In this document: piece by piece, positions 1 through 64,000 of the stretch | Position numbering within the stretch: the stretch's first letter is position 1 | Layout: each line of letters begins with the position of its first letter | DNA from: Candidatus Iainarchaeum sp. | GTDB lineage: Archaea; Iainarchaeota; Iainarchaeia; Iainarchaeales; GCA-2688035 | Length of the DNA stretch: 64,000 nucleotides | Assembly (NCBI GenBank): GCA_017610205.1 | Contig: JAFCCL010000005.1 | Span: 1-64,000 of the forward strand | Direction: 5' to 3' | Translations under genes and position numbers: made by a program | Notes under the pieces: generated by a model | Database searches by the model: none | What the model was told of the DNA's origin: nothing | What the model saw: only the letters and a program-made list of their open reading frames with translations

Positions 1-113
1 TAATCCACCTAATCTTCTTCTTATTGAGCTTCCTCATATAGGGTTCCACCTCTATTGAGGAAGCTCTCAAACTTACTTTATTTCTAGAGGGAACCTTATA
101 TCGGGACAAGACA
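1..113 (-). mobile_element. Probable left end of an IS element (IS481-like) with the 5' end of its transposase, running off the window
   Basis: Minus strand begins TGTCTTGTCCCGATATAAGG at 113, then SD GAGGTGG and ATG at 37 giving MRKLNKKKIRWI..., resembling archaeal IS481-type transposase N-termini from memory; inverted repeats cover the SD and start codon. Only 12 codons are visible. Confidence 0.45.
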
Positions 114-120
114 GTCTTTT

Positions 121-573
121 TTAGGTCCTTGTAAATATTTGTCTCAAAATAGCACTCATTTCTTTCCTAAGCTTATTCACCTCTCTTTTGGAAACAGGTT
201 CGGGTTTTCGTCTCATTCTTCCCCTTTGCCTTATTGCATCAATTACTTTTTCACTTGAAAGAAAGTCAATTATTCTAAGGTTTCGCTGGCTTACCCTTAA
301 TTTAAGATTCCTGTTTAAAATTGTTGAATAATAGTTCTTTGGAACAACATGATTTCCCCCAACATTTTTCCAGCCATTTACTTTCCTAAATTTCCAAACA
401 AGATTGCTTAAATAGCTGCAGTTTCTTATAACATCATTAATTTTCTCAGATTGTGTTCCTGCAAAAAAGGTGCTTCTTAGAAAATTAGCATTTACGTTTC
501 TCTCACTTTCTAAAATAAGCTGCTTAACACTGCTTTGTTTTTTGACTGTTTGTTTTCCAATACTTTTTTTCAT
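121..573 (-). CDS. Hypothetical basic protein
   Basis: 150 aa ORF, very K/R-rich, no recognisable motif. Confidence 0.6.
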   Translation of the reverse strand: MKKSIGKQTVKKQSSVKQLILESERNVNANFLRSTFFAGTQSEKINDVIRNCSYLSNLVWKFRKVNGWKNVGGNHVVPKNYYSTILNRNLKLRVSQRNLRIIDFLSSEKVIDAIRQRGRMRRKPEPVSKREVNKLRKEMSAILRQIFTRT

Positions 574-611
574 AACAAGTTACTATTTTCTTAATTAAAA
601 AACCCCTGCTT

Positions 612-629
612 TTCACCGGAAGTCTGCTC
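612..629 (+). promoter_or_regulatory. TTCACCGGAA motif upstream of nurA TATA box
   Basis: TTCACCGGAAGTCTGCTC, TTTAAA 29 nt downstream of motif start (641); recurs upstream of other repair genes. Confidence 0.65.
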
Positions 630-670
630 CCCCGCAAGTTTTTAAATGCCCTTTTTCCTTATTTTACTGG

Positions 671-1768
671 ATGGAAATTACAAGTGTAATAAATGAGGCT
701 GTTGCAAGCATTTCTAAACTGGATAGAAAACGAAAGATTTTAAGCGAAAAGCTTTTGCCTTTAACAAAACTAAATTTGCTTGAAGCAGGCTCTCCAGAGC
801 TTGCAGAGGAAAAACTCATAATTCCTGTAGAAAAGTCTTCTTTGAATTCCAAAATTGCAGGCGTTGACTCAGGCTTTGTTGACAAGGACCTTTTTGCATT
901 AGACCTTGTGCTAATAAGGGCAATAGGCGCAGTGTTTAATTACGAAAAAAATAAGCTTGCAAAAGCAGATTACTTTCCAAGCTTTTACACTTTTCCTGAA
1001 CCAAGCCTAAGCAAGGCAGGACTGGAAGCAGACGAGTTTCAGTGCAGCAAAAGCATTCAAAGGCTGATTAAAGAGGTTGAAACAGCAAAAGCACTTATTG
1101 AAAAATTTTCACCAGAATTTTGCTTTTTGGACGGAAGCATTGTTCCGCAGTATGCTGACAAGCCAAGAAAGGGCAGTGCAATTAAAACATCTTATCACGA
1201 AATGCTTGGACAATTTCAATCCCTTTATGTAACTGCGGAAAAAAACAATTGTGAGCTTGTAGGCTGTGTTGAGGACAGCAGAGGCTCTCGTTTTAGGCAG
1301 ATTTTGCAGGAACAGCTTCTTTCAAATCAAAAAAATGTCTCCTGGCAGCTTGAAGGCTGCTATGATGCAATACTTTTGGATTACCTTTTAAAGGAAGGTG
1401 AAAGAAGTTTTGCATTTAGCTATACTGCAAGCACAAGAGAGCATCCAATTCTGATGGATTTTGATGAAAAGTGGTCAAAGAGTGTTAAGGCATTTTACCT
1501 AAAGCCTGTTTTTTTTGACAGGCCTTTGCGTGTTGAATTTTTGCACCAGAACGGCGAAAGCATTTCAATGCATGCGTCAAAAGTTGCTTCAATGGTTTTT
1601 GCCCAAAGCTGCATGCACAGGGAATATGCCTATCCCTCAATTTTAATTGAAGCCGACCTGCATGCGAAGTTACACTCTCAGGAAATAGAGCTTGTTTACG
1701 ACAAGATTTTAAACAAGTTGGGAACGGGATTTAAACTAAGGCTAAGGCGCGACAGCAGGCCGTTTTGA
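671..1768 (+). CDS. nurA: NurA 5'-3' nuclease
   Basis: IAGVDSG, FLDGSI, YAYPSILIEADLHAKL motifs; upstream of herA. Confidence 0.9.
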   Translation: MEITSVINEAVASISKLDRKRKILSEKLLPLTKLNLLEAGSPELAEEKLIIPVEKSSLNSKIAGVDSGFVDKDLFALDLVLIRAIGAVFNYEKNKLAKADYFPSFYTFPEPSLSKAGLEADEFQCSKSIQRLIKEVETAKALIEKFSPEFCFLDGSIVPQYADKPRKGSAIKTSYHEMLGQFQSLYVTAEKNNCELVGCVEDSRGSRFRQILQEQLLSNQKNVSWQLEGCYDAILLDYLLKEGERSFAFSYTASTREHPILMDFDEKWSKSVKAFYLKPVFFDRPLRVEFLHQNGESISMHASKVASMVFAQSCMHREYAYPSILIEADLHAKLHSQEIELVYDKILNKLGTGFKLRLRRDSRPF

Positions 1769-1779
1769 AGGTGTGAAAA

Positions 1780-1959
1780 TTGGATAAAAAAGAAAAAGAA
1801 TTCATTGTCTGCCCTTCATGCGGTTCAACTGACATGTGCTGGCTACTTGGTGGCAAGCTTGGAGACCAGTACAAGTGCGTTAAATGCAATTATGAGGGAA
1901 TTGCCTTAAAGGGCAATGCCAAATTTGTAGCGGAAGTAAAGGAAATTGAAAAAATTTGA
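1780..1959 (+). CDS. Small Zn-ribbon protein (59 aa, not in ORF track)
   Basis: TTG start after GGTGTGA; CPSCGS...YKCVKC; fills the nurA-herA gap. Confidence 0.75.
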   Translation: MDKKEKEFIVCPSCGSTDMCWLLGGKLGDQYKCVKCNYEGIALKGNAKFVAEVKEIEKI

Positions 1960-1969
1960 GTGATTTTGT

Positions 1970-4900
1970 TTGGCTGAAAAGGAAACAGTAAAAGAAAAAG
2001 AGTCTGTAGCGAAAAAAGAACAGGGTGAGGAAAACATTGGAACAGTAATAAGCAGTTTGGAGGGCCCTTCTCCTGGAAGCCTTGATTTTGTTGCAAACAA
2101 GGGTAAGGTTCACAGAGGCCAGTTTGTGGAAATGGATTTTGACTCAGGAACACTTATTGCTCTTGTAAACGATGTTCAAAAAACAAACCGCTACTTTGAA
2201 AGGGCGGATTCAGTAAAAGAATTTGAAAGAAACGGCTCTGCAATGTTTGAACAGTTTCCAACCGCTGAATGGGAATACCTTGTTGCAAAAACAAGACCAC
2301 TGGGTGTTTTCTCCGAAGCAGGAATCAAGCGCGTTACATTTCCGCCAAGTCCTGGAACAAGAATAAGGCTTGCTTCCAAGGAAAATCTTGAACGTTTTTT
2401 GAATTTTGATAAAAACGGGTTATTGCTTGGAGAAGTTGACCACCACAACCTTCCAGTAAAACTTGGCATGTCCTCTCTCTTAAAAAAACATGTTTGTTTC
2501 CTTGCTCAATCCGGTGGCGGAAAATCTTATGCAGTTTCCGTTCTCCTTGAAGAACTTTTGGACAGGCCAAAAGAAAGTGGGCGCATTGCAACAATTGTTT
2601 TGGATCCGCATGGTGAATACAGTTGTTTTGCTACTCCGCCTTCTGAGAAAGGCAAAAAAGATTACAGTTCCAAGACAAGGCTTGTTAAAGCATCAGACAT
2701 AAAAATAGGTGTTCCAAAACTGAGTGTTGGAGTTATTTCAGGAATTCTTCCGGGATTAAGTGCTCCTCAAAAAAGGGATTTGGGCCGCATTCTAAACGAG
2801 TTAAAAGCACAGATGAAAGAAGGTTTGGGTCCGTTTGATTTGAATGACCTAAAGGACTCTGTTGCAAGGGATGAAGCAATAAAGGAAAACAGCAAAGCCC
2901 CCCTATTAGGCTGGCTTGATATGCTTCGCGAGCTAAGGCTTTTTGGCAAAACAGACAATCCAAGCATTCCTGATTTGATAAAACCAGGCAAGCTTACTGT
3001 AATAGACTTGAGTGACACAATAAACCTGAAGAAAAAACAGGTAATTGTAAGCTATTTTGCTCAAAGAATTTTTAACGAAAGGCGCAATAACAGGGTTCCC
3101 CCTTTCCTAATGGTTTTGGAGGAAGCCCACCAGTTCGTTCCCCAAATGGCAAAATCTGAAACAGCAATTTCAAGAAGCATCATAAGGACTATTGCAAGAG
3201 AAGGGCGAAAGTTTGGCGCTTCACTTTGTCTTGTTTCACAAAGACCTGTTCAGCTTGATACCACTGCTTTATCACAGTGCGTTTCGCCAGACACCGAAGT
3301 CCTTCTTGCTGACGGGCAACAGAAATCTATTAGGCATCTGAAAAACTCTTGGAACGAATCGGAAGTTTTAACTTGCAATATATTGGACGGAACTATTGAA
3401 AAGTCTGCAATATCGGCTTATCTGAAAACCAGTCCTTCTTTTGATAAAAAGAAATGTTTTAGGGTTTTATCAGAATCAGGCAGAGAACTTAGTTGCACTT
3501 CTAATCACCCTATTTGGGTAAAAGATAGAGGCTGGGTTAATGCAGGCGATTTACAGAAAGGAGATTTTGTTGCGGTTCTACCAACAGAAAATGATTTCAG
3601 TAAAGAAGCTCATGAATTAAAAATATCTTGGAATGCAATCTCCAGTATTCTTCCCTCAACAATTAATAAGAAAAAACTTTTCAATGAATTGAAAAGCCAG
3701 AAGTTTATTTGTCAAAATATTGAAAGAAAAAAAGTTCTTGCATTGGTCAGGCTGATCGGGCACATATTTGGCGACGGTACTCTCCATCCCCCCTATAAAA
3801 ATTCAGACAACCAACATCTGCTTAGAATCACTTTCTCTGGTTGCGAATCAGATCTTTTAGAAGTAAAAAAAGATTTGCAACTATTGGGTTTTAATACCGC
3901 GCAAAAGATTTGCAGACAGGAAAAAACTTCTTATTCAAATTTCATTAATTTTGGAAGAAGGAAGATAAAAGGCACCAGCACTTCTTTCAAAACAGGAATT
4001 GTTGCTCTTTGGGCTATTTTGAGAATACTGAAAGCTCCTCTTGGCTGTAAAACAGATCACAAAGTTTCTATTCCTTTATGGATAAAGAATGCAGATAAAG
4101 AAGTAAAAAGGGAATTTTTATCTGCACTGTGTGGAAGTGAATGTTCAACTGTTCGTTGGAACAATGGGCGATTTCCTGAAAAGCTTATTCTTCCATTTTC
4201 TAAAATTAGTAATCTTGTTCAAAATGGTGATATTTTTGCATCCCAACTTATGGGCCTCTTTGAAGAATTTGGGGTCAAAACGTCGCTTTACAAAAGAGAC
4301 TACGTTATTAGAAAAGACGGCACAAAAACTATCCAGTTTATTATATCAATTCAAAGAAACAGAAACAATCTCATAAACTTTTTTGGGAATATAAACTATA
4401 GGTATTCTGTTAAACGAAGCCAGGCTGGGCTTTACTCTTTAGAGTGCTTAAAGTGGTTAAATTTCAAGACTTCGGAAAAAATCTGTTTTTGGAAAAAAAT
4501 AAATGGCCTCTCTGTTGACAGGTCACCAAAAGAGATAAGTATTGCCTATAACCTAAATCAAAAAGTGGTCAAGAATTGGCTTTCAATGACCGCTACAAAA
4601 GTTAGACTTGCACCCTCTGACAATATCCCCTCTTTTCATAAGTGGTTGGCAGAAAGGACAGAGGGGCTTTCAGGCGGCTTAATTTGGGACAAAGTGAATA
4701 CTCTTGAACAAGTGGAACTCAAGGATGTTAGAGACATAACAATTCCTAAATACAACTGCTTTTTTGCTAACAGTTTTTTAACCCACAACTGCAACACCCA
4801 CATAATTCTTCGAATAACAAACCCCTATGACCTAAAACACATTGGAGAAAGTTCAGAGGGGCTTGACAGCAAAAGTGTTGACATGATTACCTCTTTAAGG

Positions 4901-5068
4901 GTTGGAGAAGCCCTGCTTGTAGGGGAAGCAACTCATTACCCTCTTTTTTTTAAGGTCAGGAAAAGGAAAAGTGCAGAAAGCAAGCATGAAAAAAGCCTTG
5001 AAAGAGCAGGGCTTGAGTTTGAACAAGGTCTTGAGGAAAAAGATGCTGAAACAGCGGAACTCTTGTGA
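1970..5068 (+). CDS. herA: HerA helicase/translocase with intein
   Basis: HAS-barrel-like N-terminus, Walker A AQSGGGKS, LDPHGEY, LEEAHQF, REGRKFG, SQRP; interrupted by intein. Confidence 0.92.
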   Translation: MAEKETVKEKESVAKKEQGEENIGTVISSLEGPSPGSLDFVANKGKVHRGQFVEMDFDSGTLIALVNDVQKTNRYFERADSVKEFERNGSAMFEQFPTAEWEYLVAKTRPLGVFSEAGIKRVTFPPSPGTRIRLASKENLERFLNFDKNGLLLGEVDHHNLPVKLGMSSLLKKHVCFLAQSGGGKSYAVSVLLEELLDRPKESGRIATIVLDPHGEYSCFATPPSEKGKKDYSSKTRLVKASDIKIGVPKLSVGVISGILPGLSAPQKRDLGRILNELKAQMKEGLGPFDLNDLKDSVARDEAIKENSKAPLLGWLDMLRELRLFGKTDNPSIPDLIKPGKLTVIDLSDTINLKKKQVIVSYFAQRIFNERRNNRVPPFLMVLEEAHQFVPQMAKSETAISRSIIRTIAREGRKFGASLCLVSQRPVQLDTTALSQCVSPDTEVLLADGQQKSIRHLKNSWNESEVLTCNILDGTIEKSAISAYLKTSPSFDKKKCFRVLSESGRELSCTSNHPIWVKDRGWVNAGDLQKGDFVAVLPTENDFSKEAHELKISWNAISSILPSTINKKKLFNELKSQKFICQNIERKKVLALVRLIGHIFGDGTLHPPYKNSDNQHLLRITFSGCESDLLEVKKDLQLLGFNTAQKICRQEKTSYSNFINFGRRKIKGTSTSFKTGIVALWAILRILKAPLGCKTDHKVSIPLWIKNADKEVKREFLSALCGSECSTVRWNNGRFPEKLILPFSKISNLVQNGDIFASQLMGLFEEFGVKTSLYKRDYVIRKDGTKTIQFIISIQRNRNNLINFFGNINYRYSVKRSQAGLYSLECLKWLNFKTSEKICFWKKINGLSVDRSPKEISIAYNLNQKVVKNWLSMTATKVRLAPSDNIPSFHKWLAERTEGLSGGLIWDKVNTLEQVELKDVRDITIPKYNCFFANSFLTHNCNTHIILRITNPYDLKHIGESSEGLDSKSVDMITSLRVGEALLVGEATHYPLFFKVRKRKSAESKHEKSLERAGLEFEQGLEEKDAETAELL
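3278..4789 (+). mobile_element. Intein (504 aa) with LAGLIDADG endonuclease in HerA
   Basis: SQ|CVSPDT start, block B TSNHPI, LIGHIFGDG, FLSALCGSE, ends LTHN|CNT. Confidence 0.92.
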
Positions 5069-5087
5069 AAGAGCCAAACTGATGATA

Positions 5088-5103
5088 GATGGACGGACTG
5101 AGG
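5088..5103 (+). repeat. Left copy of 16-bp direct repeat flanking the Fic gene
   Basis: GATGGACGGACTGAGG vs GATGGGCGGACTGAGG at 6499-6514 (15/16). Confidence 0.6.
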
Positions 5104-5188
5104 TTATAAAGGACTCAAGATTAATAAAATATTAATGTTTAGTCATTTATAGGTGGCTTTTTAAACCTTTTTTAGGCATAATTGGAGT

Positions 5189-6415
5189 ATGGTTTCACGA
5201 TTGGATGTTTTTTTGACTGTTGGCCTTTACCCTGGGCTTTCCTGTGCAGACATTGTCAAAAAAATAGGCAAGGCCCAGACATCTTACAATGCAACATATA
5301 ATCTTCTCCGAGAACTAAAAGCTGACGGATTAGTTGTGGAAAAGAAAGAATCCTTTAGTGCTTCAAAAACAAAAAAGGCGCACATGCTTCTTAGCTTGGT
5401 TTACTTTTGCTTCAAAAACGGAGTTGATTACAACAAAGTTATTTCAGAAAAAAGCGCTGAGTTCGTCAAAATGGGCTTGGAAAAAGGTCAAATAGACGGA
5501 TTGCCTTTTGATGCAAAAACAGTCAGGAGAATTGTTGCCCAGCTTTCGAAAAACGGTTTTGCTATTGTTGAGTCAAGAAAGCCTTTTTCGTGCAAAATTG
5601 TTCCATCGCAGTTCACTCAATTGCTTGTGCACTACTTTTTTGGGGAAACTAAAGTTAAATGCCCTCTGCTGTTAGATTGCTTGAATGAACGGTTTGTTAA
5701 TTCCAAGCTTGAAAAACAGTTTTCCTCATACAAGAGCCTTGAAAAAGAAAAATTCGCCTTTGACGAAATAGGGTTTATTCACGTAAGCCTTTCCCTTGAA
5801 GGCAACACCCTTACATTGTCAGAGACTGAAAAGATAATCAAACAAAACATTGCCCCTGCGTCAAAACCATTCAAAGACGCGCAACAGGTGCTCGATTATA
5901 AAAAAGCGCTTGATGGCTTTATTTTCTCTAGCAATGCACTCACGCGAGAATCGACTCTTGAATTTCACAGAACAGCAATGAATTCTTTGCCTGCAGGTGC
6001 AGGCCAGTTTAGAACAGAAAACATCAGGATAAAAGGCAACCCTAACTTTAAAACCCCTGACTGGAAAGAGCTTCCTGAGCTTTTAAGGGATTTTTTCAAG
6101 AACGCAAACGTCCAGGAAAAGAAAAAAGTTTCTGCTGTTGAAATAGTTGAAAGGGCTGCCTTTTTGCATAACGAATTCCAGCGCATCCATCCATTCATTG
6201 ATGGAAACAGTAGAGCAGCAAGGGCAATATTCCTAAAAGCACTAACCCAAACCAATTTTCCTCTAATAAAAACACCTGTGGGCTTTTCCGACCAATACAT
6301 GAAACTCACAAAACTAAGCAAAAAAAGAGACAACAAAAAATTTGCCCTCCTGATGAAACAGATAGCTCTCGAAAACCTAAAACACATAATAAAAAGACTC
6401 GAATACGAATTCTGA
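5189..6415 (+). CDS. Fic family protein with N-terminal wHTH-like region
   Basis: Fic motif HPFIDGNSRAAR; inhibitory (S/T)xxxE(G/N) motif SLSLEGN. Confidence 0.9.
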   Translation: MVSRLDVFLTVGLYPGLSCADIVKKIGKAQTSYNATYNLLRELKADGLVVEKKESFSASKTKKAHMLLSLVYFCFKNGVDYNKVISEKSAEFVKMGLEKGQIDGLPFDAKTVRRIVAQLSKNGFAIVESRKPFSCKIVPSQFTQLLVHYFFGETKVKCPLLLDCLNERFVNSKLEKQFSSYKSLEKEKFAFDEIGFIHVSLSLEGNTLTLSETEKIIKQNIAPASKPFKDAQQVLDYKKALDGFIFSSNALTRESTLEFHRTAMNSLPAGAGQFRTENIRIKGNPNFKTPDWKELPELLRDFFKNANVQEKKKVSAVEIVERAAFLHNEFQRIHPFIDGNSRAARAIFLKALTQTNFPLIKTPVGFSDQYMKLTKLSKKRDNKKFALLMKQIALENLKHIIKRLEYEF

Positions 6416-6498
6416 ACCTGCCTACAGATGCGAATACCTCGAATTGTGGGTTCAATCCGTTTCAATGCGTGGTAACTAATGCCTCATCTTTCGGGTAG

Positions 6499-6514
6499 GA
6501 TGGGCGGACTGAGG
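6499..6514 (+). repeat. Right copy of 16-bp direct repeat flanking the Fic gene
   Basis: Matches 5088-5103 at 15/16. Confidence 0.6.
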
Positions 6515-6667
6515 CAGTAGGAAATGCTATCGGAATCAAACTAAATTTTTAATAATACTTTGTGCTACTGACATTTGTTTCAAGGGAAGTGGTGAACCGA
6601 TTCTCCCATTATTGCGAAGCTGCCCTATTAAACAAAGAGAAATAGTTTTTCCTATGATTTACTGTCG

Positions 6668-6741
6668 TAGCGAGCCTTAGCAAGCCTGTTTGATTGCCTC
6701 CAAAGGCAATCAGGCCCGCACCAGACGGGCGTGACGGCTAA
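6668..6741. repeat. GC-rich structured intergenic element, homologous to 57204-57334
   Basis: Hairpins GATTGCC/GGCAATC and GCCCG/CGGGC; aligns to the reverse complement of 57204-57334 at both ends. Confidence 0.6.
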
Positions 6742-6779
6742 CGAAAGACTTTTTAAGTACTTAAGCTATTTATTTAAGC

Positions 6780-7163
6780 ATGCCTTTAGCCCATTTTGTT
6801 AATGCAGCTAGAAAAAACACACCTGTTTTGGTAAAACCTGTAGAAAATCATACTGGAGCTATTGCTGTAACTAAAAATTCAGCAATTTCTGCAACAGAAG
6901 TTGAAGATTCTCCTGTTTTGGAGCCAAGAGCAGAACTTAAGAAAAAAATGGAGATAATGAGCGAGGCAGAAAAGGCAGCAATTGAAAGGGAAAAAAGTAT
7001 TCCTCAATGGCAGCAGTGTCAGTACCTTAAATCACTTGGTGACAAAAAAATGTGTACACAGTATCTGTCTTTGTGTGCGAAGGAAAAGTGTCAAAAGCGC
7101 TTTATGGAAGCCGACTTTTTTGATTTTAAAAAACACCTAAAACATAACAGGTCTATTAAGTAA
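6780..7163 (+). CDS. Hypothetical protein with C-terminal four-Cys cluster
   Basis: 127 aa; CQYL...MCTQYLSLCAKEKC; TATA-like TTTTTAAG upstream. Confidence 0.7.
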   Translation: MPLAHFVNAARKNTPVLVKPVENHTGAIAVTKNSAISATEVEDSPVLEPRAELKKKMEIMSEAEKAAIEREKSIPQWQQCQYLKSLGDKKMCTQYLSLCAKEKCQKRFMEADFFDFKKHLKHNRSIK

Positions 7164-7194
7164 TTGGAACACCGGAAATCGCTTAGGGCAAAAA

Positions 7195-7212
7195 TTCACC
7201 GGAAACCTGCTC
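7195..7212 (+). promoter_or_regulatory. TTCACCGGAA motif upstream of polB2-like gene (partial second copy CACCGGAAA at 7170)
   Basis: TTCACCGGAAACCTGCTC, TTTAAA 30 nt downstream (7225). Confidence 0.65.
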
Positions 7213-7256
7213 TCTTTCCTTCTTTTTAAAAGCTGCAAAAAACCTATTTTTTCATA

Positions 7257-8762
7257 ATGGAATCTCCCACACCCCTCTGGCTAACTGATGTTAAATATAT
7301 GGAGGGCAAAAAGGCTATTGCAGCCGAATTCTCCCGGTTAAACTTTAGGAGAATGGTCAGGCTGTCCTTTTTTCCTTCATTTTTTTCTGAAAAAAAAGTT
7401 TTGAACATTTTCAACTTACAAAAAATCCTTTCTCAAAGCAATGAAAGGTTTACTATTCTTGATTCAGGCAATTCCTTTAAAATTTCATCAGCAACCTTTT
7501 CAGGTTTGATTAATCTTGCAGATATTTTGTTCAACGAAACAGGCTTTAGGCCACTTGTTCTGAATCCTGAAAGGCAGTTTTTGATTGAAAAAAACTGGAC
7601 TTACTTTGATTGTTTTACCTCTTTCTCTGGGAAAGAAATCTTAAAGCCCGGCTTTGCTTCTGTTCCGGTTGCAAAGTTCGGGCTTTTCTCAGAGGCCTTG
7701 CCTGAAACAATCAGACTTGCTGCAGAAGAAAGTTCTGAACTTGCAGAAAAAATTCTTGAATCAATTGCATTAAGTAAAATTCTTAAAATGCCACTTCAAG
7801 ACATTTCACATTTGGAGTTTGCTCAGGCTGAAGCTTTTCTTGAAAATGCTTTTTGGAAAACAGGATTTGGCAGGTTTTTTCAGTTAAAACAATCTGACAA
7901 AACCAAAACAACAGGCTTTCGCACAAAAGGCCTTTCCGAAATAGATTTTAGCATGCTTTGGCCAACACTGTTAACAAGTCCTTTTTACAATCTTAGTCCT
8001 GATTCAATAAACTGTAACTGTTGTAAGCCAAAAAATGCTTTGGAAAAAAACATTTTGCCAAGCACTCTTGCTGTTGTTGAAATGAAGCAGGACGGCTTTT
8101 TTTTTGAATCGTGTTCTTCTTCATTTTCTCGCAATTTTCATAAAACAATGTCTGGAAAGGAAAGCAGGCTTCGAAGAATGCAGGAATTTTATCTTAAAGA
8201 TATCCCACTAGGTCCTTTTTTCAGATTGCAGCAAGTTTCACTTCCTTTAGCAGATGCCCTAAAGCTTGCTTCTGCGAAAAAAGCCAGAATTTTAAAACAT
8301 GAATTACTTCAATGGTTTTGCCTTAAAAAAGAGGGCTCAGTTTCCAAAGCAGTTTTACATATGAACAGGACTCTTTCATTGCTTGATTCAATTTCGGATA
8401 AAGCAAGTTCTTCTGCATTAAAAGAATATGGTGTTCTTTCCCAATTAAAACTTTCAACAAATCCTGATTTTTTGCTTTGCAATGCATTGCTCAAAACAGG
8501 CACAAGGCTTCTTTGTGCAATTCCTGAACACTTGTGCAGTTCAGAAAGCGCTTTTTTTAATGAACGCCTTTGTTTTGCAATTGAATCTGTAAAATCAAGC
8601 GTTCTTGAAAACTTTGCGGATTTTGCAGGAAAAAGGGAAAGCAGGGTTGTTGCAACAGGAAAAAACAAGGCTTTTGTAAAAAGTACAAGACCACTTTCAC
8701 TAATAAGGCAATTTAGCAAAAAACAGCACATTCCTGCCCTTTTAAGGGCAAAAAGCAGGTAG
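7257..8762 (+). CDS. Degenerate family B DNA polymerase (PolB2-like, probably inactive)
   Basis: EIDFSMLWPTLL...YNLSPDSINCNCC resembles PolB motif A and the PolB2 NISPETxxCxCC segment; no KxxxNSxYG or YGDTDS motif. Confidence 0.7.
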   Translation: MESPTPLWLTDVKYMEGKKAIAAEFSRLNFRRMVRLSFFPSFFSEKKVLNIFNLQKILSQSNERFTILDSGNSFKISSATFSGLINLADILFNETGFRPLVLNPERQFLIEKNWTYFDCFTSFSGKEILKPGFASVPVAKFGLFSEALPETIRLAAEESSELAEKILESIALSKILKMPLQDISHLEFAQAEAFLENAFWKTGFGRFFQLKQSDKTKTTGFRTKGLSEIDFSMLWPTLLTSPFYNLSPDSINCNCCKPKNALEKNILPSTLAVVEMKQDGFFFESCSSSFSRNFHKTMSGKESRLRRMQEFYLKDIPLGPFFRLQQVSLPLADALKLASAKKARILKHELLQWFCLKKEGSVSKAVLHMNRTLSLLDSISDKASSSALKEYGVLSQLKLSTNPDFLLCNALLKTGTRLLCAIPEHLCSSESAFFNERLCFAIESVKSSVLENFADFAGKRESRVVATGKNKAFVKSTRPLSLIRQFSKKQHIPALLRAKSR

Positions 8763-8820
8763 TAACGAGAACATTTTTAAATTCTCCCATGCCCTGTTTA
8801 TTATAATCAAATTCTTTTTT

Positions 8821-9033
8821 TTGATTCATATGATTGACATGACAAGATTTGAAAGGGCAAGGCTTGTAACTGCAAGAGCGTTACAGCTTTCTTTTGGGGC
8901 GCCGCCTCTTGTTAAGCCAACTCCTGGCTTTTCAGCTTATGATCTTGCTAAAGAAGAGCTTGAAAAAAAGGTATTGCCTTTGACAGTAATCAGGAGATTT
9001 CCTGACGGCAGTGTTGGAAAAATTGCAATATAA
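8821..9033 (+). CDS. rpo6: RNA polymerase subunit Rpo6 (RpoK)
   Basis: TRFERARLVTARALQLSFGAP...LPLTVIRRFPDG. Confidence 0.95.
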   Translation: MIHMIDMTRFERARLVTARALQLSFGAPPLVKPTPGFSAYDLAKEELEKKVLPLTVIRRFPDGSVGKIAI

Positions 9034-9047
9034 GGGGAAGTGTTTAT

Positions 9048-9239
9048 TTGGGTAAAGCTGTTCCAAAGTCAATTAAAAGCAGGGTTGAAATATTGCTTGA
9101 AGAATTTCCTGAAAAGTTCGGAACCGATTTTGACAAAAACAAACAGGCTTTGAATGAACTTGACTTTTCACTAAGCAGGTTTAACAGAAATATGATTGCT
9201 GGCTTTATTACCAGAACAAAGAACAGCAAAAAAGAATAA
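9048..9239 (+). CDS. rps17e: 30S ribosomal protein eS17
   Basis: MGKAVPKSIK...FGTDFDKNK...RNMIAGFITR. Confidence 0.92.
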   Translation: MGKAVPKSIKSRVEILLEEFPEKFGTDFDKNKQALNELDFSLSRFNRNMIAGFITRTKNSKKE

Positions 9240-9258
9240 TTGCGAATTCTAATTAAAA

Positions 9259-9371
9259 AATAGTAATCCCGAATTTTAATAGAATAGTAATCCCGAATTT
9301 TAATAGAATAGTAATCCCGAATTTTAATAGAATAGTAATCCCGAATTTTAATAGAATAGTAATCCCAAATT
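9259..9371. repeat. 24-bp tandem repeat, 4 full copies plus a partial copy
   Basis: AATAGTAATCCCGAATTTTAATAG at 9259, 9283, 9307, 9331, partial at 9355; no spacers. Confidence 0.95.
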
Positions 9372-9379
9372 CTGTTTAA

Positions 9380-9472
9380 TTCTTATTTTTCAATCGTCAC
9401 TTTGAATTCATAATTACATTCTTATTTTTCAATAGTTACTTCTAATTCATAGTTACATCTTTATTCTTCAAT
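9380..9472. repeat. 39-bp degenerate tandem repeat derived from the rad50 3' end
   Basis: TTCTTATTTTTCAAT... at 9380 and 9419; third copy at 9458 overlaps the rad50 stop codon. Confidence 0.8.
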
Positions 9473-11524
9473 TGGCACAAGAACCGGTTTTGTTGCTGCA
9501 TCGTCGTCTTTTTCCCTTTCAAGAATATAAAGTGAGGCAGAAGCAGCCTTTTTCATTTCACTATTGTGGGTTATTACAAAAACCTGTTCCACAATTGAAG
9601 GCAAATGCAATTGCATCATCTTTCCCAGTGTTTCAACCGCCGCAGTATCTAAGTTGTGTGTTGGCTCATCTAAAATAAGCCAGCTTAGGTTTCTTGCAAG
9701 TACCAGTGAAAAGGCAATTCTAATGCATATTGCTGCAGCGCTTCTTTCTCCCCCGCTTAAAATTCCTTCAACCCTAACCCAGTTTCCGCCTTTTTCTTTT
9801 GCTTTTAATTCATAGCTTCCTTTTTCAACATCCATTTTTGCCGAAACATAATCCTTATAGGGGTAAATTCTTTGCCAGATATCATGCATTGCTTCGTTGA
9901 TTGTTGCAATAAGCATTTCTCTTAATTCTGCCTGTGCTGCAATCAGACTGTTTTCAAAAAATTTCATGTTTTCAAAACCTGATTCAAGTGCCTTTATTTT
10001 TTCTTCCCATTCAATAATTTGCTTTTTTGTTTTTTCAATTCTTTCAATTCCTGTTTTTATCTCTTTTACAAGTTGAAGATTTGCTTCAATTTCTTTCTTT
10101 GCCGATTCAGCGCCTGCTTTTGTTTCAATTGCCTTTTTTCTTTTATCCAAAAGCTCTTTTTCATCAAAATTAATTTCTTTAAAACATTTCTCAAGAACAG
10201 CGATTTCTTTTGCAATATTTTCCACTTGCCGTTCCTTTTCTGCAAGCTTAACAATAGCTTCTTTTAATTGCCCAAGCTTTATCTCTTCTTCCCTTGCCTT
10301 TTCCTTTTTTGCTGTTGATTCTTCCAGTTCCCTTTTTAGTTTTTCAATTATAACATTTGCCTCGGCTTCTTTTTTCAGCGTTTCTTCAAATTTTGTGCTT
10401 GCTTTCCTAATTCCTTCCTCTGTCTCCTGCACAAGCTTTTCCCTTGTCTTAATTTCAAGTTTTTGCCTGCAGGTGGGACATTCTGCTCCAAGGCCTTTGA
10501 ATTCTTTTAAGTGTTCATTTAGTTCCTCTGCTTTCTTTTGGCTTAATGCTGCTTCTTTTCCAAACCCTGTCTTTTTCTTTCGTTCCTCTTCCTCTTTTTT
10601 CTTTGAGTCCAAAATCTTTTTTTCCAATTTCTTAATTTCTTTTTCCAGGGCTTCTTTTTCTTTTTTAATTTCTTCCAAACTTTTTTTGCCGGCTTCTTTT
10701 TTTGTTTCTTCAACTGTCTTTTCAAGTTCTGATATAATTGCTTTTTTTGCTCCAAGCTCTTCCTTAATTTTCCTAAATTCTTTTTCCTTTTCCTCCAATG
10801 CCTTAATCTCTTTTACAAACCATTCCACTTCCAGTGTCTTTCTCCTGGCTTTTTCTTCAAGCGTTTTGTTTTCTTTTTCTTTTGCCCCAATTCTTTTCAA
10901 AAGCTCTGTTTCCCCTTTTTTATCCAAAGAATCCTTTTGTTCCTTTACAAGTACTGCCTTAGCTTTTGCCATTGTCCTAAGTTTGTTTGAAGCACTTACT
11001 GCATTTCCTCTTACAACCTCGTAGCGTTGCAAATCCAACAATTCGTCAAATTTTGTTTTCCTTTCACTTGGAGTTAATCGCAAAAAGGAATCTATTTCAT
11101 TTTGCTCACTGTATACTGCTCTGCTGAACAAATTGTAATTAATTTCAATTGCCTTTTCAACTGCTTTGTTTACATCTCTTGGCTTTGGCCCTGCCAAAAC
11201 CCTGCCATCACACCAAATCTTTGCTTCTGTGCTTCCCTTCTTTTTAATTTTTCTTTCAACCCTGTAATCTTTTTTCCCATAAGAAAATGCAAGTTCAACA
11301 ATTGCCTCCTCTGCCTGATGCGGTTTGGTCATTATAACCTCCTCAAGGGAAACCCTTCTGCTTTGCAGGCTTGGGAAGGTTCCAAATAAGGCAAAACAAA
11401 CAGCGTCCATTACTGAACTCTTACCGCTGCCCATTGCGCCTATGAGTACATTGGTTCCTTTTCCAAATTCAAAAGAACTGTCATAATGGGTTTTCCATCC
11501 TTTAAGATTTATGCTTTCAATCAT
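9461..11524 (-). CDS. rad50: Rad50/SbcC-like SMC ATPase with zinc hook
   Basis: Walker A GAMGSGKSS, coiled coils, central CPTC hook, LSGGE, LILDEPT, ITHN. Confidence 0.88.
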   Translation of the reverse strand: MIESINLKGWKTHYDSSFEFGKGTNVLIGAMGSGKSSVMDAVCFALFGTFPSLQSRRVSLEEVIMTKPHQAEEAIVELAFSYGKKDYRVERKIKKKGSTEAKIWCDGRVLAGPKPRDVNKAVEKAIEINYNLFSRAVYSEQNEIDSFLRLTPSERKTKFDELLDLQRYEVVRGNAVSASNKLRTMAKAKAVLVKEQKDSLDKKGETELLKRIGAKEKENKTLEEKARRKTLEVEWFVKEIKALEEKEKEFRKIKEELGAKKAIISELEKTVEETKKEAGKKSLEEIKKEKEALEKEIKKLEKKILDSKKKEEEERKKKTGFGKEAALSQKKAEELNEHLKEFKGLGAECPTCRQKLEIKTREKLVQETEEGIRKASTKFEETLKKEAEANVIIEKLKRELEESTAKKEKAREEEIKLGQLKEAIVKLAEKERQVENIAKEIAVLEKCFKEINFDEKELLDKRKKAIETKAGAESAKKEIEANLQLVKEIKTGIERIEKTKKQIIEWEEKIKALESGFENMKFFENSLIAAQAELREMLIATINEAMHDIWQRIYPYKDYVSAKMDVEKGSYELKAKEKGGNWVRVEGILSGGERSAAAICIRIAFSLVLARNLSWLILDEPTHNLDTAAVETLGKMMQLHLPSIVEQVFVITHNSEMKKAASASLYILEREKDDDAATKPVLVPIEE

Positions 11525-11582
11525 TCCAGAATCCCGATAACAAGTATACCCCCAAAACCGCTTTTAAAGGATTTGAAAGAAG

Positions 11583-11594
11583 GCTTCCTGTGAA
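11583..11594 (-). promoter_or_regulatory. Variant motif TTCACAGGAAGC upstream of rad50
   Basis: One mismatch to TTCACCGGAAG, same orientation as the gene, TTTAAA 26 nt downstream. Confidence 0.5.
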
Positions 11595-11657
11595 GTTTTT
11601 TGGGGTAGGAGGCAGAAATTTAATTAAAAACAAAGGGCTATTTAATTATTGATAGAA

Positions 11658-11906
11658 ATGCGTACCCAAAAGAAAATCAAGTCAACCCGAACAACTGGAT
11701 TGTTTGTTTCCAAAAGATTAGCCCTTGAAGTAGTTTGTGCCAAACATAACACTTCCATTGGGAAAATTCCTGCATGGCTTTTAAAAAGGACACCTGCCTA
11801 TGTAGATTCTTTTTTAACTAAACCGTCAAAGCATAAACAACGCAGAGCTAAAAGAACGCCTGTGTCCACACCTTCTAAAAAACCACGACCCAAGTACAAA
11901 AAATAA
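11658..11906 (+). CDS. Hypothetical basic protein
   Basis: K/R/P-rich ORF, MRTQKKIK... Confidence 0.5.
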   Translation: MRTQKKIKSTRTTGLFVSKRLALEVVCAKHNTSIGKIPAWLLKRTPAYVDSFLTKPSKHKQRRAKRTPVSTPSKKPRPKYKK

Positions 11907-11946
11907 TTAAATAACTTGCGTGCCTTTTATTAATAGTGAAAAGTAA

Positions 11947-12614
11947 ATGAAAAAAAAATCCGGGGTAAAAGTGGGGCATTTTCAAACGCAATTGCAAAAG
12001 AGTTAATAAAAAAGAAAAAATATTCTGGTAAAAACCTTGCAGAACTTGTTAGAGCAACCCGCGAAAATCCTTCTACTGGTATTAATACTAATTGGGTTAA
12101 TAGGGCAAGAGCCAAAATGAAAATTGGTCCAACTAAGCAAAGAGGTCACCCGGTTGACCCAGTCACTGCAAGAATGGTAAGAAACCTTGTTTGGATGACT
12201 GATTTTAACCAAAAAAAAATTGTCAAAATAATGAACTCTATTGGAAGAAATATTACATCTCCAACAGTTACAAAAATAATGAAACAGGACGAGCATTACA
12301 GATCACCCCAATCAGGAAAAACAGAAAGGGCTAAGAAGAAAAAGGAATTAACTGAGTATTTCAAAAAAATGCCGGTAGGAGAAAGGGTTAAAAGTTGGAC
12401 TACTTTAAATGACGCATTGCAGACTTTAAAGAAAACGCATGCTGTTGAAAAAGATCCTGCTGCAAGGGAGTTGTTACATGAAAAAATGTCCACTATCTTT
12501 GAACTCTTAGAGGCGCTTGTGCCACTTATATCGGAAGCAGCAAGAAAAGCGGATTATGCCAAGACTCTTAAAGCGTTTGAAAAAATTGACCGAATTGTAA
12601 ATAAACAACGTTAA
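11947..12614 (+). CDS. Hypothetical basic protein; 5' end out of frame at an A9 tract (ORF track start 12117)
   Basis: Frame is open from 11940 with no start until 12117; ATG 11947 followed by A9 would be in frame with one extra A. Confidence 0.55.
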
Positions 12615-12880
12615 AGCAGTGTCATTTCAACCATTTCAGCGTCTTCCACAAAAGGCAATTCGTTTATTTCTTTGGTAAGCTCTTCCACTACTTTGTTGTC
12701 CTTTTCGGGGACAGTAAAAGCTGCTTTTATGAACTCTGCACCAAAGCCTATTGGAATTCTTTTTGCATCCCTGAATTCGCCCTTTTTAACAGTTTTAATG
12801 CTTTCAAGGGTTTGGTCAAGTTGTTCCATTTCCTTGGCATTAATTTTGTAAATCAAAACAGTTTTTCCCAAAAGAATCAC
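12611..12880 (-). CDS. ef1b: Elongation factor 1-beta
   Basis: IPIGFGAEFIKAAFTVPE...VEDAEMVEMTLL; downstream of the Zn-ribbon gene, as usual in archaea. Confidence 0.88.
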   Translation of the reverse strand: MILLGKTVLIYKINAKEMEQLDQTLESIKTVKKGEFRDAKRIPIGFGAEFIKAAFTVPEKDNKVVEELTKEINELPFVEDAEMVEMTLL

Positions 12881-13036
12881 CTATGGCCCTTCAAACCCGC
12901 ATTCAGGGCACTTGTATGCTTTTGCCGTATTTCTGCAGTGAAAGCACCTTATAATTGCTGCTTTTCCGCACGCAGGGCATCTAAATTCCACAAAGTCATC
13001 TGAGACTTCCTTATTGCATGTACTACATACCTTCAT
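12881..13036 (-). CDS. Zn-ribbon protein (DUF1610/HVO_2753-like, 51 aa, not in ORF track)
   Basis: MKVCSTC...FRCPACG...IIRCFHCR...YKCPECGFEGP; conserved neighbour of EF-1beta. Confidence 0.88.
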   Translation of the reverse strand: MKVCSTCNKEVSDDFVEFRCPACGKAAIIRCFHCRNTAKAYKCPECGFEGP

Positions 13037-13139
13037 TTTAAAAAAACTCCAAAACAGTTTCTAAAATAACTTTCGTTGGCTATTCTTTAAAAAGGCTACT
13101 GTCAGCCAAAGCATTGCTTCCAAACAATTTTCTTCCCCC

Positions 13140-13556
13140 CTATGCCATTAGTGCAACAGTCAAGTTTTCCGGGTTTCCCCTGCATTTGATAAAAAGCTTT
13201 CCGTAAAAGGAGGTCCTGCTAAACCTTTTCTCAGAGTGTTCTTCCGCTTTTGCCTCTGCATTCCAAAGCATTTTGTTGTCCTTTACTTCCTTATAAAAAT
13301 CCAAAAAACCCTTCTTTGGATTTGAAATGCCAAACTGTCTGCATACTGCAACAAAATTCGGTAGCCTTGCCAAATTAACTGCCATTATCTCAGCGTTCTG
13401 CATTTCCTCGCTAATGGGCTTTTTCTCAGCCGAATTTCTTTTAGCAAGCTCTTTCTCAACAGGTTTTTGCCCCTGTTTTCTTTGAACCTTACTTTGTCCT
13501 GTAGCAGTCCTTTGAGTCAGTGTACCCTTTTTTCTAAACCTATTAAAAATTCCCAT
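13140..13556 (-). CDS. Hypothetical basic protein
   Basis: 138 aa, MGIFNRFRKK..., TATA-like TTTAAA upstream. Confidence 0.65.
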   Translation of the reverse strand: MGIFNRFRKKGTLTQRTATGQSKVQRKQGQKPVEKELAKRNSAEKKPISEEMQNAEIMAVNLARLPNFVAVCRQFGISNPKKGFLDFYKEVKDNKMLWNAEAKAEEHSEKRFSRTSFYGKLFIKCRGNPENLTVALMA

Positions 13557-13619
13557 AAAACCAATAAAATTAGTGCTTCACACCCTTTTAAATATTTCCG
13601 TGGCAACAGAGTTTACAAA

Positions 13620-13781
13620 TTCACTCATCACCTCCAATAAAAAATTTTTTCTAAGGACTCTGTTTTTCTCGGCTTAAACCTTTGCCCTCGCTTTGCTCAG
13701 GCAAAGGATTTAATGCCTCCAAAAACACCAGAGTCGTCCACGAAAAAATTCATTCTAAATTGGAGGTGATGCAATGAGTTT
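13620..13781. repeat. ~160-nt imperfect palindrome (long hairpin)
   Basis: CATCACCTCCAAT/ATTGGAGGTGATG arms, inner GACTCTG/CAGAGTC and CCTTTGCC/GGCAAAGG, loop CTCGCTTTGCTCA. Confidence 0.85.
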
Positions 13782-13917
13782 TTCTCAAAAATTTGATTTT
13801 CCTCTTCCAGACGAGGAAGAAATAAAAACATTAAGGCTGTTGGCAAAGCACTGCCCAGAAGATTTGGATGGAAGAGATATCTGGGTTTTGCAAAACTTTG
13901 TTGGTGATTTGGAATGA
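13774..13917 (+). CDS. Small hypothetical protein (47 aa)
   Basis: Strong SD GGAGGTGA; stop overlaps the ATG at 13914 (ATGA). Confidence 0.5.
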   Translation: MSFSQKFDFPLPDEEEIKTLRLLAKHCPEDLDGRDIWVLQNFVGDLE

Positions 13918-14849
13918 ATCATCCTTTAAAAACTTTCACCGGAAACTCAGAGTCTCAAAAGTGCCTTAAAAAGGAAAAACAAGATTCTATTGGTGGTTGT
14001 GTTTTGGATTCAAAGATGACACCTGACTTGGCAGAAGTTTGTGGCATTCACGCTGGAGATGGTTATATGAGAAAATGTAAGTGGGGTAGTACAGAGATTG
14101 ATATAAGTGGAGGTATTGATGAGAAAGATTGCTATGACAATCATGTTGTACCGCTTTTTGAAAGAGTTTTCAATATTAAAATTAAACCTAGGTTTTTTCC
14201 CCCTAGAAATACTTATGGTTTTGTAATCTATAATGTAAAAATAGCCAAGTTTATGCATTCACTTGGTTTTCCTTATGGTAAAAAAACTCTTACTGTTGCT
14301 GTTCCAGAGCAGATTCTTCACTCAAGAAATCTTGACATAATCTACAGATTTATTAGAGGTGTGTTTGATACTGATGGATGTCTCTCTTTTAGAAAACGAG
14401 GTGGTTCAGGCTATTCCAAAGTTTATCTAAAGAGGCATACTTATCCAATAATAACACTAGGCATATATTCCAAGAATTTATGGAAAGGAATTGGTAAACT
14501 TCTAATGAAAACAGGGTTCCCATTTACTGTCTCTTATCAAAGAGCTAAGAACAATTCTCATAAAAAATACAGAATATTCCTAAGAGGTGATGCCAATACA
14601 ATAAATTGGATTAACAATATTAGTTTCAAAAATCTAATAAAATATAATAGATTCCTAATCTGGAAAAAGTTTGGGTTTATGCCGCCTGGATTAACATACA
14701 AAGAACAGAACGAAATTCTATCAGGGATTACTAACCCAAGCCATTATTATTCTGACAAATTTTCAGATGAAGAAAACTTACTACCTGCTTTAGTTGAAAG
14801 AAGACTAAAAGTTATACAGGACATTGAATCGTTTATTCCTAAAGATTAA
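13914..14849 (+). CDS. Stand-alone LAGLIDADG (DOD) endonuclease-family protein; alternative start 14004/14016
   Basis: LAEVCGIHAGDG and FIRGVFDTDG motifs, LGFPYGKKT; no intein splicing blocks. Confidence 0.85.
   Translation: MNHPLKTFTGNSESQKCLKKEKQDSIGGCVLDSKMTPDLAEVCGIHAGDGYMRKCKWGSTEIDISGGIDEKDCYDNHVVPLFERVFNIKIKPRFFPPRNTYGFVIYNVKIAKFMHSLGFPYGKKTLTVAVPEQILHSRNLDIIYRFIRGVFDTDGCLSFRKRGGSGYSKVYLKRHTYPIITLGIYSKNLWKGIGKLLMKTGFPFTVSYQRAKNNSHKKYRIFLRGDANTINWINNISFKNLIKYNRFLIWKKFGFMPPGLTYKEQNEILSGITNPSHYYSDKFSDEENLLPALVERRLKVIQDIESFIPKD
13935..13946 (+). promoter_or_regulatory. TTCACCGGAAAC motif ahead of the LAGLIDADG core
   Basis: Exact motif, CTTAAAAA 30 nt downstream, SD-like GGTGGT before TTG 14004. 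Confidence 0.5.
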
Positions 14850-14876
14850 AAACACAATTACACTAATATCTATTAT

Positions 14877-14966
14877 GGACCCGTCTGCTAACGGATCGGC
14901 TCCTAGGCTTCGGAATTTTTATAATGGAGAAACCTAGTAATGGGGGTTCGACTCCCTCCGGGTCCA
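14877..14966 (+). tRNA. tRNA-Arg(TCG) with 18-nt intron at 37/38 (14914-14931)
   Basis: Acceptor GGACCCG/CGGGTCC, anticodon stem CTAGG/CCTAG, T-loop TTCGACT, bulge-helix-bulge (CTTC/GGAG with GGA and AAA bulges); no encoded CCA. Confidence 0.9.
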
Positions 14967-14968
14967 AT

Positions 14969-15048
14969 CGCCGACACGTTCGGCGGGCACGAGTGCCATC
15001 TTCGTGTCCTTGGGCACTCGATGACACAACTCGCCTTGCGGGCTCGCA
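14969..15048. repeat. Structured GC-rich element directly after the tRNA
   Basis: Hairpins CGCCGA/TCGGCG and CGAGTGCC/GGCACTCG; shares GAGTGYCATCTTCGT...TCGATGACAC with 57243-57273. Confidence 0.6.
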
Positions 15049-15467
15049 AAGAGGTTAACAGAAAATGACAAGAAAAGACTTCAATACCTTGATGAAGATT
15101 ATTGATCCTAAAAAAACACTGTCAAGAATTATATCCCATTGTGGCAATTTATCTGTTAGCTCTGGTAAAAAGAAAATCCGGCTCAAAACATTTATCTAGC
15201 TTTTTGATGCAAACGGAGTAAATTTTTCTCCAAAGCAAACTTTAACAGGTGCTAATAAACTTTTTACTATCTGCATAGAAAAGTTTACAGGCCATAGTCC
15301 AAAATATAAAAAAAAGATGAATCCTGAAATATTTCATATAGTGGCCGAAATGCAAAATTCTAAAAACAGGATTGGTAAAATAAGAAAGGCAGCTGCTGCA
15401 CAAAGACGAAAAGAAAAAAGAAAAAAAACCCAGAAATAAACCTGCTGGAAGGAGAAAGTGATTCAAT

Positions 15468-15881
15468 ATGAAGATTGTTAGTGCATGCCTTGCTGGAATG
15501 AATGTAAGACATTCTGGTGATAGCAAGGCAAACGAAAAAGTAATTAAATTGGTAAGGGAAGGCAAGGCAATTCCACTTTGCCCTGATCAGCTTGCAGGCT
15601 TTTCAACTCCAAGGGAAGCAAGGGAGATTTGCAAAGGCAAAGTTTTGACTGCATCTGGCGTTGACGTAACAAAGCAAATGCAGGCTGGTGCAGAAGAGGT
15701 TTTGAGAATTGCAAAGCTTGTTGGAGCAAAGGAAGTGATTTTTAAAACCAAGAGTCCGAATTGTGGCTTTGGAAAAGTCTTTGACGGCAGCTTCAGCGGC
15801 AAACTTGTGAAAGGTAAAGGAATTACTGCAGATTTGCTTGAAAAAAACGGAATAAGGGTTTTGACAGAGGAAGAAATTTGA
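15468..15881 (+). CDS. DUF523 (2-thiouracil desulfurase-like) protein
   Basis: VSACLAG, LCPDQLAGFSTPRE, KTKSPNCG, GKGITA. Confidence 0.88.
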   Translation: MKIVSACLAGMNVRHSGDSKANEKVIKLVREGKAIPLCPDQLAGFSTPREAREICKGKVLTASGVDVTKQMQAGAEEVLRIAKLVGAKEVIFKTKSPNCGFGKVFDGSFSGKLVKGKGITADLLEKNGIRVLTEEEI

Positions 15882-15924
15882 CACAGAATAATTTTTATAA
15901 TGGTCTACGTATACTTTATTAGAG

Positions 15925-16155
15925 GTGTTTTTTGTGGAAAAAAAGTTTGAGGTTCTTTTTGAAAAGGATGAAAACAGTGGCTTTGTTGCCTCTGTTCCTG
16001 CTTTGCCTGGCTGTTATTCTCAGGGTAATACTTTGAAGGAAACAAAAGAAAATATTAAAGAGGCTATTGAATTGTATTTGGAAACAGTAGCCGGACAAAA
16101 GAAAAAAGTCAAATCTAATTTTGTTGCTATGGAAGAGATTGTTGTTCATGCCTAA
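15925..16155 (+). CDS. hicB: HicB family antitoxin (short form)
   Basis: FVASVPALPGCYSQGNTLKETKENIKEAIELYLE. Confidence 0.92.
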   Translation: MFFVEKKFEVLFEKDENSGFVASVPALPGCYSQGNTLKETKENIKEAIELYLETVAGQKKKVKSNFVAMEEIVVHA

Positions 16156-16375
16156 ATTGAAGCCGATTAGTTCGCAAAAGCTTGTAAATATCATTTTAAA
16201 ACTTGGTTTTAAAAAGGCAAGACAAAAAGGAAGCCCTATATCACTTGAACACCATGATAGCAGAACTGTTGTTATTCCATTTCACAAGAACAAACCAATA
16301 AAGGTTGGTTTGCTGAATCACTTACTTAAGAAGGATTTAAAAATTTCAAGGGAAGAATTTTTTAAAATGCTTTGA
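16148..16375 (+). CDS. hicA: HicA family toxin (catalytic His replaced by Pro)
   Basis: MPKLKPIS...LGFKKARQKGSPI...VVIPFH...GLLNHLLK. Confidence 0.88.
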   Translation: MPKLKPISSQKLVNIILKLGFKKARQKGSPISLEHHDSRTVVIPFHKNKPIKVGLLNHLLKKDLKISREEFFKML

Positions 16376-16377
16376 TT

Positions 16378-17766
16378 TTAGTATCTAAGAAACTCTTCTT
16401 CTCCCTTCAGATATGTTGTTAGAAATTCTGCAAATTCCTTGTTTTTTTTGTACAATTCCACAAGGTTTTTTTCTTGGAGAATTGCACTGCCCTTGTTTAT
16501 TGCCTTCTTCAATTCGCCTTTTTCAACTCTTTTCTCTTTCTTCAAAAAATCTTGCAAAAATTTTTCAATCCTTGTATACTTTCTTGGAATCTCAATTATC
16601 CATCGCCCTTGTTCAATTCTTGGCCCTGCAATTACTTTTCTGTGTTTTCCCAAAAAAGCCAGGCTGTTTTTTTCGTCTGTAACAAAAGGACCCTGTTTTA
16701 CTGTGCTTTTCTGCAACAGCCTGCTTTCAACCTCAAACACTATTACTATTGCCTTTTTTTCATCTGTCCAGGCTTCGCTTCTTAAAACAGTAAAACCGTT
16801 CAATTGCAGTTGTTTTTCTGTTTTTCTTGCAAATCTTTGAATTTGCCCCCACACTATGTCTGCCAGTGCCTTTTTTGGAAATCCAAGCTTTACTGCAACA
16901 AGTTCTTTTTTCAAAAGCATTGCCTTAAGCCTTTTAATTTGCCATAGCTTTTCCTTTTTGCCAAAGAAAAATTTTTTGCTTGGTTTTTTCAAGAATGCTC
17001 TGCTTGCTGCAACAATTCTGCTGAACTGATTTAGGGAGAGGGCTGCTGCAACATTTCTGTTTTTGTCAACCGGGTCTATTACAATCAATGAGGCGCTTTG
17101 AAACAGCTTTTTTGCGTCGCCTTTTCCACAATGCTTTTCTAAGTCAATTACTTTTCCCTGTGTCCATGTGCTTATTGCCTTTATTGCTTTCAAAAATCCG
17201 CCGTATTCAATTATAAGAAGTTCAACAACATAGCCTGGTACAGAGCTTGCTTTTGTATCAGCTCCGTAGCATTTAATTCCTTTTAAAAATTGCCTCAGCA
17301 ACCTTACTTCTCCTTTCTTTTTGCCGGTTAGTTTTTTCAGCAAGTATTTGTTGTGGAAGGGGCTTCTGTCAACAGCGCTTTGTTTTAATTCACCTTTGCT
17401 TACTTTGTAGCTTGGTATTATTTCAACATCAAATCCGTTAATTTTTCCTTTAATGTAGGGGTGTTCTGAGAATGCCTTTTCCCATTTATGTCCGCGAAAA
17501 ACTTTTTTTCCAAGTCTTAACCCCTCTTTTTCAAACTCTTCCCTATCAAGTTTTTCAGGAAACAGTACAAAAATGTCCAGATCATTGTCGCCTTTTAAAT
17601 GCGTGTCTCTTGCACTGGAACCGCAAAGCATTACTTCAACGTGGCTTCCGCTTGTTGTTCTTATGGCTTTCATTATTTTTTCAGCAAGTTTCTCCTGATT
17701 TTTCCTTTCCTGTTTTCCTGGCGTGATTTTTTTTATCACGTCTTCAATGAGTTTTTTGTTGTGCAT
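16378..17766 (-). CDS. cca: Archaeal class I CCA-adding enzyme
   Basis: GSSARDTHLKGDNDLDIF, SEHPY, AVDRSPFH, IDPVDKNRNVAAA. Confidence 0.95.
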   Translation of the reverse strand: MHNKKLIEDVIKKITPGKQERKNQEKLAEKIMKAIRTTSGSHVEVMLCGSSARDTHLKGDNDLDIFVLFPEKLDREEFEKEGLRLGKKVFRGHKWEKAFSEHPYIKGKINGFDVEIIPSYKVSKGELKQSAVDRSPFHNKYLLKKLTGKKKGEVRLLRQFLKGIKCYGADTKASSVPGYVVELLIIEYGGFLKAIKAISTWTQGKVIDLEKHCGKGDAKKLFQSASLIVIDPVDKNRNVAAALSLNQFSRIVAASRAFLKKPSKKFFFGKKEKLWQIKRLKAMLLKKELVAVKLGFPKKALADIVWGQIQRFARKTEKQLQLNGFTVLRSEAWTDEKKAIVIVFEVESRLLQKSTVKQGPFVTDEKNSLAFLGKHRKVIAGPRIEQGRWIIEIPRKYTRIEKFLQDFLKKEKRVEKGELKKAINKGSAILQEKNLVELYKKNKEFAEFLTTYLKGEEEFLRY

Positions 17767-17833
17767 ATAGAACGCTCAGAGTATTTTGGTAATACTATTA
17801 TATATGAATTTGCTTTATATACTACAGTTTCAC

Positions 17834-19393
17834 ATGCCAAAGATTAAAACCATAAAGGGAAAACTTCTTGAAAGCAGCCCTGAAAAAAATATTTTTGAAG
17901 GTTTTCCATACAACCTTTATGAAATTTTACCCCCTGTTTTGGACAAGGAGGAAATGCGAAAGGCAATTCTTTTAATAAAGATTATTTTGAGGTCGTCTTC
18001 TTTAAATTTGCTTAGTTCGGAGTTGGGCAAAGCGAACAATTCAATTCTTGCACAGTTCAGAAACGGTGTTGTACAATTTATTGACGTTAATACTCTTACT
18101 CATGTTTTGCCTTCTGCAAAGCAAACAGAAATTCTTAAAATAAATCTGTTGCCAGTAACTGACAAACTTGGAATTAAACACAAGGTTGCTTTTATAGACT
18201 ATGTTTTAAATTTAGCTATTGGTTATGGCCAGCTAAGTCAGCTTATGTTGGATTCGCAGCTTGAGGAAATAATGATAAACGGTTTTAATCGCGATGTTTT
18301 TGTTTTTCATAGAAAATATGGAAACTGTAAAACAAATATTTTTGTAAATGAGAAAAGCGGAGTATTTAATCTGATAAAAAGAATTTCTGCAACTGTAAGT
18401 AAGCAATTTAACGAACTTCATCCCTTGCTTGATGCAAGGCTTCCTGATGGAAGCAGAGCAAATGCAACTTTCAATTATGTAAGCCCTTTTGGTCACACTC
18501 TTACAATAAGAAAGTTTAGTGCAATTCCGCTTTCAATAGTTGACCTTATTTCAAATGAAACAATCACAACAGAACTTGCTGCATTTCTTTGGGTAATGGT
18601 GCAGGGTCTTGGAATGCATCCTATGAATATTATAATAACCGGCGGAACAGGCAGTGGAAAAACAACTTTTATGAATGTTCTAACAGCATTTATTCCTTTT
18701 GAAGATCGCATAATTTCGATTGAGGACACAATTGAACTTGATTTGGGTGCAAGGGAAAACTGGATTCAGATGGAGTCCAAGCCAAAAATCAAGGACGTTC
18801 TTGCTGTGTCAATGGATGATTTGCTTAAAAATACTTTAAGAATGAGGCCTGACAGGATAATTGTTGGAGAGGTAAGGGGAGCGGAAGCCCAAACCCTTTT
18901 TGTTGCAATGGACACTGGGCATAGAGGAATTTTGGGAACGCTGCATAGCAATAGTGCAAGGGAAATGATTCTAAGGCTTAAAAATGAGCCAATGGTTGTG
19001 CCTGAACAAATGCTTCCATTGCTTGACATGATTATAGTAATGCAAAGGCACTATCGCAAGGACAAGGGCATTGCAAGAAATATAAAACAGGTTGCTGAAA
19101 TAGGCCGAATGGACGAAACAGTTCTTTTAAATAACGTTTTTGAACTTGATGAAAAAACAGGAAAAACCAATAAATCAAATGTGCCAAGTTCCTTAATTGA
19201 AAAGCTTGCATTAGTTTCTGGAATGTCAAAAAATGAGCTTAAAAGGGAAATTAATATAAGGAATAAGATTTTGCAGTTTATGCTTGAAACAGGTTTAAGG
19301 AAGAGAAGTGATGTCGAAGCCTTAATACAGCACTATTATTTTGACTCTGAAAGCATTCTCAGACAGGTTGCTGACCATTTTGGCAAAAAATAA
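17834..19393 (+). CDS. CpaF/VirB11-family secretion/pilus ATPase (second copy)
   Basis: LDARLPDGSRAN, GGTGSGKTT, IEDTIEL, LRMRPDRIIVGEVRG, TGH. Confidence 0.92.
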   Translation: MPKIKTIKGKLLESSPEKNIFEGFPYNLYEILPPVLDKEEMRKAILLIKIILRSSSLNLLSSELGKANNSILAQFRNGVVQFIDVNTLTHVLPSAKQTEILKINLLPVTDKLGIKHKVAFIDYVLNLAIGYGQLSQLMLDSQLEEIMINGFNRDVFVFHRKYGNCKTNIFVNEKSGVFNLIKRISATVSKQFNELHPLLDARLPDGSRANATFNYVSPFGHTLTIRKFSAIPLSIVDLISNETITTELAAFLWVMVQGLGMHPMNIIITGGTGSGKTTFMNVLTAFIPFEDRIISIEDTIELDLGARENWIQMESKPKIKDVLAVSMDDLLKNTLRMRPDRIIVGEVRGAEAQTLFVAMDTGHRGILGTLHSNSAREMILRLKNEPMVVPEQMLPLLDMIIVMQRHYRKDKGIARNIKQVAEIGRMDETVLLNNVFELDEKTGKTNKSNVPSSLIEKLALVSGMSKNELKREINIRNKILQFMLETGLRKRSDVEALIQHYYFDSESILRQVADHFGKK

Positions 19394-19916
19394 CTGAAAA
19401 GAGAACACTGTATTTTGGTCCTTTGCTTTCAAGTTTGCTTTCTATAAGTTCAATGCTTTTTACCTGAATTTTTCTTTTAAACAATTTTCCTATTTTTCCC
19501 ACAATTTCCTGTGCCTGCTTTTTTTCTGCACCCTTGTTTCTTGCAAGCGTTATGTGGGCGTGAAATCTGTCATCGTGTGTACCAATTGCTTTTTGTAATT
19601 TTCTGTTCAAAAGATTGAATTCCTCTGTTCCCTTTCCAAAACCAAGCCACAAAATTTTTCCCTTAAAATGCCCTGCACAATTTATTTCCGCTTCAAAGCA
19701 ATCAAATTTTTGCAATACCTCAACTTGTTCCCTCAGGCGTTTTATGGATTCTTTAGGCAAATGTCCCAAAAAATGCATTGTAACATGCAGGTTTTCCTTT
19801 GAAACCCTGCTCCATCTGTTTTTTGGAATTTCTGGCAAAACATTTTTAGCAATTTCTTGTTTTACTTCATTTGACAAATTCACTGCAAAAAACAGGCGCT
19901 TGCTTTCATTACCCAC
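19359..19916 (-). CDS. thpR: RNA 2',3'-cyclic phosphodiesterase (2H family)
   Basis: RLFFAV, LHVTMHFLG, FHAHITLAR, GPKYS. Confidence 0.92.
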   Translation of the reverse strand: MGNESKRLFFAVNLSNEVKQEIAKNVLPEIPKNRWSRVSKENLHVTMHFLGHLPKESIKRLREQVEVLQKFDCFEAEINCAGHFKGKILWLGFGKGTEEFNLLNRKLQKAIGTHDDRFHAHITLARNKGAEKKQAQEIVGKIGKLFKRKIQVKSIELIESKLESKGPKYSVLFSVIFCQNGQQPV

Positions 19917-20028
19917 TTCAATCCCTTTCTGAATTGTTTTTTCATTTCAATCCCTTTCTGAATTGTTTTTTCATTTCAATCCCTTTCTGAATTGTTTTTT
20001 CATTTCAATCCCTTTCTGAATTCTTTTT
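19917..20028. repeat. 29-bp tandem repeat (~3.9 copies) of the taw3 3' end
   Basis: TTCAATCCCTTTCTGAATTGTTTTTTCAT at 19917, 19946, 19975, partial at 20004. Confidence 0.95.
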
Positions 20029-20623
20029 CAAGTCTTTTTAAAAGAGAATAATTCTTTTCAAGCTTTTCGTTTGCCCTTTCAAGAATGTATTTCATATACT
20101 CTTTTTCAACCAAGACTTTTTTTCTTTTTTTTACTGGAAATGCAATTCCCTGGCTTCCCTGCAATTCAACCAAAAACTTCCCTGGTTTTGCAACAATTAT
20201 TCCACCCCTTTTTACGCCTGCTTTTGTCATTGCAGCCAAAACCTTTTTGGAGTTTTCAAGGCTGTCTGCTCCAATGTGCAAAATGAACGGGTCCAGTTTG
20301 AACCATAGCTCGCCACTGGTGACTGCATTAATTCCTTCCCATAGTTCTTTTTCTTTTACAATCCGGTGCCATTTCCTGTGAAAACTTGCATCTTTTTTGC
20401 TTTCGCCTTTTGGAAGCTGCAACAAAATTATTCTTCCTGCGCAGCTGCTGCTTGTGAAAAAATTTTTTGTCTTTGAGACAAACCTGCACATTGGAATAAT
20501 TTGCTTGTCGGCTTTTCCTTCATTGACTGCTTTCTCAAAGCTTTTTTTGTGCATGGCGTTAACCATTGTAAATCGTTCAATGCCTGCGAATTTTTTTTTG
20601 TTCAAATCAGAATTTTTTCCCAT
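20000..20623 (-). CDS. taw3: tRNA wybutosine-synthesis methyltransferase Taw3/TYW3
   Basis: FTSSSCAGRI, KWH, PFILHI. Confidence 0.9.
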   Translation of the reverse strand: MGKNSDLNKKKFAGIERFTMVNAMHKKSFEKAVNEGKADKQIIPMCRFVSKTKNFFTSSSCAGRIILLQLPKGESKKDASFHRKWHRIVKEKELWEGINAVTSGELWFKLDPFILHIGADSLENSKKVLAAMTKAGVKRGGIIVAKPGKFLVELQGSQGIAFPVKKRKKVLVEKEYMKYILERANEKLEKNYSLLKRLEKEFRKGLK

Positions 20624-20660
20624 TCAATCAATTCCTTTCAATTATTTTTATTTTCCATTT

Positions 20661-21305
20661 TTAAATCAGAATCTCTTTCCATTTCAATTCGTCTTCCAAT
20701 TCAAGCAATAGTGCTCTTCCTTCTTTTACTGCTCCAATATTGATGCTGGTTGTTTTTCCGATTTTTTCCTCTCCAAAAGAGTTATGTGCATGTCCGCAAA
20801 TATGGAGTAAGGGCTGCTCTTTTTCCAGAACCTCTTTTACTGCCTTGCTTCCTATATGCTTTCCGTTGCTTTTTGAAATGTCAATTCCTAATCCAAACGG
20901 AGGCAAATGAGTAAGCAATATAACATTTTTTTCATTATGCATTAGTTCAAGCAATGTTTTTTTTATTTTTTCTTCGCTTGAAAGAAAATTGCCTTCGTTG
21001 CCATCAATTCCTCCACCAAACCCTGCAAAAGTAAATTTTCCAATTTTTTCCTTTTTTCCATGCAATGAAATCTTTTTTTCTTCAAGAATTTTCAATACAC
21101 TCAAACTATCCATATTGCCGGGAACGGCTAAAACCTTAAATTCTTCAAGTGGCTTTAGTACTTCTTTGGCTTGGTTTGTCTCTCCGCATTCTGTCAAATC
21201 TCCTGTTACTAATGCCAAATCCAAGTCTTCGTTATGTATAAGTTCCACTATCTGTTTTACTTTGGATGACAATCCGTGAATATCTCCTAATGCAAGTATT
21301 TTCAT
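20661..21305 (-). CDS. Calcineurin-like metallophosphoesterase
   Basis: GDIHG, TGDLT, PGNMD, THLPP, CGHAH. Confidence 0.9.
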   Translation of the reverse strand: MKILALGDIHGLSSKVKQIVELIHNEDLDLALVTGDLTECGETNQAKEVLKPLEEFKVLAVPGNMDSLSVLKILEEKKISLHGKKEKIGKFTFAGFGGGIDGNEGNFLSSEEKIKKTLLELMHNEKNVILLTHLPPFGLGIDISKSNGKHIGSKAVKEVLEKEQPLLHICGHAHNSFGEEKIGKTTSINIGAVKEGRALLLELEDELKWKEILI

Positions 21306-21417
21306 TTTTAGATGCTTTTCCAATGCAAGTATTGTTTCAGATACTATTTCAACATAACTATTTTCATTTTAGATACCTTTTTAATTTTGTTAAGACGTAA
21401 TATTATTGGGGTTGTAA

Positions 21418-22197
21418 TTGTTTAAAAGAATACTTGTATTATTTTGTTTTCTAATGCTTGCCAGCCAGGCTTTTGCTGCAATATATCCTGTAGAGCCTGT
21501 TGACACCAAACTTTCAGCCGGTGATGAAATTTCCTTTGGAAAGATTGCAAGAGGAGAAACTCTCAGGATTATTGTTAAGAAAAAAAGTGATTTGGGCAGT
21601 GATTGGGTTTCTATTGGAGTTAGTGGGTTGCCTTCTGGTTGGGAAGCTGAAACTGTTGAAACAGACAAAACTTTGATTGCTTTGGTTTCTGTTGCTCCGG
21701 ATGCTGAAATAAGCACCCAGCGCGTAATGTTTACTGTTGCAAACAATTCAATACCAAGTTTGAATGAATCATTTTACGGTTCTGTTTCGGTAAATGAAAA
21801 TTTACTGGATATATCTTTTGAAAGCCTTGCACTTAATGCCTCTCTTGGCGAACCAACAGAAGCTGTTTTGGTAATTAATAATGATTCAATTGCCCGGCAT
21901 TTTCTTGTTGTGAAAAGCACCCTGCCTGATTACTGGTTTTCTGAAAAAACAATTGAGCTTGCTCCACTTGAAACAAGACAGGTTTTGATAGAGATTGTAC
22001 CGCACTCTTATGGTGAAAAAAACTTTTCGTTTAACGTTTTTTCTACACTGAATTCTAATAGTTTAAGCTTTCCTGCAAAGCTTGATGTAAAGCCAACTCT
22101 TTTAGGGATGTTTAGGGCTCCGTCCGCAGGCTTTTCTTTTTTCTCGCCAGGTATGCTGCCCTATTATCTTATTAGCAGTCTGCTTAGCTTTTTTTAA
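21418..22197 (+). CDS. Secreted/membrane-anchored protein with beta-rich (Ig-like) domains
   Basis: Signal peptide ending AFA, GLPSGW segment, hydrophobic C-terminus. Confidence 0.7.
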   Translation: MFKRILVLFCFLMLASQAFAAIYPVEPVDTKLSAGDEISFGKIARGETLRIIVKKKSDLGSDWVSIGVSGLPSGWEAETVETDKTLIALVSVAPDAEISTQRVMFTVANNSIPSLNESFYGSVSVNENLLDISFESLALNASLGEPTEAVLVINNDSIARHFLVVKSTLPDYWFSEKTIELAPLETRQVLIEIVPHSYGEKNFSFNVFSTLNSNSLSFPAKLDVKPTLLGMFRAPSAGFSFFSPGMLPYYLISSLLSFF

Positions 22198-22204
22198 TTG
22201 ACTT

Positions 22205-23788
22205 GTGTGGTTTTTTTTGAATAAAACAAAAGTCTATTCGCGTGATTTAATTTCCTTAATTGAATCAGGAAAAATTGTTTCAAGAGAACGGTTAAATGAG
22301 GCAAAGATTGCACTTTGTTCAAAGCACAAGCTTTCAGACATGCCTTCAAATGCAACAATCCTTTCTTTTGCAAAAAAGAGAACCGATGTTTTGCTAAATC
22401 TTCTTAAGGTAAAGCCTACCAGAAGTTTGAGTGGAATAACGGTTGTTGCAATAATGTCAAAGCCGCATAACTGTCCTGGAAAATGCATTTATTGTCCTGG
22501 AAGCCTTTTGCCTGGTAAAAAAACTCCAAAGAGTTATACTGGAAAAGAGCCTGCTACAATGAGGGCAATTAACATGGGTTTTGATCCAAATAAGCAGATT
22601 AAAAACAGAATATGCCAGCTTAGGGAAGCCGGACACAACACCAGTAAGATTGAATTAATTGTAATGGGTGGAACTTTTTTAAGTCAGACAAAGGCCTATC
22701 AGGAAAAATTTATGCTTTCTTCAATAAACACTTTGTCCAATTCAAGGGCAAAAACAATTGAGTCTGCAAAAAAACTGGCTGAGAAAAGCAAAACAAGAAT
22801 TGCAGGAATTACTTTTGAAACACGACCTGATTTCTGCGGTAAAAACGAAATTCAACAAATGCTAATGTTTGGCGGAACCAGATGTGAACTTGGTGTTCAA
22901 ACAATTTATGACAAAACCTACAAAAAAATAAACCGTGGGCATACAATTGCCGATGTTGTAACAGCAACAGAGCTTTTGAAGGATTCCTGTTTTAAGATAG
23001 CTTACCATTATATGCCTGGACTGCCGTCTGTTTCATTTTCAGAGGACAAGAAAGCATTAAAGGCCCTTTTTAAAAATCCTGATTTTATGCCTGACAATCT
23101 CAAAATATATCCCTGTCTTGTGATTGAGGGAACAAAGCTTTATTCTTGGTGGAAGCAAGGCAAGTACAGTCCTTTTTCAACAGAAAAAGCCGTAAAACTG
23201 CTTGTTTATGCAAAGCGTTTTGTTCCCCGCTGGGCAAGAATTATGCGCATTCAGCGTGATATCCCTGCACAGCTTATTTCCGCAGGCGTAAAAAAAAGCA
23301 ATCTCAGGCAGCTTGTGCAGGAGGAGTTGCATTCAAAGGGACTTAAATGTAGTTGTATAAGATGCAGGGAAGCAGGGCTTCTTTCACGCAAAGGAATTCA
23401 GGCAACTGATCCAAAAATGTTTGTTGAAAAATATAATGCAAGTAATGGCAGGGAATTTTTTATTTCTTTTGAGGACAAAAAAAGACAATGCCTGTTTGGT
23501 TTTGCAAGGCTTAGAATGCCTGCAAATCCTTTTATGGAGGAAATAGGCTGTGACACTGGTCTTGTAAGGGAACTGCGTGTTTTTGGGTTGCCAATGGATT
23601 TGCATGAGAGGAAAAAGCATGCATTGCAGCATAAGGGCTTTGGAAAAGCTCTTTTAAAAAAGACCGAAGAAATTTCACTTGATTTTGGTGCAAAAAAGCT
23701 TTTGGTAATAAGCGGGCTTGGAGTAAAGCCTTATTATTATTCTCAGGGTTTTAAGCCTGATGGTTTTTTTGTATCAAAAGTCATTTAA
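22205..23788 (+). CDS. elp3: Elp3 radical SAM tRNA acetyltransferase
   Basis: CPGKCIYCP, SYTGKEP, ETRPD, ELGVQ, RIQRDIP, QHKGFG. Confidence 0.95.
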   Translation: MWFFLNKTKVYSRDLISLIESGKIVSRERLNEAKIALCSKHKLSDMPSNATILSFAKKRTDVLLNLLKVKPTRSLSGITVVAIMSKPHNCPGKCIYCPGSLLPGKKTPKSYTGKEPATMRAINMGFDPNKQIKNRICQLREAGHNTSKIELIVMGGTFLSQTKAYQEKFMLSSINTLSNSRAKTIESAKKLAEKSKTRIAGITFETRPDFCGKNEIQQMLMFGGTRCELGVQTIYDKTYKKINRGHTIADVVTATELLKDSCFKIAYHYMPGLPSVSFSEDKKALKALFKNPDFMPDNLKIYPCLVIEGTKLYSWWKQGKYSPFSTEKAVKLLVYAKRFVPRWARIMRIQRDIPAQLISAGVKKSNLRQLVQEELHSKGLKCSCIRCREAGLLSRKGIQATDPKMFVEKYNASNGREFFISFEDKKRQCLFGFARLRMPANPFMEEIGCDTGLVRELRVFGLPMDLHERKKHALQHKGFGKALLKKTEEISLDFGAKKLLVISGLGVKPYYYSQGFKPDGFFVSKVI

Positions 23789-23814
23789 ACAACTTTGAAC
23801 TTATTGTTTTATTC

Positions 23815-24120
23815 ATGAGTCCGGAAGATAAATGGATTCTTTTCCTTGAGCGCAATCCGTCTTTTTTTAAGCTAAGTAAGGATTCTTTTTCATTAAATGT
23901 TCTTGAAAAAGTAGGTGCTGGAAGCAAAAGCACGACCGGCTTAAAAAAGTTTTTCCCCGGAATAAGTGAGCGAAAGCTAAGGATTTCGTTGAACAGGCTG
24001 ATTGAGTATAATGTGATTGCAAGTGTAATGCTTGGTTCAAAGAATTTTTATATAATAACTGATAATGGAAAAAAACTTCTTTCAGAATACAAAAAAGTAA
24101 GCAAATTTTTCAAAGCATAA
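23815..24120 (+). CDS. Winged-helix DNA-binding protein
   Basis: ISERKLRISLNRLIEYNVI...YIITDNGKK (HxlR/MarR-like wing). Confidence 0.7.
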   Translation: MSPEDKWILFLERNPSFFKLSKDSFSLNVLEKVGAGSKSTTGLKKFFPGISERKLRISLNRLIEYNVIASVMLGSKNFYIITDNGKKLLSEYKKVSKFFKA

Positions 24121-24194
24121 TCGCCCTGTTTTAAAAGCTTTTTCCAGAATTTAATATATAGTATATATTGGATTTTTTAAGAGGGTAAAAAAAA

Positions 24195-24593
24195 ATGACA
24201 AGAGCTCTTGTGGCTGTTTTAGGAATTGGAAAGGGAACCTGGGGTCATATTGCAAGACTAATTACTAAAGATGAGTGGGATAAAATTCTGCTTGTTGGAA
24301 ACGAATGGGGTAAGGAAAATTTTTCTCCTTTCAAAAAAGGCGCTGAAGGTTCTCCTGCTCCTGAAAAAGAAATTGACTGGATATTGGTAAACAACAGGGT
24401 TGGTTTTAATATTCTAAAGGACACAATAAAGGAACAATTGCCTGTTGTTGACGAAATATGTGTGTCATTAATTAGTGGCAGTGGAAAAGAGCATATTGCA
24501 TTACTTGCGGCTTTAAAGGAATCCGGCAAGAAATTCAAACTTGTTATTCTTTCAAAAAATGAGTCAGGGCAAGCAGGTCCACAGTACTTTTAA
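24195..24593 (+). CDS. Hypothetical protein, possible CARF-like Rossmann fold
   Basis: LVAVLGIGKG N-terminal strand; VSLISGSGKEHIAL resembles the CARF GG.K loop. Confidence 0.55.
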   Translation: MTRALVAVLGIGKGTWGHIARLITKDEWDKILLVGNEWGKENFSPFKKGAEGSPAPEKEIDWILVNNRVGFNILKDTIKEQLPVVDEICVSLISGSGKEHIALLAALKESGKKFKLVILSKNESGQAGPQYF

Positions 24594-24628
24594 GCATTTT
24601 TTTTCAATGCAGGAAATTTCATGGTGTT

Positions 24629-24994
24629 TTGCATTTGTTTGAAATCTTTTTGTTAATTCTTTCAATTGTCCTGTTTCTGATTCTTATTTTTCTAATTAAA
24701 AAAGTTTTTTCTCTAAGACAAACTATTGAGGATTTGCGTTTTAAAAAAAGAAGCCAGGCAGTAAAATATGGTCAGCTTACAGAGCAATTTATTCCATTTA
24801 TTGAATCCTTTCCATACGACCCACAGCAATTTCGCTTTCTTGGAAATCCTATTGACGGAGTTTTGTTTGACGAAGAAGAAATAGTGTTCTGCGAATTCAA
24901 AACAGCTTCAAGCCAGCTCAATCAAAGGCAGAAGCAAATAAAACAGCTTGTTGAAAACAAAAAGGTAAAATGGCTTGAGTTCAGGGTTGATTAA
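24629..24994 (+). CDS. Membrane-anchored Holliday-junction-resolvase-like PD-(D/E)xK protein
   Basis: N-terminal TM helix, GQLTEQFIPF, FLGNPIDGV, FCEFKT. Confidence 0.85.
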   Translation: MHLFEIFLLILSIVLFLILIFLIKKVFSLRQTIEDLRFKKRSQAVKYGQLTEQFIPFIESFPYDPQQFRFLGNPIDGVLFDEEEIVFCEFKTASSQLNQRQKQIKQLVENKKVKWLEFRVD

Positions 24995-26357
24995 CAGGTT
25001 CTGTAATCTTTTTTTGTTTTTCCTCAAAAGCCTTTCCATCCCAGCAGTAAAGGCACAATTCATTGTTGTTTTTTCCAATAGCTTCAAACAGGTCCTTCAA
25101 TGTATTGTAAACCAGGCTATCTGCTTCAATATATTTGCATATTCCTTCAACAGACATTTTTCTTGCAATTAGTTCGTCATAGTTTCTTGTTGCAATGCCA
25201 TACCTGCATGGGTGCATTAATGGAGGGACTGCAATTCTGACATGGACCTCTTTTGCACCTGCTTTTTTCAGCTCTTTTACCTTTTCCCTAATTTGTGTCC
25301 CCCTTACAATGCTGTCATCGCATAGAACAATTTTTTTTCCTTTAACAGCCTCTTTTAGTACACTTAATTTTTTCTTTGCCATGTTGTTTCTTTCTTCCTG
25401 TGTTGCCTGTGTATAGCTTCTGTCACCATACCTGTCAAGCAAAAAAACACTTTTTAACGGAACACCGCTTTCCAAATGGTATCCTTCAGCATGTCCTATT
25501 CCGCTGTTTGGCACTGGTGCAACAATATCGGCTTTAAGTTTGCCACTGTCTTTTTTTGCAAGCATTGCCCCCATATTGTTTCTTGCCTTGTCAACCGATA
25601 CGCCATCAATTACTGAGTCAACGCTTGCTGTATAAGCCCATTCAAATGCACAATGTGCTGTTCTCTTTCCTGCTGAATGCTTTAATGTCTTAAATCCGCT
25701 TCCGTCAATAAAAACAATTTCGCCTGGTTTCACATCTCTTACAATTTCCAGTTCAAGATTTTGCAAAGCCCTGCTTTCTGATGAAACAGCATAGTCCTTT
25801 CCATTGCTTCCGAGAATAAGTGGCTTAAATCCAAGCGGGTCTCTTGCTGCAAAAATGCCGTCTGGTGTAAGAATAAGAATACAATAGCTTCCTTCAATTG
25901 TCTTGTTTATTGCTTCAATTCCTTCAACAAAGCTTTCTTCCTGTGCAATTATTTTTGCAAGGAGTTCAATCTGGCTGTCAAGCCAAAAACTGTAGCCTCT
26001 TTTTTTAAATTGTGGTATTAAATCTCCTGCATTTGCAATATTGCCGTTGAAGCATATTGCAAAATCCCCTAGTTTGCTGTGCAATGTCATTGGCTGCCTG
26101 TCATTTAGGCTTACATGCCCTATTCCAAAATGTCCGTCTAACTCTTCAAAATCTTCTCTTGTAAAAGTCTGGTCAACCATTCCCTTATGGCTTTGAATTT
26201 TTATTTTGTTTCCATCGCTTGTGGCAATTCCACAGTACTGCTGCCCCCTGTGCTGTAAAAAATGAAGTGCTAAATGAATTTGCTTAACAACCTTGTCGTT
26301 GCTGTAAAGCCCAAAAACTCCGCAGTTTTCCTTTACTTCACCCAAAGAACTCACCAA
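24981..26357 (-). CDS. purF: Amidophosphoribosyltransferase
   Basis: Propeptide then CGVFG, LQHRGQ, PVPNSG, DDSIVRGT, Fe-S Cys residues. Confidence 0.95.
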   Translation of the reverse strand: MVSSLGEVKENCGVFGLYSNDKVVKQIHLALHFLQHRGQQYCGIATSDGNKIKIQSHKGMVDQTFTREDFEELDGHFGIGHVSLNDRQPMTLHSKLGDFAICFNGNIANAGDLIPQFKKRGYSFWLDSQIELLAKIIAQEESFVEGIEAINKTIEGSYCILILTPDGIFAARDPLGFKPLILGSNGKDYAVSSESRALQNLELEIVRDVKPGEIVFIDGSGFKTLKHSAGKRTAHCAFEWAYTASVDSVIDGVSVDKARNNMGAMLAKKDSGKLKADIVAPVPNSGIGHAEGYHLESGVPLKSVFLLDRYGDRSYTQATQEERNNMAKKKLSVLKEAVKGKKIVLCDDSIVRGTQIREKVKELKKAGAKEVHVRIAVPPLMHPCRYGIATRNYDELIARKMSVEGICKYIEADSLVYNTLKDLFEAIGKNNNELCLYCWDGKAFEEKQKKITEPVNQP

Positions 26358-26389
26358 TAAAAAAATTAACCCAAAAAAACCTTAAAAAG

Positions 26390-27439
26390 CTATCCTGTAA
26401 TTTTATACCTTAGAATCGCGGCAATGCCTCCAAGGTTTTGCAGTGTTTTTCCTGCTTCATGCTCTGAATTTATCAAATGCACTTCAGAGCCTGTTTTTTC
26501 TGCATCCTGCATCACTTTTTCGGTTTCTTCTCTTTTTTCAAGCAAAAATTTGTCTGTAACAAGCAGCATTTGCACTGCTCCGACCTTTACTGCTTTTTTT
26601 ACTTCCTTAAGCCCGTATTCTGCAATACCTAAGTCTTTCCCAAGCTCTGCCAAAATCTTTTCCACAAGAACTGTTTCTTTTACAATTTGCATTTCCTGCG
26701 CAATTTTTTCCAAAGCATTGCCTTTTAGCAGTTCCTGCAATCCTGTTTTTCCCACGCTGTTTGTTGCCGAGTAAAAGAACTGAATTTCTTTTGGCATTCT
26801 TTTTTCTTCCAAAAACTTTTGGAATTCCTCTTTTGTAAAACCAGGTCCTGCAACAATTGCCTTTTCCGGTTTTATTTCTAAAATCTTTTCAAGAATTTCT
26901 GCAAAATACTTTCCCTTTACATCTTCTCCCTTAAATTGTTTTCCTGACTTTCCGCTTTTCATAGATGCCTTTTCTTCAAGTTCAAATTCGCGCAAAATAG
27001 CAAAGCTTGCCTGTTCATCATCCAGTACTACCAGCAAAACCTTTCCTTTTTTTGTTGCCTCGGCAGCTTTTTTTATTCTTTCAATTTGAAATTTTTTTAA
27101 AGCCTGTTTTTTTATCTTCACATCCTTGCCCAAGACTATTTCAAGCGAATGCTGTGCTCCCATTTCCAAAAACTCCACTGGCTTTCCGCCTGTAATAATT
27201 CCGCTTACTCTAAGCTGCCCCAAAAATCTGTGGAATTCGACATTGTCTGCATCAAGCTCGATAAACATCTTTACTCTTTTTGGCTTTTCTCCTGCTTCTT
27301 TTGGCTTTATTTTTCTGTCACTTGGTCCTGAAACAAGGTCGTGTTTTTCTATTATTCTTTCAAGGTGCCACAAATCATCTTCTATTTCCGGAACAATGTG
27401 AAGAAAATTTTCCCGTGTATCAATTTTCAAAATTCTCAT
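26390..27439 (-). CDS. pelA: Pelota
   Basis: DDLWHL, AGPGF, GGIAAILRY. Confidence 0.95.
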   Translation of the reverse strand: MRILKIDTRENFLHIVPEIEDDLWHLERIIEKHDLVSGPSDRKIKPKEAGEKPKRVKMFIELDADNVEFHRFLGQLRVSGIITGGKPVEFLEMGAQHSLEIVLGKDVKIKKQALKKFQIERIKKAAEATKKGKVLLVVLDDEQASFAILREFELEEKASMKSGKSGKQFKGEDVKGKYFAEILEKILEIKPEKAIVAGPGFTKEEFQKFLEEKRMPKEIQFFYSATNSVGKTGLQELLKGNALEKIAQEMQIVKETVLVEKILAELGKDLGIAEYGLKEVKKAVKVGAVQMLLVTDKFLLEKREETEKVMQDAEKTGSEVHLINSEHEAGKTLQNLGGIAAILRYKITG

Positions 27440-27448
27440 AAAAACGCC

Positions 27449-29233
27449 TTAGGTGTAATAGTAATTTCCTTTTTCTTTTTGTTCTCTGTCAAGTACGCTT
27501 TCTTGTTTATTTATTCTGGGTCTTCCGTTTTTTTCTCTTCTCAATGTAATTCCAAGGCTTTTTAGCAAGGCGTTCATTCCGTGTTCCATGTCTGTTGGCA
27601 TGTTTGCAATTCCTTTTTTTGATGGAATTCCGTCAAAGAACATTATTCTGTCAGACAAATAATCGAGGAAAACAAGATCGTGGTCTATAATCAGGGCTGA
27701 AATATCCTTTGTGTTTACAATGTTTCTGATTGCTTTTGTTGCCTTAAGCCTTTGCTCTACATCCAGGTGGGCTGATGGTTCATCCATAAGAATTATGTCT
27801 GCTTTCTGTGAAATGCAGCCTGCAATTGCAACCCTTTGAAGTTCTCCGCCTGATAATGTTTCAAGAGTTTTTTCAAGCAATGGTTCAATTTCAAGCGCGT
27901 GCAATATGTCTGACTTGTATAATTCGCTTCCAAAGTCGTTGCTTTTTTCCCTTAAAAATTCTTCAACGGTTTTTCCCTTTTCAGGAATTAACTGCTGTGG
28001 CTTGTAGGCAATTTTTAGTTTTAAGTCAAACTTGCCTTTGTCTGTTTCAAGCAAGCCTGCAATTATTTTTGCAAAAGTTGTTTTTCCTGTGGCATTTTGT
28101 CCAAGAATTCCTATAACCTCGTTTCTGTTAAGCGTTCCTTTTTTTACTTTAAGTTTGAATTTTCCAAGTGTTTTTTCAAACTCTGGCCATTTGGTCAAAG
28201 CACTTTCTTTTTTTTCTTTTACGCTGGTCTTGTCAGGAAATTCTATTGCATAATCTCTAAACCTGTAATTTTCTTCCTTTGAAAATCCTTCAATATACTC
28301 GTTTATTCCTGCCTTGGTTGTTTTAACCCTGCTTACAATTCCAAAGCATGCTGGCTTTCCATACATTAAGTGTACAAAATCGCTTAAATAATCCAAAATT
28401 ATAAGATCGTGTTCCACAACTATTACCGGAAACTGTTCTGCAATTTCCCTTATGAATTTTGCAACATTTATTCTTTGGCTTATGTCAAGGTATGCTGTTG
28501 GTTCGTCAAAAAAGAACAATTCAGCATCCTTCATTGCAGCTGCTGCAACAGCTACTTTTTGAAGTTCTCCCCCTGAAAGTGTTTCAATTTTGTTTTCCAA
28601 AATTCTTTCAAGTTCAAGCCTTTTCACTACTTTTTCAAAAGAGTTTGTTTCATCTGCTTTTTTCAAAACACTTTCAACATTTTTTTTCCCCTTTAAGATT
28701 TTTGGCAATGCATCAATGCTTTGGGGTTTTACCGCAACCTTTATTTTTTTAAAAGAAATTTTTTCAAAGAATGCTTGTGCTTCCTTTCCCCTAAAATGCT
28801 CTATTATTTTTTCCCAGGATGGTTTTTCTTCAAAATTTCCAAGATTTGGCACAAGCCTTCCTGACAAAATATTTAAAGCAGTGCTTTTTCCCAATCCGTT
28901 CCTTCCAATAAGCCCTACAACATTTTTTTTCTTTGGCAATGGCAACCTGTGAAGCCTGAACAGGTTTTGGCCATACTGGTGAATTGGGTTTCCCAATTGT
29001 ACTGAAAGATTTACAACACTTATTGCTTCAAAGGGGCATTTTGTTTGGCAGATAAGGCAGCCAATGCATAGTTCCTCGCTGATGCTGGGCTTTTCTTCTT
29101 CCTTGTGCGAAATGCATTCTTTTCCTGTGCGGTTAACAGGGCATACGCTTTCGCAATACCAGTTTCCGCACTTTTTTGGATTGCATCTGTCATAATTTAT
29201 TACTGCAATCCTTTGCCTTGAATCCTGTTTCAT
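27449..29233 (-). CDS. rli1: ABCE1/Rli1 ribosome recycling ATPase
   Basis: N-terminal Fe-S Cys clusters, two NBDs with LSGGELQ, GRPRINK. Confidence 0.95.
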   Translation of the reverse strand: MKQDSRQRIAVINYDRCNPKKCGNWYCESVCPVNRTGKECISHKEEEKPSISEELCIGCLICQTKCPFEAISVVNLSVQLGNPIHQYGQNLFRLHRLPLPKKKNVVGLIGRNGLGKSTALNILSGRLVPNLGNFEEKPSWEKIIEHFRGKEAQAFFEKISFKKIKVAVKPQSIDALPKILKGKKNVESVLKKADETNSFEKVVKRLELERILENKIETLSGGELQKVAVAAAAMKDAELFFFDEPTAYLDISQRINVAKFIREIAEQFPVIVVEHDLIILDYLSDFVHLMYGKPACFGIVSRVKTTKAGINEYIEGFSKEENYRFRDYAIEFPDKTSVKEKKESALTKWPEFEKTLGKFKLKVKKGTLNRNEVIGILGQNATGKTTFAKIIAGLLETDKGKFDLKLKIAYKPQQLIPEKGKTVEEFLREKSNDFGSELYKSDILHALEIEPLLEKTLETLSGGELQRVAIAGCISQKADIILMDEPSAHLDVEQRLKATKAIRNIVNTKDISALIIDHDLVFLDYLSDRIMFFDGIPSKKGIANMPTDMEHGMNALLKSLGITLRREKNGRPRINKQESVLDREQKEKGNYYYT

Positions 29234-29285
29234 TGTAAAATAAATTAGAAAAGGAAAGTTAATAAAACTGTTTCAGGCATAGAAC

Positions 29286-29825
29286 CTAGCCAGTTATTTC
29301 TCCACTAATTTCAACACTGTGTCCAAAAGGCAGTTCAGCTGAGTCCTCTATCTTTACTGTGCAGTTACTGCTACTTGGCGTTACTGTTGCAGTTTTGTTA
29401 AAAGAAATCGTTTTCTTGTAATTTATTGTCAAACCTGCTGCTGCGTTACTGCTGCATTCCAAATCAAAGCTGATTAAAGTATTTAATTTGTCACCACTAA
29501 CATCTATATTTGAAGCAGTGCAGTTAATTTTGCCAATTGTACTGTAGTCTGTGGCGTAATGTATAATATAACTTTTGACTCTGGGCGTTATTTTTTCTAT
29601 ATCATAATCGCACGCAACAAATATTTCGTCAACCATTGCGTCAACTGCTCCCTCCATAAGCAAATATTCAACATTTTGTCCCGCCCATTTTGCGTCAAGA
29701 ATGGCGTCTGCTTTTCCCTGGCTTTCTCCTGCCTGTACTGTTGAAGCAATATTAAACGAAACAGCAATTATCATTACAATTGCCGCCAGAGCAATACCTC
29801 CTGAGTAAAGTCCTTTTTTGTTCAT
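29286..29825 (-). CDS. Class III signal-peptide protein (minor pilin-like)
   Basis: MNKKG|LYSGG followed by a hydrophobic helix. Confidence 0.7.
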   Translation of the reverse strand: MNKKGLYSGGIALAAIVMIIAVSFNIASTVQAGESQGKADAILDAKWAGQNVEYLLMEGAVDAMVDEIFVACDYDIEKITPRVKSYIIHYATDYSTIGKINCTASNIDVSGDKLNTLISFDLECSSNAAAGLTINYKKTISFNKTATVTPSSSNCTVKIEDSAELPFGHSVEISGEITG

Positions 29826-30121
29826 GCATCCTCACAAAAAACATTTTTTTCTATTGGTGCAAAAGATCCAATATTTCCGCCGAAGTCAATGGAGTAAACA
29901 ACAACACATTTTCCAAATTCGGCATCAGGATCTATGGTTTCAACACCTGGATTTTCTTCATAAAAATTTATTACTGCACTGTCCCTTGCCTGTTCTGAAA
30001 GATTTTCAAATATCTGGTTTCCTGATTGTGAATCTATTTGATGAGGAATCCACGCAATAAAAAGAATTACTGCAATTAATGCAAGAATTGCATCTGTTGT
30101 GAACATTATTCCTTTCCTCAT
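29822..30121 (-). CDS. Class III signal-peptide protein
   Basis: MRKG|IMFTTDAILAL. Confidence 0.75.
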   Translation of the reverse strand: MRKGIMFTTDAILALIAVILFIAWIPHQIDSQSGNQIFENLSEQARDSAVINFYEENPGVETIDPDAEFGKCVVVYSIDFGGNIGSFAPIEKNVFCEDA

Positions 30122-30540
30122 GCTTTCCACACCCTTACTCCAAGGTCAACAGTACTTCCAATCAAATCATCCATAAATGCTTTCCTTTTTATTTCGACAA
30201 AATCCTCGTTACCCAAAATGCTTTCACCTGCAAGAGTCAACTGGTCTATATTATACTTATATCCTGAATCCGTCAAAAAACCAGTTATTTTTGTAAAATC
30301 AGCGCCTGTATCAACACAGTTCATCAAATGCCCGCCTAGACCATCACTGCATGTTGTTTCATTGCTTGAAACAATAAGGTTTGCTGCAATTTTTGCAACG
30401 TTTCTCATTTCGTTGTACATTCTTTCCTCTTTCATATTGTAGGTGTTAAATTCTGTTGCCTGAATCAATAAACCTACGGCTGCCATTATTACAACCATTG
30501 AAATCAGAAAATCCAGTGAAAATATTTGTCCTTTTTTCAT
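30118..30540 (-). CDS. Class III signal-peptide protein
   Basis: MKKG|QIFSLDFLIS. Confidence 0.8.
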   Translation of the reverse strand: MKKGQIFSLDFLISMVVIMAAVGLLIQATEFNTYNMKEERMYNEMRNVAKIAANLIVSSNETTCSDGLGGHLMNCVDTGADFTKITGFLTDSGYKYNIDQLTLAGESILGNEDFVEIKRKAFMDDLIGSTVDLGVRVWKA

Positions 30541-30545
30541 TCAAA

Positions 30546-30977
30546 TCACGTTTTTGTTATTGCAAGCCTTTCGCCGCATTCAATTTCAGTTGGAACCTTC
30601 ATTAAAGGCGGAACAACATATTGCTTTGTAACATTTACCTGAGTGCTTGTTCCTGTTTCAAGGTCAAAAATGTTGTAAAACAAGGTAATAGTTCCTGTCG
30701 TGTCATCTATTGCAATTGTACATGGTTGTGGTGTTTCCTCTCCTGGCACCAAAAGGAACGGGACATCAAAGTAAATGCTTGCTGTTGCAGAATCGTTGAG
30801 CACTGCGGAATTTGAGATAACTGCTGACAAGCCGTTTCCTATGTTATTCAACTGCTGCCTTATGCTTGCCTGCGATTGCATTTCTCCTATTTGTGTATTA
30901 ACTGCAATAACTCCTCCTATTGCAAAAAATCCTATTGTTATTGCAAGAATTAAATCCAGTGAAATTTGCCCGCGCAT
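30546..30977 (-). CDS. Class III signal-peptide protein
   Basis: MRG|QISLDLILA. Confidence 0.8.
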   Translation of the reverse strand: MRGQISLDLILAITIGFFAIGGVIAVNTQIGEMQSQASIRQQLNNIGNGLSAVISNSAVLNDSATASIYFDVPFLLVPGEETPQPCTIAIDDTTGTITLFYNIFDLETGTSTQVNVTKQYVVPPLMKVPTEIECGERLAITKT

Positions 30978-31010
30978 TCATTCTATTATAAGTTTAGTGA
31001 TATTTAAAGA

Positions 31011-32525
31011 TTAGTATTGCAAAAGGCTTTTTCCAGTCATTTCTTTGGGCTTTTTAATATTCATTATTTTTAAAACAGTTGGGGCAATGTCTTTTAGCCC
31101 TCCGTTTTTCTTAAGTTTGCAGTTTCTAATCTTTTTGTCTGCTGAAACAATTATGAGTGGAACCTTGTTTATTGTATGAGACGTAGCCCATTTGGGGCTT
31201 TGGTCTTCAAGGTTTCCGTGGTCTGCAAACACAAGCAAAGTGTAATCTTTTTCAAGCCCTGCCTTAACTATTTTTCCAAGGCATTTGTCAACTGTTTCAG
31301 CAGCTTTTACACAGGCTTTCCAGATTCCTGTGTGTCCCACGAGATCTCCGTTGACAAGGTTTACAACAATGAATCCAAATTTTCTTTTGTTTATTTCTGC
31401 AACAAGCTTTTCAGTAACCTTGAAAGCACTCATCTCTGGCTTAAGGTCGTAAGTTGCAACTTTTGGAGAATTGATAAGAATCCTTTCTTCTCCCTTTTCT
31501 GGTTTTTCCTTTTGGCCGTTGAAGAAAAATGTCACGTGTGCATATTTTTCTGTTTCAGAAATTCTCAGCTGGCTTACTCCTTTTCTGCTCAGCACCTGCC
31601 CCAAAAGCTTTTCATGCACTATTCCTTCAAATGCAACTTCTGCATTCATTGGCTTGTAATATGATGTCATTGCAACAAACAGGGCATGCAACGGCTTCCT
31701 TTTCCAGCCTTCAAATTTATTTTCAACAATTGCTTTGGTTAACTGCCTTGTCCTATCAGTTCTAAAGTTGAAGAAAACAACACTGTCCTTGTTCTTTATT
31801 CCTTCATAGCCTTTTCTTTTCTCGGGTTTTATGAACTCGTCTGTTTCTCCTTTTTTATAGCATTCAAGCAGTGCATTTTCAGGATTTTCAAATTCACATT
31901 CAGATTTTCCAAGGACAATGCAATCATATGCCTTTTTTGTCCTGTTCCATCTTTTATCCCTATCCATTGCATAATATCTTCCGGAAATTGTTGCAATTTT
32001 TCCGGTTCCAATCTCTTTAATTTTGCGCCTAAGTTTTTTCAAATGCACGATTCCGTTTTTAGGAGGCGCGTCTCTTCCATCTATTATTGCATGAACAAGC
32101 ACTTTTTTGAGTCCTTTTCTTTTGCAGAGTTTAAGCAATGCATACAAATGATTTTCGTGTGAATGAACGCCTTCGCTTTGAAGCAATCCCATCAAGTGCA
32201 TTGTGCTCTTGTTCTTTTTGCAGTTTTTAACTGCCTTTAGAAATGCCTTGTTTTTGAAAAATTCTCCCGATTCAATTGCCTTGTTTATTCTAATCATCGG
32301 CTGTAAAATTATTCTTCCGCTTCCAATTGTTAAATGTCCAACCTCGCTGTTTCCCTGAAATCCTTTTGGAAGGCCAACAGCTTGCCCTGAAGTATTTAAC
32401 AGAGTGTGCGAGTATTTTCTTGTAAGCATGTCAGTATTTTTTGTGTCGGCTGCCTTAATTGCATTCTTTTCTTTTTTTTGGTTAAATCCCCATCCATCCC
32501 TTATTACCAGAATAACTTTTTTCAT
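31011..32525 (-). CDS. gpmI: 2,3-BPG-independent phosphoglycerate mutase (bacterial GpmI type)
   Basis: DGWG, GNSEVGH, GRYYAMDRD, ETEKYAHVTFFFNG, ADHGN. Confidence 0.95.
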   Translation of the reverse strand: MKKVILVIRDGWGFNQKKEKNAIKAADTKNTDMLTRKYSHTLLNTSGQAVGLPKGFQGNSEVGHLTIGSGRIILQPMIRINKAIESGEFFKNKAFLKAVKNCKKNKSTMHLMGLLQSEGVHSHENHLYALLKLCKRKGLKKVLVHAIIDGRDAPPKNGIVHLKKLRRKIKEIGTGKIATISGRYYAMDRDKRWNRTKKAYDCIVLGKSECEFENPENALLECYKKGETDEFIKPEKRKGYEGIKNKDSVVFFNFRTDRTRQLTKAIVENKFEGWKRKPLHALFVAMTSYYKPMNAEVAFEGIVHEKLLGQVLSRKGVSQLRISETEKYAHVTFFFNGQKEKPEKGEERILINSPKVATYDLKPEMSAFKVTEKLVAEINKRKFGFIVVNLVNGDLVGHTGIWKACVKAAETVDKCLGKIVKAGLEKDYTLLVFADHGNLEDQSPKWATSHTINKVPLIIVSADKKIRNCKLKKNGGLKDIAPTVLKIMNIKKPKEMTGKSLLQY

Positions 32526-32559
32526 TCAATCACTTTTCCTGTTTCCAACTTCCTGTTTC

Positions 32560-32928
32560 TCATTCAATCACTTTCATTTCAATTTCTTTGCCTGTTTTGT
32601 TAAATGCCTTAAAGGAATCAAAATTAAATGGGCTGGCAATAATTAAATGAATTTCACCCATTGCCCGAAAAGCCCTTAAGTCAGCTCTGCTTGGCATTGC
32701 CCTGCCTATTGGGTGTGAGTGTACGCTTCCTACAATGTTGTTGTCGTATGGAACCAAATCAAGCCTTATGGTGCTGAATGTTTTTCCATAAATTGCCGGA
32801 AGCAAAACATATTCATCAATTACACCGTTTTTTTTCTTGCTTGAAAGCAATGCCAAAAATTCGTCAGGAAAAGTATTTTTTGCCGCAAGTGAGATTGCTT
32901 CAAGTGTTCTGCTTTTAATAGATGCCAT
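32560..32928 (-). CDS. JAB/MPN+ metalloprotease
   Basis: PDEF...HSHPIGRAMPSRADL JAMM motif. Confidence 0.9.
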   Translation of the reverse strand: MASIKSRTLEAISLAAKNTFPDEFLALLSSKKKNGVIDEYVLLPAIYGKTFSTIRLDLVPYDNNIVGSVHSHPIGRAMPSRADLRAFRAMGEIHLIIASPFNFDSFKAFNKTGKEIEMKVIE

Positions 32929-32982
32929 TGTATGCCTTAAGACAAAACTCTTATTTTAACCTATTTGTTGCCTAAACCTTTT

Positions 32983-34179
32983 TCACCAAAATGGCAGATA
33001 ACGTATTATTGTTGGAACCATTAGGAAAGCCATTGAGTTTGACCTTTTAATTCCCAAATTTGCAGCAGCCAATCCTGTCAATGCTGCAACAGAGTAAAAG
33101 GCAATTCCAAGCAATCCTGAAAAGAAAAAAACAAGCGCTGTAACAAAGCACAGTATTGCAAGGTTTGCTTTTCTGTAATTGATTAGTTGCATTAGCTTTA
33201 ATGCCTTTGATGCAACAAGGTTTGTTGCAATTGCGCCAAAGCCAAGTGCCAAAAGGCAGGCGCTTGCCACAAGGCCTAATTCCGTTGCTCCAAATGAAGA
33301 AACCTGACTTATTGCCACAGCGCTTCCTGTTCTTGCCTTTCCCAATGCAAACAGTACAAAAAATGAAAAAATCATTGTTGCAGTATTAACTCCGCCTAAA
33401 AGAATGAGATATTCTTCCTGTTTGATTTTTCCAATTGCTTTTCTTGCAATAAATGCAGCCTGGCTTGCTCCAATTCCCGGAAGTATTGAAACAAGGCTTC
33501 CTCCTGCAAGTGCAAGAAGAGATCCTTTGAACACCCTGCTTTTTTTGATTGAAATTTTTTCACTAACCTGCTCTGCAATTGCAGGCTTTTTGATAATACT
33601 GTCAATCAATGTGCTTGCTCCGAAAAATCCTGTTGCAAGGCAAAACAAAGGTTCTTTTAGTGGAAGCGCACTGTTTAATGCAATCAATCCAAGCAATCCG
33701 CTTGCAGTAACAATTGTTGCTGTCCAAATAATTTTTCTGCTTTTTTCTGCCAAAATCATTGAGGCAAGAATTGCAATAAGTACAAACGGAATGGCTGTTG
33801 AAATAATTTCGTATCCGTTGTTTGCTATTGCAACAAAGAAAGGTGAAATTGCAAGAGCGGCAATTCCTGTAAAAAGCCCGCCTGCAACAGTGAGCTTTAC
33901 TGCTGTAAGGCCTTTTCCCTGCAAAAGCATTCTGTGTCCTGGAAGTACTCCCAAAAAGGTGTCTGAATCAGGTGCACCAAACAAAATGCTTGGAATAAAA
34001 TCCACAAAAGTGTGCACTACACTCATGCATGCAATGAACACAATAAAAAACTGGTTGTTCAATCCAGGGATTGTAAGTGCAACAAGCGAAATTGTATTTA
34101 CATGCAGTCCTGGTACAAGCCCTGTTGCAATTCCGGCAAAGCAGCCGCCTACTGCTGCCAAAAGCACCCCTATTTCCAT
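32983..34179 (-). CDS. Archaeal TctA/DUF112 multi-pass membrane protein
   Basis: GLVPGLHVN, FIPSILFGAPD, LPGHRMLLQGKG, PGIGASQAA. Confidence 0.88.
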   Translation of the reverse strand: MEIGVLLAAVGGCFAGIATGLVPGLHVNTISLVALTIPGLNNQFFIVFIACMSVVHTFVDFIPSILFGAPDSDTFLGVLPGHRMLLQGKGLTAVKLTVAGGLFTGIAALAISPFFVAIANNGYEIISTAIPFVLIAILASMILAEKSRKIIWTATIVTASGLLGLIALNSALPLKEPLFCLATGFFGASTLIDSIIKKPAIAEQVSEKISIKKSRVFKGSLLALAGGSLVSILPGIGASQAAFIARKAIGKIKQEEYLILLGGVNTATMIFSFFVLFALGKARTGSAVAISQVSSFGATELGLVASACLLALGFGAIATNLVASKALKLMQLINYRKANLAILCFVTALVFFFSGLLGIAFYSVAALTGLAAANLGIKRSNSMAFLMVPTIIRYLPFW

Positions 34180-34263
34180 TCATTCACCTTTTTCCACCTC
34201 TGCCTTATTTCCATTCATTCACCTTTTCCAGCCTTTGCCTTATTTCCATTCACTCACCTTTTC
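34171..34263. repeat. 35-bp triplication of the OB-fold/tctA gene junction
   Basis: TATTTCCATTCAYTCACCTTTT at 34171, 34206, 34241. Confidence 0.9.
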
Positions 34264-34593
34264 AACAACAAGTTCGAGTTCTCCTTTGTAAATTTGAATT
34301 TTTCCTTCAAGGATTGCAATCATTCCTTTTTCAAGCTGGGGGAATTTTTCAGCTTCAAACGAAATTGCCTTTATTTTTCCTGTTCCGTCATAAAGCTGCA
34401 TAAATGCAATGCCCTGCCTTTGGCTAAATGATTCAATTCTTGCCTTTACCTTTACATACAAGCCTTGGTCCTCTGCCTTTATTTCCAAAATTTTCAGCTC
34501 TTTTGGTTCAATTGTTTCAGAGGTTGCAAAAAGAAGTGCAATTCCAATAATTGAAGCAAGCAATGCAATAAGCGCAATTCTTTCCTGCTTCAT
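34240..34593 (-). CDS. Membrane-anchored OB-fold nucleic-acid-binding protein
   Basis: N-terminal TM helix; LYDGTGKIKAISF, GKIQIYKGELELVV. Confidence 0.82.
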   Translation of the reverse strand: MKQERIALIALLASIIGIALLFATSETIEPKELKILEIKAEDQGLYVKVKARIESFSQRQGIAFMQLYDGTGKIKAISFEAEKFPQLEKGMIAILEGKIQIYKGELELVVEKVSEWK

Positions 34594-34655
34594 AATTTAG
34601 GCTTGTCCTTGCCTGTGCTTAAAAAAAGTTTTGTTTTTTCGCTTTTCAACGAAAG

Positions 34656-35024
34656 CTAGCTGCAGTTAGCTGAATTATTTTGTACTATGCTTACAGTGTC
34701 TGGTTCATAACCTGTTGTGTTTTCCACAATCTCTTCTATGGCGTCAGTGTCAAGGATATTGTCTACCGGGTCAAGCATTATGCAAAAGCATATTACTTCT
34801 GTTCCTCCAGCACAACTTGTTTCTGCTTTGTATCCTATTTCTTCTATAAAATATTGGTAGTTGGTTGCGTCAAGCTGTTTCAGTGTTTCAACTTCTATTA
34901 TTTCCAAAGCCATTGTAGGGCTCATTATTCTTGTGTAGTATCCTAAAACGCTTATGCTCATCATTATGATAATGCTTGCAAGAAGCAGTGTTTCAATGCT
35001 TACCTGTCCTTTTTCTTTTTTCAT
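34656..35024 (-). CDS. Class III signal-peptide pilin-like protein
   Basis: KKEKG|QVSIETLL. Confidence 0.82.
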   Translation of the reverse strand: MKKEKGQVSIETLLLASIIIMMSISVLGYYTRIMSPTMALEIIEVETLKQLDATNYQYFIEEIGYKAETSCAGGTEVICFCIMLDPVDNILDTDAIEEIVENTTGYEPDTVSIVQNNSANCS

Positions 35025-35030
35025 TGGCTT

Positions 35031-35537
35031 TCAGCTCACTGTAACTCCTGCCAGCCCTCCTTTTTCTACCACAAAATTTTTGAATATTGGTCCTGTGATG
35101 TTGAATGTGGTGCCTGCTCCGGAAATAAGGCTTATGGTGGAAGTGCATTTGTAACAGGTAGCCGCACCATTTGGGCATTCTCCTGCTGCAATTATCTCAG
35201 TACAGTTTATTTCGTCAGGATTGCCTCCTCCTGCGTCAACATAGGCAATTAATGAAATTTCATCTACTCCTGCAGTGCCGGAAATTTCTGCACCAAATGG
35301 TAATAAAACTCTTATAGTTTTTTTCATGTAGCCGCTTGAAGATTCTGCTTCGTTCAAGGCGTTTGCAAGTTTCATTGCCGAAATCTTTGTGTCTGAAATG
35401 TCTTTGACATCTTCTGCTGCATTTGTTGAATCAAGAACAATTGGCCATACAACGCTTGTTATGTAAAACAATGCAATGGTTATAATTAGTATAAATTCAA
35501 TGCTTACCTGTCCTTTTCTGCTTAAAGCCAAAACCAA
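35031..35537 (-). CDS. Class III signal-peptide pilin-like protein
   Basis: SRKG|QVSIEFIL. Confidence 0.82.
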   Translation of the reverse strand: MVLALSRKGQVSIEFILIITIALFYITSVVWPIVLDSTNAAEDVKDISDTKISAMKLANALNEAESSSGYMKKTIRVLLPFGAEISGTAGVDEISLIAYVDAGGGNPDEINCTEIIAAGECPNGAATCYKCTSTISLISGAGTTFNITGPIFKNFVVEKGGLAGVTVS

Positions 35538-36640
35538 ATCACGTCTCCTACTATGTTTAATGCAATGTATGCAATCAAAACTGCTGGAACAAAGGGCGCG
35601 CTTTCTTTTACAAGCAACCTGTCAGGAATCCTTTTTTCTTCTGCAAGTTTTTTGAGCCTGCTTATTTGCTTTTCTGTAAGTCCTGCGGCAGATTTGCTTG
35701 AAACTATTTCTTTTCCCTTTGGTTTCATCAGTTCAATTGCTTTGCCAAACCTATTTGATGCAAAGTACTTAATTAATTTTTTTATTCCCATTTCCTGCAC
35801 TATTTTGACCTTTTTTCCATTTTGCACAATGGTTTGTCCAGAAATCATTCCTTCCTCCAATTCTTTAATTTTCACTGGCTTTCTCATCAAAATTTTTGAA
35901 AGTGAGTAAAGCTTTAGCAAAAACCATGTTCCAAGAAGGAAGCAGAACAGGATTGCAAACTCTTCAGCTGCAGTTTTTGCATTAATTGACAGCGCGGCAA
36001 TTAATACAATGCCTGCCAATGCTGCCCTTGGCTTTTCTGGAACAAACACTGAAGCAAAAAGCAGTGGGAGCACAAGCAATGGTGTTATTTCAAAGAATGA
36101 GAGAGTGGAACCAAAGCCTATTGCAAGGGCTGCAAGTTCAATAATTTCAATTAATCTTTTTTTGAAATCCTGTGCAAATTTTTCTTTTTCAATTTTGTTC
36201 TTCAAAAGCCTTGTTGCTGCAAGAATTGCTCCATATGGAAGCATTGCAAAAAGGCTGAACATAAAAAGCGTTAATGGAAACACTGGAGTGCTTATTGGTG
36301 CAAAGGCTGGGAGGGAAACCATTCCCAGCCTTGAAAGAATTGCAGGATTTACCGGATTTAATGCTGCAAGCCCTGCAAAAAGTTTTACGTCTCCGCCTGC
36401 CCAGACTCCCATTCTGTAAAGCCAGTATGCTGCTGCAAAAGTTATTGCGGTTACTGCAATTGCCCACGCCAGTATTGTCCAGTCGCCTGCAGCAAATGCA
36501 ATAACCGCGTGGCCTGCAATTCCTATAACTATCATTCCATAGGTTATTTTGTTGCTTATCATTCTTTCCTTAAAATCGGTGTAGGTGCCGTAGCCAAGCC
36601 CTGCAATTGAAATAAAAAAGAAAAAAAGATAAGGGATCAT
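35522..36640 (-). CDS. Prepilin peptidase (A24, EppA-like)
   Basis: YTDFKERMI, WAGGDVKL, APFVPA; extra TM segments. Confidence 0.9.
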   Translation of the reverse strand: MIPYLFFFFISIAGLGYGTYTDFKERMISNKITYGMIVIGIAGHAVIAFAAGDWTILAWAIAVTAITFAAAYWLYRMGVWAGGDVKLFAGLAALNPVNPAILSRLGMVSLPAFAPISTPVFPLTLFMFSLFAMLPYGAILAATRLLKNKIEKEKFAQDFKKRLIEIIELAALAIGFGSTLSFFEITPLLVLPLLFASVFVPEKPRAALAGIVLIAALSINAKTAAEEFAILFCFLLGTWFLLKLYSLSKILMRKPVKIKELEEGMISGQTIVQNGKKVKIVQEMGIKKLIKYFASNRFGKAIELMKPKGKEIVSSKSAAGLTEKQISRLKKLAEEKRIPDRLLVKESAPFVPAVLIAYIALNIVGDVIWFWL

Positions 36641-36654
36641 TTTTTAGGCCCCTG

Positions 36655-36828
36655 TCAGCTTCTCAGCATGGAAGCAATTGTCTGGCTTCTGTACTCAAGG
36701 ATTCTTCCCTGTGCTGTCTGTGCAACTGCGCTGATTCCGTCAATAAGCATTGCTGCAACCATTGCAAGCGTTATTCCAAACAACGCCAGTAACAAATACT
36801 CTATTGAAACCTGCGCCTTATTGTCCAT
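36655..36828 (-). CDS. Small class III signal-peptide pilin
   Basis: MDNKA|QVSIEYLL. Confidence 0.8.
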   Translation of the reverse strand: MDNKAQVSIEYLLLALFGITLAMVAAMLIDGISAVAQTAQGRILEYRSQTIASMLRS

Positions 36829-36853
36829 AGAAAAACACTTTGTTACTATGTTG

Positions 36854-37138
36854 TTAATCAACCTCTGCAGCACAACTTGCCATATCTGCTTGACCTGTTG
36901 CATCAGTTAAGCCATCTATCTGTTTTGCAACACAGTTCCAGGTTTCAGAACCGCTTGTAAATCCTGTGTCGGCATTACATACTGCGAACTGGCTGTGGGT
37001 TGCGCATCGTACGTTTGCCCCTGGATCTGGTGTTGTTCCTGGTATCCCTGTTACAAGTGCTATCACAATTGCTGCTACTAGTACTGCGCCTCCGATTAGG
37101 AGAAGGTATTCCAATGCGCCTTGACCTTTTATATTCAT
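36854..37138 (-). CDS. Pilin (candidate major pilin)
   Basis: MNIKG|QGALEYLLLIGG; strong SD GGAGGT and own TATA-like TTTATAAA near 37193. Confidence 0.85.
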   Translation of the reverse strand: MNIKGQGALEYLLLIGGAVLVAAIVIALVTGIPGTTPDPGANVRCATHSQFAVCNADTGFTSGSETWNCVAKQIDGLTDATGQADMASCAAEVD

Positions 37139-37208
37139 TTCATTTTACCTCCTTGAGTTTTGTTTTAATTGTATTTTATTTAATTTTTGTAATTTATAAA
37201 CGTTTCTT

Positions 37209-37373
37209 TTAAGGTGTTGCTGCTTCTCCTGCCTTGATGTTTGCCTGGTTTGCTGCTTCTGCCGCTGCATTTTTTAGAAGCACTCCTACAATGCTTACAA
37301 GTACTATTGCGCCTGCGATTAGTACAAGCATTTCAATGCTTCCCTGAGCCTTTTTCTCTTTTAAAAAACCCAT
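37209..37373 (-). CDS. Small class III signal-peptide pilin
   Basis: KEKKA|QGSIEMLVL. Confidence 0.8.
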   Translation of the reverse strand: MGFLKEKKAQGSIEMLVLIAGAIVLVSIVGVLLKNAAAEAANQANIKAGEAATP

Positions 37374-37389
37374 TTTTTTCACCTTATTA

Positions 37390-38325
37390 TTATACTCCGC
37401 CAATCATAAGCCCTGATGCAAATGCTGCAATATAGTAGCATATGAATGCTATTAACAAGAGGACTGGGATATATATAAGACTTTTGCTTATTTTTCCCTC
37501 TCTTGTAAGTGCAATCATTGCGCCTGATGCAACAACTTCTATTACTATGTAAATTTGTATTAGTATTACTATAATGTCTTTTGTTGCAACTGCCTGTACG
37601 ATTTCAAATTTGCTTTTTACTATTCCTGCAGATGTTGCAATTAGTAATTCTATGACTGTTGTAATCATTCCCATTATGATTGGTGCAACAATTGAGCCTG
37701 CTGCAACAATGAAAATTACTTGCAGCATTGTTCCGGCAATTCTTTCTCTTCCAATTCTGTGAAGTGCTCTTACGTCATCGGCTATTTCGTCAAGCACGTC
37801 AGCCAGTCCTGCTCCTGCTTTTATTGCGTCGTTTATTATTGCAACTGTTCTTCTTACAAGTACTGAGTCAACGTTTTCGGCAAAACTTGCAAGGCCGTCC
37901 TCCATGTTTTCCCCTTCTTCCATTTTTCTCAAAACATTTTCCATTTCAAAACTTAGCGGTCCGTATTCTGCAGTTGAAATTTCTCTCAATCCATATTCAT
38001 AGGTTCCGCCCGCTTTTAGTGTGTCAGCCAATTGCTTTAATGCATCTGGCAATGCTTCTTCTATGGAATTTATTCTTCGCATTGCAAGTATGTAGGGATA
38101 CCCAAGCATGACATCTAGTACAACCAGAAAAATAACAAATGCAACAAGTGGTGAAATTGGCAGACTGAACAAGGCAATTATTCCAAAGACTGCTATTGCT
38201 GCTACAATTGCGCTTATTGTTGACGCAACCATCCAGGCTACTGCAGGAATTTTGAATTTCACGTCTTTTAGCATGCTTTTGTAATTTTGAAAAAATGCAA
38301 ATCCCTCAATTTTTTTCTCGTTCAT
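37390..38325 (-). CDS. TadC/type II secretion F-family membrane platform protein
   Basis: IEEALPDALKQLADTLKAG, YGPLSFE, LADVLDEIADD. Confidence 0.9.
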   Translation of the reverse strand: MNEKKIEGFAFFQNYKSMLKDVKFKIPAVAWMVASTISAIVAAIAVFGIIALFSLPISPLVAFVIFLVVLDVMLGYPYILAMRRINSIEEALPDALKQLADTLKAGGTYEYGLREISTAEYGPLSFEMENVLRKMEEGENMEDGLASFAENVDSVLVRRTVAIINDAIKAGAGLADVLDEIADDVRALHRIGRERIAGTMLQVIFIVAAGSIVAPIIMGMITTVIELLIATSAGIVKSKFEIVQAVATKDIIVILIQIYIVIEVVASGAMIALTREGKISKSLIYIPVLLLIAFICYYIAAFASGLMIGGV

Positions 38326-38327
38326 GT

Positions 38328-39497
38328 TTATACCTTTGGTTGTGAGCTTTTTATATAAAATAAAAATATTATTAAAATAAATGGCATTATTACTAAAAAG
38401 AATGCTGCCATTATTGGTATGCCTAGTGGCAGCATTTCAAAGCTTGGCATGCTTGCTTTTATTGGGCTGTTTCTAATGCTTCCAAGTATTGCAACCATTA
38501 CTGGCATTACAATTGCTCCAAATATAAAAACAACTCCGAAAAAGTTCATTCTTTGTCCAAACTCGCTTACTGCAAGCCTTAGGTTGAATGAAACATCTTC
38601 AGCTATGTCGTTCATACTTTCGCTTAATCTTCCGCCTGTTTTTAATGCTCTTACTATGTGAACAATTGCGCTTCTGAGTGACTTGCTTTGTGTTCTTAAT
38701 GCAAGGTGCCTTAGTGCTTCTTGCGTATCAGTTCCTTCTTCTACTTCTGTTATAACTCTTGCAAATTCTTCACTTAATTCTCCATAGTCTGCCATTCCAA
38801 TTGCCTGTATTGTTCTGTAAAGTCCTATTCCTGCTCTTATTTCTGTTGCCATGTGCCTTAGTGCAAATGGAAGTTCTAGGCTTACTGCGTTTCCTCTTGC
38901 AACTGCTTTTTGTTTTGGAACAATGAGTATTATTATTGCTGTTATAATGAATGACAGTACTGCGATAAGAATTACTGCAAGTACTCTTGTTACTATTTGA
39001 ATGTCCAGAATTGTCATCACTGCTGCTGAAATAAGCAGGCTAATAATGAATACAATTGCTGATGCTGCAACTGTTAGTGCAACATATTGCTTACTGCTGT
39101 AATGCATATTTGCGCTGTAAAGATAAAAGGTAACCATTTCAAATTCGGGAAATTTTAGTATTACTTTTGCAACCGGTTTCAAAATTCCGCCAAGTTTTAG
39201 GTAAATTCCCGCCAGCAATTTTACCATTTTGCTTTTGACTTCTCTGAGCTCTTCAATGGTTTGTATTTCAATTTTTGCTCCCATGCCTTCTGCTATAAGG
39301 CCTCTTAGTTCTCTGAGGTTTCCTCCAACCTCTTCAAATTCAACTCCTTCTGCTCTGTATTTTTCACGCATTCTTTTTACAATTTTTTCAACCTTTTCCA
39401 TGTCAACTTCTATTGGTTCGTTTGAACCAGTAGCTCCTTTTTTTCCCTTGGCTTTTTTTTGTGAAATATTGCTTTTCAGTTCGTCAAGTTTTGCCAT
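38328..39497 (-). CDS. TadB/TadC-family membrane platform protein
   Basis: ELPFALRHMATEIRAG, YGELSEEF, GGRLSESMNDIAED. Confidence 0.9.
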   Translation of the reverse strand: MAKLDELKSNISQKKAKGKKGATGSNEPIEVDMEKVEKIVKRMREKYRAEGVEFEEVGGNLRELRGLIAEGMGAKIEIQTIEELREVKSKMVKLLAGIYLKLGGILKPVAKVILKFPEFEMVTFYLYSANMHYSSKQYVALTVAASAIVFIISLLISAAVMTILDIQIVTRVLAVILIAVLSFIITAIIILIVPKQKAVARGNAVSLELPFALRHMATEIRAGIGLYRTIQAIGMADYGELSEEFARVITEVEEGTDTQEALRHLALRTQSKSLRSAIVHIVRALKTGGRLSESMNDIAEDVSFNLRLAVSEFGQRMNFFGVVFIFGAIVMPVMVAILGSIRNSPIKASMPSFEMLPLGIPIMAAFFLVIMPFILIIFLFYIKSSQPKV

Positions 39498-42400
39498 TTA
39501 TTTTCCCCTGTATACAAATTCGCTTGTTTTTTTCTTAACCTCTTCCATTCCCCTTACTCCTTCTTTGCATATTCTTTCAAGGAAAACCTGTCTTTGATTC
39601 AAATTATCTTTAACTGCCTGCCTGCTTAATCCTGTAAAGTCTTGCAGTATTTTCAGAAACTTTATTGGAATATCTGTTTTTTCAAGCTTGTCTTTAACCG
39701 GGTCTCTTGCAAAAATTGTTTGGGTTTGCGCATGCTTTAAGAGAACGCCGCTTAATTCTGCAATTTCTGTAATTCTTCTTATTGTTCCTTTTCTTTTGTC
39801 GTGAATTTTGTGTTCAATAATTATAATGTCAAGACCTGAGAGCATTACCTCCGGAACGTTCATTGGCGGTGAGGTTACTCTAACAATTGTTTCCTGTGGA
39901 GAATTTGCATGGATTGTTCCCAAACAGTTTGAAACAATTATTCCGTTTGCGATATAATTATGGTTTCCTTCTACTGTTAAATCATAAACATCGCCTTCAA
40001 ATTCTTCTTCTTTAATTGAAACAATTTCTTCAAATCTTGTATCTGATTGTTCCATAATTTTTAACTGTTTTGAAGTTTCGTTTTGCAGCAAATCGCATAT
40101 TTTTGCAAGCTGTTTTCTTGAAGGTCTCCTGGCACTTGTTTCATATGACCTGATATTGCTGCCTGTTGTTGCTCCAAGCAAGGCTCCCAATTCATCCTGT
40201 GTAAATCCTGCTTCAAGCCTTGCATTTTTGAGTGTTCTTTCCATATTTGGAAACAAATCAAGGCTGTTTTTTGATTTTTTGACAAGTACTTCTAATTTTT
40301 CTTTTTTCTTTTTGTGTACAAATCCGATTTTTTCTTCAAACTTTTCAAGATTGTCTTTTCCATAGATTGATATTCTATAATAGGGTCTAATGTTTCCTTT
40401 ACCGTCTTTTTCCTGGGCATATGTTGACGAGGTTATACCAAATCTCATCAAAATTATTGGAAGTTTTCTTGCAAGGTCTTTGTTTGCTGTGCTGAACTGG
40501 ATGCAGTTTGCAAACAGGTTTACGTGGGCTTCACAGTCATATAATCCTTGTAAAAGCAAGGCTATTCCGCTGTCTTTTGCCGTAAGTGTTTTTTCAGTCA
40601 TTTTGAAGATTTTTGTTTTGTTTCCAATTGGCATTTCATATTCTTTATTTATTTTTTTAATCAGTTTTTTATCGCAAATCTGCACTCTTGAAAATCCCTC
40701 ATAATCAAATCTGCTTATTTTGTTTTCAGTCAATGGCAAAATTTCTTCTTTAAATTTTTTGATTAATGATTCTTCTTTGTTGACAAATTGAATTGCTTCT
40801 ATGCCAAGGTGTCCATCGCCATAAATCAAACCTGTGAGATAGGGCTGTAGTAGCTTTTTTTCAGCTTCAATTTCTATTCCTGTTGGAATAGCAATAAAAT
40901 TTCCTGTTTTTGCCTCGCATGCATTGATTTCCTGCAATCCATTACTGATTTTGTAAATCGGGTGGTCTTTTGTAAGTAAAAGTTCTTTTCCGCTCTTAAG
41001 CCTGATTTTACACAACTTTTCTTTTGTGCGTTTTCTCCAGACATGTGTTACTTTTTTGTTTTCAATTTTTAGGGTTTGTTTGTTTAACGATGGCACCATA
41101 ATTTTTTTGCCTGTTTCAACAAATTCAAAGTTACCTTCTTTCACAGGGTCTTTTTCTTCAAATTCTTTTTCTACAAGGTTTGCTATTTCGGAAATATTTC
41201 CATCGGAAAGTTGTATTAATGTGTTTCCAATTACCGCTCCATCGTGACCTGTATTTAGTGCTGTAAATAATGTGAATGCTTCATCGTGCCTTACTTCTCC
41301 GACAATTATTCTGTCTGGCCTCATTCTCAAACTGTTTTTTGTCAAAACGTCAAGTGTTAATTCGCCTTTTCCTTCAAGTCCTGGTGGCCTTGCTTCCAGT
41401 CTTACCCAATGCTTTAACGGCAAAGCAAGTTCTGCAGTGTCTTCTATTGTAACAATTCTTTCAGTATCCGGAATGAATGCTGCAAGGCAGTTTAATGTTG
41501 TTGTTTTTCCTGACCCAGTTCCTCCTGATATCAGGATGTTTGCCGGTTTTGCTCCAAGTCCGTCAACGCACAACCATAGGAAGGCTGCTGCTTCTGCTGA
41601 AATTGTTCCGTTTTTTATAAGGTCTACTATAGTGTAAGGGTCTTTTCTAAATTTTCTGATTGTAAGAGTTGCGCCTTCAACAGAGGCTGGTGGAATTGTT
41701 GCATTTACTCTGCTTCCATCAGGCATTCTTGCATCAAGCAATGGCGAGCTTATGTCAACACGTCTTCCGACATTTCTTGCAATTCTGTTAATCAAATCAA
41801 TTATTTCTTTGTCTGAATAAAATTCAATATTGCTTGACATCATTTCATATTTTCTGTGAAAAAGGTAAACTGGTTTTTTTGCTCCAATAACCATAATTTC
41901 TTCAAGGTTGTCGTCTACTACAAGTGGGTCTATAATTCCGTAGCCAACCATTTCTCTTATAACTGATTCTGCATAAAATGGAAACCTTCTTTCAGGAATG
42001 TGGAGTTCCGGGCTGTTTCTTAGAATTTCAAGAACACGCTGTCTGTAAACATTTCTTCGCTGTTCAATATCCCGTACTTTGTATGGGGTGATTGCAATTA
42101 GTCTTGTGGCAGCCTCTTTTATTGTGTTGATTACTGCTTTTTCCTGCTTGGTTGGTCTTGCCACTGGCACAACATAGTATGGCAGTGATTTTCCTGGCAC
42201 ACTGTAAATTTTTACGTTTGAATATTTTTCAATAAGTTTTTTTTCAGGTGCTGTTTCAAGTTCTTTTTCAACTGTACTTTTCTTTTTTTCGTCAGTTTCT
42301 TCAACAATTTCTTCTTCTGGAGGAAGTTCTGGAACTTTTTCCCGAATCGGTTTTGCTTCAGGTTCTGTTTTTACAATCGGTTTTGTTGCAGGTTCTGTAG

Positions 42401-42581
42401 CAGGTTCTGTTTTTGGCTTTGTTTCCGGTTTTGGAACGTGGCCTTTCTTTATTTGTTCAATTTCTTTTGGAACTTTTGCTCCCTGCTCTGCCTTTTTTGG
42501 GGCTTTTTCAGTTTCCAGTTCTTCTTTTTTAGCCAGCTTTACCTTTTTTATAAGGTCTGCCAAATAGTCTTCTTCTGCCAT
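39498..42581 (-). CDS. KlbA/CpaF-type pilus assembly ATPase with intein
   Basis: LDARMPDGSRVN, GGTGSGKTT, LRMRPDRIIVGEVR, TGHDG|intein|CLGTIHAN. Confidence 0.93.
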   Translation of the reverse strand: MAEEDYLADLIKKVKLAKKEELETEKAPKKAEQGAKVPKEIEQIKKGHVPKPETKPKTEPATEPATKPIVKTEPEAKPIREKVPELPPEEEIVEETDEKKKSTVEKELETAPEKKLIEKYSNVKIYSVPGKSLPYYVVPVARPTKQEKAVINTIKEAATRLIAITPYKVRDIEQRRNVYRQRVLEILRNSPELHIPERRFPFYAESVIREMVGYGIIDPLVVDDNLEEIMVIGAKKPVYLFHRKYEMMSSNIEFYSDKEIIDLINRIARNVGRRVDISSPLLDARMPDGSRVNATIPPASVEGATLTIRKFRKDPYTIVDLIKNGTISAEAAAFLWLCVDGLGAKPANILISGGTGSGKTTTLNCLAAFIPDTERIVTIEDTAELALPLKHWVRLEARPPGLEGKGELTLDVLTKNSLRMRPDRIIVGEVRHDEAFTLFTALNTGHDGAVIGNTLIQLSDGNISEIANLVEKEFEEKDPVKEGNFEFVETGKKIMVPSLNKQTLKIENKKVTHVWRKRTKEKLCKIRLKSGKELLLTKDHPIYKISNGLQEINACEAKTGNFIAIPTGIEIEAEKKLLQPYLTGLIYGDGHLGIEAIQFVNKEESLIKKFKEEILPLTENKISRFDYEGFSRVQICDKKLIKKINKEYEMPIGNKTKIFKMTEKTLTAKDSGIALLLQGLYDCEAHVNLFANCIQFSTANKDLARKLPIILMRFGITSSTYAQEKDGKGNIRPYYRISIYGKDNLEKFEEKIGFVHKKKKEKLEVLVKKSKNSLDLFPNMERTLKNARLEAGFTQDELGALLGATTGSNIRSYETSARRPSRKQLAKICDLLQNETSKQLKIMEQSDTRFEEIVSIKEEEFEGDVYDLTVEGNHNYIANGIIVSNCLGTIHANSPQETIVRVTSPPMNVPEVMLSGLDIIIIEHKIHDKRKGTIRRITEIAELSGVLLKHAQTQTIFARDPVKDKLEKTDIPIKFLKILQDFTGLSRQAVKDNLNQRQVFLERICKEGVRGMEEVKKKTSEFVYRGK
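39927..41237 (-). mobile_element. Ala1 (class 2, KlbA-type) intein, 437 aa, with LAGLIDADG and Cro/C1-like HTH
   Basis: Starts AVIGNT, TKDHP, GLIYGDG, LQGLYDCE, LKNARLEAGFTQDELG, ends IVSN|C. Confidence 0.9.
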
Positions 42582-42641
42582 ACCATTAACAAAAAGACAT
42601 TCTATTATATAAACTTTAATAGTGACCTTGTTTTGCTGTGG

Positions 42642-44366
42642 CTATTTTCTTTCCTTTATTTCTTCATACATTTTTTTTGTAAATTTGTCTGTTTTTATTT
42701 CGCCTGTTACCTTTCCATTTCTGGTCCTTACAGTAACAGTTCCGTCTTTTTGTTCCCTGTCTCCTGCAACCAAAATATAGGGTATTTTTTTCAGTTGTGC
42801 GTCTCTTACTTTTGCTGAAACGCTTTCCTGCCTTGAATCAACCAAAACCCTAAGTCCTTTTTCTTCCAGTTCTTTTTTTACTTTTTCAGCATATTTTACA
42901 TGTCTGTCGGCAATTGGAATTAAGGAAACCTGTGTTGGAGCAAGCCAAAGCGGGAATGCTCCGCCATAATGTTCAATCAATATTCCAAAAAATCTTTCAA
43001 GCGAACCATAAATAACCCTGTGAAGCATTACCGGCCTGTGTTGTTTGTCGTCTTTTCCAACATAGCTTAAGTCGAATTTTTCAGGCATGCTGAAGTCAAG
43101 TTGGATTGTGGCACACTGCCATGTTCTTCCCAAACTGTCCTTTATGTGAAAATCAATCTTTGGACCGTAGAATGCACCGTCTCCATAGTTTATTTTAAAC
43201 TTCATTTTCTTTTTTTGCAATGCTTTTTGCAATGAATTTTCTGCAACCTCCCACATTTTTTTGCTTCCCATTGCGTTTGCAGGCTTTGTACTTAATTCCA
43301 CATGGTAACTAAATCCAAACACTTTGTAAAACCTGTCAATCAGGTCAATGATGTTTATTATCTCCTGTTCTAGCTGCTCTTCTGTACAGTAGATATGAGC
43401 ATCATCTTGCGTAAACTTCCTTACCCTAAACAGCCCGTTAAGCACTCCGCTTAGCTCATGCCTGTGCACTGTGCCAAGCTCTGCCACCCTCATCGGAAGT
43501 TCCCTGTAACTTCTCCTTTTTGTTTTGTAAACAAGCATTCCTCCTGGGCAGTTCATTGGCTTTACTGCAAATTCTTCTCCGTCAATTTGCGTAAAGTACA
43601 TGTTTTCCTTGTAGTGATCCCAGTGGCCTGATTGTTCCCAAAGCTCTTTCTTCAAAATCATTGGCGTACTAATTTCTTGATAGTCTGCCTTCAAATGCTC
43701 TTCTCTCCAAAATTTAACCAATTCATTTAACACAACCATTCCCTTTGAGTGAATGAAGGCAGTGCCTGGAGCCTCTGCATGCATGCTAAACAAGTCCAAA
43801 GCCTTTCCAAGCTTTAAGTGGTTTCTTTTCTCTGCCTCTTCCTTCAAGTGCAGCCATTGCCTCAGCATTTTTTTGTCAGGAAAGCTTATGCCGTAAATCC
43901 TTTGAAGCATTTTGTTTTTTTCGCTTCCTTTCCAGTATGCCCCTGAAACGCGCAAAAGCTTTACTGCTCCTATCTTCCCTGTGCTTTCAATGTGCGGGCC
44001 TTTGCACAAATCGGCAAATTTTCCGCTTGTGTAAGTTGAAACTTTCTTTCCTGGCAATTCTTTAATGAGTTCAATTTTGTATGGCTCGCTTTTGAACTGC
44101 TTTAATGCCTCTGCCTTTTCAATGTCTTTTTTTACAAACTTTTTGTTTGCTTTAATTATTTCAAGCATTTTTTTTTCTATTTTTTTCAAATTCTCTGGCT
44201 TGAATGGCTTGGTGTCAAAATCGTAATAAAAGCCGTTTTCAATTGCAGGCCCAATCCCAAGCTTGGCTTTTGGATAAAGCTCTTTTACTGCCTCGGCCAA
44301 AACATGGCTTGTGCTGTGCCAGAAGCGTTTTCTGTCATCTGCCTTTTTCCAGTCAACTTTTGCCAT
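42642..44366 (-). CDS. thrS: Threonine--tRNA ligase (bacterial-type editing domain)
   Basis: WHSTSHVLA, DLCKGPH, KPMNCP, FTQDDAH, GAFYGPKID; start MAKVDW. Confidence 0.95.
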   Translation of the reverse strand: MAKVDWKKADDRKRFWHSTSHVLAEAVKELYPKAKLGIGPAIENGFYYDFDTKPFKPENLKKIEKKMLEIIKANKKFVKKDIEKAEALKQFKSEPYKIELIKELPGKKVSTYTSGKFADLCKGPHIESTGKIGAVKLLRVSGAYWKGSEKNKMLQRIYGISFPDKKMLRQWLHLKEEAEKRNHLKLGKALDLFSMHAEAPGTAFIHSKGMVVLNELVKFWREEHLKADYQEISTPMILKKELWEQSGHWDHYKENMYFTQIDGEEFAVKPMNCPGGMLVYKTKRRSYRELPMRVAELGTVHRHELSGVLNGLFRVRKFTQDDAHIYCTEEQLEQEIINIIDLIDRFYKVFGFSYHVELSTKPANAMGSKKMWEVAENSLQKALQKKKMKFKINYGDGAFYGPKIDFHIKDSLGRTWQCATIQLDFSMPEKFDLSYVGKDDKQHRPVMLHRVIYGSLERFFGILIEHYGGAFPLWLAPTQVSLIPIADRHVKYAEKVKKELEEKGLRVLVDSRQESVSAKVRDAQLKKIPYILVAGDREQKDGTVTVRTRNGKVTGEIKTDKFTKKMYEEIKERK

Positions 44367-44469
44367 ATTCAAAAATAAGCCCCTAACCTTATTTAAAATT
44401 GTGGTAATTTGCCTTTGCAGCCTTATTTCCACAGATACAATAAAATACTACTTCATCGGCATTTATAGT

Positions 44470-45258
44470 ATGGCAAGATTCCGTAAAAGAAAAACCCCTG
44501 CTCTTTTGCTTGAAAGAAGGGCAGCTGGAAGAGATGACATAAGGGAAAGAAATTGGAGCGAAAACCCTTTGGGAGAAGCCTTTACCAAAGAACAACTACA
44601 TGAGAAAACAAAACGCCTTAAGTTCTATGAGTCTATGGAGGAAGCAGGCAACCCAAAGCAGTACAGGCAGCACAAGATACTTCAGGGAAGGATAGCGCGT
44701 TTTATTAAAGCAAGGCCAAGTAGGCACTTGGGTATGGAAATTGTAAAAGGCCAAAAGCACGGCTATTACTACGTTAAAATAAAGAGTATTTCAACAGACC
44801 AGCCAATATTTATCAGGCTAGATAGGCCACACTTTAAGGAAGCGGTCAGCTTCCTGGAAAAAGGAAAGTCTACTGGAGAAATCCCTGAAATTTTGCGTGA
44901 AAGAAGACCGATTCGTGAAATGGATGACGTAACAAAAAGAGATTGGAGCAAAAACCGCTTGGGAAAAGTCTTTACCAAAGAACCAAAGAACCTAAAATTG
45001 TGTAGGTTTTATGCAACTCAAGAACAATTAGGTAATCCAGAGCTGTACAAGCAGCACAAACTGTTTGAGAAAAAAATAAGGTATTTAATTAGCGCCAGGC
45101 CAATTAGGGATAGCAGCATGACCATTCTGAAAGGCCGGTTTGGCAAATACTATGTTCGAATAAGCAGCAATCGAACAGACAGCTCTATATTAATCAGAAT
45201 AGACGAGCCAGTCTTTAAAAAGGCAGTCAAGTTCCTGGAAAAAAGTGGAAAAGCCTAG
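44470..45258 (+). CDS. Hypothetical basic protein made of two tandem ~110-aa homologous domains
   Basis: DD..R.WS.N.LG..FTKE...GNP..Y.QHK...ARP.R...YYV.I.S..TD..I.IR.D.P.FK.AV.FLEK occurs twice. Confidence 0.75.
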   Translation: MARFRKRKTPALLLERRAAGRDDIRERNWSENPLGEAFTKEQLHEKTKRLKFYESMEEAGNPKQYRQHKILQGRIARFIKARPSRHLGMEIVKGQKHGYYYVKIKSISTDQPIFIRLDRPHFKEAVSFLEKGKSTGEIPEILRERRPIREMDDVTKRDWSKNRLGKVFTKEPKNLKLCRFYATQEQLGNPELYKQHKLFEKKIRYLISARPIRDSSMTILKGRFGKYYVRISSNRTDSSILIRIDEPVFKKAVKFLEKSGKA

Positions 45259-46124
45259 GCGCCTTCCCTGTAAATTTTAACAATCATTACAACTGAAGCA
45301 AGTTCAATCCAGATTCCTAAAACAATCCCAATTATTGCTGTTGGGTCAACCATTTGTACCATTACAACAAGGCCGCCAACAATTCCCATTAAGAGCAGTG
45401 CTCCAAAATTTCTTAAATAATTTGCTTTTCCTGCTTCGTATCCTTTTCTAACACTTTCCAAAGCTGGTTTTTTTCCAAACACTGCTGTTGGAAACCATAG
45501 GAAAACTAGTGGGTTTACAAAAAGCATTATTGTTGCCATAACCGAAAATGCCAAACCAAGTACAACAAATACAGGTATTAGCCCATTAATTAATACTTCT
45601 GTAGAGTTTGATGCAAGTGCATTTGTAACAATATCCACTGGCAGTATATTTGTGCCAATTATGAATGACATTGCCGGAACTATTATCAAAAGCATTATGA
45701 TTGCACTTACAAGCATTTCAAGCAGGGAAACGCCAACAAGCGTTTGCCATTTTCCAAAAGCAAATCTTAAGTTTTCTTCAATTGAAACCTTTTTTTCTTT
45801 AATGTATTGGCCAAGGCTTTTGTAATAAAAACCGTTGATAATTGACAATGCCACAACAAACAATACAAGTAATACAAACACCCCAATTACTACGACTGCA
45901 ATTAACGGCGCAATAGTTCCTATTGCGGCAAATCCTGCGCCTATTACAATAAATGGCAGTGAAACAATTCCAATTGCAATCATTGCAATTATTCCAAAAA
46001 CAATTGCCATTAGCGGAACTACAAAAATGTTCAAGTCAAAGGTTGTTTTGATTGACTCTGAAAAAAGCTCTACTGCTCCGGCTGTTTTTTTCACAGCTTT
46101 TTTCGCAGTCTTTTTCCTTGGCAT
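45255..46124 (-). CDS. Multi-pass membrane protein
   Basis: About 6 hydrophobic segments. Confidence 0.8.
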   Translation of the reverse strand: MPRKKTAKKAVKKTAGAVELFSESIKTTFDLNIFVVPLMAIVFGIIAMIAIGIVSLPFIVIGAGFAAIGTIAPLIAVVVIGVFVLLVLFVVALSIINGFYYKSLGQYIKEKKVSIEENLRFAFGKWQTLVGVSLLEMLVSAIIMLLIIVPAMSFIIGTNILPVDIVTNALASNSTEVLINGLIPVFVVLGLAFSVMATIMLFVNPLVFLWFPTAVFGKKPALESVRKGYEAGKANYLRNFGALLLMGIVGGLVVMVQMVDPTAIIGIVLGIWIELASVVMIVKIYREGA

Positions 46125-46164
46125 AATGCATTATTACCGTGTTTCCTGAATAAATAACTTTCCA

Positions 46165-46182
46165 TTCACCGGAAACCTGCTC
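46165..46182 (+). promoter_or_regulatory. TTCACCGGAA motif upstream of nre
   Basis: TTCACCGGAAACCTGCTC identical (18/18) to 7195-7212; TTTAAT 30 nt downstream. Confidence 0.7.
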
Positions 46183-46233
46183 ACTGCTTACTATTTTAAT
46201 TCATTAATTAAAGAAATAATATAGTGGTAAAGA

Positions 46234-47463
46234 TTGATTTCGCCAAAGCTTTGTATACGCTGCAAGGGCAAGCTTTTATGCGGGCTAAGCTATTGTCCAA
46301 TTCTTAAAAAGAACAGTGCAAGACACAAGTCTGTTTCAAACATTAAGGGAAACGAATTTGTTGGAAGCAGTCCTCCCTCGCTTTTTGTTTCCTGGACAAA
46401 CTATCCAAAAGTACAAATTGCGCCACTAAGCCCAACTGAAGTGTTTGACACTGCCAAATTTGACATTCCAGAGCAATGGTTTGGATTGCCTTCTGAGGAA
46501 ATAATTTCTTTCAGGGAACAGCTTTTGCGCGGCAACAAGCCAATTGACATTAAAGCCGCTGCAAATCCTTCCTACGAGCTTGTTGAAATGCAGGAGCTTG
46601 CAATGTCAACAAAGCCAACAGCTATTGATGTAAAGCTTAAGTCAACTCCAAAATCCAGTGTTTCGTTTAGTGAAAGGGTTGCCCCAATGGGGCCAAGTGC
46701 TCCATTGCTCAAAATGAAGCTTGATGAAAATCCAAGCATCCCAAAAAAGATTGATTACGCTGTTTCAGATACAGACCTCAAATCAACAGATGCAGTAATT
46801 TCCCTGTACAATTCGGGTTTTCACATCAGCCGCCTCCACAAGCTTTTAAGTGCAGGAACTCTGGGCATTGGAAAAAACAGAAAGTTTGTGCCTACAAGAT
46901 ATTCAATAACTGCTGTCGATTCAAATGTTTCAAAAAATCTGATTGAAGAAAAGGTAAAGTACTTTCAGCAAATTGGAGAATTTCAGTTATTCCATTCAAA
47001 TTATCTGGACAACGATTTTTGGATTCTTCTCATTCCTAGCTCTTGGGCGTTTGAGCAATTGGAGTCCTGGTTTCCTGGAAGCGATTGGGCTGGCGATGCA
47101 AAGGAACCAATCATTGCCCAAGACCATGAGTTCTATGGCGGAAGAAAAACCTACGCTTCAAATATTACTGGAGCGTACTATTCTGCAAGGCTTGCTGTTG
47201 CAGAATTTTTAAGTATAAAGAAAAGGCAGGCAGCAGCAATCGTCTTCAGAGAAATTGGAGCAGGATATGCCATGCCGTTAGGCGTCTGGCAGACGCGAGA
47301 GAATTCCAGAAATGCTTTAAGGCAAAAGCCACTAACTTTTTCAAGTCTTGAGTTGGCTCTTGCATTTCTTTCAAGAAAACTCAAGATTCCAATGGTTAAG
47401 TATAAGCAGGAAAGTAAGTTGTTGGATTTCTTGCAACACCAAAAGAGGCTTTTTGACTTCTAA
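46234..47463 (+). CDS. nreA: Nre family DNA repair protein
   Basis: CIRCKGKLLCGLSYCP, GSSPPSLFV, PTRYSITAVD, C-terminal PIP box QKRLFDF. Confidence 0.92.
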   Translation: MISPKLCIRCKGKLLCGLSYCPILKKNSARHKSVSNIKGNEFVGSSPPSLFVSWTNYPKVQIAPLSPTEVFDTAKFDIPEQWFGLPSEEIISFREQLLRGNKPIDIKAAANPSYELVEMQELAMSTKPTAIDVKLKSTPKSSVSFSERVAPMGPSAPLLKMKLDENPSIPKKIDYAVSDTDLKSTDAVISLYNSGFHISRLHKLLSAGTLGIGKNRKFVPTRYSITAVDSNVSKNLIEEKVKYFQQIGEFQLFHSNYLDNDFWILLIPSSWAFEQLESWFPGSDWAGDAKEPIIAQDHEFYGGRKTYASNITGAYYSARLAVAEFLSIKKRQAAAIVFREIGAGYAMPLGVWQTRENSRNALRQKPLTFSSLELALAFLSRKLKIPMVKYKQESKLLDFLQHQKRLFDF

Positions 47464-47499
47464 GATTTGCTTTTAAACAATTCTGAACACATTTTTATC

Positions 47500-48258
47500 A
47501 TGCAGGAAAAGCTTTCATTCAAAAACAGCAAGGGAGACAAGCTTTCAGCTGTTCTCTCTAATCCAAGTGGCAACAAGGAAAACCTGATTGTTGTTATGTG
47601 CCATGGCTTTGATTCAAGCAAGGAAAGTCAAACCTACTTTAAACTTGAAAAGGCTTTGAATAAGAAAAGAATTGCTTCCTTTCGCTTTGACTTCTTTGGA
47701 CATGGTGAAAGTGAGGGCAAGTTTGAGGACATTACGATTTCAGAAGCTGTTGATGATACAATACAGGCAATCTCTTTTCTGAGGCAGCATGGTTTCAAAA
47801 AAATTGCATTGTTTGGCTCAAGCTTTGGCGGCATGGCTGCACTACTTGCTGCTTCCAAGCTGCCTGATTTGAATTGCCTTGTCTTAAAGTCCCCTGTCTC
47901 AGACTACCTTGGAAAAATTTCTGCAAAAGAAGATAAAGTGGATGTTGAGCAGTGGAAGAAGGATGGTTTTATCTGGCACGAGACCAAAAGAGGCAAACTA
48001 AGGCTGAATTACTCTTTTTTTGAGGACGCGGAAAAGTTTAGCGGCTTTGAGGCTGCAGAGAAAATCAATGTTCCAACACTAATTGTTCACGGTTCATGGG
48101 ATAAGGTTGTGCCAGTTGAACAATCAAAGAAAACTGCTTTCCTTATTCCAAATTGCAGGCTTGAAATAGTTGAGGGGGCAAACCACAAGTATTCAAACCC
48201 AGAGGAATTTGAGAAAATGCTAAAACTTGTTTCAGAATTTGTTGAAGGGAATTCCTAA
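47500..48258 (+). CDS. Alpha/beta hydrolase
   Basis: CHGF, FDFFGHGES, GSSFGG, HGSWDKVVP, GANH. Confidence 0.92.
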   Translation: MQEKLSFKNSKGDKLSAVLSNPSGNKENLIVVMCHGFDSSKESQTYFKLEKALNKKRIASFRFDFFGHGESEGKFEDITISEAVDDTIQAISFLRQHGFKKIALFGSSFGGMAALLAASKLPDLNCLVLKSPVSDYLGKISAKEDKVDVEQWKKDGFIWHETKRGKLRLNYSFFEDAEKFSGFEAAEKINVPTLIVHGSWDKVVPVEQSKKTAFLIPNCRLEIVEGANHKYSNPEEFEKMLKLVSEFVEGNS

Positions 48259-48776
48259 ATTTTTTTTCCCGTTGGTCCATATCTTTCAATTGCTTCCCTG
48301 GTATCTCGCCATTTCAAATAGTCTGCTCTTGTCAGGTTTTTGGCATATTCCTTGCTAAATATGGTACTCTGCATTATAAACCAGGTTTCAATTATTGACA
48401 TCTCTTTTCTAAGTTCACGATTCTGCTGTTTAACTGCTTTTAAATGGCCGCCCATAGGAAATTTTGGGTCATAGTTTTTCCACTCAACTAATTCGTGTCT
48501 TGCAACATCTTGTCTTCCTGCTTTACTTAACAAATCGGATACCAGGATTAATGGCTGGTTTAAATCAAGTACATATGTAGACCCTCTTTTTCTAACAAGT
48601 TCTTCATTGGAAAGCTTATAGGGAATATTTTCTGGCAAGTATTCAACTCTTTCACTTTTACGCCATATTTCAAATATTTGCTTGGTTTTCCAATCAAGTC
48701 TTTTAGCTTTTTTTAAAATAAGCGGTGTTAAAAGTTCGCCCGGTGTTTTCTGTTTTGTTCGAGCTTTTCGCCTCAT
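48255..48776 (-). CDS. Hypothetical basic protein
   Basis: [10 protein letters not shown]..., coupled to rfcS stop (ATGA); VARHELVE may be a HExxE-type motif. Confidence 0.65.
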
Positions 48777-51634
48777 TCTCCAAACCTTGCAAACTGCGCC
48801 AGCATTGCTTCAAGTTGAACCCTTTCATTCGCACCTTCAACAAGCCTAAAATCATATTCTCCTATTACATCAACCAAGCCAATCTTTGCCTTTGAGGGAA
48901 TGTCTTTTTCTTCCGAGTTCATTACTTCTCTGTAAACCTGGCTTATTACGTCTTCGCCTGACATTCCGTGTTCGTACATTAGCTTGTCCAGAAGATTTCT
49001 TGCGTCCATAAACTTTCCTTCTAATGCTGTTGCAATCATTTCTTTTACTTCCTGTGGTTTTGCCCTGCTGCTTACATTAAAGACTGTTTTTTCGTCAACT
49101 TTTTTGTTAAGTGCTGAGGAAGCCTGTAAAACATTTACTGCTTTTCTTAAATCTCCCATGCTTACATAAACAATTGCATCAAGTGCTTTTTTGTTAACTT
49201 CAATTCCTTCGTTTTTTGCAATTTTTTGAATCCTTTCCTCAATTTCTTTTGCCTGAAGTGGTCTGAATCTGAATACAATGCATCTGCTTTGAAGTGGTTC
49301 AATAATTCTGCTTGAGTAATTGCAATTGTGACTTACTATGCCATTTGCTAAAAAATTGTGGTTTTTTGTACAGGTTATGTCCCTTACATCACTACATTCA
49401 ATTTCTTTAATTTCTATTACTTTGTTGAAAACAAAGTTATCTCCTGCACTGGATTCTTTTTTCCATTGCCTGAAATTTGGAAAGTCTCTTGGCAAATGAA
49501 CGGCCTTTCCCTTGAATTGATTCGCTACAAAATCAGCACTGCAATCGTATCTTATTGCAAGAGCTCTCTTACTTAAATTACCTGCATCTTCTAAAATCTT
49601 TATAGCTTTCTGTTTTTGTTGTTCTAAATAGTATAATTTGCATCTGAGATACTCGGCAGCAAGCCTTGATTTGCCAATTTTTTCTTTTTCAAATGCGTAT
49701 CCTACCCTGCTAAAGAACCTAAACAAGTTTTTGTTATTGCTGTTAAGTAACAGTTCATAGGAATCAGTAATATTTCCGTCTTTTCTTTTTGTTCCAAGTT
49801 TTCTTATTTTTATATATGATTTTACTTCAAATTCTTCTAAGAGCGTTTTTATTTGTTCATAGAATTCTATCATATTCTGTTTTAATTTCCTGCTTTTATG
49901 CATTCTCAAAGTTACTGCCTCAAAGTTTTTGTGTTTTATTTTTGGTGAATACCCTTCGCATCCGTAAAGGCTTCTCAAAAACTCTCTTTTTACAAACTTT
50001 GTGCCGTACATCACCCAATTTGGTATTTTGTAGGGAGTAACCACTTTATCTCCCACAGGTGTGCCCAAAAACCTTAATTGGGTTACAAGATATTGTGAAT
50101 CTAGATAAAATGAGGTTGTTTTTCCTACGAATTGTCTGCCCTTGATTGTATTAGTCAGTGTTTTTGTTTGAATGTCAGAGGCTCTAAAGCCTAAAATTGC
50201 CAAATCCTTTTTAATTTCTAAAAGAGCTTGTTTATTACCTGTGAAAATAAGTCTTACGCCGTTCTTTACTACGTGTCCATCTCCAAACAGGAAACTATAT
50301 ATTCTTGTGAACGCGCCAATTCTTTTGTCATTGTAGCCTATTCCAAGCAACCCTTTTTCATTCAATTTTTCAAGACTTGTTTCAAAACCTCCCTGTATTT
50401 TTATTGTTTTTTCCAAGTGCTTTTTAATGCCTCCATAAGATATATTTATTCTAAATTCTTTTTCAAGGATGTTTCGTATATCCATTTTATTGCGCAGTTG
50501 CAAAGGGTTTTTTCCTATTATTTTAAAAGAATGTATTTTTGGGTTTTTTTCGGCAATTCTTTTTAGGTAGCCTTTCTTTTCAATTTGCTTCAGCATTTGT
50601 ACAGTTCTTATCCTTGATAGTCTTAAATTGTCTTGTATCTGTTTTCTTGTCATCTCGCCTTTTTGTTTTAACATTTCATAGATTTGGTTTTCTCTTACTG
50701 TAAGGCCTTTGTTATTTTTGATTATCTCAAACAGTTCCTTTGCCCTGTTAATTATTTTTCGTTTCTCTGAAGAAATTAATTCTCTAAACACTTTTGCTTC
50801 TTCAAGGCTTTTATAACCTTTTTCTTTTTGTTCTTTCAATAAAAATTCTTTGAACAGGTTCAAATTAACTATTGTTCTGTTGTCCTCTTCAAAACCTGTT
50901 CCCTCTAAATTTGGAAAAACAATTAGCTTGTCATCAATATCTAACGCGCCTACTTTTTTCCAGCCTGCCTTTGTTAAAAGCAGATGATCCGCGGTTGCTT
51001 TTATTTTTCTTCCAGAGTTTGTTGTCAACTCAAAAACTTTTTTCTTACTCTTTTTTGGATTCTGCTGAATGCAACAAATAACTTGGTCTTTTTCCAGGTT
51101 TCCGCTGTTTTGATTCTTTGTTAAAACAACATTTTCTTTTTTTTCTTCAAACCGTTTCATAAACTCTTCAATGCTTATTTCAACCTCTTCAGGCAAAACA
51201 ATTTTTGTATCTGGAGTTACGCAGCTTAAAATAAAACGGCATGTTTTTGTGTACTTTTCCATTGTTCTTCGCAGTGCATGTTGTGCGTCGCTTGTAAGGG
51301 CGTCTGATTCGTCCAAAAAGATTATTTTAAAGTCTGCGTTGAATGCAAGGGTTCTTGCAAAATCTTTTATCTGTCCTCTTACAACGTCAATTCCTCTTGA
51401 GTCAGATGCATTCAATTCCAAAAAATTGCGTCCAAATTCGTTGCCGTAGAGTTCTTTTGCAAGTGCTACTGCTGCTGAGGTTTTGCCAATTCCTGCCGGG
51501 CCGCTAAACATCATATTCGGGGCATTGTGGTTTGCAACATAGCTTTGTAGCCTGCTAATTGCTTGCTTTTGCCCTACAACATCTGCTAATGCAACAGGCC
51601 TATATTTTTCAATCCAAGGCAATTCTATTTCCAT
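48773..51634 (-). CDS. rfcS: Replication factor C small subunit with intein
   Basis: [31 protein letters not shown]|intein|[15 protein letters not shown]. Confidence 0.95.
49325..51223 (-). mobile_element. Intein (633 aa) with LAGLIDADG and inserted wHTH in RFC
   Basis: CVTPDT start, [19 protein letters not shown], ends VSHN|C; [11 protein letters not shown]...[19 protein letters not shown] insert. Confidence 0.92.
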
Positions 51635-51722
51635 TGCTTCCCCAACTCCTTTAATCATATCTTTGCCATGAAAACAGTTTTAAACTTATTACCCTTTAGT
51701 TATCTTAATTAAGTGATTAAAA

Positions 51723-52268
51723 ATGGGTGAAAAAGAAGAGCAGAATTCAAATTCCGGGAAAGAACCAAGTTCTGGGAAAAAGCAGGCTTCTAATATAAAG
51801 CCTCTTTCAACAAACAAGCTTATTGTAGCAGGCGTTATCTGCGTAATGGCCTATGTTGTAATTATGTTTTTGGGCGTTGCAAGAGCACAACTTTCAGAAA
51901 TTCCTTTAATTGGCGATTTTTTGACTCTTCCAGGTTTTGAAAGCCCGATGTTTTTGGTAATGCCATTTTTTGCATTTTTTGCATTGTTTTTCTTAATTGA
52001 CTGGGTAAGAAACGGTTTTGAGCTAAAGCTTTCTTTTGGAATGCTTTGCCTTATAGTTCTTGTAATATTTGTTTTGCTTTCTCTTGCAGCTTACTATGTT
52101 GCCCTCTACTGGTACATTTCAAATTTTGCTCTGTTGCAGGGGATTGAAATGAACCCTGACCAGGTTGACCTTTGGGGCAAGCTAACAAACAGCGCCTTTA
52201 TGCTCTTCATCTGGGGCGGAATGTTTGGCGTACTTGGAAGATACCTTGTTGAAAAAATCAATTTGTAA
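51723..52268 (+). CDS. Membrane protein
   Basis: 4 hydrophobic segments. Confidence 0.75.
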   Translation: MGEKEEQNSNSGKEPSSGKKQASNIKPLSTNKLIVAGVICVMAYVVIMFLGVARAQLSEIPLIGDFLTLPGFESPMFLVMPFFAFFALFFLIDWVRNGFELKLSFGMLCLIVLVIFVLLSLAAYYVALYWYISNFALLQGIEMNPDQVDLWGKLTNSAFMLFIWGGMFGVLGRYLVEKINL

Positions 52269-52335
52269 AACGAATTCAACGCCTACTGGGGCACCATTAC
52301 TTTCTTTTTAATTTCTTTCCCACAATTTCTTTTTT

Positions 52336-53586
52336 ATGAAAGCGTTTGTAGAAGGCAGTGGCTGCAGCCTGAATAAGAGTGATACTGAACAAATAAGAGG
52401 CTTTTTGCTGCAGAACAATTTCGAGCTCGTAAGCAAGCCGGAAAGCGCTGATTTGCTTTTGCTCAATGCCTGTGCTGTAAAAGAGCAGACCGAAACCAAG
52501 ATGCTTAGGAGAATAGTGCAGTTGAATTCAATTTCCAAAAAGCAAAAAAGCACTCTTGTTGTTTTTGGATGCTTTCCAAAAATAAACCCGCTGGCAATTT
52601 CTTCCATTTCCAAAAAAATTGTGCAAATAGGCCCATGCCTTGAAAAGCTTGCTTCCTTTCTTGAATTGCCTGAACAAAATTTTTCCCCCGACCTGAACGA
52701 AAAAAAGACAAGCAATTTAATTTCAATTATTCCAATTTGCCGGGGCTGCCTTGGAAACTGTGCCTATTGCGCAGTGCGCAATGCAAGAGGCAAACTGAAA
52801 AGCTATTCCATTGCACAGCTGAACAAAAAGTTTAAGCAAGGGCTTGAGCAAGGCTGTAGTGAATTCTGGCTTACGGCCCAGGACTGCGGCTGTTACGGTT
52901 TTGACATTGGAACAAACATTGTTGCTTTGCTCAAAACACTGCTGCGCAACAAAGGCAATTTTAGGATAAGGGTTGGAATGGCAAACCCTGCGCATTTGAA
53001 AAAGTTTTTGCCAGAATACCTTGCCTTGTTTGAACACAAAAGACTTTTTCGCTTTTTTCATTTGCCGGTGCAATCCGGCAGCAATGCCGTGCTTGAAAAA
53101 ATGAACCGAGGTTATAAGAAAGAGGATTTTTTGCTTATTGTTAAAAAAATTCGCAAACGGTTTCCTAACGCAAGCATTTCCCTTGATTTAATTGTTGGCT
53201 TTCCAGGAGAAACAGAGCAGCAGTTTGAAGAAACACTTTTCCTTGTTGAAAAAGTTAAGCCAGATGTTGTAAACATTAGCAGGTTTGGTGCAAGACCAAA
53301 TACGCTTGCGGCTCTAATGCCTGGGCAGCTTCATGGAAGGGAAAAAAAGGAAAGAAGCAGAAAGCTTACTGTTTTATGCAAAAGAATTTTGCTTGAAAGA
53401 AACAAGGGCTTTATTGGTTCAAAGCAGTTAATTCTTGTTGACAAAAAGGGATTGAAGGGAAATTTTGTCGGCAGAAACCAAAATTACAAACCAATTGTGG
53501 TAAAAAAGCCAGTTCTTGGAAGTTTTGTTTCGGTTAAGGTAAAAAAAGTTTTTTCAAATTATCTTGAAGCATCTGTGGCAAAATAA
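52336..53586 (+). CDS. mtaB: tRNA t6A methylthiotransferase (MtaB/MiaB-like radical SAM)
   Basis: GCSLN, NACAVK, CLGNCAYC, HLPVQSGSN, IVGFPGET, TRAM-like C-terminus. Confidence 0.88.
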   Translation: MKAFVEGSGCSLNKSDTEQIRGFLLQNNFELVSKPESADLLLLNACAVKEQTETKMLRRIVQLNSISKKQKSTLVVFGCFPKINPLAISSISKKIVQIGPCLEKLASFLELPEQNFSPDLNEKKTSNLISIIPICRGCLGNCAYCAVRNARGKLKSYSIAQLNKKFKQGLEQGCSEFWLTAQDCGCYGFDIGTNIVALLKTLLRNKGNFRIRVGMANPAHLKKFLPEYLALFEHKRLFRFFHLPVQSGSNAVLEKMNRGYKKEDFLLIVKKIRKRFPNASISLDLIVGFPGETEQQFEETLFLVEKVKPDVVNISRFGARPNTLAALMPGQLHGREKKERSRKLTVLCKRILLERNKGFIGSKQLILVDKKGLKGNFVGRNQNYKPIVVKKPVLGSFVSVKVKKVFSNYLEASVAK

Positions 53587-53730
53587 ATCAAAAAAGAACC
53601 GCCTGTGAAAAATAAATCAAAAAAAGAATTAGTTTTTTTTGCAAAAAAATTGGCTTATTCTTCTGTTGGTTTTTCAGTTTCTTCACTACTGTCGTCGTCT
53701 CCGCACCAGCATCCGTGCAAAAATTTCATA

Positions 53731-54014
53731 GTGAACTACCATAACCTAACACCTTTGGCGTCGAGGTTATAGCTTCCTGTTTCATTGATAAGGCTTGCTT
53801 TGGGCTTATACCGCCAGTAGAGGCTTCATCTCTTTCAGGCTTGCATTCGGACAGTTCCTGCCCTATCTTACTTTCGTAAGCATTATGTTTATTGTTTTGG
53901 TTATCTGCCAGCACTTTCAGCCTTACAGACAACTTATGTGTATAGGGTTCTTTCTTCTTTATAAGTGTTTTGTTCGCCAATTCATCCACAACCTAACATA
54001 GTTCAGGTTGTGGA
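53731..54014 (-). mobile_element. Non-autonomous IS200/IS605-type remnant retaining the tnpB 3' end/omegaRNA scaffold
   Basis: GQELSECKP...SMKQEA tnpB-tail-like sequence, subterminal hairpin CTATAACCT/AGGTTATGG, end GGTAGTTCAC; 10-bp hairpin at 53985-54014 as candidate left end. Confidence 0.75.
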
Positions 54015-54136
54015 CTTCTTGGCAATAAGGTTAAATCACCTTAATTTCCTTTGTTTTACCTTTTTAAAAACCTTTCTTAAAGCCAAAGTAGGTTTTTTAA
54101 CAACTTATGCAGCGATTACTATTAGGGGTTGTTTGA

Positions 54137-54928
54137 TTGCTTTTCCAAAATTCCATTGAGCAATATAAGGCAAATTTCAAAACTGCGTTAGTTTTTGCCC
54201 TTCTTTTGGTGTTTGTGCCTGTTTTTGCCTTTTTTCACAATATTTACATAAGCAGCGGCTCGATTTTTATTGACTACAACATTGCCCTTGCAGACCCGCT
54301 TATTCTTCTTGCTGAAACAGGCTTAATTGCCCTTTTTCTTCTTTTTTATTCCTTTTTTGTTTCGGTAATAATTTTTTCTGTGCGAAAAAATCTAAGCCCT
54401 TTAAAACTGCAATTTTATTTGCATGAAATGATTCAAAAGTTTGCACTTCGCCTGTTTTCCTTCTTTGCCATCTATTGCTTTTTCTTTTTCCTGCTAATGT
54501 CAGGCCTTGTTGCTTTTGGCATTCCGTTGCTTTTGGCAAACATTATTCTGCTTGTGATTTCGCTTTTGTTAATGTTTGTTCCGCAGGCAGTTGTTGTAGA
54601 GGAAGAAGGCTTAATGCATGCGCTTTCAAGCAATTTCGAGTTTCTTTTCAAGACTCCAAAGTCTTTTGCAACCATTGCAATAATTGGAGCAGTGTTCCTT
54701 TCACTCCTGCAGCTTTTTGAATTTGTCCTGGCACAGTTTACAATGTTTGCACCATACATTTCACTACTACTAGCTCTTGTTTTCATTTTTCCTTTTCTTG
54801 AAATAATGAAAACCTATTTGTATATGATGAAGTTTGACCTCATAAAACACCATGAGATTGCAAAAAGACAAAAGCCAAAACAGCCAAGGCCAGAGCCTGA
54901 GTCAATTGCAGATGCAGTAAAAAAATAG
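54137..54928 (+). CDS. Multi-pass membrane protein
   Basis: About 6 TM segments, FVPQAVVVEE. Confidence 0.8.
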   Translation: MLFQNSIEQYKANFKTALVFALLLVFVPVFAFFHNIYISSGSIFIDYNIALADPLILLAETGLIALFLLFYSFFVSVIIFSVRKNLSPLKLQFYLHEMIQKFALRLFSFFAIYCFFFFLLMSGLVAFGIPLLLANIILLVISLLLMFVPQAVVVEEEGLMHALSSNFEFLFKTPKSFATIAIIGAVFLSLLQLFEFVLAQFTMFAPYISLLLALVFIFPFLEIMKTYLYMMKFDLIKHHEIAKRQKPKQPRPEPESIADAVKK

Positions 54929-54993
54929 TTTCCTTCAGGAACTTTGCCCATTAATCTATTCATTCTTTTTCTTCAAATTCAATAATTCAAAGC

Positions 54994-56625
54994 CTATTTG
55001 CCTTTTTCTTCAAATTCAATAATTCTAACATTTGAGTCAATCAATTCGTTTAATTCTTTTCTGTTTTCGGCTTTTGCTGCAAAGCTGTAATTTTTGCAAA
55101 TGATTTTGCTTTTCCAGATTCTTTTTTCTTCAACTATTTTTTCAGGCTTCCTAAACGCTTTTTTATTTTTTGCTTCAAACCTTTTCCTTGCCTGAACGTT
55201 TTTCAATTCTGTTACAACAAAGTTTTCTGGCAAATGATTTTTCAGTTCAGTTAATATCTTTTCAGCAAACGAAATTGCCTCGTTTGCTTTTTCTGTTCCA
55301 ACTGCAGTTTTGCCTATTTCCCCAAGGTTGTCCAATGCAATTGCAGAGGAAAGTTCTTCAATTTCAATTCCTTGTTTTTTGATATAGTTTTTTTGCAAAA
55401 GCTCCCTTCTTTTAATTTTGTCTAATTCAACAACAGCCCTTGCCTTTTTTCCAAGTTCTTCAAAGAACGATGTTTCATTTCCTTTGCAGCCAAGAGCTAT
55501 TGATGTAAGATTGATTGCTGAAAAATTGCATAATCCTTTTCCTTCAAATGCAATTCCGTTTACCAGGGCAAATTCTGCATTTCGGCAGTTTAACACTGTT
55601 TTTGGAGTATGCTTATGCAATAGCTTGAGTTTATATTTTGTGTCAACTGCTATTGCATTTTCAAATACTGGTGCAGGGCCTTCACTTCCTGATTTTAGCA
55701 AGCTGTTTGCAGCCGCAGCAATGCTTTCTCTTTCAATTCCTTTGTCAAAAGATTCTGGTTCAAACAATGCCAGCGTGTTAAATGCAGGCACTGCTTTTCT
55801 GTTAAGAAAAATTGCTTTGGAAGCTCTTGCAAAAAGAATTGCTGCATCCTTTGCGGTTTTCTTTCCAACATTTGAAGCAATTGCTACGTTTACTGCAAAA
55901 AAGTTAGGGCGCCAGCTGTAAAACCTGCTTGCTTTGTTTGCTTTTTCAAGAATGTTGAATATCTTATCTTTTGGATTTTCTCCAGCTTTTGGTACAATGT
56001 TAACGGCGATGGGCTTTGTTGAAAAATCCTGAAGTTCTCCAATAAATATTTCTCCTGACAAATGCATTCTTCCAAGTTTTGAAGGAATGATTCTGAGTAA
56101 ATTGTACTCGGCCATTATTGCTGTGCTGCCATAAGGTCCTTCACTTGCTTTTTTTCCTGCTTCAAAAACAGGCAATCCCAATCTTGTATACTGGTTTCTG
56201 ATATTTTCGTGCCCGTATTCTAAAAGCTTTACATTAACCATTTCCCTAATTAAAGAAGTGCTAATGTTTTCGATTTCCAAATCTTTTATTTTTTCTTCAA
56301 CTTCATGTCCTATCTTTTCGGCAACACCTCTTGGTACATTGGTTTCCATCAAAAGGCTTTTGATTATGTTGCCTCTGTCAAAGCCTTCAATAAGCTGCGA
56401 GCTTGTTCTGACCTGCATGCTTTGAAATGAAGCATAAATTGCTGCGGCCTTTGGATCAAGCTTTTGCAGCATTTCAACGGCTTTTTTTCTCATTGCTTTA
56501 ATGCCCTTGCTTTCTTCTGCTGAAAGCTCTTTGACAATCTTTGTAATTGTCCACTTGTCAGCATTTGCTTCCTCGCATTCTTTGGCAATTTTTTCAATAA
56601 GTGCCTCAATTGGCTTTTCTTCCAT
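54994..56625 (-). CDS. ATP-cone protein related to class III ribonucleotide reductase NrdD, degenerate
   Basis: VRTSSQLIEGFDRGNIIKSLLMET...LIREMVNVKLLEYG, YTRLGLPV, MHLSGEIFIGEL; catalytic Cys and glycyl-radical motif not found. Confidence 0.7.
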   Translation of the reverse strand: MEEKPIEALIEKIAKECEEANADKWTITKIVKELSAEESKGIKAMRKKAVEMLQKLDPKAAAIYASFQSMQVRTSSQLIEGFDRGNIIKSLLMETNVPRGVAEKIGHEVEEKIKDLEIENISTSLIREMVNVKLLEYGHENIRNQYTRLGLPVFEAGKKASEGPYGSTAIMAEYNLLRIIPSKLGRMHLSGEIFIGELQDFSTKPIAVNIVPKAGENPKDKIFNILEKANKASRFYSWRPNFFAVNVAIASNVGKKTAKDAAILFARASKAIFLNRKAVPAFNTLALFEPESFDKGIERESIAAAANSLLKSGSEGPAPVFENAIAVDTKYKLKLLHKHTPKTVLNCRNAEFALVNGIAFEGKGLCNFSAINLTSIALGCKGNETSFFEELGKKARAVVELDKIKRRELLQKNYIKKQGIEIEELSSAIALDNLGEIGKTAVGTEKANEAISFAEKILTELKNHLPENFVVTELKNVQARKRFEAKNKKAFRKPEKIVEEKRIWKSKIICKNYSFAAKAENRKELNELIDSNVRIIEFEEKGK

Positions 56626-56732
56626 GATTAAAAGCAATGCTACGAAATTTTTAACTGCTTGTCCCTCCTCTTCGAAAAGCAAACTTTTTAATAAAGTTTT
56701 ATTTGAATTATTAATGTGATGGGGGGGATTTT

Positions 56733-57206
56733 TTGGCAGTGAGCCTTGACAAAGTTGATTTGGTAATAATAAAAAACCTTTTGAAGGATGGCCGTTCAAG
56801 TTTTAGTGGAATTGCAAAGCAGATTGGTCTTACTGATGTTGCAATAAAGAAAAGGATTGAAAGCCTTAAAAGAAAAGGCGTTTTAAGCAGCATTACTGCA
56901 AATCTCAATCTAAAAATTTTGGGATTTGAAAATCCAATTTATATTCAGATAAGGAGTGAAATTGGAAAAAACAAGGACCTGTTCAAGAAACTGAATGACT
57001 TTGACTGCCTTGTTGAATTGTACCAAGTTTTAGGCGAATACAACCTGCTTGCAAAACTTGTTGTAAAAGATTTAGGTGAGGCAGAAAAGGTTATTGCAAA
57101 GCTTGGTTTGCTTGACGGAATAATTGACCTGAAAACACTTGTTGTTTTATCTGAATTAAAACATGGTCCAATACTTCCAAGCGGAGCATTGCAGAAAAAA
57201 TTATAG
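56733..57206 (+). CDS. Lrp/AsnC family regulator
   Basis: LDKVDLVIIKNLLKDGRSSFSGIAKQIGL, VLGEYNLL. Confidence 0.92.
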   Translation: MAVSLDKVDLVIIKNLLKDGRSSFSGIAKQIGLTDVAIKKRIESLKRKGVLSSITANLNLKILGFENPIYIQIRSEIGKNKDLFKKLNDFDCLVELYQVLGEYNLLAKLVVKDLGEAEKVIAKLGLLDGIIDLKTLVVLSELKHGPILPSGALQKKL

Positions 57207-57334
57207 CCATCACGCCCGGCAGCCGCCACTGCCGGCTGGTCAGAGTGTCATCTTCGTTTGGATTCGATGACACGCCCTAGCTGGTCCGGATCCGATTGCC
57301 TATAGTAGCAATCCAACAGCTCGCTTGGGCTAGC
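57204..57334. ncRNA. Multi-hairpin structured element (candidate ncRNA or palindromic repeat)
   Basis: Stems CCGGCAG/CTGCCGG, GTGTCATC/GATGACAC, GATTGC/GCAATC, closed by TAGCC/GGCTA; shares modules with 6668-6741 and 14969-15048. Confidence 0.55.
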
Positions 57335-57342
57335 AAAAGTTA

Positions 57343-58587
57343 TTAACCAACGGCTGTTGCCTTTTGCTTAGTTTCTCTTTCTACTTTCTTTTCAAGCCTT
57401 TGTTCGTTGATTGTTTTTGGCTTTTTGGCAAAGCTAAATGCAACCATTGAAATAAACACGCTTATGATTATTGCAATGTATACAATTTTCAGTATTATTT
57501 CACTTCCTGTTATTCCATATGCTACAAACAATGGTGCCATTGCTGCTGGTGCAATTCCCTTTGGTGAAATAAGCCCCAGTTTTATTCTCTGCATTATGTT
57601 TAGGTCGCTTTTGTAGGAAATGAGCATTACTGAAACCATTCTTGCAATAAGCAAGGCAACCGCAATAACAACTATTTCATATCTGTTTATTCCTAAAGAA
57701 GCTAATTCTGCAAAAGTAAATTGCATTCCAAGCATTATGAAAACAAATATTGTGAAAAGGAAAGCAAGCTGTTCTGTGAAATTTCCAAGAAAATGGGTTT
57801 CCTTTTTTGCTGTACTGCTTAGTAAAAGGGAGGTAATTGCAACAGCAACAATTCCTGAACCAAAAAAGTTTTCAGCAATTACAAAAACTCCTATTGCAAT
57901 CATCAAGCCGATTATTTCCTCATGTCTGTGTTTGCTTGCCTGCAATATTTTTTGTCCCCAGAATGCCCCCCCAAGTCCGACTACACCGCCTATTATTATC
58001 ATTCCAAAAAATTTTGGTACATTAATCCATGCAAGTTCTGGTTTTATAAGATAGTCGAGAATAATTAACGGCAGGATTAATGTAAGCGGCTGGTTGAAAA
58101 TTGATTCTGAAAGCAACACTGTTTTTATTCTGCTTTTTCCACTTGTTTCGGCAGAAGAAATTGCTGCGCTGTCACTTCCGCTTAAAAGCGCTCCTAAAAC
58201 AATGGCGCTAAGTAAAGGAATGCTTAGCAAAGCAAAAGTTATTCCGCTTATTATAAACAACGTTAGGAAAACTCCGAGTGTTGCAAGACTCAGTATAAGT
58301 TTGCTGTCTGCTTGCACTTCTTTGAGTTTTAGGTGGAACCCAGCACTGAATACTATTATTATCAATGCAAGTATTCTGATAAGGCCAGGCATGCTGCCAA
58401 GCAATTCAAGGTTAAGAATTCCAATGGATGCAAAAATTGTGCCAAAGATTATAAGCAACACAACAAATGGTATTTTGCTTTTGTTGCTAATAGCTTTTGC
58501 GATTATTCCAATGGCTAGGATTATCCCAAACTGTGTAAGCAGGGCAAGCGTGTCTATTGGCATCACAATAAATCCTTCAACTGGCAT
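57343..58587 (-). CDS. Cation:proton antiporter (CPA1/NhaP-like)
   Basis: About 12 TM segments, GSDSAA, LLSESIFNQP, SPKGIAPAA. Confidence 0.88.
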   Translation of the reverse strand: MPVEGFIVMPIDTLALLTQFGIILAIGIIAKAISNKSKIPFVVLLIIFGTIFASIGILNLELLGSMPGLIRILALIIIVFSAGFHLKLKEVQADSKLILSLATLGVFLTLFIISGITFALLSIPLLSAIVLGALLSGSDSAAISSAETSGKSRIKTVLLSESIFNQPLTLILPLIILDYLIKPELAWINVPKFFGMIIIGGVVGLGGAFWGQKILQASKHRHEEIIGLMIAIGVFVIAENFFGSGIVAVAITSLLLSSTAKKETHFLGNFTEQLAFLFTIFVFIMLGMQFTFAELASLGINRYEIVVIAVALLIARMVSVMLISYKSDLNIMQRIKLGLISPKGIAPAAMAPLFVAYGITGSEIILKIVYIAIIISVFISMVAFSFAKKPKTINEQRLEKKVERETKQKATAVG

Positions 58588-58661
58588 ATTATAGCAGAAA
58601 GTGGTTCTTTGTTTTTATAGTTTTTGTTGCAAAAGATATTTGGAAATTTTAGGTATTTTAA

Positions 58662-60734
58662 ATGATTCTAATTATTGCCGAAAAAGCCATTGCTGGCAGA
58701 AGGATTGCAGCAATTCTTGCAGGAAAGCAATTGCCTGGAACAAGGCGGGGTTATGCTATAAGATTTGATTTTGAAAAAGACGGAAAAAAATATGTTGTTG
58801 TTCCATTAAGTGGTCACATTGTTGATATTGATTTTCCGCTAATGTACAAACAATGGCTTGGCACCGACCTCAAAAAGCTTGTTAAAGCCGATGTAAATTA
58901 TAACGAAACAGAGAAATCCATTTCAGGTCTTATCAAAGAAGTTGCTCCTGAAATTAAAGAGGTTATAATTGCAACAGATGCTGACAGGGAAGGTGAAGCA
59001 ATTGGGCTTGAAGCCCTTAACATTTTAAAGGAAGTAAATTCAACTGTTAAAATTAAAAGGGCGATTTTTTCAGCCATTACAGAAAAAGACATAACTGATG
59101 CTTTTGCAAATCTTTCAAAGCTTGATTTTAATTTGGCTGAAAGTGCAAATTCAAGAAGGGAAATAGATCTTATTTGGGGAGCTGTCCTTACAAGATTTCT
59201 TTCCCTGATTTCCGGAAGACTGGGAAAGGAATTTCTTTCAACAGGCCGTGTTCAGGGTCCAACTCTTGCATTAATTGTTAGCAGAGAAAAAGAAAGGCTT
59301 GCCTTTGTTGTAAAAAAATACTGGCAGATTCAGGCTGTTTTTGAAAAAGACAAAGCGCAATTTTCGGCATTGCACAAGGAAGCCAAATTTTGGGACCAGA
59401 AAAAGGCAGAAAAGGCAATGAAATGCACAACGCCACCGAAAGGAATTGTAACCGATATCAAAAAAAGGAAAAAGGTGCTTGCAAGACCTGTTCCATTCAA
59501 CACAACTTCTTTCCTAAGGGCTGCTACCCCCATAGGCTTTACTGCAGGGCGAGCTATGCAGATTGCTGAATCACTTTACCAAAGCGGTTTTCTTTCATAC
59601 CCCCGAACAGACAATTCTGTTTATCCAAAAACACTTGACTTAAAGGCAACATTGAAAGAATTGGCAAAAGTAAAAGATTTTGAAAAACTTGCCAATGAAC
59701 TGCTTGCATTTCCAAAGCTTGATGCAAGTTCTGGCAAACTTGCAAAAGACCATCCTCCAATTCACCCTGTTACTGCTGTACAAAAAGAAAAGCTTGATCC
59801 GCAGATGTGGAAAATTTACGAGCTTGTATGCAGAAGATTTATGGCAACACTTGCAAAAGATGCTTTGACAGAAAATCTTTCAGTTTCCATTGACTTAAAC
59901 AAAGAGCCTTTTGTTGCAACAGGCCAAATCTATGTTGAAAAAGGGTGGAAGCATTTCTATCCCTACAGCAAGGCAACCGAAGTACTTCTTCCAAAGCTTG
60001 AAAAAGGCAACGAAGTAAAGCTTTTGAAACTTGACAACCTTGCAAAGGAAACAATGCCTCCTGCAAGATACAGTCAGGGTGCTTTAATTAAGGCAATGTC
60101 TGATTTAAATCTTGGAACAAAGAGCACCAGAGCTGAAACAATCCAAAAGCTTTACAGGCGCAATTACATTGAAGGACAAAAATCAATTGCTCCAACCAAA
60201 ATTGCCATTGCTGTTATTAACGGTCTTGAAAAGCACAATAGTGTGGTTGTAAAACCTGAGATGACCTCAAATTTGGAAAAAGAAATGGATCTTGTTGCTT
60301 CAGGAAAAAAAAGCAAGGATGATGTTGTTGGCGACAGCAGAGAATTCCTTTTGAAAGCACTTCTGCTTTTACTGGAGCACAAAAATGAAATAGGAAGCGA
60401 AATAAGAAACGCTGCAAGGTCTGATTCAATAATAGGCTCTTGCACAGACAAAAATTGCGGAGGACAGCTTTTGATTAGAAAAGGACGGACAGGAAAGCGT
60501 TTCCTTGGCTGCAGCAATTATCCAAAGTGCACAGTTACATGGCCATTGCCTCAAAAGGGGCTGCTTTCCGTTGTGCCAGGGGCGTGTGAACACTGTGGAA
60601 CACCCCTAATAAAAATTGTCGGAAAACGTTACCATTACCAAATGTGCATTAATCCCAAATGCAAAAGCAAGGCTGACTGGGGCAAGAAAAAAGAGGAAAA
60701 GGAAATAACCAAAAAACCTGTTTCAAAGAATTAG
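58662..60734 (+). CDS. topA: DNA topoisomerase IA
   Basis: IIAEK, ATDADREGE, STGRVQGP, SYPRTD, LGTKSTR, C-terminal Zn ribbons. Confidence 0.95.
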   Translation: MILIIAEKAIAGRRIAAILAGKQLPGTRRGYAIRFDFEKDGKKYVVVPLSGHIVDIDFPLMYKQWLGTDLKKLVKADVNYNETEKSISGLIKEVAPEIKEVIIATDADREGEAIGLEALNILKEVNSTVKIKRAIFSAITEKDITDAFANLSKLDFNLAESANSRREIDLIWGAVLTRFLSLISGRLGKEFLSTGRVQGPTLALIVSREKERLAFVVKKYWQIQAVFEKDKAQFSALHKEAKFWDQKKAEKAMKCTTPPKGIVTDIKKRKKVLARPVPFNTTSFLRAATPIGFTAGRAMQIAESLYQSGFLSYPRTDNSVYPKTLDLKATLKELAKVKDFEKLANELLAFPKLDASSGKLAKDHPPIHPVTAVQKEKLDPQMWKIYELVCRRFMATLAKDALTENLSVSIDLNKEPFVATGQIYVEKGWKHFYPYSKATEVLLPKLEKGNEVKLLKLDNLAKETMPPARYSQGALIKAMSDLNLGTKSTRAETIQKLYRRNYIEGQKSIAPTKIAIAVINGLEKHNSVVVKPEMTSNLEKEMDLVASGKKSKDDVVGDSREFLLKALLLLLEHKNEIGSEIRNAARSDSIIGSCTDKNCGGQLLIRKGRTGKRFLGCSNYPKCTVTWPLPQKGLLSVVPGACEHCGTPLIKIVGKRYHYQMCINPKCKSKADWGKKKEEKEITKKPVSKN

Positions 60735-60988
60735 GGTATTGGGGGCAGCAAAAACTTTTTTTGAGAGCCAGTTTGAGCCTGGTGAGCCTTTTTTTCTACC
60801 CCCAACATTTTTCCAAATTAATTTTTTTGTGTCACGAGTTCTGATTGACCCCTCCTATTTTTCGCATACACTTATACTCTTTTATTCTATATATCAAATC
60901 CCCTGTTTTAACTGCTCTCATTAATACAGTTAAGCTTTTAACAATGTTACAATATATACATATTTGGTATTTTGTTGTGTCAAATCAG

Positions 60989-61513
60989 ATGAAGATAACT
61001 GACAGTACAAGAATTGGTTTGCTTGAAGCACTTTTAAAAAAAAACTCTGTCCTGCCAAACATTCGGCAGATTCAAAAACACACTGACTTCCATAAGGCAA
61101 CAATTAAGGGAAGCCTTGCATTTCTTGAAAAGAATGGAATTCTCAAAGGTTTTGGCCCAAAGCTTGATTTCAGAAAGCTTGGTCACAATTTGGAGGTCTT
61201 AACACTTCTTCAGGTTGATATGAGCAAGCAAAAGGCTTTTGAAAAGTTTATTGATGCCTTGGAAAAAGACCCCCATATCTACTGGGTGAGTTCGATAATC
61301 GGCCCTGGTAACTGGAATGTAATGTGCAGGCACATTTACAAGGATGTTGAATCATATCACAATGACATGCGAAACCGTTATATGCAAATTCAGGGATATC
61401 ATGACCTTATAAAAAACATGCAGAGCTTTTTTTCAGTAGAGCCTGTTTTTAAAAACCAAAGCAGGACTGAATCAATAATAGAGCTTGTAAAAAGTGAACC
61501 TGTCAAAAAGTAA
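60989..61513 (+). CDS. Lrp/AsnC-like regulator
   Basis: N-terminal HTH, LEKNGILKGFGPKLDFRKLG, IGPGNWNVM. Confidence 0.8.
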   Translation: MKITDSTRIGLLEALLKKNSVLPNIRQIQKHTDFHKATIKGSLAFLEKNGILKGFGPKLDFRKLGHNLEVLTLLQVDMSKQKAFEKFIDALEKDPHIYWVSSIIGPGNWNVMCRHIYKDVESYHNDMRNRYMQIQGYHDLIKNMQSFFSVEPVFKNQSRTESIIELVKSEPVKK

Positions 61514-61560
61514 TCAAACATTACAAAAGTTATTTAATCATTTAATGTGTAATTATTTTT

Positions 61561-61998
61561 ATGTCACCAGTACCTAAACCACCAAAGCCAATTAGAAGAA
61601 GGGCAAGAACACCTGCTAAGGAAACGCAAATTGAAAAAAGAATTGATCTGCTATCAAAGAACGTTCAGTATAAAGTCCTTGAAATAGACGGGCTCCCTGA
61701 ATCAAGTCGCCTTTTGCATAAAAAAACTTTACGTGACGTTCTTGCTGAAAGGGAACAAAATAGCCCTGAAAAACATTTGGCTTTGAAAGCCTTTTTGGAA
61801 AACAAAGGAATGGGAAAAGAATGGCGTACTAAACTTAATGAACAACAGCTAGAAATGACTGCGCCTATCTTGCTTGAACTTCTTGCTAACGTTCCAAGAC
61901 CAGAAGCAATACATAGAGGTGATCACGCACGAATTATTAAAAAAATGAGAAGATTTTTAGCAGCAATTGAAGAAGCCAAAAGAGCAGGTATTACCTAA
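61561..61998 (+). CDS. Hypothetical protein with P/K/R-rich N-terminus
   Basis: MSPVPKPPKPIRRRART; TATA-like TATTTAA upstream. Confidence 0.7.
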   Translation: MSPVPKPPKPIRRRARTPAKETQIEKRIDLLSKNVQYKVLEIDGLPESSRLLHKKTLRDVLAEREQNSPEKHLALKAFLENKGMGKEWRTKLNEQQLEMTAPILLELLANVPRPEAIHRGDHARIIKKMRRFLAAIEEAKRAGIT

Positions 61999-62017
61999 CC
62001 AATTTGAAGGTTTTCTT

Positions 62018-62818
62018 ATGGACATTGAATTAGATTTTGAAAAAAGTTTGGAGGAAAATGCTTCTTCTTATTTTGAGAAAAGCAAGGCTGCAAAGAAAAA
62101 ACTCTCCGGATTGAAGAAAGCAATGATTGACCTTGAAAAAAAGGCTTCAAAAGTAAAAGAAAAACCAAAAGCAAAGCCCCTTGCAGTTAAAAGGAAAAGG
62201 CAGTGGTTTGAAGCATTTCACTGGTTTACCTCAAGCCAGGGCTTTCTTGTAATTGGTGGAAGGGATGCAAAAAGCAACGAAGCAGTTGTCAAAAAGCATT
62301 TGGACAAAGAAGACATGTTTCTTCACGCAGACATTCAGGGCGGAAGTGCATGCGTTGTTAAATCTGAAGGGAAAAAAATTCCGGAACAAAGCCTTAAAGA
62401 AGCAGCAGAGTTTGCAGCTGTCTGGAGCAAGGCATGGCAGCAAAAGCTTGCAAGCGTTGACGTTTATGCCGCTTCCAAAGAACAGGTTTCCAAAAAAGCT
62501 CCAAGCGGAGAAGCCATTTCAACAGGAGGTTTTATGATTTACGGAAAAAGGCAATGGTTTAGAAAAACCACCCTGCAATTCGCAGTTGGCTTGCTTAAAG
62601 AGGGCGATGCCTTTACTGCAATGGGTGGACCGCCTGAGGCTGTAAAAAAGAATTGCATTGCTTTTGTTAAAATAGTGCAGGGAAAGGAAAAGAAAAGTGG
62701 AATTGCAAAGAAAGTGTTGCAGCGTTTTGAGAAAAAAACAGGAAAAACAACTGTTTCATTAAATGACCTGATTTCGCTTTTGCCAGGTGACCTGCTTGAA
62801 ATAAGGGAAGAGTTTTAA
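62018..62818 (+). CDS. NFACT-R domain protein (short Rqc2/RqcH-like)
   Basis: WFEAFHWFTSSQGFLVIGGRDAKSNE, FLHADIQGG, QVSKKAPSGE, GGFMIYGKR. Confidence 0.88.
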   Translation: MDIELDFEKSLEENASSYFEKSKAAKKKLSGLKKAMIDLEKKASKVKEKPKAKPLAVKRKRQWFEAFHWFTSSQGFLVIGGRDAKSNEAVVKKHLDKEDMFLHADIQGGSACVVKSEGKKIPEQSLKEAAEFAAVWSKAWQQKLASVDVYAASKEQVSKKAPSGEAISTGGFMIYGKRQWFRKTTLQFAVGLLKEGDAFTAMGGPPEAVKKNCIAFVKIVQGKEKKSGIAKKVLQRFEKKTGKTTVSLNDLISLLPGDLLEIREEF

Positions 62819-62861
62819 TATTGTTTCAGACAAAATATGTTATTTATAGGGAGTTAAAAAA

Positions 62862-64000
62862 ATGCCTGAAAAAACCATTGATTTGAAGGTAGCAGACCCT
62901 GACCCAACACACGTTGGGCGAAACATAGTTACTCTTGACAGGGAAACCAAAAGGCATTTGGGCATTACAAGTGGTGACATTGTTGAAATAGATGGCCCAA
63001 AAAGAAAAACTGCTGCAATTGTCTGGCCTGCAAGGGCGGAAGATGAAGGGCGTCTTTTGATTAGGATGGACAATTTGATAAGGCTCAATGCTGGAGTAGG
63101 TCTTGGAGAAAAGGTTACCGTAAAAAAGGGAAATCCAAAAGAAGCCAAAAAGGTTGTTATGGCTCCAACTCAGGATATAAGAATTATTGCTTCAGGTTAT
63201 GACCGGATTCTCAAAAAAACTTTTTTGGGAAGACCTTTAACTCTTGGAGACAGTGTTTGGATAAGCGTTTTTGGAACAGGTTTTGTTTACAAAATTGTTG
63301 ACACTGTTCCAAGGGGCTGTGTTAAGGTAACAGACTTTACCCAGATTGTGCTCAAGGAAAAGCCTGTTAAGGGCGAGCTTGAAACAGTTCCAAGAATTTC
63401 TTATGATGATATTGGCGGTCTTGACGAGCCAATGCGAAAAGTTAGGGAAATGATTGAGTTGCCTATGAGGCATCCTGAAATTTTCAGAAAGCTTGGCATT
63501 GTACCTCCAAAAGGTGTTTTGCTTTATGGTCCGCCTGGAACCGGAAAAACTTTGCTTGCAAAGGCAGTTGCCCACGAAACCCAGGCTCATTTCAAATCAG
63601 TTAATGCTCCTGAAATTATGAGCAAATTTGTTGGAGAGGCTGAGGAAAGAATCAGAAAAATTTTTAAAGAAGCAGAAGAAAATGCCCCAAGCATTATTTT
63701 TATTGACGAAATTGATTCAATTGCTCCAAAAAGAGAAACGGTTGTTGGAGAAGTTGAAAGGCGTGTTGTTGCCCAGATTCTTGCATTAATGGACGGGCTT
63801 GAAGCACGAGGCAATGTGATTGTTATTGCTGCAACCAACAGGGTAAATAGTTTGGATGAAGCTTTAAGGAGACCTGGAAGGTTTGACAGGGAAATTGAAT
63901 TCCCTGTTCCAAACAAAAAGGCAAGAAAGGAAATTTTACAGATTCATACAAGGGGAATGCCTCTTGCAGAAGATGGTACAAACAAAGTTGACCTTGATCA
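62862..64000 (+). CDS. cdc48: CDC48/VCP AAA+ ATPase (runs off the window end; not in ORF track)
   Basis: [68 protein letters not shown]. Confidence 0.95.

Follow-up and report, generated by a model that had tools for sequence, protein, structure and literature searches.

The 64,000-nt stretch of DNA analysed here, referred to as the window, belongs to an Iainarchaeota (DPANN) genome (G000; 1.37 Mb, 92% complete), and carries nurA-herA, the gene of a PolB-fold protein, rad50, a free-standing LAGLIDADG-type gene and nre, each preceded by a copy of the same sequence element, the box. The features are the following, with scores in bits from the position weight matrix (PWM) described below.

612..631, + strand: main box TTCACCGGAAGTCTGCTCCC upstream of nurA (28.6 bits)
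671..5068, + strand: nurA (671-1768), then herA with an intein (1970-5068); Pfam NurA, DUF87/HerA and Intein_splicing
7170..7180, + strand: secondary site CACCGGAAATC, a partial copy with its core 27 nt upstream of the main-box core
7195..7214, + strand: main box TTCACCGGAAACCTGCTCTC of the PolB-fold gene (34.1 bits, the top score in the genome)
7257..8762, + strand: gene for a 501-aa protein with a predicted, divergent family-B DNA polymerase fold
9461..11524, - strand: rad50 (SMC_N, AAA_23, SbcC Walker B)
11575..11594, - strand: weaker box TTCACAGGAAGCCTTCTTTC upstream of rad50 (19.2 bits)
13935..13954, + strand: main box TTCACCGGAAACTCAGAGTC upstream of the free-standing LAGLIDADG-type gene (22.5 bits)
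14004..14849, + strand: free-standing LAGLIDADG homing-endonuclease-like gene (281 aa from the ATG at 14004)
46165..46184, + strand: main box TTCACCGGAAACCTGCTCAC upstream of nre (31.4 bits)
46234..47463, + strand: nre (Nre_N and Nre_C)

Genes and promoters of the window

The five motif sites and the half copy at 7170 reported in the first-pass annotation were all recovered at their positions, as was the identity over 18 nt between the sites at 7195 and 46165 (TTCACCGGAAACCTGCTC). The near-fixed offset of a TATA-like box also held, a TTTAAA-type element starting 26-30 nt after the box start at all five sites. Upstream of nurA, TTTTTAAA begins about 27 nt, and the ATG 59 nt, after the start of the box; the corresponding elements are TTTTTAAAA at about 28 nt and the ATG at 62 nt for the PolB-fold gene, TTTAAAA at 26 nt and the ATG at 70 nt for rad50, CTTAAAAA at about +30 for the LAGLIDADG-type gene, and TATTTTAAT at about +28 with the start codon at 69 nt for nre. 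The transcription unit of the 612 box is likely to be nurA-herA (671..5068), and the alpha/beta hydrolase gene that comes next after nre (47467-48258) may be co-transcribed with it. As had been noted before, none of the listed PWM sites lies ahead of rfcS (start 51658, - strand) or topA (start 58662). With regard to the LAGLIDADG-type gene, its product shows a weak LAGLIDADG_3 match (14346-14573) and aligns with the intein portions of NCBIfam models that contain an intein, both LAGLIDADG motifs being seen in the alignment.

Neither Pfam nor NCBIfam gave a match for the 501-aa protein, whose relatives in the databases uniformly bear the name 'hypothetical protein'. A profile search reached 5mdn_A at E 7.6e-5, and with the AF2 model (pLDDT 87) the top Foldseek matches were all PolBs (5mdn_A, E 6e-11, probability 1.0, TM 0.55 by query length). 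On this modelling, the protein has a family-B polymerase fold, which bears out, at the level of the fold, its earlier designation as polB2-like. Inspection by eye of 20 orthologues revealed a D230-F-S-x-L-W-P stretch conserved at 90% or above, to be compared with motif A (DxxSLYPS), whereas the DTD of motif C was not seen and D333-A334 is conserved instead. PolB2 is described in PMC4104785 as a group of inactivated archaeal family-B polymerases with a proposed role in repair or in the regulation of replication, associated with arORC2 genes and, among bacteria, with lexA, and with arCOG07300 and an inactivated RadA as operon partners. The likeness consists in the shared fold, compared at that level; unlike PolB2, the protein studied here is much shorter (~500 aa), is about 10% identical to solved PolBs, lacks a Pfam match, and has nurA-herA as its neighbour.

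The box and the genes that carry it

The 10-mer TTCACCGGAA, which occurs in four exact copies in the window and 15 in the genome, is the core of a directional box of about 20 nt, TTyAsCGGAArCCyrCTCTc. In the window, exact TTCACCGGAAR is found at 612, 7195, 13935 and 46165, on the + strand throughout, and a one-mismatch copy, TTCACAGGAAG, at 11584-11594 (-) upstream of rad50. With up to one mismatch, six matches were observed against 1.69 expected, a number reached by one of 100 shuffles. The sixth match, also with one mismatch (20372-20382, -), is internal to the TYW3 coding region and is followed by no TATA; it was taken to be due to chance. In the genome, the reversed control of the 10-mer has a single copy, compared with 15 for TTCACCGGAA, and the context is promoter-like for 13 of these 15; this count is free of the circularity that affects the PWM. 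The latter, of 21 columns and built from 28 sites, yielded 39 genomic matches of at least 14 bits, 30 of them followed at the expected offset by a TATA-like box, while five column-shuffled PWMs gave one to seven matches each and none with a TATA-like box; its scores are partly circular because the matrix was made from its own top-scoring sites. The scan did not find the box to be common upstream of other genes or in coding regions. The shared motif is thus confirmed as real, and is more extensive than first described.

All promoter-type sites are in gene sense. The box ends about 2-9 nt before a BRE-like aAAGyG/TATA, its informative columns occupy the stretch 10-30 nt upstream of TATA, further out than BRE (6-7 nt), and the start codon is mostly found 57-72 nt downstream of the box start; overlap with TATA or start site was seen at none of the listed sites. 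The genes being crude ORF calls, the start codons are guesses, and the transcription start sites at box promoters are likewise those that we infer from sequence. The near palindrome TTC-N4-GAA singled out previously turned out not to be the informative part, since the conserved core (CGGAAr...CTC) is asymmetric and has a single orientation at all sites. A second site is often present: for 10 of the 27 top promoters of G000 (PWM score of at least 19 bits), the best upstream core match is located exactly 27 or 28 nt upstream of the box, scoring at least 7 bits in seven of these ten, and the same spacing is seen for PolB-fold genes in many relatives and for mcm orthologues.

Eight of the 27 promoters precede host replication and repair units, namely, NurA-HerA, Rad50, RadA, a Hel308-like helicase, Nre, MCM, PriL and the PolB-fold protein, and two precede DNA methylases (methyltransferases). 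Free-standing LAGLIDADG genes account for seven, to which may be added two short HTH ORFs resembling the N-termini of LAGLIDADG genes, and TnpB genes for four; the rest comprise a PIN protein, a DUF7718 protein, an unknown protein and a site without an ORF. Genes of metabolism or translation are absent from this set. Lower-scoring sites with a TATA precede genes for Hef (ERCC4 helicase-nuclease), an SSB/RPA-like OB protein and a Cas4-like PD-(D/E)XK nuclease. Repair and recombination genes, as expected for the candidate DNA-damage regulon initially proposed, are thus among the targets (NurA-HerA, Rad50, RadA, Hef, the Hel308-like helicase, Nre and the SSB-like and Cas4-like proteins), but that description is too narrow: since MCM and PriL are members (MCM across the order), the regulon is one of replication and recombination/repair, and not of damage repair alone. 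Likewise, the LAGLIDADG gene listed among its targets does carry the box, but had been seen as a single case, whereas mobile or selfish genes make up about half of the regulon in this genome.

Conservation among relatives and in mobile genes

Orthologues were counted as carrying the box when a sense-strand match of at least 8 bits to the G000 PWM was present in their upstream region, G000 itself being left out; unlike the PWM scores, this test is classed as non-circular. The box was found in 23 of 28 relatives for the PolB-fold gene (antisense 0), 21 of 26 for nurA (antisense 0), 13 of 27 for mcm (antisense 1) and 11 of 27 for nre (antisense 0), with a mean of at most 0.2 for shuffled PWMs. 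For nre and mcm, orthologues pass the threshold with the G000 matrix in only some 40-50% of relatives, and more variants are visible by eye upstream of nre. The radA gene carries the box in 13 of 42 fetched loci (by eye), all of them from close relatives of Iainarchaeota type, named Iainarchaeota MAGs among them. Taken together, the box of host promoters (PolB-fold, nurA, mcm, nre, radA) is kept across 19 families of the order. In the distant families G025, G027, G030, G032 and G036, CAsCGGCAr replaces CGGAAr, and several promoters within one genome share this variant (both by eye); such a coherent change is expected if one trans-acting factor shifted its specificity. The PWM and the orthologues thus agree with the first-pass annotation that a genuine cis-element, at fixed spacing before BRE/TATA, is common to repair genes, including the conservation on which it had made its proposal depend. 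Throughout the lineage, the box quite probably marks out a regulon in which genes for double-strand-break repair, recombination and replication are grouped, with about 30-35 promoters in the genome studied here.

On sequence grounds, the mobile genes that bear the box are not recent copies. The LAGLIDADG genes show 11-23% identity to the first one; TnpB copies share 73-85% identity with the query, and the box is also present upstream of TnpBs in other families with just 37-38% identity. Among relatives, eight of ten readable upstream regions of TnpB genes contain it.

Proposed mode of action and candidate binder

It is very likely that a protein binds the box. One sequence-specific DNA-binding protein would occupy it in a fixed orientation, with a second copy of the factor at some promoters on the weaker site 27-28 bp upstream, and would aid the loading of TFB/TBP and so activate transcription, the resulting mRNAs being largely leaderless. 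The assistance to TFB/TBP loading is suggested by the position of the box immediately upstream of BRE/TATA. On balance, activation rather than repression seems slightly the better reading of these promoters, as a protein on the box could just as well cover BRE and repress. The signal may be the cell cycle or DNA damage, the latter being what the SOS-like induction proposed in the first-pass annotation would require.

Several known systems may be compared. Bacterial damage regulons (LexA/SOS box, Deinococcus RDRM/DdrO and mycobacterial PafBC) resemble the present case in that one cis-element unites recombination and repair genes, and bacterial prophages and integron integrases also sit under such an element. 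In contrast to them, the box is asymmetric, is placed upstream of an archaeal BRE/TATA, and includes the replicative helicase and primase among its targets. The eukaryotic E2F/MBF G1-S regulons, which place MCM, primase and Rad51 genes under common control by one promoter element, are similar in content; no E2F_TDP protein was found in the genome, where a sub-threshold match of 19.7 bits lies inside a 989-aa frame.

Among archaeal elements, the box is reminiscent of origin-recognition boxes (ORBs) in its length and layout (TTC..(N)..GGAAAy, a short spacer and a C/G-rich tail). The published ORB motifs read CTTCCAGTGGAAACGAAAGGGGT for Archaea (PMC4153887 Table 2), and TT[TA]CACTTGAAAT[GTA]T[CT][CG]TC for Methanobacteriaceae and [TC]TCCAGTGGAAA[TC][GA]AA[AG]CTC for Thermococcaceae (PMC4164010). 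Ungapped, TTTCACCGGAAACCTGCTC matches the Methanobacteriaceae motif at 14 of 19 positions (alignment and count by eye), whereas gaps are needed for the Thermococcaceae and pan-archaeal consensus, and the G-string GGGGT is absent from the box. According to PMC6742236, a monomer binds the ORB in a single direction; such binding would agree with the strict orientation of the box. ORBs, however, form clusters flanking an AT-rich unwinding element beside orc1, while the boxes are single or paired and dispersed over about 30 promoters. An Orc1/Cdc6 protein is described in Saccharolobus as a promoter-binding regulator of damage genes (PMC6061795), and the Orc1-2/DDRE system of Saccharolobus islandicus shares with ours a short conserved element of damage-gene promoters, near the basal promoter and served by an activator of the Orc1/Cdc6 family (PMC6061795). 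The DDRE is nevertheless a hexanucleotide, ANTTTC, within AATAGTTTCRGWDTACTCWS, and the targets named for it in Sulfolobales are upsA, upsE, tfb3 and cedA1 (PMC6061795), whereas the box is of about 20 nt, differs in sequence, has the opposite orientation to the gene and serves NurA-HerA, RadA, Rad50, MCM, PriL and the PolB-fold protein. ANTTTC does not occur on the coding strand of the box, which reads GGAAAC; the opposite strand, GTTTCC, comes near to it, yet its first base is G and not A.

Because of its resemblance to a single ORB, an Orc1/Cdc6 paralogue is the best candidate binder, which we put forward tentatively, as a possibility against which the odds still lie. Two paralogues are present in 37 of the 41 genomes searched (G000 and 40 relatives). 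Both of those in G000 score best against the initiator-type Orc1-1 (2qby_A, 4e-67 and 1e-53), in contrast to the Orc1-2 system, and match A. pernix ORC2 (1w5s) far more weakly (1e-13 and 4.5e-15). In G000, no group of at least three boxes within 800 bp resembling an origin was found, no canonical ORB lies in an intergenic region, no canonical ORB cluster that could mark an origin was found, and neither orc1 gene has a box upstream; nor was a box or ORB cluster found beside the orc1 genes of G037 and G038. With no such cluster found, either paralogue stays a candidate for recognition of the box. No winged-helix residue of Orc1/Cdc6 convincingly tracks the change from GGAA to GGCA. The Lrp gene of the window (56733-57206), named earlier as a possible binder, is tied to the box by nothing in this analysis.

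With regard to other explanations, the box could be the operator of a LexA/DdrO-like repressor that overlaps or shields BRE and keeps TFB from loading until it is displaced by a signal, for instance DNA damage; the regulon would be unchanged and its sign reversed. Classical bacterial damage regulons operate by repression, one would expect selfish nucleases to be kept silent for the most part, and a box ending about 2-9 nt before the BRE-like aAAGyG/TATA would allow a footprint to reach BRE. Against this, archaeal sites upstream of BRE/TATA are typically activating, those over or downstream of TATA repressing, and the box never covers TATA or the start site among the listed sites; moreover, tight repression of the essential MCM and PriL is unlikely, so that we regard a repressor as doubtful, though a serious rival to an activator. 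The fixed spacing to TATA would also suit a promoter element of extended length that an alternative basal factor (a second TFB or TBP) recognises, and TFB3 plays a role in damage or cell-cycle programmes of Sulfolobales. TFB paralogues are described as running such programmes there (bioRxiv 10.64898/2026.09.06.749720). This reading, which the first-pass annotation had entertained as an alternative TFB, can hardly be maintained, since just one TFB ORF, with two TFIIB repeats, was found in the 92%-complete genome (C17:32877-33422), the informative bases extend beyond BRE, and a second copy 27-28 nt further upstream does not fit.

Two further readings were considered. As dispersed single ORBs or landing sites of Orc1, the boxes would be origin elements with no part in transcription, found at promoters incidentally; their resemblance to published ORB motifs and the failure to find a conventional ORB cluster in the genome are in favour of it, but promoter-type sites that all point towards their gene with a constant spacing to TATA, some 30 dispersed single sites, which do not make an origin architecture, and targets coherent in function make it very improbable. 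Alternatively, a promoter cassette of mobile elements (TnpB/IS, homing endonuclease) would have spread the box, host genes having it because such elements inserted or decayed there. About half of the G000 targets are indeed mobile or selfish, and both sites lie inside the conserved left flank of TnpB copies. Orthologous host promoters, however, keep the box in 19 families, including genomes without a match to the TnpB query, and show no similarity to IS ends beyond the box itself, which leaves such an origin scarcely plausible.

Returning to a host activator, the box shared with LAGLIDADG and TnpB genes would couple DNA cleavage by their products to the time at which the host recombination machinery is expressed. 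We can propose, as a speculative and rather unlikely extension, that an Orc1/Cdc6 paralogue is the master regulator of Iainarchaeota replication and recombination genes through single ORB-like boxes set against the BRE/TATA of MCM, primase, RadA, NurA-HerA, Rad50 and PolB-like genes, and that selfish nucleases copied the box. If so, homing endonucleases and TnpB, which would need homologous recombination for being copied or retained, would cut only when that of the host is on, and a single circuit would tie origin recognition both to a transcription programme for S phase and repair like that of eukaryotes and to the control of selfish nucleases.

The promoter box in the window and in the genome

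The five sites named in the first-pass annotation were all recovered at their positions, as was the 18-nt identity between the sites at 7195 and 46165, and at each of the five a TTTAAA-type box starts 26–30 nt past the motif start. The copies of the motif in the window are as follows:

612, plus strand: exact TTCACCGGAAR (sequence match)
7195, plus strand: exact TTCACCGGAAR (sequence match)
13935, plus strand: exact TTCACCGGAAR (sequence match)
46165, plus strand: exact TTCACCGGAAR (sequence match)
11584–11594, minus strand: TTCACAGGAAG, upstream of rad50
7170: partial copy CACCGGAAATC, the half copy of the first-pass annotation
20372–20382, minus strand: one-mismatch copy

The last of these was taken as a probable chance match, since it lies within the TYW3 coding region and is followed by no TATA box. 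At no more than one mismatch, six matches were observed in the window against 1.69 expected, and six were reached in one of 100 shuffles. Within the window alone this enrichment is suggestive only, and the question was settled by the whole genome.

The window covers the first 64 kb of contig C1. The assembly comprises 1.37 Mb in 24 contigs and is 92% complete, so that a replication origin or a further basal factor could be hidden in its gaps; its G+C content, like that of the window, is about 38%. At radA, the nearest loci among named genomes, 70–94% identical, come from 'Candidatus Iainarchaeum' and from unclassified archaeal MAGs, which places the organism in Iainarchaeota (formerly Diapherotrites), a DPANN lineage. 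Genome-wide, 15 exact copies of the 10-mer were counted, compared with one of a reversed control, and 13 of the 15 stand in a promoter-like context. Alignment of the sites revealed a longer directional box, TTyAsCGGAArCCyrCTCTc (20-mer form TTCACCGGAAACCTGCTCTC), whose most informative columns are CGG, the A residues flanking it and three of the C positions in the tail. The box is followed by one to three variable bases, often by a BRE-like aAAGyG, then by a TATA box and the start codon. The latter mostly lies 57–72 nt past the box start, as judged from simple, crude ORF calls, which implies that the mRNAs are largely leaderless.

A position weight matrix (PWM) of 21 columns was built from 28 sites, for which its scores are therefore partly circular. 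It yielded 39 genomic matches of at least 14 bits, 30 of them with a TATA-like box at a fixed offset, whereas five column-shuffled matrices gave 1–7 matches each, with TATA at none. All promoter-type sites have the orientation of their gene. When the core was sought further up in 27 promoters, its best match lay exactly 27 or 28 nt upstream in 10 of them (at least 7 bits in seven of these), and the half copy at 7170 turned out to be one of these second sites.

Host and selfish genes behind the box

Downstream ORFs were annotated with Pfam and NCBIfam, and the main list comprises the 27 promoters of at least 19 bits:

Host replication and repair units (8): nurA-herA, rad50, radA, a Hel308-like helicase, nre, mcm, priL and the gene of a 501-aa protein at 7257–8762
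DNA methyltransferases (2): Eco57I-like; N6_N4 type
Free-standing LAGLIDADG genes (7): 14004–14849 in the window among them
Short HTH ORFs like LAGLIDADG N-termini (2): contig C16, 51894; contig C2, 3500
TnpB (IS605 OrfB) genes (4): one truncated
Other targets (4): a PIN protein, a DUF7718 protein, an unknown protein of 188 aa and a double site without ORF

Lower-scoring sites with a TATA box precede Hef (the ERCC4 nuclease-helicase; 11.2 bits), an SSB/RPA-like OB protein (13.2 bits), a Cas4-like PD-(D/E)XK nuclease (14.8 bits) and a further HTH-LAGLIDADG fragment (16.6 bits). No metabolic, translation or membrane gene lies behind the 27 strong sites. Likewise, no site was found at topA or rfcS, as the first-pass annotation had said, nor at an Hjc-related endonuclease gene or at either orc1/cdc6 gene.

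Two of the targets call for description. The 188-aa protein (contig C14, 33352–33918, minus strand) matches nothing in Pfam or NCBIfam, although its box, at 32.8 bits, is among the best; IIDIET and H-x4-D-like motifs, noted by eye, recall those of DEDDh 3'-5' exonucleases. The double site (contig C16, 6214–6261) consists of two full boxes, at 6214 and 6242, with a spacing of 28 nt and a TATA box after them, and adjoins tRNA-like sequences. No ORF of at least 45 aa lies behind it, only a possible 25-aa ORF and then a T-run; an Rfam search of the region gave nothing better than E 0.34, and its fold is no better than that of shuffles (z 0.39).

The 501-aa protein is present in 37 of the 41 genomes searched (this one and 40 relatives). 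It has no match in Pfam, NCBIfam or PDB sequences, its database relatives are all called hypothetical proteins, and a protein atlas search was uninformative (best score 0.77). The label 'polB2-like' given by the first-pass annotation holds at the level of the fold, because a profile of 20 orthologues matched the Pyrobaculum family-B polymerase 5mdn_A (E 7.6e-5) and the top Foldseek matches of the AlphaFold model (pLDDT 87) are family-B polymerases only (5mdn_A: E 6e-11, probability 1.0, about 10% identity). The PolB2 group (PMC4104785) is the comparison family, and the likeness found here is one of fold. By eye, a motif-A-like DFSxLWP is kept among the orthologues and DTD was not seen in their alignment; the family, of about 500 aa, also has an invariant C-x-C-C cluster (C253, C255, C256). 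The PolB-fold gene usually lies directly downstream of nurA-herA (orthologues at loci L143–L172). In the window, herA and the PolB-fold gene are separated by an inserted gene for a 408-aa Fic/DOC-domain protein (5189–6415), and in relatives G006, G003 and G010 the coordinates leave no room for it.

With regard to the selfish genes, sequence comparison indicates that recent duplication does not explain their boxes, because the LAGLIDADG proteins have diverged (just 11–23% identical to the first of the set) and the box is also found at distant TnpBs of other families. Among the TnpB copies, upstream similarity starts roughly where the secondary site lies. Of ten TnpB upstream regions readable in relatives, eight carry the box, two of these eight TnpBs, from other families, being just 37–38% identical, and the two box-less regions are near-identical copies of another flank. 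By eye, the acidic residues of both motifs are kept in most LAGLIDADG proteins, which therefore look like active endonucleases; a role as WhiA-like domesticated regulators is unlikely given these residues and the lack of one-to-one conservation. Homing endonucleases make breaks whose repair copies an intact template, and so does TnpB, the ancestor of Cas12. If these nuclease genes share their box with radA, nurA-herA and rad50, DNA would be cut only while the cell is able to recombine.

In other respects, the genome is very rich in inteins: LAGLIDADG_3 has 22 matches, the majority of which fall within large genes that look split. Intein-bearing genes include those of HerA, MCM, the RFC small subunit and a T2SSE/pilus ATPase, among others (in the window, 1970–5068, 39498–42581 and 48773–51658). 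The intein of the pilus ATPase (39498–42581) contains an HTH_3 domain. This ATPase belongs to a type IV pilus or archaellum-like cluster (34656–42581, minus strand) with class III signal-peptide proteins, a prepilin peptidase and two T2SSF genes; a second T2SSE ATPase is encoded at 17786–19393.

The box in related genomes

Orthologues of four targets were taken from 40 relatives of 19 families within one order, and the box proved to be kept upstream of many of them. Twenty shuffled PWMs gave a mean of at most 0.2 matches per gene set.

Table. Box matches upstream of orthologues in relatives, the genome of the window excluded. Regions of 150 nt upstream plus 30 nt of the gene were scored with the PWM of this genome at no less than 8 bits; the relatives are non-independent samples.
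Gene; sense matches; with TATA at fixed offset; antisense matches
PolB-fold; 23/28; 23; 0
nurA; 21/26; 21; 0
mcm; 13/27; 13; 1
nre; 11/27; 9; 0

The conserved membership of mcm argues for a programme wider than damage repair, whose signal may be DNA damage or the replication cycle. By eye, many low-scoring upstream regions hold recognisable box variants at the same place, and PolB-fold and mcm orthologues again show the second site 27–28 nt further up. In five relatives of distant families (G025, G027, G030, G032 and G036), CAsCGGCAr replaces CGGAAr at two to three promoters per genome (by eye), these being the PolB-fold, nurA and mcm upstream regions. Such a coherent change within genomes is the pattern expected from one trans-acting factor shifting its specificity, and could help to pin down the regulator by covariation. 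Upstream of mcm, a second conserved word, (A)TTCTCCCA(A), lies about 60–70 nt upstream of the box (among loci L225–L253) in several families, represented by G017, G020, G021, G032, G033, G035, G038 and G040, and is absent from the genome of the window.

The first-pass annotation had also suggested radA, and inspection by eye of 42 fetched loci found the box upstream in 13, all from close Iainarchaeota-type relatives. A similar arrangement was seen at one Micrarchaeota-labelled locus, and no box at the loci labelled Woesearchaeota or Nanoarchaeota. In G040, of a different family, six of seven fetched ACCGGAAAYC matches are promoter-type and precede the PolB-fold orthologue (35% identity), a PD-(D/E)XK nuclease gene and a DUF7718 gene. 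The same word is enriched in G037 and G030 as well, there mostly within coding DNA or by chance: the context is promoter-like at none of the 8 sites fetched from G037 and at one of the 7 from G030. In G038, 1 of 8 fetched sites is promoter-like.

Candidate binding factors and significance

In archaea, a site immediately upstream of BRE/TATA usually binds an activator, and by this rule the position, the orientation and the helper site of the box fit an activator that recruits TFB/TBP. Such a protein would bind in fixed orientation directly upstream of BRE/TATA, optionally assisted from the helper site 27–28 bp further up. A repressor sitting on the box and shielding the BRE is a serious rival to this activator, though the less likely of the two. 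The alternative TFB proposed in the first-pass annotation is improbable as the binder, given that one TFB gene was found in the 92%-complete genome and that the informative bases lie beyond a BRE. An E2F-like factor was rejected, its one match being sub-threshold (19.7 bits) and inside a 989-aa frame, as was an autoregulated DUF7718 protein, a family with several copies per genome and a scattered presence in 22 of 41 genomes. The regulon members with HTH domains look like pieces of LAGLIDADG genes. Among them, the HTH_3 ORF at 51894 of contig C16, behind the second-best site, was rejected as a regulator, not being a conserved factor; it looks like the N-terminal piece of an HTH-LAGLIDADG gene, because a LAGLIDADG fragment follows (52847–53101).

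The leading candidate for the binder, still a tentative one, is Orc1/Cdc6, which by comparison of motifs and genomes is less likely than not. Its two paralogues in this genome (contig C19, 16392–17615; contig C1, which holds the window, 78124–79251) have counterparts in the relatives, two paralogues being present in 37 of the 41 genomes searched. The origin-recognition boxes (ORBs) of PMC4153887 (Table 2) and PMC4164010 are similar in layout to the box, and in our own by-eye alignment the Methanobacteriaceae motif of the latter matches it gap-free at 14 of 19 positions. Furthermore, ORBs are bound by monomers and directionally (PMC6742236), and Orc1-2 of Saccharolobus, an Orc1/Cdc6 protein, binds promoters and activates the damage response (PMC6061795). 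In many genomes, nre and the PolB-fold gene have the more divergent paralogue within 60–90 kb. However, both paralogues of this genome are closest to the initiator-type Orc1-1, neither gene is preceded by the box, no origin-like cluster of boxes was found, nor any canonical ORB in the intergenic DNA, and nothing was seen beside the orc1 genes of G037 and G038 (crude ORF calls). Comparison of the box variant with Orc1 winged-helix residues (six GGAA genomes, including this one, against four to five GGCA genomes per paralogue) gave a few discriminating columns, none convincing, and is confounded by phylogeny.

The order PolB-fold, nre, divergent orc1/cdc6 is kept within about 60–90 kb across families (contig C1, 7257, 46234 and 78124; also in G004, G014, G023, G030, G035, G037 and G038). 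This stretch may be an origin-proximal region; no origin was recognised in it.

To our knowledge, archaea are without LexA, and Sulfolobales are so far the one archaeal group in which both a dedicated repair regulon and its operator have been characterised; there, Orc1-2 binds the damage-response element DDRE. That system is the closest known, yet its element, orientation and target set all differ from those described here. The logic of the box regulon is similar to that of bacterial SOS-type regulons, including mobile elements hooking in, and also resembles that of eukaryotic G1/S regulons. In the literature searched, this box is undescribed, and no promoter element or repair regulon is reported for DPANN archaea. 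We regard the predicted regulon, which unusually combines host genes with selfish ones and belongs to an uncultured phylum, as solid at the level of genome comparison. Its sharp, conserved 20-nt box offers a ready-made probe for the regulator, and its gene list suggests the PolB-fold family and the 188-aa protein as unannotated repair genes. Homing endonucleases and TnpB appear to be wired into the recombination programme of the host, and, if the binder is Orc1/Cdc6, promoter control by origin-recognition proteins would reach well beyond Crenarchaeota.

Follow-up and report, generated by a model that had tools for sequence, protein, structure and literature searches.

What are the GC-rich islands found in the 64,000-nucleotide stretch of Candidatus Iainarchaeum DNA that was analysed here as a whole (hereafter, the window)? 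The genomes of DPANN archaea are among the smallest of all cellular genomes, and their mobile DNA and non-coding RNA are poorly known. The initial annotation counted four islands that appeared to share modules, and left the choice between an undescribed class of non-coding RNA and a REP/MITE-like family of mobile palindromes. Three of the four (6670-6739, 14969-15047 and 57205-57334) do belong together and the fourth, a palindrome at 13620-13781, does not; the islands have as neighbours a Fic-domain gene, a tRNA and genes for an AsnC-family regulator and a Na+/H+ exchanger.

Units in the window

A simple unit, of what we denote the alpha type, lies on the reverse strand at 6670-6739, 39 nt upstream of the open reading frame 6780-7163, and consists of a head (6715-6739), a hairpin (about 6685-6714) with the stem GATTGCC/GGCAATC, and a tail (6670-6684) with the sequence CTTGCTAAGGCTCGC. 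As had been proposed, the reverse complement of 6668-6741 aligns with 57204-57334 over the shared head, the GATTGCC-loop-GCAATC hairpin and the CTCGC-type tail. The forward-strand unit at 14969-15047 (head 14969-14993, B1 hairpin from about 14991 or 14994 to 15027, tail 15028-15047) starts 2 nt past a tRNA gene on the same strand (14876-14967), that is, in the tRNA trailer; its head has C-G as the outer pair, replacing A-T, and the inner stem of the B1 hairpin is extended. The tRNA, postulated from the sequence, is real (Rfam tRNA at 14877-14966, 35.1 bits, gathering score 29) and contains an intron of 18-19 nt that its orthologue in the related genome G007 lacks; ARAGORN misses the gene at default settings and finds it with the intron option (-i), under the label SeC(tca), whereas on inspection the anticodon loop reads as Arg(UCG).

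The element at 57205-57334 (forward strand) is a composite. Its outer, alpha-type unit (57205-57220 and about 57271-57334) holds inside its head a second, beta-type unit on the same strand (57221-57273), made of a head of the TG/CA subtype (57221-57245) and a B1 hairpin (57243-57273) and with 7-10 nt of the outer head repeated on its two sides (CACGCCCGGC / CACGCCCTAGC). What had been seen as an extra module of this element is a second unit nested in the head of the first, and its hairpin is found again, as had been noted, at 14991-15027. The same nested arrangement is seen at C17:91243-91282, and the module shuffling originally invoked is better described as the insertion of whole units, nested and in tandem. 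The T at 57204 together with the first AG of the element forms the TAG stop codon of the AsnC-family gene 56733-57206.

The island at 13620-13781 (no strand assigned) lies between the starts of two divergent genes and forms an imperfect palindrome, whose central hairpin spans 13677-13712 (folding z = -5.6). It was considered as a family member and set aside: the head is missing, and the palindrome is one of four copies of a distinct family made up of divergent gene-start regions. The CTCGC..GCTC-like motif that seemed to connect it with the other islands is indeed present in its loop, but the other three copies of the palindrome each have a different loop.

Architecture and covariation

A unit or composite measures about 59-140 nt, is non-coding and follows a fixed order: a conserved head of about 25 nt, whose end is a precise boundary, a variable hairpin and, in most cases, a tail of the GCTCGC or GGCTTCGC type, by which the hairpin is closed. 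Pairing in the head holds in 95.5% of cells, as against 84.6% in shuffles, and none of 500 shuffles scored as high. The head comprises two overlapping helices, H1 (AGCCG/CGGCT) and H2 (C-x-x-C/G-y-y-G), both with compensatory changes, and the hairpin is a single long, irregular one with a stem that is free to vary in sequence. Two H2 pairs each occur in three pair types, the outer H1 pair occurs in four standard Watson-Crick types and as the G-U wobble, and 7 of 18 pairs of the hairpin stem have compensatory changes, counts that overstate the number of independent events because the copies are related. Mismatches in the helices are 19 G-T and 22 A-C, that is, there is no excess of G.U over A.C. 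The complementary strand, which places the head at the 3' end and has purine-rich internal loops, gives the better RNA fold in 78 of 96 copies. Tails are defined and particular to each subfamily, not random truncations. Identification of the B1 hairpin as a K-turn, C/D box or hammerhead was rejected on inspection, the G.A pairs or core motifs being out of register. Rfam yielded no family at gathering or E-value thresholds at the elements, where there was sub-threshold noise only, and nothing but tRNAs over 25 related loci.

Distribution and positions of the copies

The genome-wide collection of copies, which the initial annotation had called for along with the Rfam and covariation searches just described, yields about 20 loci in the 1.37 Mb of this DPANN archaeon, with 19 occurrences of the head pattern and none of the reversed pattern: the likeness among the copies is far in excess of chance. 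The pattern is present in 14 of the 23 genomes of the same taxonomic family and, across the phylum, in 24 of 215 genomes, representing 16 of 79 genera, with zero counts for the reversed control everywhere; a search of 185,579 species genomes returned 35 stretches, nearly all within the same clade, and an exact search of viral contigs gave no match. Genome G150, which is 97% complete, contains 24 heads. On some contigs (C17, C19) heads locally share a strand, the two large contigs of G150 have 16 forward and 8 reverse heads, and both orientations relative to neighbouring genes occur.

Most copies are intergenic. tRNA ends are enriched: they account for 6 of the about 20 loci in this genome, where 6 of 45 tRNA genes adjoin a unit, and sixteen 6-11-kb stretches around G150 heads contain 8 tRNAs, about five of them directly against a head. 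The head end always points toward the tRNA, both in trailers (14969 in the window, L102, L103, L152, L155 and L156) and in antisense-oriented leaders (C10:83382, C24:5144, L160, L169, L173 and L176), and tRNA sites occupied in one genus are also occupied in different genera. Of 116 heads, 18 provide the stop codon for an open frame 75 codons or longer. In one case only, a copy is accommodated within a gene, a unit of 63 nt that preserves the frame of the leader of a pilin-like protein and that three relatives lack. The surviving copies occupy low-harm positions. They follow a T, the first base of a stop codon, where T + AG makes TAG; they abut tRNAs at either the 5' or the 3' end, precede promoters, or lie between genes, each of which regains its intact end through the duplication; and one sits in frame within a cleaved leader peptide. 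The enrichment at tRNA ends would also fit a role in RNA processing.

Empty sites and target duplications

So do these units move? The insert at 57205-57334 is missing in five of six relatives from the genus (G010 and G007, with flanks 87% identical; G006; G011; G008), and the sixth, G009, has a different unit at the orthologous site. At the site orthologous to 6670-6739, the unit of G007 differs in head subtype and hairpin, that of G011 is degenerate and G010 has none; behind the orthologue of the window tRNA, the unit is missing in G007 and G011, and G008 has a diverged unit with a covarying stem. An insert at C19:96830-97040 is missing in four of five relatives searched, and the 22-nt sequence that flanks it on both sides here is present as a single copy in each of the four empty relatives. 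Reciprocally, this genome is empty where G007/G011, G009 and G010 have units with flanking repeats. Several orthologous sites hold different units in different genera, an observation that could also mean long-term retention under selection, with replacement.

Of 116 heads, 18 have flanking repeats anchored at the head, a configuration that none of 580 mismatched pairs showed; with one tandem copy and one tRNA-Lys gene pair removed, the count is 16 of 116. The duplications measure 12, 15, 15, 17, 19, 20, 20, 20, 22, 23, 29, 30, 31, 33, 46 and 46 nt, and a further one, on C19, 22 nt; the insert between them is 60-210 nt long and has no integrase. Where a unit lies behind a tRNA, the final 15-23 nt of the tRNA recur beyond the unit, and duplications of this type also occur at targets other than tRNAs, namely gene junctions and gene starts. 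Units enter new sites, other units included, and the target DNA is duplicated over 12-46 bp. We know of no transposase that would give duplication lengths this variable.

Which enzyme, and which alternative?

What could then mobilise the units? Multi-copy genes in this genome, as read from their sequences, are TnpB, Y1_Tnp and IS66-like ones. The units have no terminal inverted repeats, the ends of aligned units being unlike by inspection, and no autonomous element with matching ends was found, the Y1 copies, the only ones with flanks read, having different ends. Neither exact repeats of the 30 nt upstream of the head, up to 8 kb downstream, in this genome nor local alignments within 3 kb in G150 gave a convincing case of a longer autonomous form. 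A casposon or other Cas1-type integration was tried as a candidate and rejected, there being no match to Cas1 (PF01867) in this genome, which is 92% complete.

Two known routes of mobilisation deserve particular scrutiny. In a REP/BIME-like system, mobilisation would depend on a Y1 (HUH) transposase, of the same kind as those of IS200 and RAYT, acting as a nickase on the head hairpin while the DNA is single-stranded. Such a system would agree with the GC-rich hairpin units in mosaics, with the seven Y1_Tnp matches in this genome and with the right ends of the IS200-like copies, where hairpins are followed by a TCAC-type end loosely like the YCAC of the head loop, and CGTC-tagged REPs, as surveyed in PMC3733652, are likewise without a dedicated transposase. 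The linkage to HUH genes that had been suggested did not materialise, however: heads flank none of the seven Y1 genes, Y1_Tnp is not co-distributed with heads (it occurs in 9 of the 24 genomes with heads and in 46 of the 191 without, and is absent from G168 and from G150, with its 24 heads), and the head has no unpaired GTAG/CGTC tag. To our knowledge, IS200/IS605 and REP insertion make no target duplication, so that the 12-46-nt duplications would not be expected, and we regard this scenario as very improbable. Only slightly better placed, and still quite improbable, is a SINE-like retroelement, in which RNA of the unit (complementary strand, head 3') would serve as template for target-primed synthesis at a nick in the target, a process expected to yield one precise end, duplications of variable length and, via template switching, chimeric units; the units do have one precise end, variable duplications, a mosaic, nested arrangement and a better-folding complementary strand with the head at its 3' end. 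Yet the best match to the reverse transcriptase profile PF00078 (RVT_1) in this genome scores 13.6 bits, below the cut-off, and at E<=0.001 RVT_1 is found in 0 of 23 genomes of the taxonomic family, although at 61-93% completeness (five of the genomes reach 90% or more, with contamination of 5% or less) the absence of a reverse transcriptase is not proven; furthermore, the subfamily tails are defined rather than randomly truncated, and no A-rich or other priming tail is evident.

An explanation of a different kind, compatible with mobility, holds that the units are primarily functional RNA modules, that is, structured leaders and trailers that would define or protect tRNA and mRNA ends (in processing, termination or stability), being selected and rarely copied. 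The covariation of both head helices and the hairpin stem, the constant orientation of the head end toward the tRNA, in trailers as in antisense-oriented leaders, the filling of the same tRNA sites in different genera and the superior RNA fold of the complementary strand are all in its favour. However, the closest relatives lack units at the same tRNA and genes, most tRNAs have no unit at all, the orientation to neighbouring genes is free, one copy lies within a coding frame, no Rfam family matches and the mismatches show no wobble excess of the RNA type, so that we find a primary RNA function unlikely.

Comparison with known systems

Integration by integrase-type elements leaves the 3' end of a tRNA directly repeated, and a tRNA 3' end likewise closes the repeat units that follow E. 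coli tyrT. The duplicated tRNA 3' end is common to these and to the present units, which differ in that they also duplicate non-tRNA targets. Rickettsia palindromic elements (RPE) are small structured repeats tolerated in frame inside protein genes; the likeness lies in this tolerance, seen here in one in-frame case, without any relation in sequence. RPE are counted among the CGTC-type repeats in PMC3733652, a survey in which the tagged REPs come from bacterial phyla.

The units resemble REP/BIME and the REPINs with their RAYT (PMC3733652; see also PMC2817692 and PMC3116915) in being multi-copy, extragenic, GC-rich palindromes that form mosaics and stem-subtype families, are patchy in distribution and often lie just behind genes, albeit at a modest copy number of about 20 loci per genome. 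The unpaired GTAG/CGTC tag of REPs (PMC3733652) has no counterpart here, the head starting with AGCCG, the first base of which pairs in H1; CGTC occurs only inside GCCGTCAC of one subtype, partly within the stem. In further contrast to these systems, there are no head-to-head dimers and no RAYT association, the duplications are long and the host is an archaeon. Like MITEs (see PMC10969869), the units are small and non-autonomous, code for nothing, occur in multiple copies and duplicate their target, but they lack terminal inverted repeats and a parent insertion sequence with the same ends, and the length of the duplication is not fixed.

The yeast mitochondrial mobile GC clusters and, in other mitochondria, the double-hairpin or repetitive hairpin elements (Wu and Hao 2015, PMC4478555; Weiller et al. 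1989, cited there) are likewise short GC-rich hairpin units in an AT-rich, compact genome and, in the account of PMC4478555, are present or absent between close strains, merge and shuffle, have flanking direct repeats, encode no enzyme and have an unresolved mechanism. Here too, hairpin units are polymorphic between relatives and form arrays, a likeness of behaviour only and not a sign of homology. The differences are the archaeal chromosome, the conserved two-helix head, the compensatory subtypes, the positions at tRNA ends and stop codons, and flanking repeats of 12-46 nt as against 2-3 nt (AG or ACT) given for the GC clusters in PMC4478555. Within the limited collection of main texts searched, there was no account of such elements in these archaea.

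Nature and possible mechanism of the elements

We consider it probable that the family consists of small non-coding, non-autonomous mobile insertion elements in an order of DPANN archaea. Between the two original readings, that of a mobile palindrome family fits because of the empty sites, the target duplications, the nested and tandem copies and the patchy distribution; the elements are nevertheless not REPs or MITEs in the strict sense, because the GTAG/CGTC tag, the terminal inverted repeats and the RAYT/Y1 link are all lacking and the duplications are long and variable. Weighing against the mobile reading are the failure of the searches to find a mobilising enzyme, the lack of terminal inverted repeats, the variable length of the duplications, the different occupants of several orthologous sites, the enrichment at tRNA ends and the relatedness of the copies; in addition, a recognisable duplication is present in only 16 of 116 copies, and mobility is deduced from the comparison of genomes rather than from direct sight of transposition.

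As to the insertion mechanism, and any role at the RNA level, we infer the following. A trans-acting host enzyme, or an unlinked one, would recognise the folded head in single-stranded form; two nicks in opposite strands, at a loosely set spacing, would open the target, and gap repair would create the duplication. The long duplications would in turn permit precise loss by recombination and so rapid turnover at the same sites. A more specific version, which we offer tentatively as one possibility, is that of a new archaeal mobile class without an element-encoded transposase, reverse transcriptase or Cas1, in which a housekeeping DNA- or RNA-end enzyme might recognise the folded head (a compact knot or a two-state switch), the units being inserted between loosely spaced nicks with 12-46-bp duplications and perhaps doubling as structured tRNA or mRNA ends.

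If the elements are indeed mobile, even such small genomes as those of DPANN archaea would contain a structured non-coding element that is active and remodels the ends of genes by supplying stop codons, extending or interrupting frames and abutting tRNAs. No described prokaryotic element combines a covarying two-helix head with duplications that are long and variable and with the absence of a linked enzyme. The mitochondrial GC clusters, the nearest analogues in behaviour, have been without a known mechanism for decades, and the filled and empty archaeal sites could make this question testable. On a practical note, the units break assemblies at contig ends and mislead gene callers, which produce false starts and false C-terminal extensions and miss tRNAs.

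Structured elements of the window and their distribution

Three of the GC-rich islands singled out in the initial annotation, at 6668-6741 (minus strand), 14967-15050 and 57204-57334, contain members of a genuine family of mobile elements that are structured, non-coding and previously undescribed. Re-reading of the sequence bore out the description of these islands, and alignment with copies from relatives shows that all three share a head with the consensus AGCCG-Y-CAC-xxC-CGGCT-GG-T-yyG-RG, a hairpin, and a tail with a CTCGC-type motif. The same alignment delimits a simple unit at 6670-6739 (minus strand), a unit at 14969-15047 (plus strand) that follows a tRNA gene after a gap of 2 nt, and a composite at 57205-57334 (plus strand), in which a unit of the 6670-6739 type carries a second unit (57221-57273) within its head, the nested unit being flanked by a 7-10-nt repeat of the head sequence. 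Such nesting is seen again at C17:91243, on another contig of this genome (G000; 1.37 Mb, 37.5% G+C, 92% complete, DPANN lineage), in which the window represents the first 64 kb of contig C1. The DPANN placement follows from the relatives retrieved with a conserved protein, whose labels are Iainarchaeum, Micrarchaeota or Diapherotrites archaea.

The tRNA gene at 14876-14967 (plus strand; Rfam 35.1 bits) carries an intron of 18-19 nt after the anticodon loop, which is why the default settings of ARAGORN detect no tRNA anywhere in the window. When introns are allowed, ARAGORN labels this gene SeC(tca); given that its orthologues read Arg(UCG), the one in the genus relative G007 having no intron, the label is probably a mis-call. 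The window also includes two intein-bearing genes, 1970-5068 (plus strand) and 39498-42581 (minus strand); this pair consists of a HerA/DUF87 helicase and a type II/IV secretion ATPase, the intein of the latter containing a LAGLIDADG domain and an HTH.

The fourth island, the palindrome at 13620-13781, had been assigned to the same family, and this assignment has to be abandoned: it is headless and belongs to a separate four-copy family, with the other copies at C16:22246-22411, C16:132180-132335 and C2:3259-3321. These are imperfect palindromes of about 160 nt located between divergent gene starts, with GGAGGTGAT plus ATG present in both arms and a central hairpin (z -5.6) that retains a stem of the TTAAAC..GTTTAA type while the loops differ and are unrelated among the copies. 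The palindrome may be the regulatory region of a repeated two-gene cassette.

The genome-wide collection of copies that the initial annotation had proposed yielded, by BLAST and pattern scans, about 20 element loci in G000. The head pattern with at most two mismatches occurs 19 times in this genome and 5-21 times in each of the six congeneric genomes, and 14 of the 23 family genomes have it, compared with zero occurrences of the reversed pattern, the control, in the same scan. Among the 215 genomes of the phylum, a stricter pattern detects heads in 24, which represent 16 of 79 genera and a single order; G150, a 97% complete genome from another family, has 24 head copies. Across 185,579 species, each represented by one genome, the exact pattern matches 35 stretches, which come from this archaeal clade, some of its MAGs being bacterially labelled, save for a few singletons in GC-rich bacteria; no match was found in viral contigs. 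The exact form of the hairpin shared by the 14969-15047 and 57221-57273 units is restricted to the genus. Some clear archaeal relatives of G000 have record titles of Chloroflexi/Chloroflexota or Falkowbacteria and look like mislabelled bins. At six loci of G150 (L191, L193, L195, L199, L200 and L204), a further small hairpin of the CCGGTTTCGTCCGG type precedes the heads and longer multi-hairpin bodies follow them, so that the elements there are more complex and a head need not be their outermost part.

Empty sites, target duplications and genomic positions

Part of the case for mobility comes from orthologous sites. In the two closest relatives, with flanks 87% identical, the 57205-57334 insert is lacking and the TAA stop of the regulator gene is followed directly by the exchanger gene's 3' end; the insert is missing from three further relatives as well, one relative having another unit there. 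The site behind the tRNA is empty in two relatives and is occupied in one by a diverged unit with a covarying stem. At C19:96830-97040, a 210-nt array lies between perfect 22-nt repeats, and four relatives have a single copy of the 22-nt sequence without the insert; the target is a stop codon that overlaps the start of the next gene, and both genes are intact after the duplication. Conversely, G000 is empty at sites that contain units in its genus relatives G007 and G011 (46-nt repeats), G009 (29 nt) and G010 (19-20 nt).

Host sequence repeated on both sides of a unit was assessed for the 116 distinct heads (at most two mismatches) with enough flank from G000 and the fetched loci of relatives, by looking for upstream sequence that ends within 3 nt of the head and is repeated in the next 240 nt. 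A score of at least 11 was reached by 18 of the 116 heads and by none of 580 pairings of flanks from different loci. Two of the 18 were rejected as target duplications, one being a tandem element copy and the other two tRNA-Lys genes; the remaining 16 are 12-46 nt long, with a mode near 20. For the other 100 heads, no duplication is seen, be it for reasons of age or for some other cause. At two loci, all that is left of a head in the closest relative is its first 8-12 nt, which suggests imprecise loss, and at several orthologous sites the head subtypes and hairpins differ between genomes, which points to turnover at preferred sites. A short motif, CCTCAGTCCGCCCAT (minus strand), is present at window positions 6472-6519, at C10:60899-60931 and at many places in relatives across the genus, and in G007 and G022 constitutes the duplicated target flanking units; the motif would be either a favoured target or a different small repeat.

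Six of the roughly 20 loci in G000 touch tRNA genes, of which this genome has 45, and every time it is the head end that faces the tRNA; in G150, eight tRNAs lie inside sixteen 6-11-kb stretches around heads, and about five of them directly abut a head. The base preceding the element is T at 51 of 116 heads and A at 35. Together with the AG of the element, the T forms TAG at 43 heads, and 18 of these TAGs terminate an open frame of 75 codons or more, against 3 and 9 in the other two frames. At C18:64670, the reading frame of a gene extends into the head by six codons, and at C19:99620-99686 a 63-nt unit (21 codons) is inserted in frame into the leader at the N terminus of a pilin-like protein of 1700 residues (C19:99577-104679), just before the KGF motif; the orthologues in G007, G010 and G009 lack the 21 codons. 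For the two paralogous aldolase-like genes C17:90505-91200 and C3:210159-210689, a unit is located just upstream of each TATA-like box (TTTAAA), at the same relative position.

Covariation in the head and the hairpin

The covariation that the initial annotation proposed to look for is present in both head helices and in the hairpin stem. Two overlapping helices, H1 (AGCCG with CGGCT) and H2 (C-x-x-C with G-(T)-y-y-G), were tested in an alignment of 97 heads (95 rows distinct, and one row misaligned): 95.5% of the cells are paired compared with 84.6% in shuffles, none of 500 being as high, and pairing drops to 26-40% when the helix partners are shifted by 1-3 columns. The two variable pairs of H2 are GC/UA/AU (61/18/11) and CG/GC/UA (38/27/19), and the outer pair of H1 is AU/CG/GC/UA (83/4/2/1); the heads therefore fall into four or more subtypes whose stems differ by compensatory changes. 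These counts, like those for the hairpin, overstate the number of independent events, the copies being related, but the number of pair types is unaffected by kinship. H1 and H2 are in the order of a pseudoknot, in which a single nucleotide would need to span H1, so that the two helices could either coexist or alternate. Of the 18 hairpin pairs predicted for one type (14 units), 7 stay paired via two-sided changes, and the closing helix, GCAAG/CTT(C)GC, is constant. Among the head mismatches, G-T (19) is about as common as A-C (22); the wobble excess typical of functional RNAs is absent, which fits neutral decay after insertion.

Known elements and a possible mechanism of mobility

What could these units be related to? 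No Rfam family matches them, so the clean Rfam hit that the initial annotation had named as a refutation is absent, and full-text searches of a literature collection turned up no account of comparable elements in this group of archaea. Bacterial REPs, as characterized in one account, bear an unpaired tag, either GTAG or CGTC, and occur as head-to-head dimers; RAYT genes are associated with the GTAG class, and no enzyme is known for the CGTC class (PMC3733652); none of the features that define REPs in that account, namely tag, dimers and the RAYT tie, are found in these units. The nearest likeness, in behaviour, is with the GC clusters of yeast mitochondria, described as polymorphic GC-rich hairpins in AT-rich DNA that merge and shuffle, with short flanking repeats and an unknown mechanism (PMC4478555). 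Small GC-rich hairpin repeats are a known kind of element, among which these are unusual in their archaeal host and covarying two-helix head, as well as in long, variable target duplications with no linked enzyme found.

A link to HUH (Y1) transposase genes, raised in the initial annotation, is not supported: the seven Y1 genes of G000 have their own, different end hairpins, and Y1 genes do not co-distribute with the elements, being present in 9 of 24 head-bearing genomes and 46 of 191 others, and in neither G150 nor G168, both head-bearing. The seven Y1_Tnp (IS200-like) matches form two subfamilies (C3:59446-59991, C10:25979-26455, C5:6435-7001, C10:42002-42592 and C16:52226-52822, among others); the 1.37-Mb genome also has four TnpB genes. 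In one of the Y1_Tnp subfamilies, the gene is closely followed by about 100 nt of conserved, structured and very GC-rich sequence. Reverse transcriptase was found neither in G000 nor in any of the 23 family genomes, Cas1 was not found in G000, and the other multi-copy genes, recognized by reading the sequences rather than by a Pfam scan, are TnpB and an IS66-like gene. Searches of G000 and G150 detected no longer, coding version of the element.

The duplications themselves, variable and long, speak for two nicks that are only loosely coupled and against a fixed-stagger transposase, and the sharpness of the boundary at the head speaks for an event at the folded structure. Under such a scenario, the target would be opened by the two nicks, and the folded head would be the site of recognition or cleavage. 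The complementary strand is the better RNA folder in 78 of 96 copies (mean -22.7 vs -20.2 kcal/mol over 60 nt), and in all three window elements, because its internal loops are purine-rich (GA/GAA); if the active form is single-stranded, these folding energies suggest that it is probably the complementary strand, with the head at its 3' end.
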